Made by a program: the position numbers and the translations under genes. DNA of 64,000 bases, taken from Lama guanicoe. Lineage: Eukaryota. Of the stretch, positions 1 to 64,000 are shown piece by piece. Position 1 is the first letter of the stretch. Each line of letters starts with the position of its first letter. The DNA is taken from positions 1 to 64,000 of the forward strand of contig MU053661.1 in the NCBI GenBank assembly GCA_013239625.1. Direction: 5' to 3'. The notes beneath the pieces are model-generated. The model saw only the letters and a list, made by a program, of their open reading frames with translations. It was not told the origin of the DNA and made no database searches.

Positions 1-589
1 AATATTTGAACTGAATCTTGAAAGGTGAAAGGAAGTTAGCTCTCTAATGTGTGGTAGAAGGAATGGACACTTCATGCAGAGAGGTAGAGACATATAAGGG
101 TACACGGCATGAAGCGGCTTGGCCAGACTGAAGAACAACAAGTAGGGCTAGAACAAAGTATCCAAGGTGGGAGTATCTGGTGCACAAGGCCTGTCACGAT
201 GGGTCTTGTGTGCTTAGACTTGAATGTATCCTTAAAGAAACAGGGATATATTGGAATATATGTAAGCAAGAGAATTGCATAAAGATTATGTTGAAGAAGA
301 TCTGGTTATTCTGGCAGCAGAATGGAAGATACTATTTTTGGGTGGAGGCCCATATTTTGGGGGGAAAGGATATTTCGGGGACCAGCCCAGGTAACCCAGA
401 CAACAAGCGGCACACGCCTGCAGAGTGGCCCTGGGCAGAGGGAGGGAGACATGGGCGGCGGAATTGGTGACTGCTGCAGAGGGGACTGCAGGGCCGGGGC
501 GGCAGGCCACAGAGCTGCTGAGGTGACTTTCCAGTGACACATCCAGAGAGCGGATCTGCAGGGGGAGTGTAAGTGGAGGAGCTGGTTTC

Positions 590-910
590 GAGGAGATGCT
601 TCTGTGTGTGGCATTTTGAGTGCGAAGTGTTTATGGGACATCTGAGGGCTGATGTCCATTGTTAACCTGGATTCACCAGTCAGGAGCTCAGAAGAGCTGT
701 GGGTGAGGCCGTGGGGGCAATTCAGTCCTGCCAAGCGGAGGATTGAAGACGAGGCCCTGGGGAAAAGGGCCACGTACATGGCAAATGGGAGAAGAGAAAT
801 CAACCAGGAGAAAGAAGTATAGCAGAGCAGTTGGGAGAAACTAGTTGAGGCAACACAGAGAAGGCTGTAACCTGGCTTAAGAGGGATTTGAACAGTGACT
901 AAAAGGAGCA
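590..910 (-). mobile_element. Degenerate L2 LINE fragment (mirror copy ~24590-24900)
   Basis: ttttgagtgcgaagtgtttatgggacatctgagggctgatgtcc...ggagctcagaagag resembles antisense L2; recognised by eye. Confidence 0.5.
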
Positions 911-3547
911 TAGTGAGAAAAGGGGGTGTGTTGGGCAAAAAAGCCAGGGCTAATGCCCACTTTTAATTGACAAGACGGGGGAAAAGGAGGAGGAGGACTA
1001 TACTTCGGTAGCCTTTAAAAAACTGATCTGTGTGTATCTGTGTTTGTGCATATGTGCACACACACTTTTCTGCCTGGGCTTTTTAAATTTGTTTACGTAA
1101 AACAAAAATTAAGGGAGGGAAACATTAAACAGAGAGGAAAATATTTGTCCACGGCAAAAGCTACCTGGTAATCAAATAAACAGGAGCTGAAAATGCCGAC
1201 AGGTTTGAAACATGCAGCCACCGGCAGTGCAACTACTGTCTCAGTGCCACAGTGAGGGCCATGGTGGCTGAAGGGATCTGAGCCCTGGAGGAGTCATCAG
1301 CACAGGCACTTCTCCAAGAAACTGGAATTTAAAGGGAAGAAGAAAGTGTAGAAAGTATCAGAGAGCAACACAGGGCCGTGGGAGAGGTTTGGGCGAGGGT
1401 TAGTTTTGTTTTACAGTGGGCGTTGCTGGCCTTGCTGAGTTGCTAGGCCTCTGCTCTTGTTGGTCTTTGTTCCAAAAGCTTTTTAGAATGTTCTTCTCGC
1501 TTGAAAATCTGAACAGATTAAATCATTTCAGCTTAGTTCTGGTGTTTTATTTTTTAATTAAAAAATTATCTGGAATTTATTTTAATATCATTAATGAGGA
1601 CACTGTACCAGGTCTTCCAATGATGTAGCTAATTACTCTAGTACTTGAATCCACTAATTTGAAGTGTCAGTTTTATAATATTAATAAAATCTCATAAGTA
1701 TCCACATCTGTTCTTGAAATGTAATCTATTTCATTCATACTCTCAGTGCACTGTTTCTATACTGTTTCCACGGCCATAAATTAATACCTCATAAAGTTGG
1801 TCCCATTTTATCCTTTTCCAGAATGTCCCTAATACTACAAATACAAACATCCCTCCTCATTATTTTATTTGTATATATGGGTATATTTCTGTAATAAATT
1901 TAGGATCACCTTTCAGATTTTTTTCTTAAATCCATTTGGGATTATTAACTAAATTTGCATTCAGATTCTAAATTTATTTTGGAGAAAAAATGTTCTATGT
2001 CCCTCAAACTTGAGTCTGTCCGGTGAAGAGGATGGTGCATTCTACTGTTCATTCAATCAACATTTTTTAAAGTCATTTATCAGAATCATCTTAACATTTT
2101 TCATTAATTTATTTCTGAATAGTCTGTGCCTTTGTTGTCATTATAAATGATATCTTTTCTGGGTTTTGAACTGGGTTGATTGCTAATAAAGTCTTAATTT
2201 CTGGCTTCTCTTGAATAAGAAGGAGATTTGACAGTGTGGGGCCCTATTTCCAATATGGTGACTGTGAGCAGTGTGTTTCATTAGAATCTCCACCTGCCAA
2301 ATGGCCAGTGGCTGCACCCAATCCCCACATTTCTGCTACTTACCTGCCCCCTGTAGGCAGATGAGTTCATGTAGGGTTAGGTGGGTTTTGGACACAGATA
2401 CTGACATCACTGCTGCCACACTGCTGACACTCTGTTGTCACTAACTCTGGTTCTTGCTTTCTGACCTCCCTGAATATGACAGCTCCTTTTGGGCTGTGGA
2501 CATGAGGCATCATTCCAGCACTGTTGGCTTTTCTGCAACACACCCCTGCCTCTCAGGTCAGAAGCAAATGTCAGCTCCTCCTACCCATCCACCCCATTCA
2601 CGGTCTTGCCGTTCCTGGCCAGAGTGGTCCCTACCCCTTGACTGAGAAGTAACACTAAAGGGACTATAAATTTGCCTCTCATCCAATGTCTTAGTTACAT
2701 ACCTGTTCTAGTTTACATTAAAGGTCTTCCAGTTAGGAGGGGAGGGTCTAAAAGTCTTTTAGATCTCCTGCCTTATCATTTCTACCCACTCCCCTACTCC
2801 ATGGAACAGCTTACCACAGATCTCTGCTGCCCCGTCTGTAGCAATGCCCTGTAAATTACAGACAGAGAGAAAAGAACTTCTAAGCCACCACCATAACATT
2901 GACTTCCTGTGACCACACAGACCATAGAAATATCAAGATAAAAATTCCTGAAGAAAGATATTTTGCTTAGGAAGGCACTTTAATTGCATACCTTACTGTT
3001 ACTTCTAATAACTTCATAGACTCTCTGAATGTGCTGCACTCACCTTCCCAGACTCAAGGGAACTTGCTCACTTGCCTATTTACAGTGCATTTCCTCCAAC
3101 ATTCTCTATGCAGAGCTTTCCCAAAGGTACATTTCTTATTTCTATTTAAATTGTTAGATACATCCACAATATCCTTTTTTTAATCCTCAATTACAAATCA
3201 TCTTCCAAGATTGTATTATTTCAACACTGAGAGTGAATAATATGCTTCAAGATTCCCAAGTTTGTTACCAGCAAATAACTATGATTGGTTGAAGATTTTT
3301 AAGTATGTTATTCCTACTAAGGGTATATACGTGAAAGAAACAGGTTGTAATGAGTCTTCTTCCGAGAGATGTTATATTTGCCTTTTGTTTGGATTCTTTC
3401 ACTGTTGAACATTATTATTACCATGAATGTCTTTTCTCTTTGGGATTTAGTTCACCATTTGCCCCTCTCTCTTTACAGGAGTAAAGGAATTGATGTTGTC
3501 CTTCCATCCATCCACTACTCCATGTTGTGTGTCCATTCCTTCAACAG

Positions 3548-3754
3548 ATATTCAGTTTGGGTTCACCACCTTATCTGTGACCTCTTTCCAGTGGCCCCTC
3601 TGTTGGCTCTGGAGAACAATATATTGGATATCATAGTGGTTATGTGGAAACTTGACTACCCAGTATAGACGCATGGTGCCAGAAAAAGCCAAGGACATCG
3701 CAGCGCAGTAGCCAACCGTGCAAGGAACAGCAATTCTGGCTGTGGTGGACCAGT
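3548..3754 (+). pseudogene. ANO6: ANO6 exon 17 pseudo-exon, left-arm copy (207 bp)
   Basis: ccttcaacAG|atattcagtttgggttc...gtggaccagt|GTgagt. Reads IQFGFTTL..FPVAPLLALENNILDI..WK..TTQYRRMVPEKAKDIAAQ*PTVQGTAILAVV versus ANO6 [68 protein letters not shown]. Three 1-bp indels and a TAG stop. Confidence 0.95.
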
Positions 3755-6439
3755 GTGAGTAGAAAGGCTCCATGGGCTGAAGACCTTGAAGAGTCCAAAA
3801 ATGCATTGGTGTTGCTTCCTAAGGAATCCAGTGTTGGGTATTGTTTAATATGAGAGGGAGATGCTAACACTATCATCGTTTTAATGACATAGTTGTAACT
3901 GTAATTGTTATTATTTTTAATAAGTTTTCTTATAATTTTTATTTGTGACTTACAAGAACACTTACAGAGGTAGTTGTTAAGAAGCGTGGCCATTATACTG
4001 TTGCTGAAGTGCTAATTCAGTAGAAGCATGGAAATAACATCAATAAGTTTTCACTCTTTTGATCCTCACATGACTATAAAGGTTACCCAGCAGTGCTTGT
4101 ATAATGGAGATAGAAATCTATCCATTTAAGAGTTTTTAGAACCTAAAATAAGGGCAGTCATTTCACTGTATTTAAACATATATTCCAGAGTATCAGTTTA
4201 AAGTAGGAACTACCTGATGAGGCCATACATGCCCTTTGTGCATCCCCAATCATTCATTACCTTCCTGGACCCCTGGGGCAGAGGTTCTTCCAGAAGTTGG
4301 TCCCATCTCTCCTCCCTACCCTACTCTTTTCATTTGCTACACACTGCTCGTCATTAGCTAAGCATCTTCATGTCCTGCATCTGTCTGAGCTGTGAGGGAA
4401 CAGAACTCAGCTGTTTACAAAGTGTAGTGACAATGACCTGTCTGAACAGTCCCTCTCCGTCCCTTCCCACACCCCCACAGGGCAACAGGGGGCTCGCAAC
4501 CACAGCGATTCCCATGCCAGCCCATCAGGGAAACTTCTTCCCTAGAAATATTCTTACAACCAGGGCTGTTTCCTCCCTTATTTCACTGCCAGTTTCACTC
4601 CCAGGTTGCAGTCCCCAACAAAAGGCTATCCCAGTTTGAATTCCTTAATCAAATCACATTGACCCTGAGTCCCTGGCATTTTCTTATGAGCACTCAGAAA
4701 CAGAACAGGGCCTGGCAGTGGCTGTGGGACTGTTTCCTGGCTGAGGGAACTTGCTGGGCCCTTCAGGTTCTGTAGCCTGGCCCGAGCTCAGCTCCCAGCA
4801 CGGCGTCTTCCCATCTTCATGATTTCGGGCCAGGCCTCAAAAGTTCAGAGCTTCACTTTATCATCTGCAAACAGAATAATTGCCTGCTGCATATTTTAAG
4901 ACTGCTATGTACCACAAAGGGTGCTTAGGGAATTCAGTGAGTCAATGCATGGAAGTCACACAACCTGGTCCTCAGGGAATGTTAGTTATCTTCATTATGC
5001 ACCATCGATAAAATTGGCTGCACAGACTTGGCCAGGTATCATAGCTACAGGCACAAGAATTTGACAATGTGTCCCTGTCTGGATCATAGTCACAAGTTTA
5101 GACAGTAAAACAAGCTACCTGGGACCACCCAGCTGTCAGCCCACCCAACTCCCCACCCCAAGATCCCTCAATTTATCTGATTTGCTTGCTACCACTACTT
5201 TTTGGAGAAAGTGGGCAAATCACACACAGTCACTGACTGCTAGCTTATGTCCATTCCCATTCACTAAAATTGCCCCAATTTCAGTATCCACTGTGCTGCA
5301 AAACATAGACTAATGTTCAGAAATATGACAGCAAGGCCTTTCCCATTTCACAGTCAGAGAAGTGTTAATGTGTCATGTTTAATATGGCATATGACACTAA
5401 GCAAGTCAGGAAAACAGGCTCCTGTGCTTTAAGAAAATTTTTGGTAATGACGTTTGAAACTAAAAGTGTTTTTGTTTGACCTTCAGCTAACCAGAAAATT
5501 CAATTGACTCCTATTACCCATTACACAGGTGTCGTGGTTTCATTGTATTAGGCACTTTTCCCTCATCCCCCCAGCATGACTGCTCCATCAGCACAAATGG
5601 AATGTCTCCAAGGCTGCTCCGTGTGCATGGGCATGTGTGTGCACACATGGGCCCCCACTGATTGGTGCCACTGATTCAGATCCAGGAGTTGTTCTGTCTT
5701 ATAACTCAAGCTTTGCTTTATTATATCCTAGAGAACTGCTTTTAGGTCATTGATTGAACTATAGACCATCCTCTTTCCCTTATTAGGAAGTGACATCTTC
5801 AAAGACACAGGTCCCATGTGCTTGTATATAAGTATAAGTAAGAAGTAAATATGTATGTCATCCCCACACATATTTAATTAGTGCCTTCCCAGTTGAATGT
5901 GCACAGTAAAGGCTAACTTCCCATAACAGGAGAATTTTAGGAAGAAAGAAGAATGAATTAGCCACCAGGGAGAAGACAGGACAACAAGTAGGAGTTTGGT
6001 ATAAAATCATTTACTCTAAAGCTGTTCTGGCTCAATAATTAAGTGGAATTGACATTGTTGTATCATGCCAGAGCATCTGCTATTGAAGACCGATTTTAAT
6101 TGACTTTGATGTAAGTGGAAAATTGTGTCAGAACAGCATGGGAAATGAAGCACACTGCATCTATCTGTACTCCTGAAGTGTGTCTCAGAGATGCTCAGTT
6201 TGAGGAAAAGTATCTTGTCTGGAGACAATACAATTATTTTCATTGTTGGAATTTTTCTAGCTTCCAGAAGCACATCTGCAGGTGATTCTGTAAAAGTCTA
6301 GAGTTGACTTAAATAGCAGGAAATTTTAGCCTATTGAAATCAGGAGTAGTGAAATATTTTTGCCTACCACCACCACCACCAGTAAAGCACGTGTACACCC
6401 AGAGAGATTTCACATAAGACGGAATGACAAAGCTGGTTC

Positions 6440-6960
6440 TGTTACCGAGGCCAAACTTGTTCTGCTCGCTGCACAACAGTGATAAAAACAATAAATCAGG
6501 AGACAAGGCTTTGGGGCAAGGAATAGTAACTTTATTCAGAAAGCTGGCAAACCAAGAAGAAGGTGGACTAATGTCCTGGAGAATCATCTTGCCCAAGTCA
6601 GAATTCAGGCTCCTATTAAGATAAAAAGGGGAGCGGGAGTGGTTGGCTGTGCAAACTTCTTGTTGCAGGCATTCTTTGTTCCTGCAGCCATCCATGTGGG
6701 TCAGGCTGTGGTGTCCCTGTAAACCTCCAACAAAACAAAGGCTATTATATATTTTGCAATTTGCCATCCCTGCGTAAGTGCAGAAGTGCTAACATCCTTG
6801 AAGGTCTGACCCCGAGAATAGACCTTCCTGTAGGTTTTAGGCTAAAGGCAACGTTGTATTTAAAGGTGCAGAGCCAGCAAGATTAAGCCTGAAATCAGGG
6901 CACAGTGCTTCAAATTAAATGAACAGATCCAATGTGGCATCAAATTTGTTCTCGATTACA
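6440..6960 (-). mobile_element. Solo ERV1-type LTR, 521 bp (left-arm copy)
   Basis: TG...CA termini and AATAAA on the minus strand near 6530. The mirror copy at 18582-19102 retains a 4-bp target-site duplication. Confidence 0.85.
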
Positions 6961-7248
6961 ATTTTAGTTAGGGGAAATTTTGCAGCAGAAAGTTCCCTCA
7001 GTTGATTTTCTTGCTTTGCCTGAGATATTGTTTGTTGGCTTGTGGTCTCATGGTGTCTAAACTGTATGTTTAGATGAATACTATTAAAATCATATGGTGC
7101 AGAAAACATATCTGTTCTGCTTCAAAAAGTGACTGAAACATTTAGCTTTGTTTATTCCCAAAGAATTTGGATTAATTATATTCTCGATTTTCTTCTTCCT
7201 TCCAAACAGTTTTTTACTGAAGGGTTTAAAGCCCAAACTACAGAATTT

Positions 7249-7408
7249 TGCAGGGAAATACATACAAAATATTATGATAACTCACAGAGAAAAGAATGTG
7301 ATAATGAGTGTGTATATGTCCATGAATGACTGAAAAATTGTGCTGAACACTGGAATTTGAAACAACATTGTAAAATGATTATAAATCAATAAAAAATGTT
7401 TAAAGAAA
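7249..7408 (+). mobile_element. 5'-truncated L1 3' end (~160 bp), present only in the left arm
   Basis: gtgtatatgtccatgaatgactgaaaaattgtgctgaacactgg...acaacattgtaaaatgattataaatcaataaaaa with an A-rich tail. Flanked by direct repeat agaattt (7242-7248, 7409-7415); empty site in the right arm at ~18300. Confidence 0.88.
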
Positions 7409-8402
7409 AGAATTTAGGAGAAGACTCATGTAATTCATAAGAGCTTTACATCAGAATTTAACACTGACCTATATTTATACTTTTAATCAAGGAACACTAT
7501 AAACTTTGTTACTCGATCATTTATGGCGTTTTTAATTTTGTCCATGTAATCTTTAGGATGTTGAGAGACTTAGACATCTGATCGATCAAAACAGGGATCA
7601 TTTCTTGACTCTGTGAATGAAAGAATCTCAGTATAGTTTCCTGCAAGTATATTTTATTAAAAATAATAAGGAATTCTTGCTCTCTAATAAAGCAACCGAC
7701 AGAAGCAGATACACAGTGTTTAAAATAAATCAGACTATGGGTTAACTTATCTAAACAAGTCAAGATAGTTAAGGGAACAAAGTATGAACTTGAAGGAAAA
7801 TACATACTGTGTAATTAATATCCTATTTTTAAGAAGCAAATGATAAAAAGTCTAATATTTAATCATTTATAGAGAAAGTACTTATATAAAGCAAACTTAT
7901 TTTCATAAAAGTTACCTAAACCATTGGGCTATCAAAACTACATTATTAAAGAATAAATTATACCAAAAAGATCACCAAGGTTGATTGATTTTCATAATGT
8001 TTATAATTTTTGAAAATATAACTTACATATAACATATGCAAGCAGCCCTTCAGTTATCCACAGTACCCTAGTCTACAGTTATTCCTACTGTATTTAAAAC
8101 AAGTAATAGACAAGTTTCAGGCCCTTGCTTTTGAACTGCCACTGGAATTCTGGATATTCCCTCAGGTTAAAGACCAAAAGCAAAGTAACAATTCTACGTT
8201 AAAGCAGTGCTCAAAGAATTTAAGACATTCATTGTCTATGTCCAGTTACAGGAAAGAATTAAGATTTCTGAACCTTAAAAAAAAGAAATCTACTGCTGAA
8301 AATGAAATTATGTCATGTATGCTGCCCATAACAATACAGGCTATAAATTAATGCTCCCTTTACTGTTTTCCTACCAACATAGGATACGATCATTGCTTTC
8401 AA

Positions 8403-10755
8403 ATTCCATTTATGCTAGATGAAAGAAAGCTTCTCCACATGCACCATTCTGACAGTTGAGTGTGTGTGAAAGCAGTCAATCAACTAGCTTGTAGGGAACA
8501 CAAAGTTTTTTTCAGTGAGAAAATACACGACATAAATATATATGGGGAGTTACTAGCTCCCACTCGGTTTTACAGAGAAAAATGCATGAACTTGAAACTG
8601 ACACTTAGAAACATACTGAGAAAACACATTAAGTGTTTCTATGGCTCCTCAATCCCTTTATGCTACGTTAACGAATGTGTCTTCACATGCTCAATTCTGA
8701 GAGTTGAATGTGCGTGTAATCGGTCATTGACATACCTTGAAAGGAACACATAGTTTATTTAGAGTGTGGAATAAAACTACACATATATATATGGATAGGA
8801 ACAAACTTCAACATGGTTTTACACTGAAAACTGCATGAATTTCAAACCGGCACTAGAAAACATACTTAGAAATCGCAGAAAGTGCTTTTATTGTTACAAT
8901 ATCCATTTATGCTACGTGAATGTACGCCTCTACACATGTTCAATTCTGAGACTCGAATGTGTGTGAAAGTCATCAATCAACAAGCTTGTTGGGAACACAA
9001 AGTTACTTTTGAGTTGGACACACCACTACATATATACATAAGGGGAGGAACAAGTTCCAACACGGTTTTACACTGAAAACTGCAGGAACTTCAAACCGGC
9101 TCTTGGAAACAGACTGAGAAAACAGAGTACGTGTTTTCCCAACAAAACTTACCCTTTGTGCTAGATGAACGAACGTCTCTCCACATGCTCAGTTCTGAGA
9201 GATAAGTGTGTGTGAAAGCCGTCCTCCACATTGCTTGTAGGCAACACAAAGTTCTTTTCAGTTGCAAACTCCAATACATGCATATATATAAGGAGGTTCA
9301 AGCTCCAAATCCCTTTTACAGAAAAAACTGAAGGAACTTCAATCTGGAACTTGGAAATAGTCTCAGAAACCAGAGTAAATTATTCTCTTGTAACCCATTC
9401 CCTTTGTGCTAGATAAACGAACATCTCTCCACATGCTCAGTTCTGAGAGATAAGTGTGTGTGAAAGCCGTCCTTCACCTAGCTTGAAGGGAACACAAAGT
9501 TTCTTTTCAGTTGCAACCCCACTACATAAAAATACATGGGGAGGTACAAGCTCCAACTCGGTTTTACAGTGAAATCTGCAGGAACTTCAAACCGGAACTA
9601 CGAAAAAGACTTAGTAACCACAAAAATTGACTCTCCTGCAACCCGTTTCCTTTGTGCTAGATGAACGGACGTCTCTCCACTTGCTCAGTTCTGAGAGATA
9701 AGTGTGTGTGAAAGCCTTACTTCACATTACTTGTTGGGAACTCAAAGTTTCTTTTAAGTTGCAAACTCCACTACATGCATATATATGGAGAAGTACAAGC
9801 TCCAAATCTGTTTTACAGTGCAAACTGCAGGAACTTCAAACCGGCACTAGGAAACAGACTTAGAAATCAGAGTAATTGTTTCTTCTGCAACCCGTTCCTT
9901 TCTGCTAGTAAAACGAAAGTCTCTCCACATGCTCAGTTATGACAGATAAGTTTGTGTGAAAGCCGTACTTCATTTAACTTGTTGGGAACACAAAGTTTCT
10001 TTTCTGTTGCAAATTCCGCTACATACTTATATATGGGGAGGTACAAGCTCCAACTCGGTTTTACAGTGAAAACTGTTGGAACTTCAAACCGGCACTAGGG
10101 AAGAGACTCAGAAACCAGAGTAAGTGTTTCTCATGCAACTCAATCATTGAGCTAGATGAACGAACATCTCTCCTCATGCTCAGTTCTGAGAGATAAGTGT
10201 GTTTGATAGCCGTACTTCATCTTGCTTTTTGGGAACACATAGTTTCGTTTCCGTTGGAAACTACACTCCATAAATAGATATGGGGAGGTACTAGCTCCAA
10301 CTCGGTTTTACAGTGAAAACTGCATTCACTTGAACCCGGCACTAGGAAAAAGGCTGAGAAGTAAGTGTTTCCCCTTCAACCATTTCTCTTTGTGCTAGAA
10401 TAAGTAAGGTCTCTCTAGATGGTCAGTTCTGAGAGATAATTGTGTGTGAAAGCCTTCCTTACCCTAGCTTGTTGGGAACACAGCTTCTTTCCCATTGGAA
10501 ACTACACTCCATATATATGTATTGATAGGTATGAAGTTCAAACCTTTTTTACAGTGAAAACTGCATGAAGTTCAAACCGGCACTAGGAAACAGACTGAGA
10601 AACCAGAGTAATTGTTTCTCCTGCAACCCGTTCCCTTTGTGCTGGATGAACGAACGTCTCTCCACATGCTCAGTTCTGAGAGATAAGTGTTTGTGAAAGC
10701 CGACCTTCACCTAGCCTGTTGGGAACACAACCTTTGTTTTCAGTTGTAAACTACA
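8403..10755 (+). repeat. Satellite array, ~248-249 bp monomer, ~9.5 copies, forward orientation
   Basis: Motif gaacttcaa recurs at 9086, 9334, 9582, 9831 and 10079 (spacing 248-249). Monomer: ttttacagtgaaaactgcaggaacttcaaaccggcactaggaaacagactgagaaaccagagtaagtgtttctcctgcaacccgttcc...ggtacaagctccaactcgg. Confidence 0.97.
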
Positions 10756-10756
10756 A

Positions 10757-12635
10757 ATTTGGAGATACTTTCGTTCATCTAGCCCAATGGAAACGGGTTG
10801 CTGGAGGAACTCTCTCTGGTTTCTCAGTCTGTTTCTTAGTGCCCATTTTAATTTCCTATAGTTTTCACTGTAAAACCGAGTTGGAGCTTATACCTCCCCA
10901 TATATATGTATGTAGTATAATTTCCAACTGAAAAGAACCTTTGTGTTCCCAAAAAGCTAGATGATTGTCGGTTTTTACAAACACTTCACTCTAAGAATTG
11001 AGCATGTGTAGTGTCGTTCGTCCATCTAGCATTAAGTGCATGGGTGGCTTTAATAACCCTTACTCTTGTTTATCATTATGTTTCCTAGAGCCGCTTATAA
11101 TTTCATGTAGTTTTCCCTGTTAAATCGAGTTTGAACTATTACCTCCAAATATATATGTGTGTAGTGTTGTTTTCCAGTAAAAGAAACTATGTGTTCACAG
11201 CAAGCTAGGTGATTCACGGATTTCACACAAACTTTAGTCTGAGTTTAGCATGTGGACAGACGTCCATTCATCTAGCAGAAAGGGAATGGGTTGCAGTAGA
11301 AACAGTTACTCTGCTTTCTCAGTATGTTTTTTAGTGCATGTTTGAAGTTCATGCAATTTTCACTGTAAAACCGAGTTGAGCTATTACCCCCATATATGTG
11401 CATGTAGAGTAGTTTCCCACTGAAAGAAACTCTGTGTTCCCTACAAGCTAGTTTATTGATGGCTTCCACACAGTCTTAACTCTCAGAACTGAGCAAGTGG
11501 AGAGACGTTTGTTCGTATAGCATAAAGAAACTAGGTAGCACTAGAAACTCATACTCTGGTTTCACAGTATGTTTAATATTGTTGGTTTGAAGTTCATGAT
11601 GTTTTCACTGTAAAACCGAGTAGGAAACTGTACCTGCCCATGTATATTTATGTAGTGTGTTCCTCCCTGTAAACAAACTATGTGATCCCGAGAAGATTTG
11701 TGATTTTCGGCTTTCACACAATTCAATTTTTGGAACTGATAATGTGAGGAGGGATTCGTTCATCTACCCTAAACAGAATGGATTGCTGTAGATACACTTA
11801 CTCTGGCGTCTGAGTATGTTTCCTAATTCCGGTTTGTAATTGATGCAGTTTTCACTGTAAAACCAAGTTGGAGCTTGTACCATCCCATATATATTTATAT
11901 GTATATATACAGTGTAGTTTCCCACTCAATGAAAACTTTGTTTTCCCAACAAGCTAGGTAATTGATATCTTTACACTGAACTAAATCTCAGAATTTAGCA
12001 TGTGGAGAGATTTTCGTTCGTCTAACTTAAAGGGAATGGTTTGCAGTAGAAACGCTAACTCTGCTTTCTCAGTGTGTTTCCTAGTGCCGGTTTGAAGTTT
12101 ATGCAGTTTTCACTGTAATACCGTGTTGGAAATATTACCTCCCCATATACATTTATATACTGTAATTTTCCAGTGTAAAGAATGTGTGTGTTCCAAACAA
12201 CCTAGTTGGCTGACGGCTTTCACACACACTTAACTCTCAGAACTGAGCATGAGGTGAGTCGTTTTTTCATCTAACATGAAAGGAATGTGTTGCAGTTGCA
12301 ACATTTACTCTTGTCTCTCAGTATGTTTCCTTGTGCCGTTTTGAATTTCATACAGTTTTCACTTTCACACGAGTTGGAGCTTGTACCTCCCTATATATAT
12401 CTATATAGAGTAGTTTCCCACTGAAAATAATCTGTGTGTACCCAAGGTGCTAGGTGATTGACGGCTTTCACACACAATAAATTCTCAGAATTCAGCATGT
12501 GGAGAGACGTTAGTTCTTTTAGCAAAAAGAGAAGGGTTTGCAGTAGAAATATCTTCCCTATTTTCTCAGGATGTTTCCTAGTGTCCGTTTAAAATTCATG
12601 TATTTTTCAGTATGAAACCGAGTTGGAGGTAGTAC

Positions 12636-12713
<78 letters not shown>

Positions 12714-15700
12714 TTGTTCCACACTCCAAAGAAACTATGTTTTCCCTACAAGCTAAGTGATGTTTTACATTTGCACACATTCATCTCTCATAACTGAGTA
12801 TCTGAAGAGGTTTTCGTTCAACTAGGATGAAGGGAATTGTTTGCAGGAGAAACACTTACACTGGTTTCTCAGTCTGTATCCTAGTGCCAGTTTGAAATTC
12901 ATGCAGTTTTCACTGTAAAACCGTTTTGGGGCTAGTACCTCCCCATATATATGTATGTAGTGGAGTTTCCAGCTGAATAGAAACTTTGTGTTCCCTTCAA
13001 GCTAGGTGAAGGACTGCTTTCACACACACTTATCACTCAGAACTGAGCATGTGGAGAGACGTTCGTTCATCCAACACAAAGGGAACAGGTAGCACGAGAA
13101 ACACTTACTCTGGTTTCTGTGTCTGTTCCTTAGTTCCTGTTTGAAGTTCCTGTAGTTTTCACTGTAAAACCGAGTTAGAGCTTGTACCTCCCCATATATA
13201 TGTATGCAGTGGTGTTAGCATCTGAAAAGAATCTGGGTGTTCCCAACAAGCTTTGTAAAGGACGGCTTTCACACACACTTATCTCTCAGAACTGAGCATG
13301 TGAAGAGACGTTCGTTCATCTAACACAAAGGGAACGGTTTGCAGGAGAAACACTTACTCTCGTTTCTCAGTCTGTTTCCTAGTGCCGAATGGAATTTCCG
13401 GCACTTTTCACTGTAATGACGAGTTGGAGCTTGTACCTCCCCATATATATGTATGCATGGAGTTTGCAACTGAAAAGAAACTTTGTGTTCCAAACAAGCT
13501 AGGTGAAGTACGGCATTCACACACAATTTTCTCTAAGAACTGAGCATGTGGAGAGACGTTCGTTCATTCAGCACAAAGGGAACGGGTTGCAGGAGAAACA
13601 CTTACTCTGGTTTCTCAGTCTGTTTCCTAGTTTCTTTTTGAAGTTCCTGCAGTTTTCACTGTAAAACCGTGTTGGAGCTTGCACCACCCAATATATATGT
13701 ATGTAGAGGGATTTGCAACTTTAAAGAAACTTTGTGTTCCCAACAAGATGGATGAAGTACAGCTTTAACACACAATTTTCTCTCAGAAATGAGCATGGGG
13801 AGTGCCGTTCGTTCATGTAGAAAAAATGGAATTGGTGGCTGGAGAAACACTTAGTCTGGTTTCTCAGTCTATTTCCCAGTGCTGGTTTGAAGTTCCATCA
13901 GTTTTCACTGTAAAACCAAGTTGGAGTTAGTACCGCCCCATATATATGTATGTATTGGAATTTGCAACTTAAAAGAAACTTTGTGTTCCCAGCAAGCTAG
14001 GTGAAGTACGACTTTCACACACAATTATCTCTCATAACGGAGCATGTGGAGAGACGTTCGTTCATCTAGCACAAAGGGAACGGGTGTCAGGAAAACAACT
14101 TTCTCTGGTTTCTCAGTCTGTTTCCCAGTGCCGTGTTGTAGTTCCTACACTTTTCAGTGTAAAATCGTGTTGGAGCTTGTAACTCCCCATATATATGTAT
14201 GCAGTGGAGTTTGCAACTGAAGGGAACTTTGTGTTCCCAACAAGCTAGATGAAGGACGGCTTTCACACACACTTATATATCAGAAATGAGCATGTGGAGA
14301 GACGTTCCTTCATGTAGCACAAAGGGAAATGGTGGCTGGAGAAACACTTACTCTGGTTTCTCAGACTGTTTCCCAGTGTCCGTTTGAATTTCCTGCAGTT
14401 TTCACTGTAAGACCGAGTTGGAGCTTGTTCCTCCCCATATATTTTTATGCAGTGGGAATTGCAACAGAAAAGAAAATTTGTGTTCCCTTCAAGCTAGGTG
14501 AAGGACGGCTTTCACACACACTTATCTCTCAGAACTATGTGGAGAGACGTTCGTTCATCTAGCACATAGGGAACGGGTTGCAAGAGAAACACTTTCTTTG
14601 TTTTCTCAGTCTGTTTCCCAGTGCCTGTTTGAAGTTCCTGCAGTTTTCACTGTAAAACAGGGTTGGAGTTGTACCTCCCCATATATAGGTATGCAGTGGA
14701 GTTTCCCACTGAAGAGAAACTTTTTGTTCCCAACAAGCTATATGAAAGACGGCTTTCACACACACTTATTTCTCAAAACTGAGCATGTGGAGAAACATTC
14801 TTTTATTTAGCACAAAGGGAGTGGGTTGCAAGAGTAACAATTACTCTGGATTCGCAGTCTGTATCCATGTGGCTGTTTGAATTTCATGCAGTTTTCTCTG
14901 AAAAACATAGTTGGTCTAATCCCGCCCCACACAAATGTATGTAGTTCGTTTTCAAACAGAAAATAATCTTGTTTTCCCAAGAAGCTTTGTAAGGACAGCT
15001 TTCACACTCACTTTTCTCTCAGAGCTGAGCAAGTTGAGAGACGTTGGTTCATCCATCACAGGGGGAATCGGTTGTAGGGGAAATACTTACTCTGGATTCT
15101 CTGTCTGTTTCTTAGCGCCCGTTTGTATTTCATGCAATTTTCACTGTAAAACCAAGTTGCAGATAGCACTTCCACTTACATATATATGTACTGATGATTA
15201 CAATGCATAAGAATCTTTGTGCTTCCAACAAGGTATGTGAAGAACCGCTTTCACACACACTTATCTCTCAGAACTGTGCATGTGGAGAGACCTAATTTCA
15301 TCAAGTAGAAAGGGAATTGTTGCAGGAGAAACACTTACTCTTGTTTCAGAGTTTGTTTCCTATTGCCAATGTGAACTTCATGCAGTTTTCAATTTAAAGC
15401 TGAGTTGGAGCTAGTACTTCCCTATATATATGTATGGAATGTTGTATTCAACTGAAAAGAAACTTTGTGTTCCCAGCATACCAGTTGAATAATGGCTTTC
15501 ACATCCACTTATCTCTCAGAAATGAATTACCTCTCAGAATTGAGCATGTGTAGAGACGTTCATTCATATAGCATAAATGTAATGGGTAGCAGTTGAAACA
15601 CTTACTCTGGTTTCTCAGTATATTTACTAGTGCCAGTCTGAACTTCGTGCAGTTTCCACTTTTGAATCGACTTGGAACTAGTACCTCCCCATTTATATGT

Positions 15701-17314
15701 ATGTAGTGTATTTCCCAAATCAAAATAAATGTGTTTTCCCTACCAGCTAAGTGATAGATGGCTTTCACGCAGAGTTAGCTCTCAGAACTGAGCATGGGGT
15801 GAAGCGTTAGTTCATCTAGGATGAAGGGAATGGGTAGCATTAGAAACAATTATGCTGGTTTTTCAGTCTGTTTCCTAGTGCCGGTTTGAAGTTCCTGCAG
15901 TTTTCACTGCAAAATCAACTTGGAGCTTATACCTCCCCATATATATGTATGTAGTGTAGTTCACCAGTCAAAAGAAACTGTGTTCTCTACATGATTAGTG
16001 ATAGATGATTTCACACATATTCATCTCTCAGAACTGAGCCTGTGGAGAGACGTTCGTTCATCTATGATGAAGGGAATGATTTGCCGTAGAAACACTTACT
16101 ATGTTTTCTCAGTATGTTTCCTCATGCCAGTTTGAATTTCATGCAGTTTTCACTGTAAAACCATGTTGGTGCTAGTATCTCACTATATATATTTATGTAG
16201 TGTAATTCCCAACTGAAAAGAAACTGTGTGTTCCCAAACATCTTTGTGATTGATGGCTTTCATACACACTTAAGTCTCAGAATAGTGCATTTTGAGATAC
16301 GTTCATTCATCTAGCATAAAGGGAATGGGTTGCAGTAGAAACACTACTCTGGTTTCTCAGTTTCTTTCCTAGTGATGGTTTGAATTTCATGCAGTTTTCA
16401 CTGTAAAGTCGACTTGGAAATATTATCTCTCCATCTATATGTATGTAGTGTAGTTCCCCACTCAAAAAAACTGTGTGTTCCCTACAAGCTAATGGATTGA
16501 TGGCTTTTGGACACATTCAACTCTCAGAACTGAGCATGGACATAGGCATTTGTTCATCTTGAATGAAGGCAATGGGTTGTAGTAGAAACACTTACTCTGG
16601 TTTCTCATTATGTTTCCTAGGTCCGGTTTGAATTTCATGCAGTTTTCACTGTAAAACCAGGTTGGTGCTAGTATCTCACCATATAGATATAGTGTAGTCC
16701 CCAATTGAGAGGAAACTGTGTGTTCCCAACAAGCTAGTTGATTGATGGCTTTCACACACATTCAACTCTCAGAATTGAACATGTGTAGATGCTTTCGTTC
16801 ATGTAGCATAAAGTGATTTTGTAAAATTAGAAACACTTTCTGTGATAGTTCTAAGTATCTTTCCTAGTGCCGGTCTGAAGTTCATGCAGTTTTCAGTGTA
16901 TAACCGTGTTGGAGCTACTACCTATCCATATATATATGTAGTTTAGTTCCACACTCTAAAGAAACTGTGTTCCCAACAAGATAGTTCATTGAGCGATTAC
17001 ACGCACATTCAACTCTCAGAATTGAGCATGTGGAGACGCGTTCGTTAATGTAGCATAAAGGGATTGAGGAGCCATAGAAACACTTAATGTGATTTCTCAG
17101 TATGTTTCTTAGTGTCAGTTTCAAGTTCATGCAGTTTTCTCTGTAAAACCGAGTTGGAGCTAGTACCTCCCCATATATATTTATGTCGTGTATTTTCCCA
17201 CTGAAAAGAAACTGTGTTTTCCCAACAAGCTAGGTGATTGACGGCTTTCACACAAATTCAACTGTCAGAATTGAACATGTGGAGAGGCGTTCGTTCATCT
17301 AGCATAAATGGAAT
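10757..17314 (-). repeat. Same ~249 bp satellite, ~26 copies, reverse orientation
   Basis: Reverse-complement monomer motifs (cagttttcactgtaaaaccgagttggagcttgtacctccccatata; gagcatgtggagagacgttcgttcatctagc) recur about every 249 bp. Confidence 0.97.
12639..12707. repeat. (TA)~34 microsatellite inside a satellite monomer
   Basis: Uninterrupted TA run at the position where other monomers read ccccatatatatgta. Confidence 0.97.
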
Positions 17315-18581
17315 TTGAAAGCGTTGATCATGATCTATGTTGGAAGGAAAAGAGTAAAGGGAACATTACTTTAGAGCTTTTATAGTTATGGTCAGCATAC
17401 ATGACAGAATTTCATTTTCAGCAGCAGATTTTTTCTAAGGTTCAGAAAATTTAATTCTTTCTTGTAACTGGACATAGATAGTGAATGTTTTAAAGTGTTT
17501 GAGCAACTGATTTAAAGTAGAAATGTTACTTTGCTTTTGGTCTTTAACATAAGGGAATATCCAGAATTCCAGTGGCAGTTCAAAAGCAAGGGCCTGAACC
17601 TTGCCTATTACTTGTTTTAAGTACAGTAAGAATAAATGTATATTAGGGTACTGTGGATAACTGAAGGGCTGCTTGGATATGTTATATGTCAGTTATATTT
17701 TCAAAAATTATAGATATCATGAAAATCAATCAACCTTGGAGATCTATTTGGTATAATTCAACTTTAATAATGTAGATTTAGATAGCCCTTTTGTTTATGT
17801 AACTCTTATGAAAATAAGTTGGCTTTTTATAACTCCTTTGTAGATAAATGATTAATTATTGTGGGTTTTTTTATCACTTGCTTCTTAAAAATGGGATATT
17901 AATTGCACAATATCTATTTTCCTTCAAGTTCTTACTTTTTTCTCTATTTATCTTGACTTATTTAGGTAAGTTAACCCGTAGTTTTATTTATTTTAAATAC
18001 TCAGTATGTTCTTCTGTCTGTTGCTTTATTAGACAGCAAGAATTCTTTATTATTTTTAATAAAATATACTTGCAGGAAACTACACTGGGATTCTTTCATT
18101 CACAGAGTCAAGCAATGACACCTGTTTTGTTAGATCAGGTGTCTAACCCTCTCAACTTCCAAAAGATTACATGAAGAAAGTTAAAAACACCATTAATGAT
18201 CGACTAAAATATTTATTGTGTTCTTTGATTAAAAGTATAAATATGGATCAGTCTTAAATTCGGATGCAAAGCTTTTATGAATTACATGGGTCTTCTCCAC
18301 AATTCTTTAGTTTGGGCTTTAAACACTCCAGTAAAAAACTGGTTTGTAGGAAGAAGAAAGTCGAGAATAGATTCAATCCAATTTCTATGGGAATAAACAA
18401 AGCTAGATGTTTCAGTCATTTTTGAAGCAGAACAGATACGTTTTCCGCAGCATATGATTTTAATAATATTCATCTGAACATACAGTTTAGACACATGAGA
18501 CCACAAGCCAACAAGATCTCAGGCAAATTAAGAAAAACAACTGAGGGGATTTTCTACTGCAAAACTTCACCTAACTCGAAC

Positions 18582-19102
18582 TGTAATAGAGAACAAGTCT
18601 GAATCCACATTGGAAATGTTCCTTTAGTTTGAAGCACTCTGCCCTGTTTTCCAGGCTTAATCTTGCTGGCTATGCAACTTTAAAACAACGTTGCCTTTAG
18701 CCTAAAACCTACAGGAAAGCCTATTCTCGGGGCTCTCATCTTTAAGGATGTTAGCCCTTCTGCACTTATGCCCGGATGGCAAGTTGCAAAATAGAGAATA
18801 GCCTTTGTTTTGTTGGAGATTTTCAGGGACACCACAGCCTGACACACATGGATGGCTGCAAGAACAAAGAATGCCTGCAGCAAGAAATTTGCACAGCCAA
18901 CGTCACCCCCTCACCATTTTAGCTTAAAAGGAGCCTGAATTCTGACTTGGGCAAGATGATTCTCCAGGACATTAGTCCCCCTTCTTCTTGGTCTGCCAGC
19001 TTTCTGAATAAAGTTACTATTCCTTGCCCCAAAACCTTGTCTCCTGATTCATTTGTTTATCAATGTTGTGCAGCGAGCAGAACAAGTTTGGCCTCGGTAA
19101 CA
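18582..19102 (+). mobile_element. Solo ERV1-type LTR, 521 bp (right-arm copy) with GAAC target-site duplication
   Basis: gaac|TGTAAT...GGTAACA|gaac; AATAAA at 19007-19012. Confidence 0.88.
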
Positions 19103-21787
19103 GAACCAGCTTTGTCATTCCGTCTTATGTGAAATCTCTCTGGGTGTACACGTGCTTGCCTGGTGGTGGTGGTGGTAGTAGGCAAAAATATTTCACTTCT
19201 CCTGATTTCAATAGGCTAAAATTTCCTGCTATTTAAGTCAACTGTAGACTTTAACAGAATACCTGCAGATGTGATTCTGGAAACTACAAAAATTCCAACA
19301 AAGAAAATAATTCTATTGTCTCCAGACAAGATAGTTTTCCTCAAAACTGAACAGCTATGAGACACACTTCAGGAGTAGAGATAGGTCCAGTGTGCTTCAT
19401 TTCCCATGCTGTTCTGACACAATTTTCCACTTATATCTGAGTCAACTAAAATCGGTCTTCAAAAGCAGATGCTCTGGCATGATACAACAATGTCAATTCC
19501 GCTTATTTATTGAGCCAGGTCAGCTTTAGAATAAATGATTTTATACCAAACTTCTGCTTGATGTCCTGTCTTCTCCCTGGTGGCTAATTCCTTCTTCTTT
19601 CTTCCTAAAAGTACTCCTGTTATGGGAAGTTAGCCTTTACTGTGCACATTCAAGTGGGAAGGCACAAATTAAATATGTGAGGGGATGACATACATATTTA
19701 CTTCTTACTTATACTTATATACAAGCACAGAGAACCTGTGTCTTGAAAGACGTCACTTCCTATTGTGGGCAAGAGGATGGTCTATAGTTCAATCAATGAC
19801 CTAAAAGCAGTTCTCTAGGATATAATAAAGCAATGCTTGATTTATAAGACAGAACAACCCCTGGATATGAATCAGTGGCACCAGTCAGTGGGTGCACAGG
19901 TGTGCACACACACGCCCATGCACACGGAGCAGCTTTGGAGACACCACATCTGTGCTGATGGAGCAGTCATGCTGGGAAGGTGAGGAAAAAGTGCCTAATA
20001 CAATCAAACCAGGACACCTGAGTAATGGGTAATAGGCGTCAATTGAATTTTTGGTTAGGTGAAGATCAAACAAAAAAAGGTTTAGTTTCAAACGTCATTG
20101 CTAAAAATTTCCTTAAAGCACAGGCTCCTGTTTTCCTGCCTTGCTTAGTGTCATATGGCATATTAAACGTGACAGATTCACATTTCTCTGACAGTGGAAC
20201 GGGAAAGGCCTTGCTGTCATATTTCTGAACATTAGTCTATGTTTTGCAGCACAGTGGATACTGAAAATGGGGCAAGTTTAGTGAATGGGAATGGACATAA
20301 CCTAGCAGTCATTGACAGTGTGTGATTTGCCAATTTTCTCCAAAAAGCAGGGGTAGCAAGCAAATCAGATAAATTTAGGTTCTTGGGGTGGGGAGTCAGG
20401 TGGGCTGACAGCTGGGTGGTCCCAGGTAGCTTGTTTTACTGTCTAAATTTGTGACTATGATCCAGACAGGGACACATTGTCAAATTCTTGTGCCTGTAGC
20501 TATGATACCTGGCCAAGTCTGTGCAGCCAATTTTATCGATGGTGCATAATGAAGATAACTAACATTCCCTGAGGACCAGGTTGTGTGACTTCCATGCATT
20601 GACTCACTGAATTCCCTAAGCACCCTTTGTGGTACATAGTAGTCTTAAAATATGCAGCAGGCAATTATTCTGTTTGCAGATGATAAAGTGAAGCTCTGAA
20701 CTTTTGAGGCCTGGCCCGAAATCATGAAGATGGGAAGACGCCGTGCTGGGAGCTGAGCTCGGGCCAGGCTACAGAACCTGAAGGGCCCAGCAAGTCCCCT
20801 CAGCCAGGAACCAGTCCCACAGCCACTGCCAGGCCCTGTGCTGTTTCTATGAGTGCTCATAGAAAAATGCCAGGGACTCCGGGTCAATGTGACTTGATTA
20901 AGAAATTCAAACTGGGATAGCCTTTTGTTGAGGACTGTAACCTGGGAGTGAAACTGGCAGTGAAATAAGGGAGGAAACAGCCCTGGTTGTAAGAATATTT
21001 CTAGGGAAGAAGTCTCCCTGATGGGCTGGCATGGGAATCGCTGTGGTTGCGAGCCCCCTGTTGCCCTGTGGGGGTGTGGGAAGGGACGGAGAGGGACTGT
21101 TCAGACAGGTCATAGTCACTACAGTTATGAGTTCTCTTCCCTCACAGCTCAGACACATGCAGGACATGAGGATGCTTAGCTAATGACCAACAGTGGGTAG
21201 CAAAGGCCAAGAGTGGGGTGGGGAGGAGAGATGGGACCACCTTCTAGAAGAACCTCTGCCCCAGGGGTCCAGGAAGGTAATGAATGATTGGTGATGCACA
21301 AAGGGTTTGTATGGCCACATCAGGTAGTTCCTACTTTAAACTGATAGTCTGGAATATATGGTCAAATACGGTGGAATGACTGCTCTTATTTTTGGTTCTA
21401 CAAACACTTAAACAGATAGATTTCTATCTCCATTATACCAGCACTGCTGGATAACCTTTATAGTCATGTGTGGATCAAAAGAGTGATTACTTATTAATAC
21501 TATTACCATGTTTCTAATGAATTAACACTTCAGCAATAGAATAATGGCCACACTTCTTAACAACTGCCTCTGTAAGTGTTCTTGTATGTCACAAATAATA
21601 ATTATAAAGAAAATATATTAAAAATAACAACAATTACATTTGCAAAAACTATGCCGTTTATAACGATGATAGTGTTAGCATCTCCCTCTCATATTAAACA
21701 ATACCCATCACTGGATACCTTAGGAAGCAACACCAATGCATTTTTGGACTCTTCAAGTTCTTCACCCCATGAAGCTTTTCTACTCAC

Positions 21788-21994
21788 ACTGGTCCACCAC
21801 AGCCGGAATTGCTGTTCCTTGCATGGTGGGCTGCCATGCTGCGATATCCTGGGCTTTTTCTGGCACCATGCGTCTATACTGGGTAGTCAAGTTTCCACAT
21901 ACCCAATCTGATTTGCAATATATTGTTCTCCAGAGCCAACAGAGGGGCCACTGGAAAGAGGCCACAGATAAGGTGGTGAACCCAAACTGAATAC
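21788..21994 (-). pseudogene. ANO6: ANO6 exon 17 pseudo-exon, right-arm copy (207 bp)
   Basis: caacAG|gtattcagtttggg...gtggaccagt|GTgagt on the minus strand. Reads IQFGFTTLSVAS / PVAPLLALENNILQIRLGMWK / LTTQYRRMVPEKAQDIAAWQPTMQGTAIPAVV across three 1-bp indels. Confidence 0.95.
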
Positions 21995-24114
21995 CTGTTG
22001 AACGAATGGATACACAACATGGAGTGGTGGATGGATGGAAGGACAACATAAATTCCTTTACTCCTGTAAAGAGAGAGGCGCAAATGGTGAACTAAATCCC
22101 AAAGAGAAAAGACATTCATGGTAATAATAATGTTCAACAGTGAAAGAATCGAAACAAAAGGCAAATATAAAAGCCCTGGGAAAAATCTCATTACAACCTT
22201 TCTTTCACGTATATACCCTTAGTAGGACTAACATATTTAAAAATATTTAACCAACCGTAGTTATTTGCTGGTAATAAACTTGAGAATCTTGAAGCATATT
22301 ATTCACTCTCAGTGTTGAAATAATACAATCTTGGAAGATGATTTGTAATTGAGTATTAAAAAAGAATATTTTGGATGTATCTAACAATTTAAATAGAAAT
22401 AAGAAATGTACCTTTGGGAAAGCTCTGCATAGAGAATGTTGGAGGAAATACAATGAAAATAGGCAAGTGAGCAAGCTGGGAATTGAGTGCAGCACATTCA
22501 GAGAGTCTATGAATTTATGACTAGTCACAGATAGGTATGCAATTAAAGTGCCTTCATAAGCAAAATATCCTTCTTCAGGAATTTTTATCTTGATATTTCT
22601 ATGGTCTGTGTGGTCACAGGAAGTCAAAATTTTGGTGGTGGCTTAGAAGTCCTTTTCTCTCTGTGTGTAATTTATAGGGCATTGCTACTGACGGTACAGC
22701 AGAGATCTGCGGTAAGCTGTTCCATGGGGTGGGGGAGCAGTTAGAAATGATAAGGCCAGAGATCAAAAAGACTTGTAGACCCTCCACTCTTAACTGGCAG
22801 ACCTTTAAAGTAAATTAGCACAGGTATGTAACTAAGACACTGGATGAGAGGCAAATTTATAGTCCCTTTCGTGTTACTTCTCAGTCAAGGGGTAGGGAAC
22901 ACTCTGGCCAGGAATGGCAAGATGGGGTGGATGGGTAGGAGGAGCTGACATTTGCTTCTGACCTGAGAGGCAGGGGTGTGTTGCAGAAAAGCCGACAGTG
23001 CTGGAAAGATGCAGCAGGTCCACCGCCCAAAAGGAGCTGTCATATTCAGGGAGGTCAGAGAGCAAGAACCAGAGTTAGTGATGCCACAGAGACAGCAGCG
23101 TGGCAGCAGTGATGTCAGTATCTGTGTCCATAACCCACCTAACCCTACATGAACTCATCTGCCTACAGGGGGCAGGTAAGTAGCAGAAATGTGTGGAGTG
23201 GGTGCAGCCACCGGCAAATTGGCAAGTGGACATCTTAATGAAACGCTCTGCTCACAGTCACCATATTGGAAATAGGGCCTCACACTGTCAGATCTCCTTC
23301 TTATTCAAGAGAAGCCAGAAATTAAGAGTTTATTAGCAATCAACCCAGTTCAAAACCCAGAAAATATATCATTTATAATGACAACAAAGGCACAGACAAT
23401 TCAGAAATAAATTAGTGAAAAATGTTAAGAAGATTCTGATAAATGACTTAAAAAAATGTTGATTGAATGAACATTAGAATACACCATCCTCTTCACTGGG
23501 CAGACTCAAGTTTGGGGGACATAAAACATTTTTTCTCCAAAATAAATTTTGAATCTGAATGCAAATTTAGTTAATAATCCCAAATGGATTTAAGAAAAAA
23601 ATCTGAAAGGTGATCCTAAATTTATTACAGAAATATACCCATATATACAAATAAAATAATGAGGAGGGATGTTTGAATTTGTAGTATTAGGGACATTCTG
23701 GAAAAGGATAAAATGGGACCAACTTTATGAGGTATTAATTTATGGCCGTGGAAACAGTATAGAAACAGTGCACTGAGAGTATGAATGAAATAGATTACAT
23801 TTCAAGAACAGATGTGGATACTTATGAGATTTTATTAATATTATAAAACTGACACTTCAAATTAGTGGATTCAAGTACTAGAGTAATTAGCTACATCATT
23901 GGAAGACCTGGTACAGTGTCCTCATTAATGATATTAAAATAAATTCCAGATAATTTTTTAATTAAAAAATAAAACACCAGAACTAAGCTGAAATGATTTA
24001 ATCTGTTCAGATTTTCAAGCGAGAAGAACATTCTAAAAAGCTTTTGGAACAAAGACCAACAAGAGCAGAGGCCTAGCAACTCAGCAAGGCCAGCAACGCC
24101 CACTGTAAAACAAA

Positions 24115-24214
24115 NNNNNNNNNNNNNNNNNNNNNNNNNNNNNNNNNNNNNNNNNNNNNNNNNNNNNNNNNNNNNNNNNNNNNNNNNNNNNNNNNNNNNN
24201 NNNNNNNNNNNNNN
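24115..24214. other. Assembly gap (100 N)
   Basis: Run of N. Confidence 1.
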
Positions 24215-26509
24215 CTGATGACTCGGGCTCAGATCCCTTCAGCCACCATGGCCCTCACTGTGGCACTGAGACAGTAGTTGCACTGCCGGTGGCTGCGTGT
24301 TTCAAACCTGTTGGCATTTTGAGCTCCTGTTTATTTGATTACCAGGTAGCTTTTGCCGTGGACAAATATTTTCCCCTCAGTGGAATGTTTTCCCCTCTTA
24401 ATATTTGTTTTACTTAAATAAATTTTAATGCCCAGGCAGAAAAGTGTGTGTGCACATATGCGCACACACACAGATCCACACAGATCTGTTTTTTAAAGGC
24501 TACCTAAGTATAGTCCTCCTCCTCCTTTTCCCCCGTCTTGTCAATTAAATGTGGGCATTAGCCCTGGCTTTTTTGCCCAACACACCCCCTTTTCTCACTA
24601 TGCTCCTTTTAGTCACTGTTCAAATCCCTCTTAAGCCAGGTTACAGCCTTCTCTGTGTTGCCTCAACTAGTTTCTCCCAACTGCTCTGCTGTTCTTCTTT
24701 CTTTTGGTTGATTTCTCTTCTCCCATTTGCCATGTACGTGGCCCTTTTCCCCAAGGCCTCGTCTTCAATCTTCCGCCTGGCAGGACTGAATCACCCCCAC
24801 GGCCTCACCCACAGCTCCTCTGAGCTTCCTGACTGCTGAATCCAGTTTAACAACGGACATCACCCCTTAGAAGTCCCATAGACACTTTGCACTCAAAATG
24901 CCACACACAAAACCATCTCCTCGAAACCAGCTCCTCCCCTTACACTCCCCCTGCAGATCCGCTCTCCGGATGGGTCACTGGAAAGACACCTCAGCAGCTC
25001 TGTGGCCTGCCGCCCCGGCCCTGCAGTCCCCTCTGCAGCAGTCACCACTTCTGCCGCCCATGTCTCTCTCCCTCTGCCCAGGGCCTCTCTGCAGGCATGT
25101 GCCACTTGTTGTCTGGGTTACCTGGGGTGGTCCCCGAAATATCCTTTCTGCCCCAAATATGGGCCTCCACCCAAAAATAGTATCTTCCATTCTGCTGCCA
25201 GAATAACCAGATCTTCTTCAACATAATCTTTATGCAATTCTCTTGCTTATAAATATTCGAATATATCCCTGTTTCTTTAAGGATACAGTCAAGTCTAAGC
25301 ACATAAGACCCATCGTGACAGAGGCCTTGTGCACCAGATACTCCCACCTTGGATACTTTCTAGCCCTAATTGTTGTTGTTCTTCAGTCTGGCCAAGCCGC
25401 TTCATGCCGTGTAGTCTTTTATGCCTCTACCTCTTTGCATGAAGTGTCCACTCCCTCTACCACACAAAAGACATCTAACTTCCTTTCACCTTTCAAGATT
25501 CAGTTCAAATATTTCCAGATCTAGGAAGTCCAATTTGTGTTCACCTGCTTAGCAATCCATCAACTACTCGCCAAGTCTCGCCTGGCGTGGGGAGTGCAGA
25601 CACCAAGTCTTTCCTTTCTTGGTCTCCCCAGCAGTTGATACAGCGTTTGGCATAGCAGGTGCTCAGTGTTTGTTGGATAGATAAACGAATGAATCGGTAA
25701 ATATATGAGAGGTCTACAATCCCCCCCAGTTACTCAGCTGCCTATTTGGGAAGTTCATTCTGCGGAGTTAAGGAAATGTCAGTGCAGGTGGTGGGCAGAC
25801 AGAACAGAGGTGAGGGCGTGTGGGAGACAGGCTTGGTCCTGGAGAGCGCAGGAGAGGCGTAGGGGGGACAGCAGTGGAGAGAGAGGGAATGGAGGGGGCG
25901 GGTGCAAGGAGATGTTGAAGAACAACTGTTATTAACTGAAGAAAATTAAATGGAGAACATAATATATGAAGGGAAGATCAAGTTAACACAGCAAGGGTGG
26001 AAAAGGCAGTACCAGAGACAAAGAGCTCTCACTTCATCACTCACTGCATTTCACTTATGGCACCCGCCCTCTGGGAAGGCAGCGCCAATTTCTTGAGAGA
26101 CTGGTGTTTGTGCTTTGGGTGCTCTAAGTACAAAACGGTATCTTATGGCTTCCAGATTTAAAGACTGATAGATTATTTCTCTTATGTCCCATGTCTGAGC
26201 TCTCAGACAGCAGGATCTTTCACTGGTGGGGGGAGAGCTATTGTGGTTAACAACTCAGGGTTACTCTAATAATCTAAAAAGGACAGTGGGGAATTCACTA
26301 AAACAAATAAAAAAGAAATTTCACCCAGAAAAAAATATATGCCATATAGAATATTGTGGGGGCCTTGGGGGCAATGTTACTGCCAACTCATCTAACAGCT
26401 GTATGTGAGTGTGTTGAAACTCCAAGCTCAAGTCACTTAAACACGTAGGAGACCCAGGGTCCAGGCTGTGGTGCTCCAGACATGGACAGGAAGATGAAAA
26501 GCCTGACTA

Positions 26510-26728
26510 NNNNNNNNNNNNNNNNNNNNNNNNNNNNNNNNNNNNNNNNNNNNNNNNNNNNNNNNNNNNNNNNNNNNNNNNNNNNNNNNNNNNNNNNNNN
26601 NNNNNNNNNNNNNNNNNNNNNNNNNNNNNNNNNNNNNNNNNNNNNNNNNNNNNNNNNNNNNNNNNNNNNNNNNNNNNNNNNNNNNNNNNNNNNNNNNNNN
26701 NNNNNNNNNNNNNNNNNNNNNNNNNNNN
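26510..26728. other. Assembly gap
   Basis: Run of N. Confidence 1.
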
Positions 26729-28473
26729 GGCCTAACGAGCACGGGTGGAGGGCTCCAGGGTCATCTGTCAGAAGCTGTTCCCCTTCAGCAGCTAAGAGGC
26801 ATAACTAAAAAGACAGGTGGAGTGTCATTAATGATCATGGGGAAAACTGGTAGGAGGAAACTGAGGTCAGGAGATCACCACCAAAGGCAATTTATTTTAG
26901 AGGAACAAAAATAATTCAAAATGCACGTGGAAATTCTATCTCCCATGAATGAAAAGAACACAAAATAAGTTTCACTCCAGCGTTGAATACAGAATAACAG
27001 ATTGCCTACTCTCAGAAATGGATTGAATTTTCTAATTCATTAGGGATAATTTAGATAATAGGAAAATGAATAAATCTGAAAAATCTCTCTAGAATAGCTG
27101 TTACTCCATCCAGTTATATAGGGTAGAGTTAGACTGAATTATTTAATTGGTATTTTAATGAGACTTTAAAGTTCTAAAAGTCCTATCAATTTCTCCCAAA
27201 AGCGTACAACTTTTCCTTTCAATGGCCTTTATTTGACTTAATTAGAACAATAACTTTTTTTCAAGGCTTTCTTCGTGTGTGTTAAAATACCAAATGATAT
27301 GCTGCCCTCAGAATGTTGTTGTTATTATTAATGCTGAAAATAACCCCAATAAGACATATTTACATTTATGCTTCATTTTGGAATAACAGGTCATTGGCTT
27401 AAAGTCCTTTTGGAAATAAGCAGAATAAACGAACATAATTTCTACACCAGGGACAGCAGCTGCACCCTTAATGGAACCTGGTCACTAAATAAAACAAAAG
27501 CAAAGATGAAACTCAAATCAGACACCAGGCCACAAAGCATAGCTGACTGAAGTTGCCACAAGATGAGCTTTCACTCACCGAGGGAACCAGATGTGTTTCC
27601 ATATATAATACATATTTTCAAAACCAATTATTTTATACATAGAATGTAATTTAGGAAAAAGAATACTCCCTCTATCTGTAGACTTATAAACAAGAAGCAC
27701 AAAAATGTGCCTTTACAGACATGAAACTGCATGCATAAATGCAAAGCCTATTGACCAAAATCCTTTCCTGTTTCCTAAGACAACTGAGATCTCAAAATCA
27801 AGTTCAACCAAAGAGAAACAGAGCCCAAGCAAATGTACAGAAATGGACAAAGACATTGGAGAAGGAGAGGATCTGTGTTCTACCGATACTCCAGATCAGC
27901 AAATCCATCGTGAATTCAAGCCAGTGATGTGCCATGAGGTCACACAAGGAACCAGGCAGAAACGATCGGTCAGAAGAAATAAGAACAATGTGAAAGGCAG
28001 GTGTGACATGTGGAAGGGGTGACCCTGTGAACCTTGCTGTCATGAGGCAGCATGCTCTTGTGGGCTTTCTACACAGGCTGGCTGGCTCACATGTCTCTGT
28101 TTAGAAGGATATCAGCCAACAGCTGTGCCAGACGGGCTACAGCCCGAGCTGAGTCACATCTAGTAACGGTTCTGAGTTCATCCTTAGACGACATGACCAG
28201 AAGGATCTGAGAATCAATGGTGGAGACATATCTGAATAAGTATTCCATTTCATTCCTTGGCAGTAAATCTTCAGCTTTGTACAACATAAATATTGACAAA
28301 GATACCCACAGGCACCCTATTTGAAAGCCTGACTGCATAATTGCATCTAATGTAGAAAAGCGGGCTCAGTTTCGGGATGCTAGGTCATTGTTTGGCTCAG
28401 TAGCCGATGCTTTTGAGACCCAAAGCATACTCTAGTATAACCGACAACACAGAAATCTCCACTGATGACTTAC

Positions 28474-28597
28474 TCATTTCAGGGTATTCATATAATAACC
28501 CCAGTTTGCCCATGGGATACAGACGGTTGTCCCCTTCCCATCGTGAGGTGGTCTGCTCTGCTCCCGAAACTGTGGCACCATTAGATTCATGACCCAT
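28474..28597 (-). pseudogene. ANO6: ANO6 exon 16 pseudo-exon (124 bp, frameshifting deletion)
   Basis: tttgacAG|atgggtcatgaatcta...gaaatga|GTaagt. WVMNL then, after a frameshift, TVSGAEQTTSRWEGDNRLYPMGKLGLLYEYPEM versus ANO6 WIMNLIGRFHRVSGSEKITPRWEQDYHLQPMGKLGLFYEYLEM. Confidence 0.93.
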
Positions 28598-28939
28598 CTG
28601 TCAAACAGATCAAATTATAAAGCAGGATATTATCAGACCAAAGTCATAAATGTATTACTGACATTTGAAGCTGAACACATCATCTTCCCAAGAATTTAAT
28701 TTCTTGTTTTCAGGATATATTTCTTTTTATTGCTGCCTCCCCACCCTCAAATATTGTGAAAACTAGTCCTGACTGTGTACCTTGGGTTTACCAAAATTGT
28801 AATGACTACTACTACTTTATCCCCTACCTCCTTTTCAGGTGAGCATTTTAGCTTTTAGAAGATGCCATCCCTCATTTGTCTTTTTTACTCCCATTTCTCT
28901 GCTATTATCTACCATGGCCTTTCCAGTCTGAAAATCGTC

Positions 28940-29280
28940 AGAGAAAATAAGTAAAAGAAAGAAATATAGGGTGTGTGAGCTGGTGATAAGTGCTGTGGAG
29001 GAAAATAAAGGAGGGCGAGGAATGTGTGTTAGGGAGGAGTGGGGCTGGGGCAGTGACCTTTGAATAAGTCAAAGACGGAGGCAAAGTTGTGGGCAGACTA
29101 GGGGCAGAGGGAACAGTGATCACAGGCCTGGAGGGCCCTCACGCTGGGCAGACAGCATGGAGACTGGTGTGGGCCACAGTGAATAGGAAATAAGTGGTGA
29201 TTTTGGGGGTGGAGCCTTAGAGGCTGCCGTGAGGATGTGGGCATTTTTCCCTCAAACCGAGCAAAAAAGTGATACTCTAA
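28940..29280 (-). mobile_element. Degenerate L2 fragment
   Basis: ggtgataagtgctgtggaggaaaataaag...cagagggaacagtgatcacaggcctggag resembles antisense L2. Confidence 0.55.
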
Positions 29281-30454
29281 CGTTGGATCAAACAGGTCCA
29301 AAACCCTAATTTAAGCTGAACAAATCAAGGACCAAAGAAGTGACATGCCACCTCAAATTCAGTGCAGAGCTTGGAAGAAACACAGCCTCGACTCGCCGCC
29401 CAGTGCTCTGCCCCCTTCTGGATGCTGTCCCACAAATCTGTCTCTAAGGTTATGTTTTTTCCTCACTCAGAGGCTTGTGGGCCAACTGAATGCTTCCCCC
29501 TTTTTCAAAAGGCAATTTGTCCTGAAAGGAAATCAGTTGGCAGTGAAACAAGGCATGGACCTGTAGCCTACAGAGCTGTTGTCCCTGAAAGCAAGAGCTG
29601 GCACGTGGTTTACTCATGGAGTTCAGCAGAAGAGACAGAGCAACAACAGACAACTTAGCGTCTGGCTGAGCTTCGGCTGACTGCACTGCACGTTTGGATG
29701 GATTTGTAATTTGGACAGTGAGACGGCTTCACACGAAAGGCAGGTGTATACATCATACATGCCCACAAGTCTGTATGCACACACACGTGGACACACACAG
29801 AGTACATTATGTGACTTGTAAAGATCTGACAATGCTAGGTTTCCCACTTCCTCTGATCTCAGAGTTAAACTTTTACTGGCCATGCTCCCAGGTTTGCTAC
29901 GATATTTCTTTGCAATGGAACATGCCCTTCGCTTCACAAACTTTCCCCACCTCTTTCAATAACATTAGGGGAAGAGCAGGGAGCTCTGGGAATTGTGGGG
30001 ATATTGACTCGAGATTACCCTGAATCTGAATCTACACTTCATGACTTTTTGTTATTTATCTTTATTTATATTCCAAATTCAATTGTTGCAGTTCTCAGAC
30101 GATGATTTACACTCACTGCTATGGCAGAATATTGCGGTTAGTAGACCTACCACTGGATACTTTTAATCAACACGTTCTTCCAATTATTCAGATATTACTG
30201 TATCATAAATGCCCACTTCTATATTTTGATATCTGCTCTTCAGTATAATTATCTTCCTTCTTTATTCTCTTAGTCTGATGATTTTAAAACATTTTTCTGA
30301 GAAGTGGTCCACAGGCTCTTTACTTATAGAAAGTTGATAAAGAGATCCTGGAGATCTAAACCACATTTAAATCCTGAGATAAACTCAACTGTGTCATACA
30401 CATGGCTAGGTTTAGTTTGCTTATTTTGTTACTTTGTTTAGTAATTTTTGTTTC

Positions 30455-30529
30455 AAACAACAAGATCCTACTCTATAACACAGGGAACTACATACTTTTA
30501 ATAGCCTATAGTGGAAAAGAATATGACAT

Positions 30530-30566
<37 letters not shown>

Positions 30567-30630
30567 GAATCACTATGCTGTACACCAAGAATTAACACAA
30601 TATTGTAAACCAACTATACTTTCAACAAAC
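30455..30630 (+). mobile_element. Cetartiodactyl L1 3' end fragment with internal (TA)n
   Basis: aacaacaagatcctactctataacacagggaacta...gaatcactatgctgtacaccaagaattaacacaatattgtaaaccaactatactt. Confidence 0.85.
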
Positions 30631-32384
30631 ATAATTGAAATAAAATTGGGAGATGAAACTTCGACCGCCCAGGCTGCTGTCAGGATGAAACGATTCAAAG
30701 CAGGCCAGGTATTAGCAACCTCCCAACACATAAAAGCCACATGTGGGATCCTCCTTTTGAGCAGCACAGGCTAACCGGCTGTGGTCACCTCTAAATAGGG
30801 TTGAAGTCACTTAGGATCACCGTGACCACAGGTGTGGGGGTCACTGCAGCACCTACGAGAATGACGGGGCCAGCCTGCTGCTGAAGCTGCTCCCCAGGCT
30901 GCAGCCCGGAGCGCTGCAGGCAGGTCTGAGGTCCGGCCGGGGGCGTGCAGCTCTACAGCCCCTCAGAGCCCTGCAGTGTGGGTGGCGGTGGGACCGCGCT
31001 CGGCCATCACCCTTCCTGGCACCCAGACTCGGGAGACTCCTGGGGGAATTTTTCTCTGCCTCATACTTCCTGTCTCAGCCTCTTGTGGAATCCGGTCCAT
31101 GCCACTGGGAAGCAGGGCTTTTACCTCCCTGGACCCAAATCCATCAAGGTATGGATCCAGGATGAAACTTCCATGATAACTCACCTGGTGCTCCCTTCTT
31201 GTGCTGAACTGCCCTCCCCCGTCAGTGGCATTAGGTCGTAATAGAAGTCCCTACTTGCTTGTCCTTAGCTAAGACTCTGAGCCTCTTGCTCAGTCTTCCT
31301 GAGTGTAACCACTCTTCTGCGGCAGAAAAGCTTGGGCTGTCGTCTACCCATCATTGTCCTCGGTCTTTTGGGTTTTCTGTTGGGTTATGGTTCTCACGCA
31401 GGGATATGAATTTGCACATGAGAAGCACCTGTAGACATTTTAAAAAATACAGACACTAGATCCTCCCCCCTCTCCAGCCAAGGCTGGAAGCTTTCTCCCT
31501 CTAGCTGTGGTTGCACAATCATTTGCTTGGGAATTGACCACACATATTGGCATATTCATAGGAAATTGCCCTTTACTCAATGCTTGCCACATGGCATTTT
31601 CTACTTCATGTTGTCTTTGTACCTTCATTATCACATCTAATCCCTGCATTATGGATTATCACCATTACTGTAGAGGACACTCCCACTTGTTAATCTTGAA
31701 TACAAGTATCTTTGATTCTCTTAATCTATTTCATTCCTGAGTTTCCTGTTCCTGAATTAAAATAGTGAATTATGGACACATGTATTTAAGATTCTCTTAT
31801 TATATGTATCTGATTCATCCTCTAACCAAATCATATCTGGAAAAGAGATATTTTTTTCTTTTAAACATTTGCTTTTCCTTATTATATAGTAGTGGATAAA
31901 CACAGTGGAAAATGTAGAAAACATATAAAGTAAGAAAATTACAGCCATAAATTATCTAAACTCCAAAGGAATATGCTATGTCATTTTGGGCATTTAACTA
32001 TTTTTCTTAATATTTTATCATAAAATTTCCCTAGGGCAAATTGCTTAACCCTGGAATTGTACTAGCCTTTTGTCAAGTACAGAATAACATTCCCAGAAAT
32101 GACCCAATATCAAAAGAGTATGTGAGGCTGAGAAGGCCACAGGGCTCTCAGCTTATTCTCTGAGTCCTACAAAGAATGCTGCTAATTCACTGATGTCACG
32201 CATTCGATGCCTGTGAGTCGCTCACTCAGCTGGCACGGACTGAGACCTACTTTATACCAGGTGCCGATTCACGTGCTGGGGAGAACCCAGAGGGAGCCTG
32301 AATCACAGCATCACTGTCTTCTTCATTTTCTCCCGGAATCCTACTCAAGAAGACACAGAGTCAGAGACACTCAACCACGCTGAT

Positions 32385-32632
32385 CTTGAGAGAGAGAATA
32401 GAGGTCACTGGCCAAGAGATGCTGGTGGCCTCTGGAAGCCAGAAAAGTCGAAGATACACATTCCCCTGAGGCCTTCAGAAACAGCCCTGCCAATACATTG
32501 ACTTCAGCAGGCTTCTGCATTCAAGAACCCTACGAGGTTAAATTTGTGATGTTCAGTGGAGACTTTTCTTTCTTCTTCCTACTACCATGACATTTGGGGA
32601 TACTTGTTACAACAGCAACAGAAAGCGAATAC
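32385..32632 (+). mobile_element. MaLR (MLT1-like) LTR fragment
   Basis: gccaagagatgctggtggcctctggaagccagaaaag...cagccctgccaatacattgactt...ttgttacaacagcaacagaaagcgaataca, a typical MLT1 3' end. Confidence 0.75.
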
Positions 32633-32874
32633 AGTAAGCTCCTTGAAATGTTCAGAAATTGCAGATAACACTGGACTGTCCAATTTGATGTGCGATTGGG
32701 CTTGTGTGAAAATCAAAAGGACAGTGTGACCTTTGCTAACATGTGCTTTTCTCATTTTTAGGAAGAGAACAGTAAGTCAAAAGGTCTGTAGTAATTATTT
32801 TAGACAAGTGTCTCTTAAACATTATGTAACCCTGTGACTTAGGACCCCAAGAGAGTCTCTGTTCTTAGAAGAAC

Positions 32875-33105
32875 TTGGATTCAGAGAGATAGGGTCTTAC
32901 ATCTGAATCCCACAGTGGTCTCTTATTTACAATGAGAGCTTGGGCAAATCATTTACCCTCTTTAAGCCACAGGATCTTCATTTGCCAAAGGAAGATAAGA
33001 GTAAGGATTCTTTGGGTGATTAAATTGTACACGCACATGCACACACACATATATGTACAACATTTAATACAGTGACTTGCACATACTAGGCACTCAACAA
33101 ATTCC
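32875..33105 (+). mobile_element. MIR SINE
   Basis: ctttgggcaaatcatttaccctctttaagccacaggatcttcatttgccaaag core. Confidence 0.7.
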
Positions 33106-33461
33106 TGTTATGGATATTTAAATGCATGTATAATAGGAGGAGAAAGTTGTGGGAACTTGTGGGAAAACTTAGTTCACGGCCCCAAAAAGGGCCATCTCTC
33201 AAAGGGCTCTGATCAGTCAGTCCCCATTGATGGGCTAATAAACAGAAACTTTAGCACTTTGGGATTTAAGTTCAACATAAAAAGGAAGGTATTTAAGCAT
33301 AATTATTGAACAGCAAGTACGTTTACACTGTTGGCTGGATCACCTTTTCTGGAGAGATTTAATAAGCAGAGAGTCTCCCCAGTTTTAGAGATGGGCACAA
33401 AGGAAAATGATGTGGATGGGTGGGCCGTTCTCACCCCAGGATCACATGACTGAGTACTCAC

Positions 33462-33559
33462 GGAAGTAACACCTCTTGTATGTTATTCTAGATGGATTGT
33501 CCTCGCATGATTATTGTCAGCTGTGTCATCAGTTCAAGGAGACAGCCACCTGGGTCACA
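33462..33559 (-). pseudogene. ANO6: ANO6 exon 15 pseudo-exon (98 bp, in-frame stop)
   Basis: ttccAG|tgtgacccaggt...ttacttcc|GTgagt. [32 protein letters not shown] versus [33 protein letters not shown] (TGG>TAG). Confidence 0.96.
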
Positions 33560-33734
33560 CTGGAATATTAGAAAGAAAATCTCATTTAAATTTTAGAAAG
33601 CTCTAACATAAAATAAAGTCATTATTTTATGCCTAAAATTTCTAAGGGACAGAGAGTAAAGACACTCTTCATTGGGCAACTAAGAGAAGACATGAAACAC
33701 GTTAGACTGTCAGAACACAAAGCTGTTTTCACAG

Positions 33735-33903
33735 CTCTTCATTTCTGTATTTTCACAGCCAATACACCAGACCTCCTGGATAAGTCACAAATCTGCCCTT
33801 AAAGAATATGTTGTAGAAATACGAGGAGTAGTAGTTCACAAATTGGAACAAGAACACATCCATGGCTAGGTTGTTCCCATAGTCACCCTGGTCCTTGGGA
33901 GCT
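33735..33903 (-). pseudogene. ANO6: ANO6 exon 14 pseudo-exon (169 bp; 1-bp deletion, stop, donor GT>CT)
   Basis: ctgcAG|agctcccaaggacc. LPR, frameshift, then QGDYGNNLAMDVFLFQFVNYYSSYFYNIFFKGRFVTYPGGLVYWL*KYRNEE followed by ctgtga instead of a GT donor. Confidence 0.95.
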
Positions 33904-34996
33904 CTGCAGCTAGAATAAAGAAAAGTTAAGTCTGAAAAACTGTGAACGGCTTTGAGACCCTAATCAAAGCCACGGACACATGAGTTAACACGCTAAATAT
34001 GTGTGTGTATATATATATATGTGCATATATATACATATATACACACACACAATTCACATTGTTTTCATTTAAGCTGTTTTGAATTCCTTAACATAGCTAC
34101 TATGTTAATTCTAAGTGTACTCACTGTTGTAAGAGTTTCTCCCACTATGAACGCAACATCCCACAAGACAAAAAAAAAAAAGTCAGCCGTTCTTTAAAAA
34201 TTTATAAGCACAACAATATCCAATGGGCAAGAACTGTCCTCTGTCAGGTGTAAGTTTACAGAAAGCTACTTTAAACATCTTGCTGAATGATAATATCTTG
34301 TCTCTCTGAACGGCAGTATGGTAAGACTATTGAAGAAAACAAACAAAACACGGGGCAACTTGCTAGAAGTATTTGGGGAACATACAACGGGTCAAACTCC
34401 TAGTTCAGAATTTGAATTTGTCTCAGTGTTTTCAGAAGATGACCACAGAGCAGACCACTGGGAGAACCACCCAGCCACATGCAGCGTGTGGGAAGCACTT
34501 AACTTGGGCCGCTTATCCGCTGGCTGGGATACAAGCCAGGGAGAAGAAACATTTATTATAGAAGCCACAGCTGATGAGAATGGAGCTACACTAACAGGAA
34601 CAGCATGAGGGGAAGACACATAACACCGTGATTATTTGTCCTCTCCATAACGCACAAGCAAATCTGCCTCTGGAACCAGAACCCTCTTCCACTTATTTGC
34701 AATACAGAGACTATTTACTTTCAACAATAGGGTACATGATCTAATGTAATTGAAATTATTATTAAGCACTGACCTGTTTACACAGAGCTTGGATATTCTA
34801 ATGCTTCCTTTGCCCCTTTCACTAATGCAAAGCTGGAGCTAATTCACTTCTCCCATAGGCTAGAGAAAATACGCTTACACTTGAAGTTTTCTAAAGACTG
34901 TAATGTACTGGAATTGAAGTGCATAAAAGATAGTCTCTGTTTTGACTTGGTTCTAAAACTGGTGTAGAAATGACCTCAGCTGCAGGAGGAGCTTAC

Positions 34997-35223
34997 CACA
35001 GTCAGTCATCATGATTGCCACTTTCTCATATATGGCGTTCAGGGTCACGATGATGATAACTCTGATGAGGGAAGCAGTGATGGGCATGGCCCGCCTGCAC
35101 AGTCAGGTACTTCTGGATTGGGTCTCTTCCATTCAGGTTCTTGGGAAGTTTTGCAGAATATACAATGAACACTGAAAGTCCGTAGGCAGTGATCCCAATA
35201 ACTGAAGCAATGTTCACCAGGAC
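34997..35223 (-). pseudogene. ANO6: ANO6 exon 13 pseudo-exon (227 bp, +1 frameshift)
   Basis: ttgtcAG|gtcctggtg...gactgtg|GTaag. VLVNIASVIGITAYGLSVFIVYSAKLPKNLNGRDPIQKYLTVQ, frameshift, then AMPITASLIRVIIIVTLNAIYEKVAIMMTD. Confidence 0.96.
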
Positions 35224-35439
35224 CTGACAACCCAAAAACCCAGCAGCATGAGACTCACTAATGATCGTAGTTTTACACAGAAAACTTGCCCCCAATCCAC
35301 GCTTACACAGACAACTTGCATGTGCTGTAAACCTCACATAAATGTGAGAAGTGATGTAAATCGCACATAAATGCCACAAGAGATGTGAATATCAAGCATC
35401 TTAAACTTTAGGGGAGGAGGAATGAAGGATGTCAAATAG

Positions 35440-35578
35440 AATGAGGGCATCCACTAATGTAACATGCTGACAGCAGGAGCAGCTGTGTGCAGGGCGTAGG
35501 GAACATATGGGAACTCCACTTTCTGTGAATTTTTCTGTAAACCTAAAACTGCAGTAAAGAAGGAAGCCTGTTAAGTAT
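35440..35578 (+). mobile_element. Old L1 (L1MC-like) 3' end fragment
   Basis: catatgggaactccactttctgtgaatttttctgtaaacctaaaactgc, an L1MC-type terminus. Confidence 0.65.
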
Positions 35579-36294
35579 ATCTTTAAATGGGTGAAAATGG
35601 AGTAACTTGTGGCATGTTCTTTTGGAGACAAGTCTTTGATAGCAGAACCAATGAAAGTATCCCTTCTACATATATAGAATTACTAAGGTTATGAACTAGT
35701 TGTAACCCATGAAGTGGATACGCTTCCTTTCAAGGGAGAACCTATCACTGATTCAGGGGTCAGCAGGTGCTAGCTGTCGTCTTCATTCTGAATAGGACCA
35801 GTGAGGCTGTGGACATGTCCTGAGGGAAATAGTGGAAGTGACAGCAGGTCTCTGCTGATGAAAGCTTCACATGCTTTTCATACTCCTTGAGATCTTAAAA
35901 TGGCAGGTATTCCTACTCCCTGCATTTGCACAAGATTCCTGTCCCTGATCCATTGTAGTTCTGACTGTGTGGACCCAAGGGCAGCAGGGGTGTCTGAAGC
36001 ATAATTTGCACGTGGCTGATAAGGTTTCAGTTCCTCACTAGGCAGGTTTTTTTCTGGCTACTGAAGAATGCACATTAAATATCCCATTTTTCAACTGTTT
36101 TCCTTCCATCTACCTTCTTGGTCATAGTCCAGAAGCATGTACTCTGTCCCTGGCTGCTCCTGCTGGCTGCCCCAGAGAGAAAGCTACAAAGAATGTGAAT
36201 TTCAAGACTAAGTGAACCACATGATGTTATTTACAGTAACAGCGGGCGGCTGGCTTGCACCTGCAGGGAAGAGCAGAGTTAGTGTTTACAAGCC

Positions 36295-36520
36295 CCTCTT
36301 GGAGCCACATTCCTGCATCTGGATCCCAGCTCCGATGCTAGCTGTGGGGCCTTGTGCAAATTTCTTAACCTCTAGGGGCTTCAATCTCCTCACCCATATA
36401 ATGGGGGGATAATAATAGCAATTTATAGGACTGTTGTGATGAGTCAATGATTTACTAATTGTGAAAACAATTGGAGCATTAACCACAGGCATGTGAAAAA
36501 CTCTACCTAAGTATTAGCTA
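36295..36520 (+). mobile_element. MIR SINE
   Basis: gctagctgtggggccttgtgcaaatttcttaacctctaggggcttcaatctcctcacccatataatggggg core. Confidence 0.75.
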
Positions 36521-36834
36521 TGAATATGGTGAGCACAGTCTTAAAAAGTTGTTTCTCTTAGTTTTTAAGCCATCAGTTTGTAGAGAAAACATTTTATTTC
36601 CTCCTCTACTCACTTTCATCATCCTTTTCTTCACAATTAAGGCTTCATGCTTGTGAAAGGAATAGCTTTTTGTGTGTGTGTGTGATTAAATGTGAAAATT
36701 AGTTAAGGCTGAGAAAAATGTATTATAGAAGGTATATTAAGCCTTCCTCTCTTGTACGGCACATATAGGCCATTTGAATAGTATGCATTTTTAAAATGTC
36801 TGCATAATAATTTTTTAATTATGTATTAAGTAAT

Positions 36835-37030
36835 CATAATAGTTAAGATTCCTTAAATGCTTACTATTGCTTCAGCACACACCTATTTTTCTAAATCCTC
36901 ACAATCACCCTGTGGGGAAGGTAATATTATATCTCTTTTACAGATGAGGAAGAAGAGCCACGTGGAAGTGATGCAATTTGCCCCAAATGAAGCAACTATT
37001 AAGTGAAAGTACTGAAATATTCAAAGAGCC
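36835..37030 (-). mobile_element. MIR SINE
   Basis: aatcctcacaatcaccctgtggggaaggta...tttacagatgaggaag antisense core. Confidence 0.7.
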
Positions 37031-37989
37031 CAAAGACACACTGACTGTATAGCACTGTCTCCTACATGGTCTGTGAAATCAATCTAATTCATTTCAGAAC
37101 TTTTACAAACTTGACACATTTCCATTTTTCTTCCAAGCACTTAATGGTTTCAATATTTCTTAAGAAACAGGAAAGTTTTCCATTCTCCTTCCTGAAGTTT
37201 CTTCTTATTTGTCATCTTTTCTGATCATAAATTTAACATTTGTTCATTAAAGAAAATTTGAAAGTACTCAGTAGTGGACAGAACTGCTGTCCTGGATCTG
37301 TCCCCAGTCTTAGAAGAGGACCCAGAATTTGCTTTAAGATAAATAACCTCCCTTTTGTTTTTAGTCCTGTGATTTAACCTCGATTGACCCACTCTTTCTG
37401 AAGCACCAGAAGTAGATCTCAGTTGGTTTAAGGCAAATAATACCCCTCATTGTATTGGCCTCGCACATTATTGGAGAATTGCCAAATAACCCAGGAAGAG
37501 ACACTATTATGTGAGGAGATACGTGCTTGTGCCCATGTGAATGATAAATTTCTTCTATCAAGTGAGGAGACTGCCAAAAGAGACCACTCTTGGTTTGGAT
37601 GGGTGATCTGTGATGCTGAGTGCCTAGAAGCAGTATGCTGAGACATCTTTGGACACAGAATGAAGACAGGACAAAACCAGCCCTTGACATCACCTGGGCT
37701 ACAGTATGTCTCCTTGACTGAAGCCAGACCTCAGACCTGAGGTTTTCATTTACAGGAACCAACAAATCCCATGCATCCCCATTTTTTGGTTGTTGTTTAA
37801 GCACATTGGAGATTGATTTTGTCACCTACAATCAAAAGACTCCAACTCTGAAAATGAATAAAAAATAAAATAAGAAAAATGCTTCTACCTGTTGACATAA
37901 TCCCTTCAGAACTGTGCATTGTTTGTATATTACAAATCATTTTATATATTAATTTTATTCTCAAGCTTATCATAAGCATAACACTTTGA

Positions 37990-39180
37990 CTTGTCATAAA
38001 ATATTTTCCTGGACACACTTTTTCATGGCTGCATAATATTCTACTATGTGAAGTGTTGGAAGAATATTTTGGCTGAGATTTTATATATATATACATAGAA
38101 AAGTATGTCTGTGACTTGCATACATACTGACTTTTCCCTACCATTTTGAAATAATTCCTGATTAAAAGTTTTTCAAAGCTGAATTAGTGGATTAAAACAT
38201 ATGAATATTCTTAACTCTTGATATCAACTGCCAGACTGCTTTCTAAGTAGGCTTGAGGAGTACACCAGAAATTAACACGGCATTGTAAATCAACCATACT
38301 CCACAAAAAATATCCAGTAACCTAGGCATGAGATTGGTGTTCACTGGCATTTCATCCTCATAAACAGAGCTGTGTCACTTGAGAGGTGGAAAACTATTTC
38401 ATTTTGATGTGCACTGAGTGAATTACCATTGGACTGTGACATCTATTTTTTCCTTTGTGAATGTGTGTTCATTTTCTCTGCCTTCTACACTCCTGAGATT
38501 TTTTGATGTTACCTTTGAAGTGATCTGAACTCTCTATGTATTGAAGGAAATAGCCCGTTGTTGGATTTGTAAACAAATAACATCCTCTGGTGTTTTGTTT
38601 AAAATTAGGATTCTTCTGATGCATGGAAATCTTTGTATACTTTCCTCTGAAACTTACTGCTCATCTAGAGGTTGTATACTCATCCATATTTATTTCTAGT
38701 TTTTTTTTAATTGTGTTACTTTTTAAATGTTTCTGGAATTTATCACAATATATGGTTCACTGTATGATTTCAATCTTTTCTTTTCCCCCCAAGTAGCTAA
38801 CAAGGGTTCCACTCACTGAATAACCTTTATTTATCTCCCTGATTTGTAATGCCTTCCATCTTATATATTAAATTATTATTGAAATCAGAGCCCATATCTG
38901 GACTTCCCGTCCTGTTTTCTAATCTGGCTATTCTTGAACTAGTAAAACTCTCATTATCTTATTAATTATTATATTACTAATATGATTTTTTTCACAATAA
39001 ACCCCAAATGAATTTTATAACTTCTGATATTTTGGAGATACGATCTTTTAATCTAGAATCATGTAATTAAAGCATCTTTTATATCTTTCAGTAGTTTTTA
39101 CTTTTATTTTTTGATAGTTCCTACTATCTTTTTGTTAGGCTATTCTTAGAAATTTTACCTTGGTTATTACTCTTGGAAAT
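37990..39180 (-). mobile_element. Highly decayed L1ME-like fragment(s), with a ~50-bp younger L1 tail at ~38260-38310
   Basis: T-rich antisense L1-like text (catggctgcataatattctac; ttttttcctttgtgaatgtgtgttcattttctctgcc); boundaries approximate. Confidence 0.5.
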
Positions 39181-39448
39181 CTTTAGAAATCTTAATGCCT
39201 CCATCTGGTCTCTTAATCAGACCCTGGAGAATCCTAAACCACTGAACTGATTTGAACAAATGAGGTGAAAAGAACTGGGGGAAGCACTGTGAGCAGAAGA
39301 GACTGTGGAACCTCCAGAGTGGCGCCCTGCGTAGGCTCAGATGTTCTCTGGATAAAGTTTTCTCTATGAGACTACATAGTTCCCAGCTTGATTTTCAGTT
39401 TTTTCAGCATTTCACATTACATTTTAAAAGTCTGTGGCAGGTTCTTAC

Positions 39449-39524
39449 CCAGAAAAAGAGCACTTGTACAAAGGGTTATATGTATATACTTTCCCCAGGT
39501 GGTAAATGGAACACACTCTTCTTC
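39449..39524 (-). pseudogene. ANO6: ANO6 exon 12 pseudo-exon (76 bp, 2-bp deletion)
   Basis: aattAG|gaagaagagtgtgttcca...ctttttctgg|GTaag. EEECVPFTTWGKYIHITLCTSA, then frameshift, versus EEERIPFTAWGKCIRITLCASAVFFW (26 codons = 78 bp). Confidence 0.94.
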
Positions 39525-40084
39525 CTAATTAAAAAACAAGTTTAGTCAATCAAGGGATTACACCAATGAAATGATTTTTCTCCTTACTGGTCACTAAATC
39601 CTAAACATAATTTTAAAATAATAATAATTTTCAGCCATAGCCTCCTTATTTGTAAATGCATGGGTTTTATTTCCTGTTTTTTTTCTTTTCTTTTCTGTTA
39701 ACGATGTCAAACACACAACAAAGTATGTACAGTTTTCATTTTAATACTATTTTTTGAAAATGCGCATGTGAACAGTAAACTGTCTCTCTGCCATGATCTG
39801 AGCATCTGACAAGGACAAGCTTTAAAGCTTGTCCTATTCCTTAGCTTGCCTTTGATTACAGAAGTGACGGTAGTGACAGCCTAGACTCTGTGCAGGACGA
39901 AAAGTATCACAGGGGTCTGCAGCTAACTGGTCTCCACTGTGTGTTTCTTGGTTGAGCTTTATGTGTTAATTAGTTACAACAATGAAGTTTTGTTTCCATT
40001 TTAGAGTTTATATTTAGAATTTTTTTAAGAGATGAAATCAGTAAGACTCAAGATTTACCTGGATTATAAAACCAGATATAGTAT

Positions 40085-40335
40085 AAAAATAGCTGTAACT
40101 AAGTACATGGCCCTTCCTCTGTGCCAGGAAGTCTTCTAAGTAGATTCTGTACATTACTTCGACCCGTCCTTACCACAGTCATGAAGAAGCAAATCTCTTA
40201 TTCTTATTTTATAGGAAACTATGGCACAGAGAAGTTAAGTTGTCCAAGATCACTCAGGAAGCAAGCTGCTGTGTTCAAATATGAATTTAGGCAACTTCAT
40301 TCCCAAGCTCTCACTACCACAACGCTGGCCTCTCT
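40085..40335 (-). mobile_element. MIR SINE
   Basis: attttataggaaactatggcacagagaagttaagttgtccaagatcactcag antisense core. Confidence 0.7.
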
Positions 40336-41624
40336 AAACAATGGAACATGCTTTCAAAAGTAAAGTAAAATGCTTCATTTAAAAAACTAAAAAAAAAAAT
40401 TAGGCAATTTTTTAAATAAGGAAGAACGATTAAATGAAATGAGTCTTCATCTTCAATTTTTCAACAAGCATGTTCCAATGAAAATTTATACTTATTAGCT
40501 GGCAATTTTAAATTTAAACTTGGCAGTTTAAATGACCAAAAAACTTTACGTCAGTATTTTTTGTATGCTGCCAATATGATAAGTTTTTGTTTTTCAGGAC
40601 TCAAAAGCATTATGAACATCTAATTTTGTCTAAGTTTTATCTTTCATCTCTGAATATACAGTCTTTCACCAACATATGCTTTTACCCCCAACTTCAGTTG
40701 TAAACAATGGGAACTATTCATAATGGGGACTATTAGAAGCTTATTACATTGTAAAAGACAAATGTCACTTTCTATTGGTAGCTGAACCTCATTTTTTTCC
40801 ATTTATAAAAAGAGGAGTTTGACCTGCTCCCTCCATAACTTTTCAGTGCCAACATTCTGTAGATTTGTGATTCAATTTATTAAATTTATTTGGAGACATT
40901 TTCAGATTCTCCTAATAAAATCATTTTCTTTCCAACAGTTATTCATGCTCACAAACTAATGTCCTCCTGCTGCTAACTGCAAGCACCATCAGCTCTAAAT
41001 TATCTCAGCTGATGGAAAGAAGTAATATTACAGATGACTCAAAAAATTATCTTTTCATAGCTCTGGAATGTTGATACAAAGATATGCAGTTTTATTTGTT
41101 TAATTTTGCAGCAGGAGTGGCAGCAATAAATTTACATTTCCAATTATGTAAAATGCCTAGAACAAACACTGCTCAAACACTGATGGCACCTCAACAAATG
41201 TTTCTCTGCTTCTTCTACCCTTTCTCTGACTTTAGGATGAGAGCCATGCTGCTTTGTGCACATCCCAACCGGAAGGGGGAGCAGTGACCGGGACTTAGTT
41301 CAAGACAAAGGGCACCTAGTCTACGATGAAAAGGAGGCCGCAATAATGAAGGCACGTGTGAAAAAATGGGAGTCTACTATAAAAATGAATGTGTCTTTTC
41401 TTCTACATCTATGTCATAGCAGCTAATTTATATTTTGCATTTATTTTTTGGTGTTATGAAAGTATACAAATCAATGCCTCTTATACACTTATACCAATCT
41501 TTTTCTTTCCCCCTTTTTACTGTTATTATGAAGGAAGGGTCACACTTCTCTTCTGTGTCCACCATTCCAGGCAGTGCTCCTTCACCTTGGCTACACATTA
41601 GAATAACCAGAGTAGCTTTATAAA

Positions 41625-41750
41625 CTTCCCTATGCCAGAATGCACCCCAGGCCACTAAATACCATCAGAGTTTGTAGTGATGGAATCCAGGCACCAATAT
41701 TTTTTAAGGTCCCCTGGTGATTCCAACATGCAGCCAAGGCTGACAAGTCC
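41625..41750. mobile_element. MER5A-like hAT DNA transposon relic
   Basis: ccaggcaccaatattttttaaggtcccctggtgattccaacatgcagccaaggctga. Confidence 0.65.
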
Positions 41751-41794
41751 AGAAGTAAACAGACTAAAGTGCATCTAAACAGCGCCCGCTTTTC

Positions 41795-41931
41795 CTGGGT
41801 AATCTCATCTATCTCCACATGGGGACACCGCGCCTCCTATTCTGGCTGGACTTGTTCTTCCTGCTCAGCCGTGTCCCAATTGTACTCAAGTTCTGCCTGG
41901 TGCCACTTCCAGATCTCCAGAAGTAAGGTGA
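41795..41931 (-). pseudogene. ANO6: ANO6 exon 11 pseudo-exon (137 bp; 6-bp deletion, stop, donor GT>GA)
   Basis: ctgttAG|tcaccttactt...attacccag|gaaaag. TLLLEIWKWHQAELEYNWDTAEQEEQVQPE*EARCPHVEIDEITQ versus [47 protein letters not shown]. Confidence 0.95.
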
Positions 41932-42258
41932 CTAACAGAGAGAGAGAACAGCCGAATGTGGATCTTCAGTGATGACTGATGTGTCAGAAATCTGTACTTA
42001 ATATTTGTTTCACTTAACACTTTGGTAAATGGTTAATAAACTCACATTTTATTTATAGGCGATACTAAAGGGAAAAATGAGTTAATGCCATTTTTTTTAA
42101 GAAAAAAGAAAATGTAGATAATTTATTGAACTTTTGGAAACAGACTAGCGCTCTAGCTCAGGGGAAAGGTATTAACGTGATGCTCAGAGGCAGGTGACTG
42201 TGTCTGATGCTAAAGTGCCAGCAACCAGCACGTTATGCCCACTAAAAACGCAAATATT

Positions 42259-42362
42259 GGGTGGAAGTGTGGGTATAGCTCAGTGGTAGGGCACGTGCTA
42301 AGCATGTACAAGGTCCTGGGTTCAAGCCCCAGTACCTCCATTAAAAAAGAAAGTAAAAAAAA
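42259..42362 (+). mobile_element. Camelid-type tRNA-derived SINE
   Basis: gggtatagctcagtggtag (A box)...gtcctgggttcaagcccc (B box) agtacctcca plus A-rich tail. Confidence 0.9.
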
Positions 42363-42789
42363 GCACAAGTAACTGTCAGAATTTAAAAGCTCTGCACGGC
42401 CCACCCTCCAAGCCTTCTCCTCACATCACTCTGTCTCTTCTGTCCGAAGGGCCTGAGGGTGGGGAAGGGGATAAGAATGCTTTAGTAACCCCTGCATTTC
42501 TATTTTCCACCACCCCAGTCACACAAAATTAAAATAATATTCTTAAATATGGAAAACTGCCATTTTCCTCAATCTTCGGTAAACTAATTTTTAGAAATTG
42601 TCATTCTGTTTTAAGACTCGTAACTTCAAATTATAGACAAAAACAACATGAAATGTTAATTGAAAATGTGGCTTCAGGGTAAATCCCCTAAACCCTTCTT
42701 CCAACCAGATTGTTACCCTAGGCCCCAACTCAAGAGAAATTGCAGAATAAATACTGTTCCCTCCACCGTTATACCTGAGTCCCTACTAT

Positions 42790-43620
42790 GCTCTGAGAAT
42801 AAAGAGAAAAAAGGCACAGTCCCTACTTCCGGGAGCTCCTAGGTGCACAGGAGTCATCGTGAAATGATGGCTGAGGAGGCGTGTTAAGAGGGCTTGGATA
42901 ACAGTCAGCAGAGGGTGCTCGGGGCAGAGAGCCAGAACTGTAGCCAAGGCTCTCCCAGAGGAGGGAACCACTGTGATGAGTTCTGAGATGCCCTAGAAGT
43001 GATCAGGTGAAGGTATAATATTAAGGCCATTTCTCCCTGGGGAGCTGCACATGCAAAGGAGGGAGGCCAAAGAGAGAAAAGTCCCTTCCAGGAACTGCAA
43101 ATAGTCTAGAAGGGAGCACAGGGTGTGGGAGGCAGGTGGGGCAACCAGGTGGAGAGATCACAGGTGCACATCACAAAGGACTCTGCATGCCTCCAACGTA
43201 GAGGTGACATGCAAAGTGATCTAGAAAGAGACAAGATAGAGGCAGGGAGACCTATTGGCAGGTTCATGTGAAGGTCTGCTGAGATCCCGCCAGGAGGAGA
43301 GAGAAGAAAACATTTCAGCAGGTGGACGGATTGGCCACAGGTGTGATGGAAGAGCAGGAAGAGGTGAAAGATGCCAGCCAGCTTTCTGGCTTTGGCAGTG
43401 TCCTAAATTATAGTGCCATTCCCTGAAATAAGAAGGGCAGGAAGAGGAGCAAGTCATGAGAGGAGACAACTGATTCAGTTCTGGCTGTGTGCCTGTGGGC
43501 TTGAGGAGAGATGTCCAGTAGACAAATGAAAGTCTAGAAATCGGGTGAAAGTTCTAGGCTGAGACAAGTAGTTTTCCTGTTTCAAGAGGCTAATGGGTGT
43601 GAGTGGACAAGCTCACGAGA
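42790..43620 (-). mobile_element. Degenerate L2 LINE fragment
   Basis: atagtgccattccctgaaataagaagggcaggaagaggagcaag...ttcagttctggctgtg...agatgtccagtagaca resembles antisense L2. Confidence 0.6.
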
Positions 43621-43767
43621 AGAGGTGTAGGGGGGTAGCTCTCACCCTTCTGCACATGGGAAGCATCTGGGAGCCTTTAAAACATAGTGCGCCCCAGCCT
43701 GGAGTGGGGCCTTTGTACTGTTATTATTTTTTAAATACTTCTTTCCATTTTGTGGGGAATAGTCAGC

Positions 43768-43859
43768 TTTATTTATTTTAATGGAGGTCCTGGGAAATGA
43801 ACCCAGGACTTCTTGCATGCTAAGCACGTGCTCTACCACTGAGCCGTACCCACCCCACC
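43768..43859 (-). mobile_element. Camelid-type tRNA-derived SINE
   Basis: atggaggtcctgggaaatgaacccaggacttcttgcatgctaagcacgtgctctaccactgagccgtaccc, the reverse complement of the 42259 family. Confidence 0.9.
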
Positions 43860-44129
43860 TTTTTTTGTTTTTAGACATTAGCTTTATGAGCAGTCAGTGT
43901 TGAGAATCAACCTGCAGAGAGCAGAGAGCCTTGGGGTAGAGATCCAAGATAAGCTGCCCAGAGCCCTGCAGACCCCACAAGGGGCAGCCGGAGACGCAGG
44001 TGGCCTCGGACGGGCTGTGAGGATCGTGAACTCAACACTCCCCAATGGCGAAAACGAAAAGCATGTTTCAAGCTCCCACTTCCCAGCAGTGTTTGTTCTG
44101 ACGTTACTAGTTTTCCAGTGATACTGAGT

Positions 44130-44460
44130 GAGAATACAAATTCTCTGGACACAGGGATCAAATTCAAATGCTGGTTCTGACCATTCCTAGCTGCCTGATT
44201 ACTGATTAAAAGGTTACCCGTCTGCCCCATGTAAACTGGGGGACCTAGCACCGTGCTCGTGTGCTGCTGTGAGCGTAATGAAATGACATCTAAAAAGGCC
44301 CTCCTGACTCTCATAGGTAATTGGTTCTATTGTCCCCACATGGGACACCAAGAAACAGAGGCACAGAAAGCTTCAAACATTTGCCCAAGATGAGGGTTGG
44401 GGTCAGGATTCAAGCCAATGACTTCGTGGATCCAGAGCCCAGGATTTTCTTACGAACAAC
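44130..44460. mobile_element. Two adjacent MIR fragments in opposite orientation
   Basis: gggatcaaattcaaatgctggttctgaccattcctagctg (sense); gaaacagaggcacagaaagcttcaaacatttgcccaagat...aggattcaagcc (antisense). Confidence 0.55.
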
Positions 44461-45830
44461 ACGGCACTGCCCAGGCTCCCTGCTCCAAAACCCGCCTCAC
44501 TTTGGCTCAGCTCCATGGCGCCTGCGCTGCACAGATGTAGTCACTGCCTGCCCGCCCGCCTGGTGTCTGACCCCGGCACTCCTCCCTCCGTCCCACACAG
44601 CGCTTCCTTGGGCACACCAACCCTCACGAGGCCATTGCTGTGGCTACTCGGATGTTTGCACGGAAACGCAGGTGGCAGCCCAGCTTTTTGCTATAGCTGC
44701 TGCTGTCATTGGAGGCAAAGAGCTCACAGTTGGTGGAGGAGGCCACTTCTGGTCTCCTCCTTGGCTGGAGAGCTGGATGGAATCCAGTTTCCCTCTGCAA
44801 CTTAGACATACAATATGAGAGATATGTAAGGCCATCTGGCCTCTCAACATATAAATGATGTCCCCACATTCGTAGTTATCATTGTAACCTCCCGGCTCCA
44901 CCAGGGCACAGAGGCCATGGCCTGTTGTCCACCAAGTTTTGTTTCCTTGCACGACAGCTACAATGGGGTGAGTTAACACAGGACCAGAAAATCTACAAAG
45001 CCCTCGTGTACTATTTCCTGTTACTTGCAGGTCACCCAAATACCCCAGATCCTCCAAGTAAACAACTAGTAAGAGGAACTGAGATGGTTCGTCTGTCAGA
45101 CCCCTGATGTCAGGACTGATTTGACCTCTCCTGCTCTCGCGATGATCCGTTCTCCTTCTGTGTGACCTTCCCCGAGTGAAACAGACTGTTCTTTGTTTAT
45201 GGGTTATGGAATATTTGTTGCTGTCTGACCAGAACCTTCAAAAGTAAAACTCTTGGTGAGAATCGAAGCATGGCACCCACGTTTCATGAGCTCAGCTACC
45301 CAACAACCTCATTTAGCCAAGACTGTGGCCAAAACCAGGGGCCCATGCTGTTGAGTGTTGGGTCTGGAGAGCAATGCCTCCACCAATGAGAAGCTGCCCC
45401 ACCACTTGTGCCCTTGTCCCCATCGAGGGGGAGGTGACGCATCCATGGGATGAAAGCCGCGAGGGCACTAGGTGACTGTGGACCAAGCTGTGACTGCCCG
45501 GTCCTGTCCCCCATGTGACCCATGTTAGCCTCACATGCAGAAAAGCCATAGAGAGACCACTTCTTGAGTGAATGGGTCACTTATAAGCCAACTGTCCTCG
45601 GGCCGCCTAAGAAGCAACACAGTGTACACAGTGAGCCACCCACTCACTGATGTCCCCAAGGCTCACAGCTCCCTAATGTGACACCAGGTAATCCCAGCAA
45701 ACAGAAGACCCATACTTTATAATTGACTTGAGAATTCTACTGCCAACAATGCCTTCCACCTTCCACTTATGAAGTTTTTCCCACTCTGTCCCCTGCTCTG
45801 CAATTGTGCAATCAGTCCAGAGCTCCTTCA

Positions 45831-46440
45831 TGAGACAGGAGGGAAGGGGGCCGGGCACAGCCATTAAAAGAATGGCACAGCCATTATCACCAAGACGGTG
45901 GAAAAGTCAACTCCCAGTAGATATTGAGCTTCAATACACACTCTCCGAAATACAGCAGGATGCTAACTGGCACTCCCACAGGTGCCAGGACAGGTTCAAG
46001 GCTGACCATGAAAGGTCAAAGGGTGAGTGGTGGCCCAATTTCTGGTAATCGCAACACCTTCCCCAAAGCGGTTGGAATATTCCTCCCACTTATTAGCATA
46101 TGAAGATACTGAGTGCATAAAAACTAACAACCACACCTCGTGGCTGCTCTCTCTGCTGAGGGAGACAGCCCACACTATGTCTGTGGAGTGTGTATCTACT
46201 TTTACTTTAAACTGGAGCACCCAAACCCCACACCTCATGGCCTTTCTCTTGCCTTCTTAAACAGCCCACTCTGTATGTGGAGTATATATCTCTCTGAATT
46301 AATCTATATTTACTGAACTGTGGCTCTCTCTTGAATTCGTTCCTGTGCAAATCAAGGACTCACACTTCACGAGGTGCATCTCAGGGGCCCAAATAAGACC
46401 TGGGATAGGGCTATACTCTCTCCCACATTATCCTGTATCA
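45831..46440 (+). mobile_element. Solo ERV1 LTR (MER41-like, cetartiodactyl type), 610 bp
   Basis: ttca|TGAGACAGGAGGGAAGGGG...CCTGTATCA|taca: TG..CA termini and a 3/4-matching 4-bp TSD. ctctcttgaattcgttcctgtgcaaatcaaggac resembles the MER41-group U5. Family name tentative. Confidence 0.75.
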
Positions 46441-47090
46441 TACATTCCTTCCCAAAGGATCTCACCTTGTGCACTCCAAAGTAGACAGCATTCATGTGTC
46501 CTGAGCTGGATCTGCTTCTGCATTTATCATTTCTTATGTCCACTAGAACATCACCTTCATGAGGACAGGGAATTGGTTCTGTTCACAAAAGAAGCACCAG
46601 CATATCACAGGTGCTGGAGAAGTATTAGCTGAATGAATGAGCTGTGGGAAGTCCTGGACCCACACCTCATGGCCTTTCTCTTGCCTTCTTAAACAGCCCA
46701 CTCTGTATGTGGAGTATATATCTCTCTGAATTAATCTATATTTACTGAACTGTGGCTCTCTCTTGAATTCGTTCCTGTGCAAATCAAGGACTCACACTTC
46801 ACGAGGTGCATCTCAGGGGCCCAAATAAGACCTGGGATAGGGCTATACTCTCTCCCACATTATCCTGTATCATACATTCCTTCCCAAAGGATCTCACCTT
46901 GTGCACTCCAAAGTAGACAGCATTCATGTGTCCTGAGCTGGATCCGCTTCTGCATTTATCATTTCTTATGTCCACTAGAACATCACCTTCATGAGGACAG
47001 GGAATTGGTTCTGTTCACAAAAGAAGCACCAGCATATCACAGGTGCTGGAGAAGTATTAGCTGAATGAATGAGCTGTGGGAAGTCCTGGA
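46227..47090 (+). repeat. Direct tandem duplication, 2 x 432 bp (46227-46658, 46659-47090)
   Basis: Both units start cccacacctcatgg and end gggaagtcctgga. One difference seen (gatctgcttc vs gatccgcttc); ORFs 46345..46632 and 46777..47064 differ at one residue. Confidence 0.97.
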
Positions 47091-48959
47091 AATTCCACGT
47101 GGAACTCCTAGCCACTTGGGACCCTGCTGACTCCAGGTGCTCCCTGCTACTCGTGGCTGACCTCTTGCCACCACTCTCTGCTCTGCAATCACCTGAGCCT
47201 GGATGAGCTAATATAAGCACACACCCCAGAGAGCATGGCAAATGATGCATGTCGTTGCAACACACTCACCCTCTGACTGCCAGGGGTTATTTAGGATGGA
47301 CACACTGAAGGCAGCACCATATGCACCGCCCTACCCCACAACTCACTTGAAGCACCAGGACTGCACACAGGGGAAACGCTGGCCCTTTCCAACCTAAGGA
47401 GAGGGACTATGGGTGAGAAGAGGGTCTCTGTCAACTAACAGTCTCTTTAAAAGCCCAGTCTTAGAAAAGCTCTTTAAAGACACTTTTGGTATCTTCCTTG
47501 TGTTTCTGTAATCCCTCTAGATATTGTCATTTTAATCTATGCATCAGAAATACAGATGCTCTTGAAATCTCTATTGATTATCAATGAAGAAAATCCTCAA
47601 TTTCCTTCTATGCTAAGAAAATTACTGCACTTTATATTAAAAAAAGCAGCTTTCTTTCTTGAGTTTCTATCTTCAAACACCTAATTTCACAAGAATCAGT
47701 GAAGCAGGACATGAAAATCACGCTGTGCTTTATCACCTACAGGTGGGCAGGGATGAAAAGAATGAGCACTGATCTCATGAAACGGGAAGGCTGGGGCTGT
47801 CTTATTCCTGCTACAGATGGAAGGGTCCATATCTGTGAGGGTGAGGAAGGGCCAAGGATGAGAAACCAACATTTTTGTACCCATTTCTCTTTTTCAGAGT
47901 CCCAGACAAAAGAGTGTGATTTTATCAACATTATCAACAAAGAACATCAGCACCCTTCTAAAAGCAAGCCACAACTTTACTACTACACACGACACTCTGT
48001 CACTGATATAAATGCTGATGACAGCCAAGAAATTTGCAGGGATCTTATTCTGTTCTCATCCCTTTTTGTCTTTGGGACCTCAGGAAATTTGCCTCCTCCC
48101 CCTGAGTGTCATTTTCCTCATCCTTCAAATGGGAGTGTAACAGTCATTCATGTGCTCACTGTGTATTCCACAACAGGAGACAGCTTATGAAAACAACAAC
48201 AAAAAGCAAAACAGCAATTCTGATCTGTACTGTCTTCCTCCTCCTCCCTGAACATGAACTTGAGGGTAAAATGGCATCTTTCACTAAATCCTGAACTTAA
48301 GGAGCAGTTCTGAAAAGGAAGTCACAGGACTGCCGTGTAACCGAGAAATGATCTGGTGAAAAAGAATGAGTTTCCAGCAAATCCTCAAAACCAGTAAGGG
48401 TACAAACCCTGGGAGCTACAGGCATGGGTGGGAGTTCCTTAGTTCTCAATTTCACAAAGCCGAGAACTGTTCAGATCCATGAAAAACACAGATAGCCCTG
48501 TACAACCACAGCATGTTCTGGAGTACACCAAGGCCACATAGCTGCTGACCTGTACTTCTTTGTGTCCCAGAGCAAGAGCCCTGGGCGGGGGTAACTGTGT
48601 TTGAGGCTGGAGAAGAACTTCCTGTTCTGTCTCTTGCTCTCCTTGCTCTCTCTTCCTGCAATAAAACAAGTGGTAGGACTCTGGTGGGGAGCACTGCACC
48701 CACATTCTCTGACAAACAACAAACCAGGCAGCTCTAGCTGATCTGAGAGAGGACACTTCAATGAACATATATACACCAAAGTCAGGCAGAAGGTGCCTGT
48801 GACCCTGGGAATCCAAACCAGCTTGTCCTGTTAATCAGGATACTAGAAATCTAAAGAAAGTGTGCACCAGATGAAGACGATGCCTTAGACAGCATTGATG
48901 GTTATGTCCAGCAGTGTCTAAGGACAAGTCATGCTCTGGTAGATGGGAGCATTTTGGTT

Positions 48960-49640
48960 GCTTTCAGAGTTTGCTACTGAAGGGCTGGGACATGTCATTG
49001 AGCCTTGAAACTCCAGAACTCTATACTCACATAGGCAGACAAATTAGGTGAGCCAGCTCAGCCTTCATTCCAACTTCCTAACCAAAAAGCTGTGAGGTTG
49101 AAAATATATTTCTCAGACTATTCTGCAGCAAGGATTCCAGATGTGGCTTTAAAAATGCACATCAGAGATTGAGATTTACAAATATTAACTACTATATATA
49201 AAAATAGCTAAAAAACTATATTTCTTCTATATAGCACAGGGAACTATATTTAATATCTTGTAATAACCTTTAATGAAAAAGAATATGAAAAGGAATACAT
49301 ACATATATATGTGTATATGAATGACTGGAACATTGGGCTGTGCATCAGAAATTGGCACATTGTTACTGACTATACATCAATTAAAAAAATATACATATAA
49401 ATATAATGCCAATCAGAAGCTTCTGATGTCACTGAAAGCAGAAAGCTAGATGAATGGAAGCAGAGGTGGTTGGAGGAGCTATGTTATTTTGCTGGGGTGG
49501 ATGCAGCCGGCATGTCAGAGATCTAGAAGGAATGCTCACAACAGTCACTCACTGATCTGCAAGTGAGTTAGGGTAACAGCTTCCTGAAATCCTCCCCACC
49601 CGTCCTGATGAGTCAGGTGTCTGGCGTTTCTCTGGAAATC
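48960..49640 (+). mobile_element. Probable ERVL (LTR33-like) LTR relic interrupted by an L1 tail
   Basis: tatatttctcagactattctgcagcaaggattccagatgtg...ccaatcagaagc...ttattttgctgg resembles LTR33-group text; boundaries approximate. Confidence 0.4.
49165..49390 (+). mobile_element. Cetartiodactyl L1 3' end fragment
   Basis: actactatatataaaatag...tatagcacagggaactatatttaatatcttgtaataacctttaatgaaaaagaatatg...tatacatcaattaaaaaaa. Confidence 0.88.
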
Positions 49641-50739
49641 ACTAGGCGCAGACTGGAACTCAAAAGTAAAAATTAAAAACTGCAGTCAGGCAGCAAAGGG
49701 CCTGGCAGGACGCGTTGTACGAAAGTAGGTCAGAATCAACAAGGAATGGGGAGGGGATAGAACGTGTGCTGAAGACCCTGACTTCAGGGGTGGATTGTCT
49801 GTGTTGAGGACTCTGAGTCAGTATGAGTAGATGGATTGGTGTGGACTAAAATGGTGGCCATTGTTCAGATAAGTGTGTGATTTGGACTATATGTATTAGA
49901 GGAGGTTTTTTTTTCCCCTTCAACATTTATCATTCCTAGGGAGCAGAAAAATACTCTGCAACACAACATCTAAGTGCAAAAGAAATGCTACGGGATGATG
50001 GTGGTATGAAAAATTTCAGTTCTGCATTTCCAAGATTTCCTTAATGAAGTTAACAGCAGTTGATACTTAAAATAAAAAAGGTACTTATAATAAAGACATT
50101 ATCATATGTATATATCCTTAAAGATACACATATGGTTATATAAGTGGGCCTGAAATGTGTTCTGCATTCTAAAATCCAATGAAATAAAATCAGTAGCACA
50201 ATATGCCTGTCAGCTCTATAAACATGATGTAGCTAATGATCTCAGAAAGCAAGGTCAGCTAGGAAATTTGAGATTTGTCTTTTCCAGTGTGAAAGTTAAT
50301 ATTTTTTGCTTTACTTAAAAAGCATTTTTTTAATTAGGGCTGTAGCATCCTTTGGTATTCGGGGTTCAGTAGATGTGTTCAGACCTAGACAGTCAGTCAG
50401 AGGAAAGACTGAGGTTTAGACAGCAGTTAAATGCCTCACCCGTGTGATCAGCATCCACATACTGCTATACTGAAAATCCTTAAAAGTGAGAACTTCATTA
50501 AAGCAACGAAAAGAGAGGGGAAAAAAATAGCCACACACTAGTGGAAGTCTTGTAACGTGTAAAAATGACAAAGGGCTATTCATGAGCATATTCTTAAAAA
50601 CCCCTACACTTTAATAAGAAAAACAACAAACTGACAACAGGTTGCACACTGCTCCCTGTAGGAGAATCCATGCAGATGGACTCTTATGTGAAGGGGATGG
50701 AGCTGTAGAATTAGTCTTGCAAGTAACTCAGTTAAAAAC

Positions 50740-53700
50740 AAATGCAAATGGGATACACTTCTGGAATATCTGAGTAAAAATCTTGGAAATCTTACTCCTC
50801 TATGAAGCAATGACAATGGCAAAATTTGTCAAAATTAACCTATGTAGAACTCTGGAAATTAAATCAAGGCTTCCATCAATCCGGGGAATGTTTATTTGAG
50901 AAAAATAAAACAGCTAAATCTCCATAAAGATAGTAAGATTTGTGACATTGTAACTTGATCTACCCCATCCCTGTATCCTCACCTAAATGGTGGCCTTTAA
51001 AAGCAGTAGTCTCACCATCAAGGTAGGGGCAGAAGTGATTTAAAGTTACCCAAAAAATCCGTCCCCAGAGAGCTGTAACTATGTGACCTATAACAAACTC
51101 ATGCTGTGCAAACAGCCTGTCCCCAGAGTGTGTGTGGAAATCAATCAGCAGTGAGTATTTAACATTACAACTGCCTGAGGCAGTGGTACCAGTAGGGGCT
51201 AACTAGATGCTGACTAGGAAACTTAGAAGGCAAAATTGAGTAATGAGACGTTCTGGGGGTGAAGGTAGGTTTAAAAAGCTCCAAAAAATTCTGAGAATTG
51301 TAGAAGGCTGTACACATGTGTGGCACATGGCAAGAAAAGATCTGAGAAAATCTTAAGCCTTCAACTCTGGCTGAACTTGAGGTTCTGCTTAAGCAAGGAC
51401 TAAAGGCTATGGAAGAGCTGCAGACTGCCTGCTGGTGCTGAGGGCATCCCTCAGCATGTGGACACACAGCCACCAGGCAACAGCTCAAACGATTGGCTCC
51501 AGGCATTGAAAGAAATCACTATCCAGTCATTATTACAGTGATGACAACAAGGCTTTCTGCACACACACTGATCTCCTGGCCATGCGTGATAAAGAATACA
51601 GACTTTACAGAATTTGTTCACAAAAGTAAATAAATAGCTTCAGCAGGAACGACAATGGAATCAATGATAAACCCTGGAGATGAGGAAAATCTGGCTTTCA
51701 GATCTGCCACATTGTAGTATTTTAAATGTCCAGTTTTCAACAGAAAATTACAAGGTATACAAAGAAACAGAAATGTTTGGCCATAATAGACGGGAAAAAT
51801 AAGTCAATAGAAACTCCCTGAGGAAGCCCAGACACTGGACTTACTAGACAAAGACATAAATAAGCAATTACACATATGTTCAAAAAGCTAACAGAAACCA
51901 TGCCTAAAGAATTAAATTATGTGAACATCTCATTGTACAGAGAATATCAATAAATAAAAATATACTAAAAAACTAGAAATTCTACAGATACAAATATAAT
52001 GACTAAAATGAAAACTTCAATAAGAGGTTTCTCTGTAGATATGAACTGGTTGAAGAAACAGTCAGTTACCTTAAAACTAGTGAGATTATCCACCCTGTGG
52101 AACAGAAAGAAAAAGGAATGAAAAAAAATGATGTCTGTGTCAGAGATAGGAGGGACACCATCAACAATACCAATACACACATAATGGGAGCCCCAGAAGG
52201 AAGGAGAGAAAAAAAGGGGCAGAAAGATTATATAAAGAAATAATAGCTGAAAACTTCCCAAATTTGATGAACACATTAATTTGTACATCCCAGCAGCTCA
52301 ACAAACTCCACGTGCTATAAACATAGAGACATCTAAAATAGGCACATCAGATTCAGTGTGTCAAAAGACAATAACGAAGGACCTTGACAGCAGAAAGAGA
52401 AAAGTGACTCAACATATAGAAAGGCTCCTCAGTAAGACAGTTGATTTCTCATCAAAAACCATGGAGACCAGAAGGCATTGGGATGGTATCATCAAAGTGA
52501 TAATAGGAAAAGACTGTCACCGAGTATTTTATAACCAGCAAAATGATCCTTTAAAAAAATTAAAGGAGAAATTAAGACACCCCTACAAAAACAAAACCTG
52601 AAAGAAACCATTGCTAGCAGGCCTGCCCTACAAGCAATACAAAGGATAGTCCAGCAGGTGTAAATGAAAGGACACTTGCCTGAAAAAACATAAAGCACCA
52701 TGAGTAAAAAAATAAAACAGTATAAATAGAGTATTACATGTAAATGTTTTGTTCTATTTGATGTAAAGGACAACTGCATAAAACAATACATATGAAACTG
52801 TGTAGATGTGCTTGTAATGCATAAAGGTGTAATTCGTATGACAGTGACAGCATGAGGAGGGGGAGGGAAAAGACTGATACCAAAGCAAAGTTTTGGTGTA
52901 CTATTGAAATTAAGTTGGCATTCATGTGAACTAGTTTGCTTTAAAACAAGATGTTAATTATTATCTCCAGGGCAATGGAGAAGTAAGGAGGAGGAAGAGG
53001 AGGAGGAGGAGGAGAAAAAAGGTAAAATAAACAACAAATTAAAATGGCACACTTGAAAATGCCTACTTTGTACAAAAAAGTGTAGTAATAAAGGAATGGG
53101 GAAAAAAAGACATATAGAAAGCAGATAGCAGATGTAACTTCAACCTGATATGAAATTACATTAATGTAAATGAATTAAACATTCTAATCAAAATACTAAA
53201 TGCAGAAATAAATGGAATAGAGAATAGATGAACAACAGAGAAAAATCAACAAAAAGAAAAGTTGGTTCTTTGTAAAGATCAACAAAATTGACAAATTTTT
53301 AGCTAGTATTAAAAAAAAGAAAAAAAAGAGATTCAAATTACTAAAATGAGAAATGAAAGGAAGGATGTCACTACTGCCCTTACAAAAATAACAAGGAACA
53401 TAAGGGAATACCATGGATAATTATATAGCCAATAAATAAGATAATCTGGATGAAATGGATAAATTCCTAGAAGGACATAAATGACTGAAGCCAATTCAAG
53501 GAGAAATAGAAAACTCAAATAATCCTACAGTAATTAGTAACGGAAATAGTAAACGAAAACTTTCCAACAAGGAAATGCTAGGCCCGTATGGCTTTGCTGG
53601 TGAATTCCATCAACTACTTAAAGAAAAAACAAAAACAAAAACAAACAAAAAAGAAAACAATGCTTCACAAACTCGTCTAAAAATAAAGAGGAGGGAACAC

Positions 53701-56056
53701 TTCCCAATTCATTCAATGAGACTAGTATCACACTGATACCAAAACCAGACAAAGGCATCACAAGAAACCTAAAGACAATCTCTTATGAACATAAATGCAA
53801 AAATCCTCAAAAGAATACAAGCAAATCCAATCCAGTAACATATAAAATAGACCACAATTAAGTGGGATGTATCCAGGTATGCAAAGGCAGTTCAACATAC
53901 AAAAGTTAATTCATGTAATATGCCATATTAATAGAAAAATGGATACAAACTAGGAATAGAAGAGAACTTCCTCAACTTGACAGAGAACATCTATGAATAA
54001 CCTGGAGCAAAGATCATACATAATGTTGAAAGACTGAATTATTTCCTCCCACAATCAACATTGTACTAGAGGTTCTAGTCAAAGCAACCAGACAAAGAAA
54101 ATAAAGCCTCAAGATTAGAAAGAAAGAAATAAAACTGCTTTGATTCCAAATGACATGATATTATATATTGAAATCACAAGGAATCCACAAAGGCAAAAAA
54201 AGAGAGAAAAGAAAAATATCCAATTAAAATTAATAACCCAGTCTGACCAAAATTGTAAGACACAAATCAATATATAAAAAAGTAATTATATTTCTATACA
54301 ACAGCAGTGAATAATCTAAAAATAAAATGAAGGAATCATTTTCATTTACAATAGCATCAAAAAGAATAAAATACTTAGGAATATTAACAAAAATATGTGG
54401 AATACTGAGAAAAATATCTGAAACTTGTATATAGAAAACTAAAATACTACTGATAGAAGTTAAAAATGACCTAAAATAAATGGAAAGTTCTGTTTTCATG
54501 AATCAGAAGCCTTATTAATGTTAGGATGGCAATTGTCCTCAAAATGAACTACAGATGCAATGCAACTCTGGCTTTCTGGCAGAAATGAACAAGCTGATCC
54601 TAAAACTAATGTGGAAATGCAAGATACCCAGAATAGTCAAAACAATCTTGAAAAAAAACAAAGTATTGAAGTTTCCAAATTTAAAACTGACTAACAAAAC
54701 TGTAATCCATACAGTGTAGTACTTGCATAAAGGACAGACAAATAGATTGAGAGAAAAGAATTGAGAGTCCATAAACAAACTCTTACACATAGCCATTTAA
54801 TTTTTGACAAAGGTGCCGTGACAATCCAATGGGGAAAAAATAATCTTTACTAAAATGATGCTGGGACGCCTGCATAAACACCTGGAAAGAAAGAAAACTG
54901 AACTTTTATCTTAACACCATTTATGAAAGTTAACTGAAAATAAATCACAGACCTGAAACTATAAAACTTTTAGAAAATGAACAATGAGAAAATCTTCAGG
55001 ACTTTGGATTACAAATACTTGTAATAAATGACACCAAATGCACAAACAACAAAAGAAAAAAATCAAGTAAACTGGACTTCAGTAAAATTAAAAACTTCTG
55101 TGCTTCAAAAGACTTCATCAAGAAAGTAAGAAGACAATCCACAGGATGGATGAAATTATTTCCAATATTTTCCCTGATAAGGGACCTTTATCCAGAATAG
55201 ACAAAGAAGACTTAAAACGTGACAATACAAAGAAAAATACAATTAAAATGGGCAAAGAATTTGAATAGATGTTTCTCCAAATAAGACATAAGAATGGGAA
55301 ATAAGCACATAAACAGATGTTCAACATCAGTAGGCATTAGGGAAACAGAAATCAAAAGCACAATGACATGCCACTTCACACCAACCAAGATGACAAATAT
55401 ATATGATATATGATGTATAAATATGTATCTATAAACCCGGTAATAAAAAGTGTTGGGGATGTGGAGAAACTGGACTACTCATACATTAGTACTGGAAATA
55501 TAAAATGGTGCAGTCCCTTTAAAAACTTCTTCAGCAATTCCTCAAAATGTTAAAAGTAGAATACATCCCAGAAATTCCATTTTTTGATATATCCTCAAGA
55601 GAACTGAATATATGTGTTCACACAAAAACTTGTCCATGGGCATTTACAGCAGAATTATTCATCATCAACCGATGGATGGATTAGCAATGTGGAGTATTTA
55701 TAACAATGGCATATTACTTGAACACAAAAAGGAATTTGGGTACTGATATATGCTACACCATGTATGAGCCTAGACAACGTCACACTAAATTAAAGACGAC
55801 AATCATAAAAGGCAGCATACTCTATGGTTCTACTTATATGAAATGCCCAGAACAGGCAAATCTGTAGAGGCAGAAAGTAGAGTGGTGGCTGCTGGGGGCT
55901 AAAGAAAAGGAAGGTTAGGGACTGACTTAATAAAGGGTTCTGGTTCCTTTTGGGGGTGATGGCTACAAAGCTCTGAAATGTACTTAAAACCCTAATGCAC
56001 ACTTTCAAAGGCTGCATTTTATGGTATGTGAATTATATCTCCATAAAGCTGTTATT
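50740..56056 (+). mobile_element. Old L1 (L1M/L1MD-like), near full length with internal deletions, ORFs destroyed
   Basis: ORF1-like text (aaaaccatggagaccagaaggcattgggatg), ORF2-like text (cactgataccaaaaccagacaaag; aaatgcaaaaatcctcaa) and the 3' terminus ttttatggtatgtgaattatatctccataaagctgtt. Confidence 0.88.
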
Positions 56057-56059
56057 CTT

Positions 56060-59000
56060 GAAGCTGAGTCCACCTATGGAGCAACTGGCACAGCACTGAC
56101 TGTGGCATCTGGAGCGGGAGGGACCCACCGGCCCACCACGAAGGAGAGCAGCACCTGACCCAGTGTTGGAGGGGCACCATATTCTTGCCGATGGACACTG
56201 TGAGTAGCACAGACGAAGGGGCCAACAGAGCAAGTTGAGTTCATGAAACAGGGCGAAGACACAAAGACTGCTCAATAAAACCATTAAAAGCGCACAGTCT
56301 CTATGAGAACACATCTTTGTTTTTTAAATCTTTTTATATCTGTTTTATTTTCTATTAACTTTTTAATCTTTACTTTTTAAACATTACTATATGTTTACAG
56401 TTCTCATTTCATTTTTAATTCTCTTGGTTTTGATCTGTTATTGATTATTCACAGGTTTCAAATATTGTGTTTTGATTTTTTTCTTCTTTTTACTAAGGCT
56501 TTTAAAAGACATCTCAACTTGACTGCTATTCTGCTTCAACTTGCTCTTTTATTATTGATTATACACTGTTTTCAAACCTTCTTTTCCTCCATTCTTTAAA
56601 ATTGTCTCTCTCTGTTTCATTTTTAAGTTATATTTCCACATAGGCTTTAGATAGATAAATAAATAAACTCCTTTAAGGACCACAATAGATAACTGATAAT
56701 CCTTAAGCCACAGTGCCAGTGATATATGAGCAGTATGAAAAAGCAGAGGAAGTATTCCCAATTAAAAGAGGAAGAGAAATCCCCTGAAAGTACGATCAAT
56801 GAAATAGACATTGATGGCCTACTAGATCAAGATTTCAAAAAAGAAGTGATCAAATTACTGAAGGAACTAAAAGAGATATTGTTTAGAGACATACAATATG
56901 TCAAAAACAAAATAGAAGCTATAAAGAAGAGCCAATTAGAATTGGTAAATTCATTGGCTGAAATGAGATCTGACATAAAGGCTGTAAAAATCAGGTTAGA
57001 TAATGCAGAGGAACGAATAAGTGACCTAGAAGACAGGACAACAGAAAGCACCCAAACAGAACAGCTGAGAGAAAAACAAACTATAAAACAATGAAAACAA
57101 TATAAGGAACCTATGGGTTAATATAAAGCATGCCAATCTATGCATAATAGGGGTTCCAGAAGGGGAAGAAAGAACAAAGGGGATGGAAAAGGTATTTAAA
57201 GAAGTCATGACTGAAAACTTCCCAAACCTAAAGAAGGAATCAGACACCCAAGCACAGGAGGCTCAGAGGTTCCCAAACAGGAAAAGCCTAAAGAAACCCA
57301 CACCAAGACATATCATATTCAAGATGGCCAGACTGAAGGATAAAAAAATGATCCTAAAGGCAGCAAGAGAAAAACAAAGAGTGAGTTAAAAGAGAAGGCT
57401 CTCAGCTGATTTCTCTACAGAAACACTACAGGCCAGAAGGGAGTGGCAAGATATATTCAAAGTCCTGAGTGAAAAAACAGATGCAGCCTAGGATACTTTC
57501 TGCAGCAAGGCTATCCTTTAGAATAGAAGGAGAGATATAGATTTTCACAGAGAAACAAAAACTAAAAGACTTTAGCAACATTAAACCCATGCTAAAAGAA
57601 ATATTGAAAGATCTACTCTAAATAGAAAAGATGTAGGATGCTTCAGAAATGAGAACTCTAACTGGAAAGGAGATAACTACCATGAATTACAAATAGAAAA
57701 AACATGAAATTGTAAAAGAAGACATCTAAATCATTGAGTGGGAGAGGGAAGCAAGAAAATATAGAGGATTTTTTTCTTTCATCTTCTTTTTTTAAAATTT
57801 TTTGTTCTCGGTAGGATGGGTTTGAGATTACATTACTATCTGTTTAGTACACACAGTTAGAGTAATTGGTTAACAGACTTACAAAAAAGTGTAACCACAA
57901 GCCAAAAACTTCCAAGTGAGTCACAAAATCTAAATACAATCCAAGATAATAGAAAGGAAAATTACCATACCACAAATCGAAGAAGAAAGGAACAGAGAAG
58001 AAATAACAAATCAACTGCAAAAGTAAGTTCAAAATAGCAATAAACACTCATCTATCATTAATTACTCTAAATGTTAATGGACTAAATGCTCCAGTCAAAA
58101 GACAGAGTGGCAGACTGGATAATAAAGCAAGAACCTTCAATACAATGCATATAAGGGACACACTTTAGGGAGAAGGACACATATAGATTGAGAGTGAATG
58201 GACGGAAAAGGATAATCCATGAAAATGGAAATGCCAAAAAAGCAGGTGCAGCAGTACTGATTTCAGACAAAATAGACTTTAAAACAAAGGCCATAAAGAA
58301 AGATAAATAAAGACATTTTATGATTAAAGGAGCAATACAAGATGAGGATATTATAATCATTAATATATATGCACCCAACATGAGCACCTAAGTACATAAA
58401 ACAACTACTAACTGAGATAAAGGGGGAAATTGATGGGAATACAATAATTGTCAGAAATTTTAACACCACATTAACATCACTAGACAGATCTTCCAGACAG
58501 AAAATAAATAAGGCAACACAGAAATTAAATGATACAAGAGAAAAATTAGATTGTGGATATTTAGAGAGCATTACACCCCTCAAAATAGGATATACATTAT
58601 TTTCAAGTGCACGTGGAACATTTTCTAAGATTGGTCTGTACTTGGTCACAAAAGAATCCTCAACAATTTTATGAAGATAGAAATTATCTCAAGCATCTTT
58701 ATTGACCACAAAGCCATTGAAACCAGAAATCAACTACAGAGAAACAAAGGAGAAATAAAGGAAAGCATAGAGATTAAACAACATGCTATTAAAAAATCAA
58801 TGGGTCAATGATGAAATAGAAAACAAAGTGAAATTAAAAAATACCTTCAGACATAAATGAAAACACAAACACACAAAACTTATGGGACGCAGCAAAACAG
58901 TGCTAAGAGGAAAGTTTAGGGTGATACAGGCCTTCCTCAGAAAACAAGAACAATATCAAATAAATAATCTAACCCACCAGCTAAAAGAACTAGAAACAGA

Positions 59001-61577
59001 AGAGCAAAAACACCTAAAAGTCAGCAGAAGGAAGGAAATAATAAAGATCAGGGAGGAAATAAATAAAATAGAGTTTAAAAAAATAAAGAAAATAATCAAT
59101 CAAACCAAAAGCTAGATTTTTGAAAGAGCAAATTAAATCGACAAACCTCTGGCCAAACTCACAAAGAAGAAAAAAGAGAGAGCACAAATTTGCAAAATAA
59201 GAAAGGAAAATGGAGAAATTACAACAAATAACATAGAAATACAGAATATCATATGAAACTATTATGAAAAACTACATGGAAAAAAATGAATAACCTAGAG
59301 GAGATGGACAAGTTTCTGGAAACATACAGTCCACCAAGACTGAATCAAGAATAAACCGACCACTTGAACAAACCGATCACTAGGAATGAAATCGAAGTAA
59401 CAATAAAAAAAACCTCCCTACAAATAAAAGTCCAGACTGGACAGCTTCACTGGGTAATTCTATCACACATACAAAGAAGAACTCATACCAATCCCTCTCA
59501 AACTCTTCCAGAACATTGAAAACAAGTAATATTCCCAAACTCATTCTATGAAGCCACCATCACCCTGATACCAAAACCAGGCAAAAACACCAGCAAAGAA
59601 GAGAATTACAGATGAATATCACTGATGAACACAGATGCAAAAAATCTTTACCAAGATACAAGCAAATAGAATCCAACAGCACATAAAAAAGATTATATAT
59701 CATGCTCAAATGGGGTTCATCTCAGGGACACAAGGGTGGTTCAACATATGCAAATCAATCAATGTAATACTTCACATCAACAAGAAAAAGGACAAAAACC
59801 ACATGATCATCTCAAAAGATGCAGAAAAGCTTTNNNNNNNNNNNNNNNNNNNNNNNNNNNNNNNNNNNNNNNNNNNNNNNNNNNNNNNNNNNNNNNNNNN
59901 NNNNNNNNNNNNNNNNNNNNNNNNNNNNNNNNNNNNNNNNNNNNNNNNNNNNNNNNNNNNNNNNNNNNNNNNNNNNNNNNNNNNNNNNNNNNNNNNNNNN
60001 NNNNNNNNNNNNNNNNNNNNNNNNNNNNNNNNNNNNNNNNNNNNNNNNNNNNNNNNNNNNNNNNNNNNNNNNNNNNNNNNNNNNNNNNNNNNNNNNNNNN
60101 NNNNNNNNNNNNNNNNNNNNNNNNNNNNNNNNNNNNNNNNNNNNNNNNNNNNNNNNNNNNNNNNNNNNNNNNNNNNNNNNNNNNNNNNNNNNNNNNNNNN
60201 NNNNNNNNNNNNNNNNNNNNNNNNNNNNNNNNNNNNNNNNNNNNNNNNNNCCCTTTAAAACCCAAAGTAATAAAATATCTAGGAATAAATCTAACCACAG
60301 AGGTTAGAGAATTATACACAGAAAACTATAAACCATTGGTGTAGGACATTAAAGAAGACTTTAAAAAATTAAATTTANNNNNNNNNNNNNNNNNNNNNNN
60401 NNNNNNNNNNNNNNNNNNNNNNNNNNNNNNNNNNNNNNNNNNNNNNNNNNNNNNNNNNNNNNNNNNNNNNNNNNNNNNNNNNNNNNNNNNNNNNNNNNNN
60501 NNNNNNNNNNNNNNNNNNNNNNNNNNNNNNNNNNNNNNNNNNNNNNNNNNNNNNNNNNNNNNNNNNNNNNNNNNNNNNNNNNNNNNNNNNNNNNNNNNNN
60601 NNNNNNNNNNNNNNNNNNNNNNNNNNNNNNNNNNNNNNNNNNNNNNNNNNNNNNNNNNNNNNNNNNNNNNNNNNNNNNNNNNNNNNNNNNNNNNNNNNNN
60701 NNNNNNNNNNNNNNNNNNNNNNNNNNNNNNNNNNNNNNNNNNNNNNNNNNNNNNNNNNNNNNNNNNNNNNNNNNNNNNNNNNNNNNNNNNNNNNNNTAGG
60801 GCAGTCTACACAAGCAATAGAAATAAAAGCAAGAATAAACATATGGGACCTAATGAAACTTACAAGCTTCTGCACAGCAAAGGACACCACGAGTAAAACA
60901 AAAAGACAACCTACAGAACGGGAGAACGTTTTTGCAAATGAAACTGACAAAGGCTTGAGCTCAAGAATATATAAGCAGCTCATATGACTTAATAAGAAAC
61001 AACCAAATAACCCAATCCAAAAATGAGCAGAAGACCTAAACAAGCAATTCTCCAAGGAAGACATACAAATGATCAATGGGCACAGAAAAAAAGGCTCAGT
61101 ATCACTAATTATCAGAGAAATGCAAATCAAAACTACAATGAGGTATCACCTCAAACCAGTCAGAAAGGCCATCATTCAAAAATCCACAAATGTCAAATGC
61201 TTGAGAGGCTGTGGAGAAAGGGGAACCTCCTACACTTCTGGTGGGAATGCAGTTTGCAGCAGCCACTGTGGAAAACAGTATTGAGTTTCCTCAAAAGACT
61301 AGGAATTGACTTGCCATATGACCCAGGAATCCTGCTCCTGGGCATATATACTGAAGGAACCCTACTTCAGGATGACACCTGCACCCCAATGTTCATAGCA
61401 GCACTATTTACAATAGCAAAGACATGGAGACAGCCTAAATGTCCATCAACGGATGACTGGCTAAAGAAGAGATATATTTATACAATGGAATACTACTCGG
61501 CCATAAATACTGAAAATATAGGGCCACTTGCAGCAACATGGATGCTCCTGGAGAATGTTATTCTAAGTTAAGCAAGC
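56060..61577 (+). mobile_element. Younger lineage-specific L1: partial 5'UTR, broken ORF1 (~56726-57625) and ORF2 (~58034-61571); 3'UTR and poly(A) missing
   Basis: ORF1 pieces RLDNAEERISDLEDR and ENFPNLK..PTPRHIIFKM..KMILKAAREK. ORF2 pieces [35 protein letters not shown] and CTPMFIAALFTIAKTWRQPKCPSTDDW. Many stops and frameshifts; N gaps at 59834-60250 and 60378-60796. Confidence 0.96.
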
Positions 61578-61605
61578 ACGGTAACAAGGAATAAAGAGAA
61601 GTTAC

Positions 61606-61739
61606 TTCCAGGTGCAGTTATTTTGATAAAATATCCATACAGAAAGCAAGTCACCCCCACGACTGCTGCCAGGAGGAGCATCTGAGTGTAACAGCCCAGC
61701 CAAGCAAAGTAGATTCCGACCTTCTCTCCGTAGAATTTC
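61606..61739 (-). pseudogene. ANO6: ANO6 exon 8 pseudo-exon (134 bp, 1-bp deletion)
   Basis: tctttctgcAG|gaaattctacggagag...tgcacctggaa|GTaac. [37 protein letters not shown], frameshift, QNNCTW versus [45 protein letters not shown]. Confidence 0.96.
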
Positions 61740-61810
61740 CTGCAGAAAGACAAAATGCAGTTTCAGAAGACACACATAAGCTCTCTGTAACTTCATCCTC
61801 ATGTTAATTT

Positions 61811-61945
61811 CTTTTTTCTTTTTTTTTTGTGGAGGGGGCATAATTAGGTTTATTCATTTGTTTTTAAGTGGAGGCATTGAGGATTGAACCCGGGACGTTA
61901 TGCATGCTAGGCATGCACTCTACCACTGAGCTATACCCTCCCTCC
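61811..61945 (-). mobile_element. Camelid-type tRNA-derived SINE with TSD-like flanks
   Basis: ggattgaacccgggacgttatgcatgctaggcatgcactctaccactgagctataccc; flanks tcatgttaatttc and tcatattaatttc. Confidence 0.9.
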
Positions 61946-64000
61946 ATCATATTAATTTCTGATTCTAAATCAAGGGGGCTTTAAGTTTAAACCTCTGACT
62001 CAATTCACCCTTAAATCATATGCGTTTTCTTAGCAGCCCCCAAATTCTACTGTGAAATAAGAAGTATTTTATGTATCATAGAAATACAGATCACTGGTTC
62101 ACCTGCTGAAGAGAGATAAATGAGAACAGAGCAAAGGAGGGGACGAGGCCAACTCCGGAGCAGATGCAGGGGATCATCACCACTCACTGGGCAGTCTGGC
62201 ACATTCAACAAATCCCCCCAAAGATCATTCTTAACAGGACAACAACAACTGGCTCAGTCATCTGCTCCTGCCTTATCTCGGGAGCTCCCCTGGAGCAAAT
62301 GCATCGTAAACCGCAGATAATAAGGAAATGGCTGATAATGATAACAACTGGGAGTGCAATGTCTCTCTGACAAAATATTTATAAAACTCATTGTGGGAAT
62401 GGGAGAGGGCAGGAGGGATGTGACTGAGGAAGGCACTGCCCTGTATTCCTTGTATCTAGCACGTCTGTTCCTAGGTTTTAAAAACTCTTCAATGTTTCTC
62501 AGTTAGTCTGGAGTAGTTGGAACAGGCCAGGGAGGCAAGATTAGAAGAAAGGAGGCAGGGCATGAAGCGGTGCCAGGCTGGTCCACAAAGGGAGACAGAC
62601 ACAGACAGGCAGACACAGAGGGATTTAGGGATGAGGTGGAACAATGAGACGGCTGCTCAGCTGTGTCTTGTTGTTGCTGATAGTTCCCTCAACTGGCTCA
62701 CTGCTGACTCGGCAGTTCTTGGTAAAACCTGTGGATTTCCTCAGCTCTGAGTTCTCTCTGAGGCTTCCGCCTCAGTCTGGAGCTGAGATGAGCTCCGTGG
62801 GCTTAGCCTAGGGGGGACTCAGCTCTGAGAATAGCCTGGAGTACTGGGAAACTTCACGCAGGATCCCCCTTGGGCTGGACCAGCGCTCACAGGGCTGCTG
62901 TGAGACCAGCTCCATCGTCAGAAACCTGGGCGTGGACCATTCCATGGGGAAAAGGGCTGAGCCCGATGCCAAATCAGATAAGAGGGACAAAGTGTGTTCA
63001 TTCTCATGTGACTGGGCTTTGTGGCCTGGCTCACAGATGGCAGGCTCAGAATGGTGTCTGGCAGATTAAACCCTGGCAATGGGTTGAGATATCTTGGACC
63101 CTTTTTTTTCAGCTTTTGTAATACATTCTTATCAACTATCCATCCTGAAAATACCACATTCAAAACTGAAAGAATGTTAGAAGTTGCCTGCTCCAACTTG
63201 CCAGTGGTAAACACACCCTGCTACAGTTAGACAGCAGGTCAGACAGCCTCTGCCTGGATAATTACAGTGATGGGGTGTTCATTACTTCCAAAGTTACATG
63301 TCGGCAAGAAGGTCAGGAAGAATTTTTGAACCTGAAACAGATGTCTGCCTCCTAGTCCTTGCTGAAAGGCTAGGAATAATGAGGATCCCTTCAAATGTAT
63401 TTTGTCTGATAGTTATCCCTCTCTGTCAAAAACACCCCAATTCTTAACATCAATTTTTCAAAATTCAGCTTTGATTTCTTTTTATCAAAGTTATACCATA
63501 CCTCATTAAAGAGTCAAACAGTTCTCGAACACCGATTGTAAAAAGGAGCAGTTCCCAGCAACCGCCCCATTTCCTGGCCAGAAGCAACCACGTTCAGCTC
63601 CTACTGCTGACTCCTGGAATAATTACTCCCTATCTCTGACTAATATCCTTGTAACACAGCCTACTGACTTTTTCAGCTTTATGTATCACCTATTTAATTA
63701 TCTGTTTTGGAAAATGAGGATTAAGCTCCGTTTCAAATCCCATCTATTCTACACACCCAAACCTTCATTCTTCCAACCTTTTGATACAATCACATTATAA
63801 TTTTGATCAGCTCAGTAGCCTTGCTTTACATTATTAGCTCTCTGTACAGACTGTTCACAGCTGTAGCAATTTGGCTGCCAGGCTTACTTTTTTCTTCCCT
63901 ACTTTGTTTTTCCTGGCGTTAATAATTGTCCTGGTGGTTCATGGCTCGGATTTCTGTGCACTTAACAATTCAACCCCAGACCTTCTGCTAATGAATAACT

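Follow-up and report, generated by a model that had tools for sequence, protein, structure and literature searches.

Pericentromeric interchromosomal duplicons of primates are intron-bearing gene fragments amplified next to diverged satellite, and the ampliconic palindromes of mammalian X and Y chromosomes have arms of >99% identity that carry intact, usually testis-expressed genes. In camelids, the supplement of Melters et al. 2013 (PMC4053949) lists a 248-nt top tandem repeat of Lama glama as an abundant candidate centromeric repeat, amounting to 2.9% of the genome. Pseudogene-rich satellite blocks of alpaca, involving NEK10, FMN2, ATF5 and ABHD17A, were described by Mendoza-Cerna et al. 2026 (PMC13751797) and read as segmental duplication plus decay, with centromeric satellites set aside. 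Cichlid centroids (Sierra et al. 2026, PMC13652916) are transposon-derived elements of ~15 kb that lie 100-250 kb apart and enclose a methylation dip. The acrocentric distal junction (bioRxiv 10.64898/2025.12.22.696095), next to the rDNA, is a lncRNA-encoding palindrome of >200 kb, and the mouse telocentric L1-TLC-minor satellite transition (PMC12597820) places a LINE and a separate satellite beside the telomere.

The window, i.e. the whole stretch of 64,000 nucleotides of Lama guanicoe DNA analysed here, lies on scaffold C1369 and harbours two converging ANO6-derived arms around a satellite core (Table 1). It belongs to a family of ~40 copies with at least six head-to-head pairs. All sequences derive from a single assembly of 55,231 pieces that contains gaps, and its scaffolds are unplaced. 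The fusion of ANO6 to satellite, the shared strand switch and the palindromes described below are apparently undescribed so far: we found no literature description of them, and annotation in the VicPac4 assembly paper or in figure supplements of PMC13751797 is possible. ANO6, a 248-bp repeat, inversions and palindromes have no occurrences in the main text of PMC13751797, nor do ANO6, 248 or palindrome terms in its supplement file in text form. Searches for ANO6 in camelids gave nothing relevant, with zero occurrences of 'anoctamin-6-like' in the papers listed.

Table 1. Coordinates of the features in the window
Feature	Position	Strand	Remarks
Left arm	1..8402	+	ANO6-derived intronic DNA with pseudo-exon; truncated by scaffold start; nearest copies C1164, C8241
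Young arm-to-arm identity tract	1214..1968	.	Partner 23551-24296, which includes the 100-N gap
ANO6 pseudo-exon ('exon 17'), left arm	3550..3755	+	Frameshifted, with stop
Second arm-to-arm identity tract	4749..5095	.	Partner 20449-20795; 1 difference/347 bp; gap-free surroundings
Solo LTR, left arm	6440..6960	.	TG...CA, 4-bp target duplication
Left-arm-only insertion	7254..7406	+	~150 bp, A-rich tail, ~14-bp target duplication
Left fusion	8383..8404	+	Splice acceptor and 20-base stub of next ANO6 exon, joined to satellite via 2-3 shared bases
Left satellite array	8403..10755	+	9.5 monomers of 248 bp
Satellite strand switch J1	10741..10771	.	Point ~10757; common to at least 30 other contigs
Old diverged monomer layer beside J1	10760..12840	-	8 monomers; (TA)34 run at 12639-12707
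Block of ~11 monomers	12843..15590	-	Without positional counterpart in either C7593 or C7226
Arm-proximal old monomers 1-7	15590..17314	-	Match in order in other arm copies, 88-97%
Right-arm exon stub and satellite fusion	17313..17334	-	Junction same as left arm
Right arm	17315..64000	-	Collinear ANO6 pseudogene duplicon to at least 61.75 kb; nearest copies C2417, C8397
Solo LTR, right arm	18582..19102	.	Same LTR as left arm
ANO6 pseudo-exon ('exon 17'), right arm	21787..21992	-	Counterpart of left-arm pseudo-exon
ANO6 pseudo-exon ('exon 16')	28475..28573	-	Residues 668-700 of P0016
Further ANO6 pseudo-exons	33362..35226	-	Residues 492-about 657
ANO6 pseudo-exon	41627..41917	-	Begins at residue 382
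ANO6 pseudo-exon	61628..61753	-	Residues 272-313

Arms, fusion junction and satellite core

The inverted repeat is real, with arms (1-8402 and 17315-25513) that are ~93% identical (93.0% across 8,084 sites). As claimed in the first-pass annotation, they are reverse complements: the alignments gave 93.3% for 1-1300 against 25513-24215 and 92.6% for 1405-7253 against 24114-18295, and the match continues to ~9000/16720 at 86-92% per 250 bp. It also reaches base 1, as claimed, but only because scaffold C1369 starts there. A 100-N gap at 24115-24214 breaks the right arm; positions 1-24114, including the whole satellite core, are free of gaps. The right-arm duplicon probably extends to the window end.

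The same ANO6 pseudo-exon, solo LTR and junction between unique DNA and satellite, all three reported at first pass, are indeed present in both arms. At 3550-3747 (+) and 21992-21795 (-), the pseudo-exon aligns with residues 702-767 of P0016, an alpaca-named protein; its label 'exon 17' presumably fits the human ANO6 numbering. Intact donor exons are located on the 45-Mb scaffold C8676, and the one in question matches mouse TMEM16F/ANO6 residues 673-740 with an E value of 1e-38, versus 1e-21 for ANO1. The exon predicted further upstream is found in the right arm ('exon 16'), the left arm ending at the scaffold start, and on C7593 this segment is present in both arms. The pseudo-exons harbour frameshifts and stops, their decay roughly keeps pace with that of the adjacent intron, and the gene is cut within an exon, leaving no intact gene in the arms.

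The ANO6 break point lies 20 bases into the next exon, with satellite directly after it. Among 24 copies inspected, 21 have the same breakpoint, and the exon runs on unbroken in the other three. Past the break, the donor exon matches 69 of 70 residues of the alpaca-named ANO6, 68 of 70 of the wild-camel-named one, and the pig, bison, sperm whale and horse proteins at 69-76%, in line with a camelid genome. The LTR, which ends in TG...CA, is present in all 22 copies that cover its region, 15 of which show the 4-bp target duplication on the 3' side; a search with it yielded 41 matches, all duplicon copies, from which no family name emerged. The left-arm insertion, which we take to be an L1 3' end, is also found in C1164, C8241 and the right arm of C7593, in agreement with a 99% clade in the tree (see below).

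The core is composed of the 248-bp satellite, which runs in one orientation at 8403-10755 (9.5 monomers) and in the other at 10760-17314 (26 monomers), the two arrays meeting at an off-centre strand switch, J1, at ~10757. The inverted-satellite spacer proposed earlier thus stands as to the two orientations, but neither the core nor the block as a whole has the dyad symmetry ascribed to it. J1 is displaced to the left of the core midpoint by ~2.1 kb. Mirror identity drops from 92% to a generic 73-78% past about two monomers, and mirror positions between ~10760 and 14960 share one orientation; mirror symmetry of the core was tested and rejected. Unnoticed at first pass were the break within the next exon, the sharing of the switch and the other five palindromes.

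The core monomers are mostly 70-90% alike and not homogeneous. The window array consensus is ~90% identical to the llama 248-nt monomer (~11 differences/108 bases, compared by eye), and the satellite gave 1,752 motif hits across the assembly. In the old layer beside J1, seven to eight monomers have matches in C7593 and C7226 in the same order (87-95% monomer to monomer), and the monomer with the (TA)n run is 90% identical overall to its counterparts there. Most monomers of the ensuing block are nearer the consensus, and those two contigs have ~3 monomers at that place. Ordered matches between the left array of the window and that of C7593 are confined to the vicinity of the switch.

A family of duplicons and palindromes

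Pattern counts gave 37 ANO6-satellite fusion sites, 41 exon sites and 43 pre-edge sites, the latter two including the donor, with none in the backwards-read controls. The first-pass proposal of an 'ANO6 fragment + satellite' unit joined end to end therefore holds as regards its amplification and joining, with at least 37 fusion copies rather than two. Twenty-three copies on 22 contigs match at 89-93% and are segmental duplications in the usual sense (at least 1 kb, ~90% identity, several loci). Copies are 85-86% identical to the donor and mostly 90-94% to each other, and the homology of the right arm runs for tens of kb at 88-95% to other copies. Among the public runs listed, 20 of 23 (four organism labels) share 22-29% of the words sampled from 5200-12600, a measure of word sharing only that is silent on presence, copy number and linkage.

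Converging arm pairs were identified on C1369 (the window), C7593, C729, C9931, C8494 and C8499. These six palindromes are built around at least two different switches, and their cores measure 5.2-8.9 kb; longer cores would be broken in this assembly. The arms of C7593 span 7.0-45.3 kb, the left one being interrupted by an N gap. In four of the six, the two arms differ in bases at the fusion. Of 40 scored contigs, 30 span J1, at 80-90% excluding the window itself, and one more was identified by pattern; the distance from J1 to the fusion is 5.0 kb in C7593, C7226, C3499 and C6443. A single universal switch was rejected, as C8494 has another junction and the switch of C1164 is only 67-73% like J1. 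A second switch, J2, is common to C8494 and C729 and was found at six places. The idea that an ANO6 arm always lies past the switch was unsupported by 20 probes of 100 bp on four contigs.

In the tree, the left arm groups with C1164 and C8241 and the right arm with C2417 and C8397, both clades at 100%. The tree was built from 22 of 30 rows, after exclusion of eight whose coverage of the kept columns was <45% (C92, the C7593 left arm, the second C8494 arm, both C8499 arms, C6942, C7226 and the donor), with the tracts 1191-1980 and 4701-5110 and the insertion masked; gene conversion makes any single tree approximate. Judging from this phylogeny, the window arms are not sister copies but members of different sub-lineages. 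An ancestral palindrome with later replacement of an arm would yield a similar tree.

Partner arms share an excess of private variants in three of the four palindromes tested, with 34 in the window (reached by 0/152 other pairs), 11 in C7593 (1/209) and 9 in C8494 (1/208). Those of C8499 share two, which is not distinct (10/275 pairs reach that). Outside 1-1980 and 4701-5110, the excess in the window is weaker, with 6 and 5 variants (reached by 7/188 and 5/189 pairs). These patterns fit arm-to-arm gene conversion. In the first tract, 448 aligned bases are identical and 10 variants are private to both window arms. Base types reveal no consistent direction of conversion, with 28 right-type versus 9 left-type bases in the first tract and 4 versus 7 in the second. 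The first and longer tract, which encloses the N gap, could result from gene conversion or be explained by local collapse.

Origin of the palindromes

It is likely that these elements are a family of non-coding segmental duplications of pericentromeric type in which the satellite tails serve as recombination joints. The pericentromeric, camelid amplified family suggested at first pass is thereby retained, but not the likeness to Y-type ampliconic palindromes, since the arms are only 93% identical and come from different sub-lineages, which also argues against a local fold-back. As the scaffolds are unplaced, we derive the terms 'pericentromeric' and 'on many chromosomes' from the satellite. 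The copies could occupy a few large blocks.

At least 44 kb of ANO6 with its introns was copied from the intact C8676 locus, gained the solo LTR and decayed. In one copy the sequence broke off 20 bases into the next exon and became joined to a 248-bp monomer, possibly by microhomology repair, three copies retaining the unbroken exon. The fused unit multiplied to at least 37 copies in a star-like burst, and one lineage acquired a fixed module consisting of an arm, ~20 old monomers (5.0 kb), J1 and reversed satellite. We propose that, as the satellite changes orientation at the switch, ectopic recombination of the array past it with the satellite tail of another ANO6 arm would join two arms head to head, an event that on this reading took place more than once. 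Joined partner arms would subsequently exchange short tracts through gene conversion, at a rate too low to render them identical. On this view the window is one product of the process, most likely without function of its own, and the data point to a recurrent structural unit bordering camelid satellite arrays, not a working gene.

Alternatively, camelid centromeric arrays on many chromosomes might be framed by the inverted ANO6 duplicon, with a conserved switch 5 kb inside one arm, in the manner of cichlid centroids or fission-yeast inner repeats; short cores would be shrunken or dead versions, the long-array ones being broken in this assembly. The topology (arm, converging arrays, arm) is identical, and at least 31 J1 contigs and ~40 arms, all unplaced, compare with 37 chromosome pairs. 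Long arrays lie past J1 on several contigs (at least 15 kb in C3499 and at least 8.8 kb in C3132, where probe similarity climbs to 96% away from J1; in C1809 and C1714, almost to the start of the contig). Arms that differ at the fusion would be expected of a two-sided ancestral cassette, and centroid partners also homogenise intermittently (PMC13652916). We nevertheless regard this reading as unlikely: the cores are far shorter than the stretches between centroids, their monomers are heterogeneous, the far side of J1 varies and in C7226 and C2810 stops after 5-8 kb in DNA unlike the window, and a human-type CENP-B box is absent from the core at up to one mismatch. If true, it would reveal a mammalian, gene-derived counterpart of centroids and inner repeats, spread by exchange among non-homologous chromosomes, with short palindromes as shrunken or inactive versions, and might be relevant to the 2n = 74 karyotype, which is very stable.

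A mis-join of two unlinked arms through satellite, e.g. at the 11-monomer block or the (TA)n run, is suggested by the fragmented, gapped assembly, by the absence of positional matches for that block in C7593 or C7226 and by the gap within one identity tract. We hold it to be quite improbable, given the gap-free stretch up to 24114, the counterparts of the (TA)n monomer and the recurrence of the arm-to-switch order, diverged in sequence, in other contigs. The private variants of partner arms in three palindromes also argue against it, as read collapse does not give such scattered variants. A local fold-back (breakage-fusion-bridge or template switch), by which one arm was copied from the other on site, would account for the head-to-head layout, the clean switch and the short near-identical tracts; it is highly improbable, being largely refuted by the separate 100% clades of the arms, and the left-arm insertion occurs on other scaffolds but not in the partner arm, while the switch is off-centre and predates this locus. 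That the converging arms, both facing the satellite in the sense direction of the gene, are retained as a source of RNA (double-stranded, small or read through from the satellite) that helps to silence the region or regulates ANO6 is very unlikely, with frameshifted exons decaying like neighbouring intron and the closest unique bases of the two arms over 9 kb apart.

Implications and comparison with known systems

The fusion and the strand switch, with ~30-40 occurrences each, mark the border of the main camelid satellite as near-unique landmarks. They can serve as anchors to finish or check camelid centromeres and as FISH or PCR markers, and they constitute a dated record of exchange among satellite-flanking regions. 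A satellite strand switch combined with duplicons that have satellite tails offers a simple route to palindromes, and whether any mammals frame centromeres with inverted elements, like cichlids, becomes a question that is testable in finished assemblies. The ~40 pseudo-exon copies will interfere with variant calling, annotation and the mapping of reads at camelid ANO6.

Our preferred reading, a segmental duplication family recombining through its satellite tails, resembles the primate duplicons, with which the window shares both an intron-bearing gene fragment from a distant intact locus and its position abutting centromere-type satellite. The alpaca blocks similarly have many fragmented gene copies amid satellite in a camelid genome, a class further defined by confinement to a single multi-megabase block and by absence from camel assemblies. 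The llama repeat has the same monomer length and period of 248 and matches by eye at ~90%; it is listed there as an abundant candidate only, whereas the window has short diverged arrays, shared switches and a gene-fragment fusion. X/Y palindromes resemble the window in their long inverted arms (at least 8 kb; at least 8.4 kb here), short spacer and signs of conversion, but the latter has arms of 93% identity without intact genes and dozens of paralogous arms elsewhere. The distal junction is likewise a palindrome at several non-homologous loci, represented here by unplaced scaffolds, with interlocus conversion; in contrast, our arms are ANO6 pseudogenes 93% alike around centromere-type satellite, and the palindromes arose at least twice. 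The mouse transition is also a stereotyped module at the edge of centromeric satellite, on many chromosomes in that species, unlike the ANO6 fragment fused directly to the major satellite on unplaced scaffolds. Finally, cichlid centroids share with the ANO6 pairs an inverted non-satellite pair around converging satellite arrays, at many loci and with intermittent homogenisation of partners, but the ANO6 arms are gene-derived, exceed 44 kb and lie 5-9 kb apart.

Arms, satellite core and ANO6 donor

The inverted repeat at the start of scaffold C1369 is real. Self-comparison of the window and base-level alignment bore out the two reverse-complement arms proposed in the first-pass annotation, with homology in two long blocks (see table) continuing at 86-92% to about 9000 on the left and 16720 on the right, and at 73% thereafter. 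The match does run to base 1, as claimed, but base 1 is the start of the scaffold, which cuts the left arm. Positions 1-24114 are gap-free, and a 100-N gap follows in the right arm. The core, made of 248-bp satellite monomers, is present in two orientations, but the dyad symmetry also claimed for it was not found: the strand switch is displaced to the left of the midpoint by about 2.1 kb and, when mirror positions are compared, identity is generic beyond two monomers, which rules out a mirror-image core.

The monomer motif has 1,752 matches in the assembly. According to Melters et al. 2013 (PMC4053949), the top tandem repeat of llama is 248 nt long and represents 2.9% of the genome, and its status as the functional centromeric repeat is deduced there from abundance. 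By eye, the consensus of the window array shows about 11 differences from the llama repeat in the 108 bases compared.

The ANO6 origin of the arms was confirmed. A 28-base exon motif occurs at 41 sites in the assembly, including one intact exon on the 45-Mb scaffold C8676 (the donor locus), which matches ANO6/TMEM16F far better than ANO1. The next exon of the donor shares 68-69 of 70 residues with camelid ANO6, as against 69-76% for other ungulates and a whale, indicating that the genome is camelid. Pseudo-exons for residues 272-767 of an alpaca-named ANO6 protein are found in order in the window and, together with two right-arm segments that recur at 88-95% on other contigs, they indicate that the remainder of the window belongs to the right arm. 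Identity of the arms is 85-86% with the donor and mostly 90-94% with other copies. A solo LTR is present in all 22 copies covering that stretch. One of the right arm's ANO6 introns contains A-rich sequence with N gaps that encodes ORF1- and ORF2-like peptides and is presumably L1-like. A tandem duplication of 432 bp, its units differing at one position, was also observed; other listed copies split there as if single-unit. It may be a recent event or an assembly artefact.

Coordinates of features in the window and in other scaffolds or contigs of the assembly (C numbers); L numbers are arm copies
Feature	Sequence	Position	Strand	Remarks
Left arm	window	1-8402	+
Right arm	window	from 17315	-
Arm match	window	1-1300 and 25513-24215	reverse complement	93.3%
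Arm match	window	1405-7253 and 24114-18295	reverse complement	92.6%
Satellite, one orientation	window	8403-10755		9.5 monomers
Satellite, other orientation	window	10760-17314		about 26 monomers
Identical run between arms	window	1291-1842		448 bases, around the gap
Near-identical tract between arms	window	4749-5095		347 bases, one difference
Solo LTR	window	6440-6960
Pseudo-exons	window	21.8 to 61.75 kb	-	ANO6 residues 272-767
Recurring segment	window	26.7-33 kb		25 other contigs (26 scored)
Recurring segment	window	44-51.5 kb		21 other contigs (22 scored)
Tandem duplication	window	46227-47090
Presumed L1-like sequence	window	about 52000-61600
Palindrome arms	C7593	7.0 to 45.3 kb		left arm crosses an N gap
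ANO6 arm and satellite	C2129	about 7.51-7.87 Mb
Further satellite array	C2129	7.863-7.867 Mb
Arm copies	C4123	about 108-115 kb and 348-352 kb	same orientation	about 237 kb apart
Third strand switch	L031 (C1164)	about 2615-2746
J1 motif copies	C8824	284-314 and 613-643		identical, 329 bp apart
Arm piece in satellite core	L037 (C8499)	4811-5017		210 bp (window 7875-8084), beside an N gap
Insertion segment	L006 (C1266)	about 568-729		150 bp

The exon-satellite fusion and the strand switches

Donor homology passes the splice acceptor and 20 bases of the next exon before giving way to satellite across 2-3 shared bases; an end of homology within an intron is thus ruled out. The breakpoint is identical in 21 of the 24 copies inspected, among them that of C8022, where a few bases are missing from the join, and in three (C1606, C4620 and C2810) the exon reads on unbroken. 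A motif spanning the fusion has 37 sites in the assembly and none in the control. The fusion is a single old event that was later amplified, and microhomology repair may have created it. The unit of ANO6 fragment plus satellite, first thought to exist in at least two copies, is indeed multi-copy, but with at least 37 fusion sites.

On the multi-megabase scaffold C2129, an ANO6 arm adjoins at least 16 kb of satellite, making it the best candidate for chromosome placement. The same-orientation pair of C4123 indicates that copies also cluster. In C1266, an apparently inverted insertion segment adjoins the arm truncation before the satellite.

The strand switch of the window core, J1, lies near 10757. 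Of 1,721 candidate contigs for a 401-bp query across it, 40 were scored, and 30 of these matched over the junction; the J1 motif pattern gave 21 sites, with 1 in the control, and added one contig to those from the query. Monomer order is kept on the arm side: window monomers 1-7 and 19-26 correspond one to one with those of C7593, and monomers 1-7 and 19-25 with those of C7226 (87-97% in both cases). The fusion-to-J1 spacing is 5.0 kb in four contigs and 6.55 kb in the window, because about 11 monomers stand in for about 3. What follows on the far side of J1 varies: C1369 and C7593 have an ANO6 arm, C7226 and C2810 pass after 5-8 kb into DNA unlike the window, and satellite extends over at least 15 kb in C3499 and over 8.8 kb or more in C3132. 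Monomer order in the left arrays agrees between the window and C7593 near the switch only, which means that the left arms of these two palindromes were gained separately or replaced. A second, different switch, J2, is common to C8494 and C729 and was found in 6 places among 40 contigs scored for it. We also observed a third switch, unlike J1, into more diverged monomers (66-72% to the probe) in C1164, and two J1 motif copies in C8824.

Palindromes, copy history and probable exchange between arms

Converging fusions are spaced by 8.9 kb in C1369, 7.9 kb in C7593 and about 8.0 kb in C8494, the fetched core of the latter being without gap. C729 (6.4 kb) and C9931 (5.2 kb) were placed by their converging fusions, their cores being read in part only, and C8499 has converging fusions with a gap in the core. 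A piece of arm lies inside the satellite core of C8499. Every count given here is a minimum, taken from a single fragmented assembly.

A maximum-likelihood tree of 22 of the 30 copies, for which young tracts and the insertion were masked, is star-like, and its long tips mostly measure 0.035-0.05. The window's left arm clusters with C1164 and C8241, its right arm with C2417 and C8397, and both groupings have 100% ultrafast bootstrap. In the 15 fused copies, 3.8% of sites differ from the column majority. The neutral rate is near 2e-9 per site per year. At this rate the burst dates to roughly 19 million years ago, or later if the rate is faster beside satellite. This estimate lies within the range of 11-25 million years at which PMC13751797 places the camelid split.

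The window arms share two tracts of identity or near-identity. The longest identical run has a median of 81 bases among 267 pairs below 95% identity, and only the window pair exceeds 300. Copies C4874 and C5387 (L014 and L009) share 99.1% identity over 6.5 kb, including 3,062 consecutive identical bases; they may be alleles, the product of a very recent duplication, or one sequence duplicated by the assembly. Partner-private variants number 34 in the window, a value reached by none of 152 other pairs (the 99%-identical C4874 being dropped; with it kept in, the pair C4874-C5387 ranks first), 11 in C7593 (reached by 1 of 209) and 9 in C8494 (1 of 208); the C8499 arms showed no distinct excess over 584 sites. 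Taken alone, the identity tract around the gap could reflect collapse instead of conversion. Conversion between physically linked arms is the best explanation for scattered private variants common to non-sister arms.

Singletons in window 1-8400 (L001-L036) have a ts/tv ratio of 0.74 (904/1221) in the 15 satellite-fused copies versus 1.10 (317/289) in the 3 exon-intact ones (Fisher p = 2e-5). C>A and T>A changes are frequent in fused copies, and the rate climbs in the final kilobase before the satellite. The ratio of the exon-intact control C2810 is also low (0.82), and the transversion excess of fused copies may be sequencing error.

The donor, the single fusion, the burst, the fixed arm-to-switch module, the repeated palindromes, the non-sister partners and the excess of shared variants are established here. 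The family is probably passive, a duplicon whose satellite tails recombine and whose arms undergo conversion. The array beyond the switch would recombine ectopically with the satellite tail of another arm, yielding a palindrome, and conversion would homogenise the partner arms; the family may be pericentromeric. We consider it unlikely that inverted ANO6 arms serve to bracket centromeres. Mis-joining of the arms during assembly is less likely still, the physical join of the window arms being suggested by recurrence and shared variants. Local fold-back is highly improbable, as the arms are non-sister, and we give equally little credence to a role through RNA.

Comparison with known systems

In the literature searched, we found no description of the exon-satellite fusion, the shared switches, the six palindromes or the conversion signal. 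Pseudogene-rich satellite blocks of alpaca, as presented in PMC13751797, resemble the ANO6 copies with satellite; term searches of its main text and one supplement file returned no mention of ANO6 or palindromes. The window differs from X/Y ampliconic palindromes in arm identity and gene content. The centroids of cichlids (PMC13652916) share the topology of the ANO6 palindromes but not their spacing. The ape distal-junction palindrome and the mouse telocentric module were also compared. Primate pericentromeric duplicons work alike: the ANO6 family, whose corresponding position is putative, agreed with them in all three tests run.
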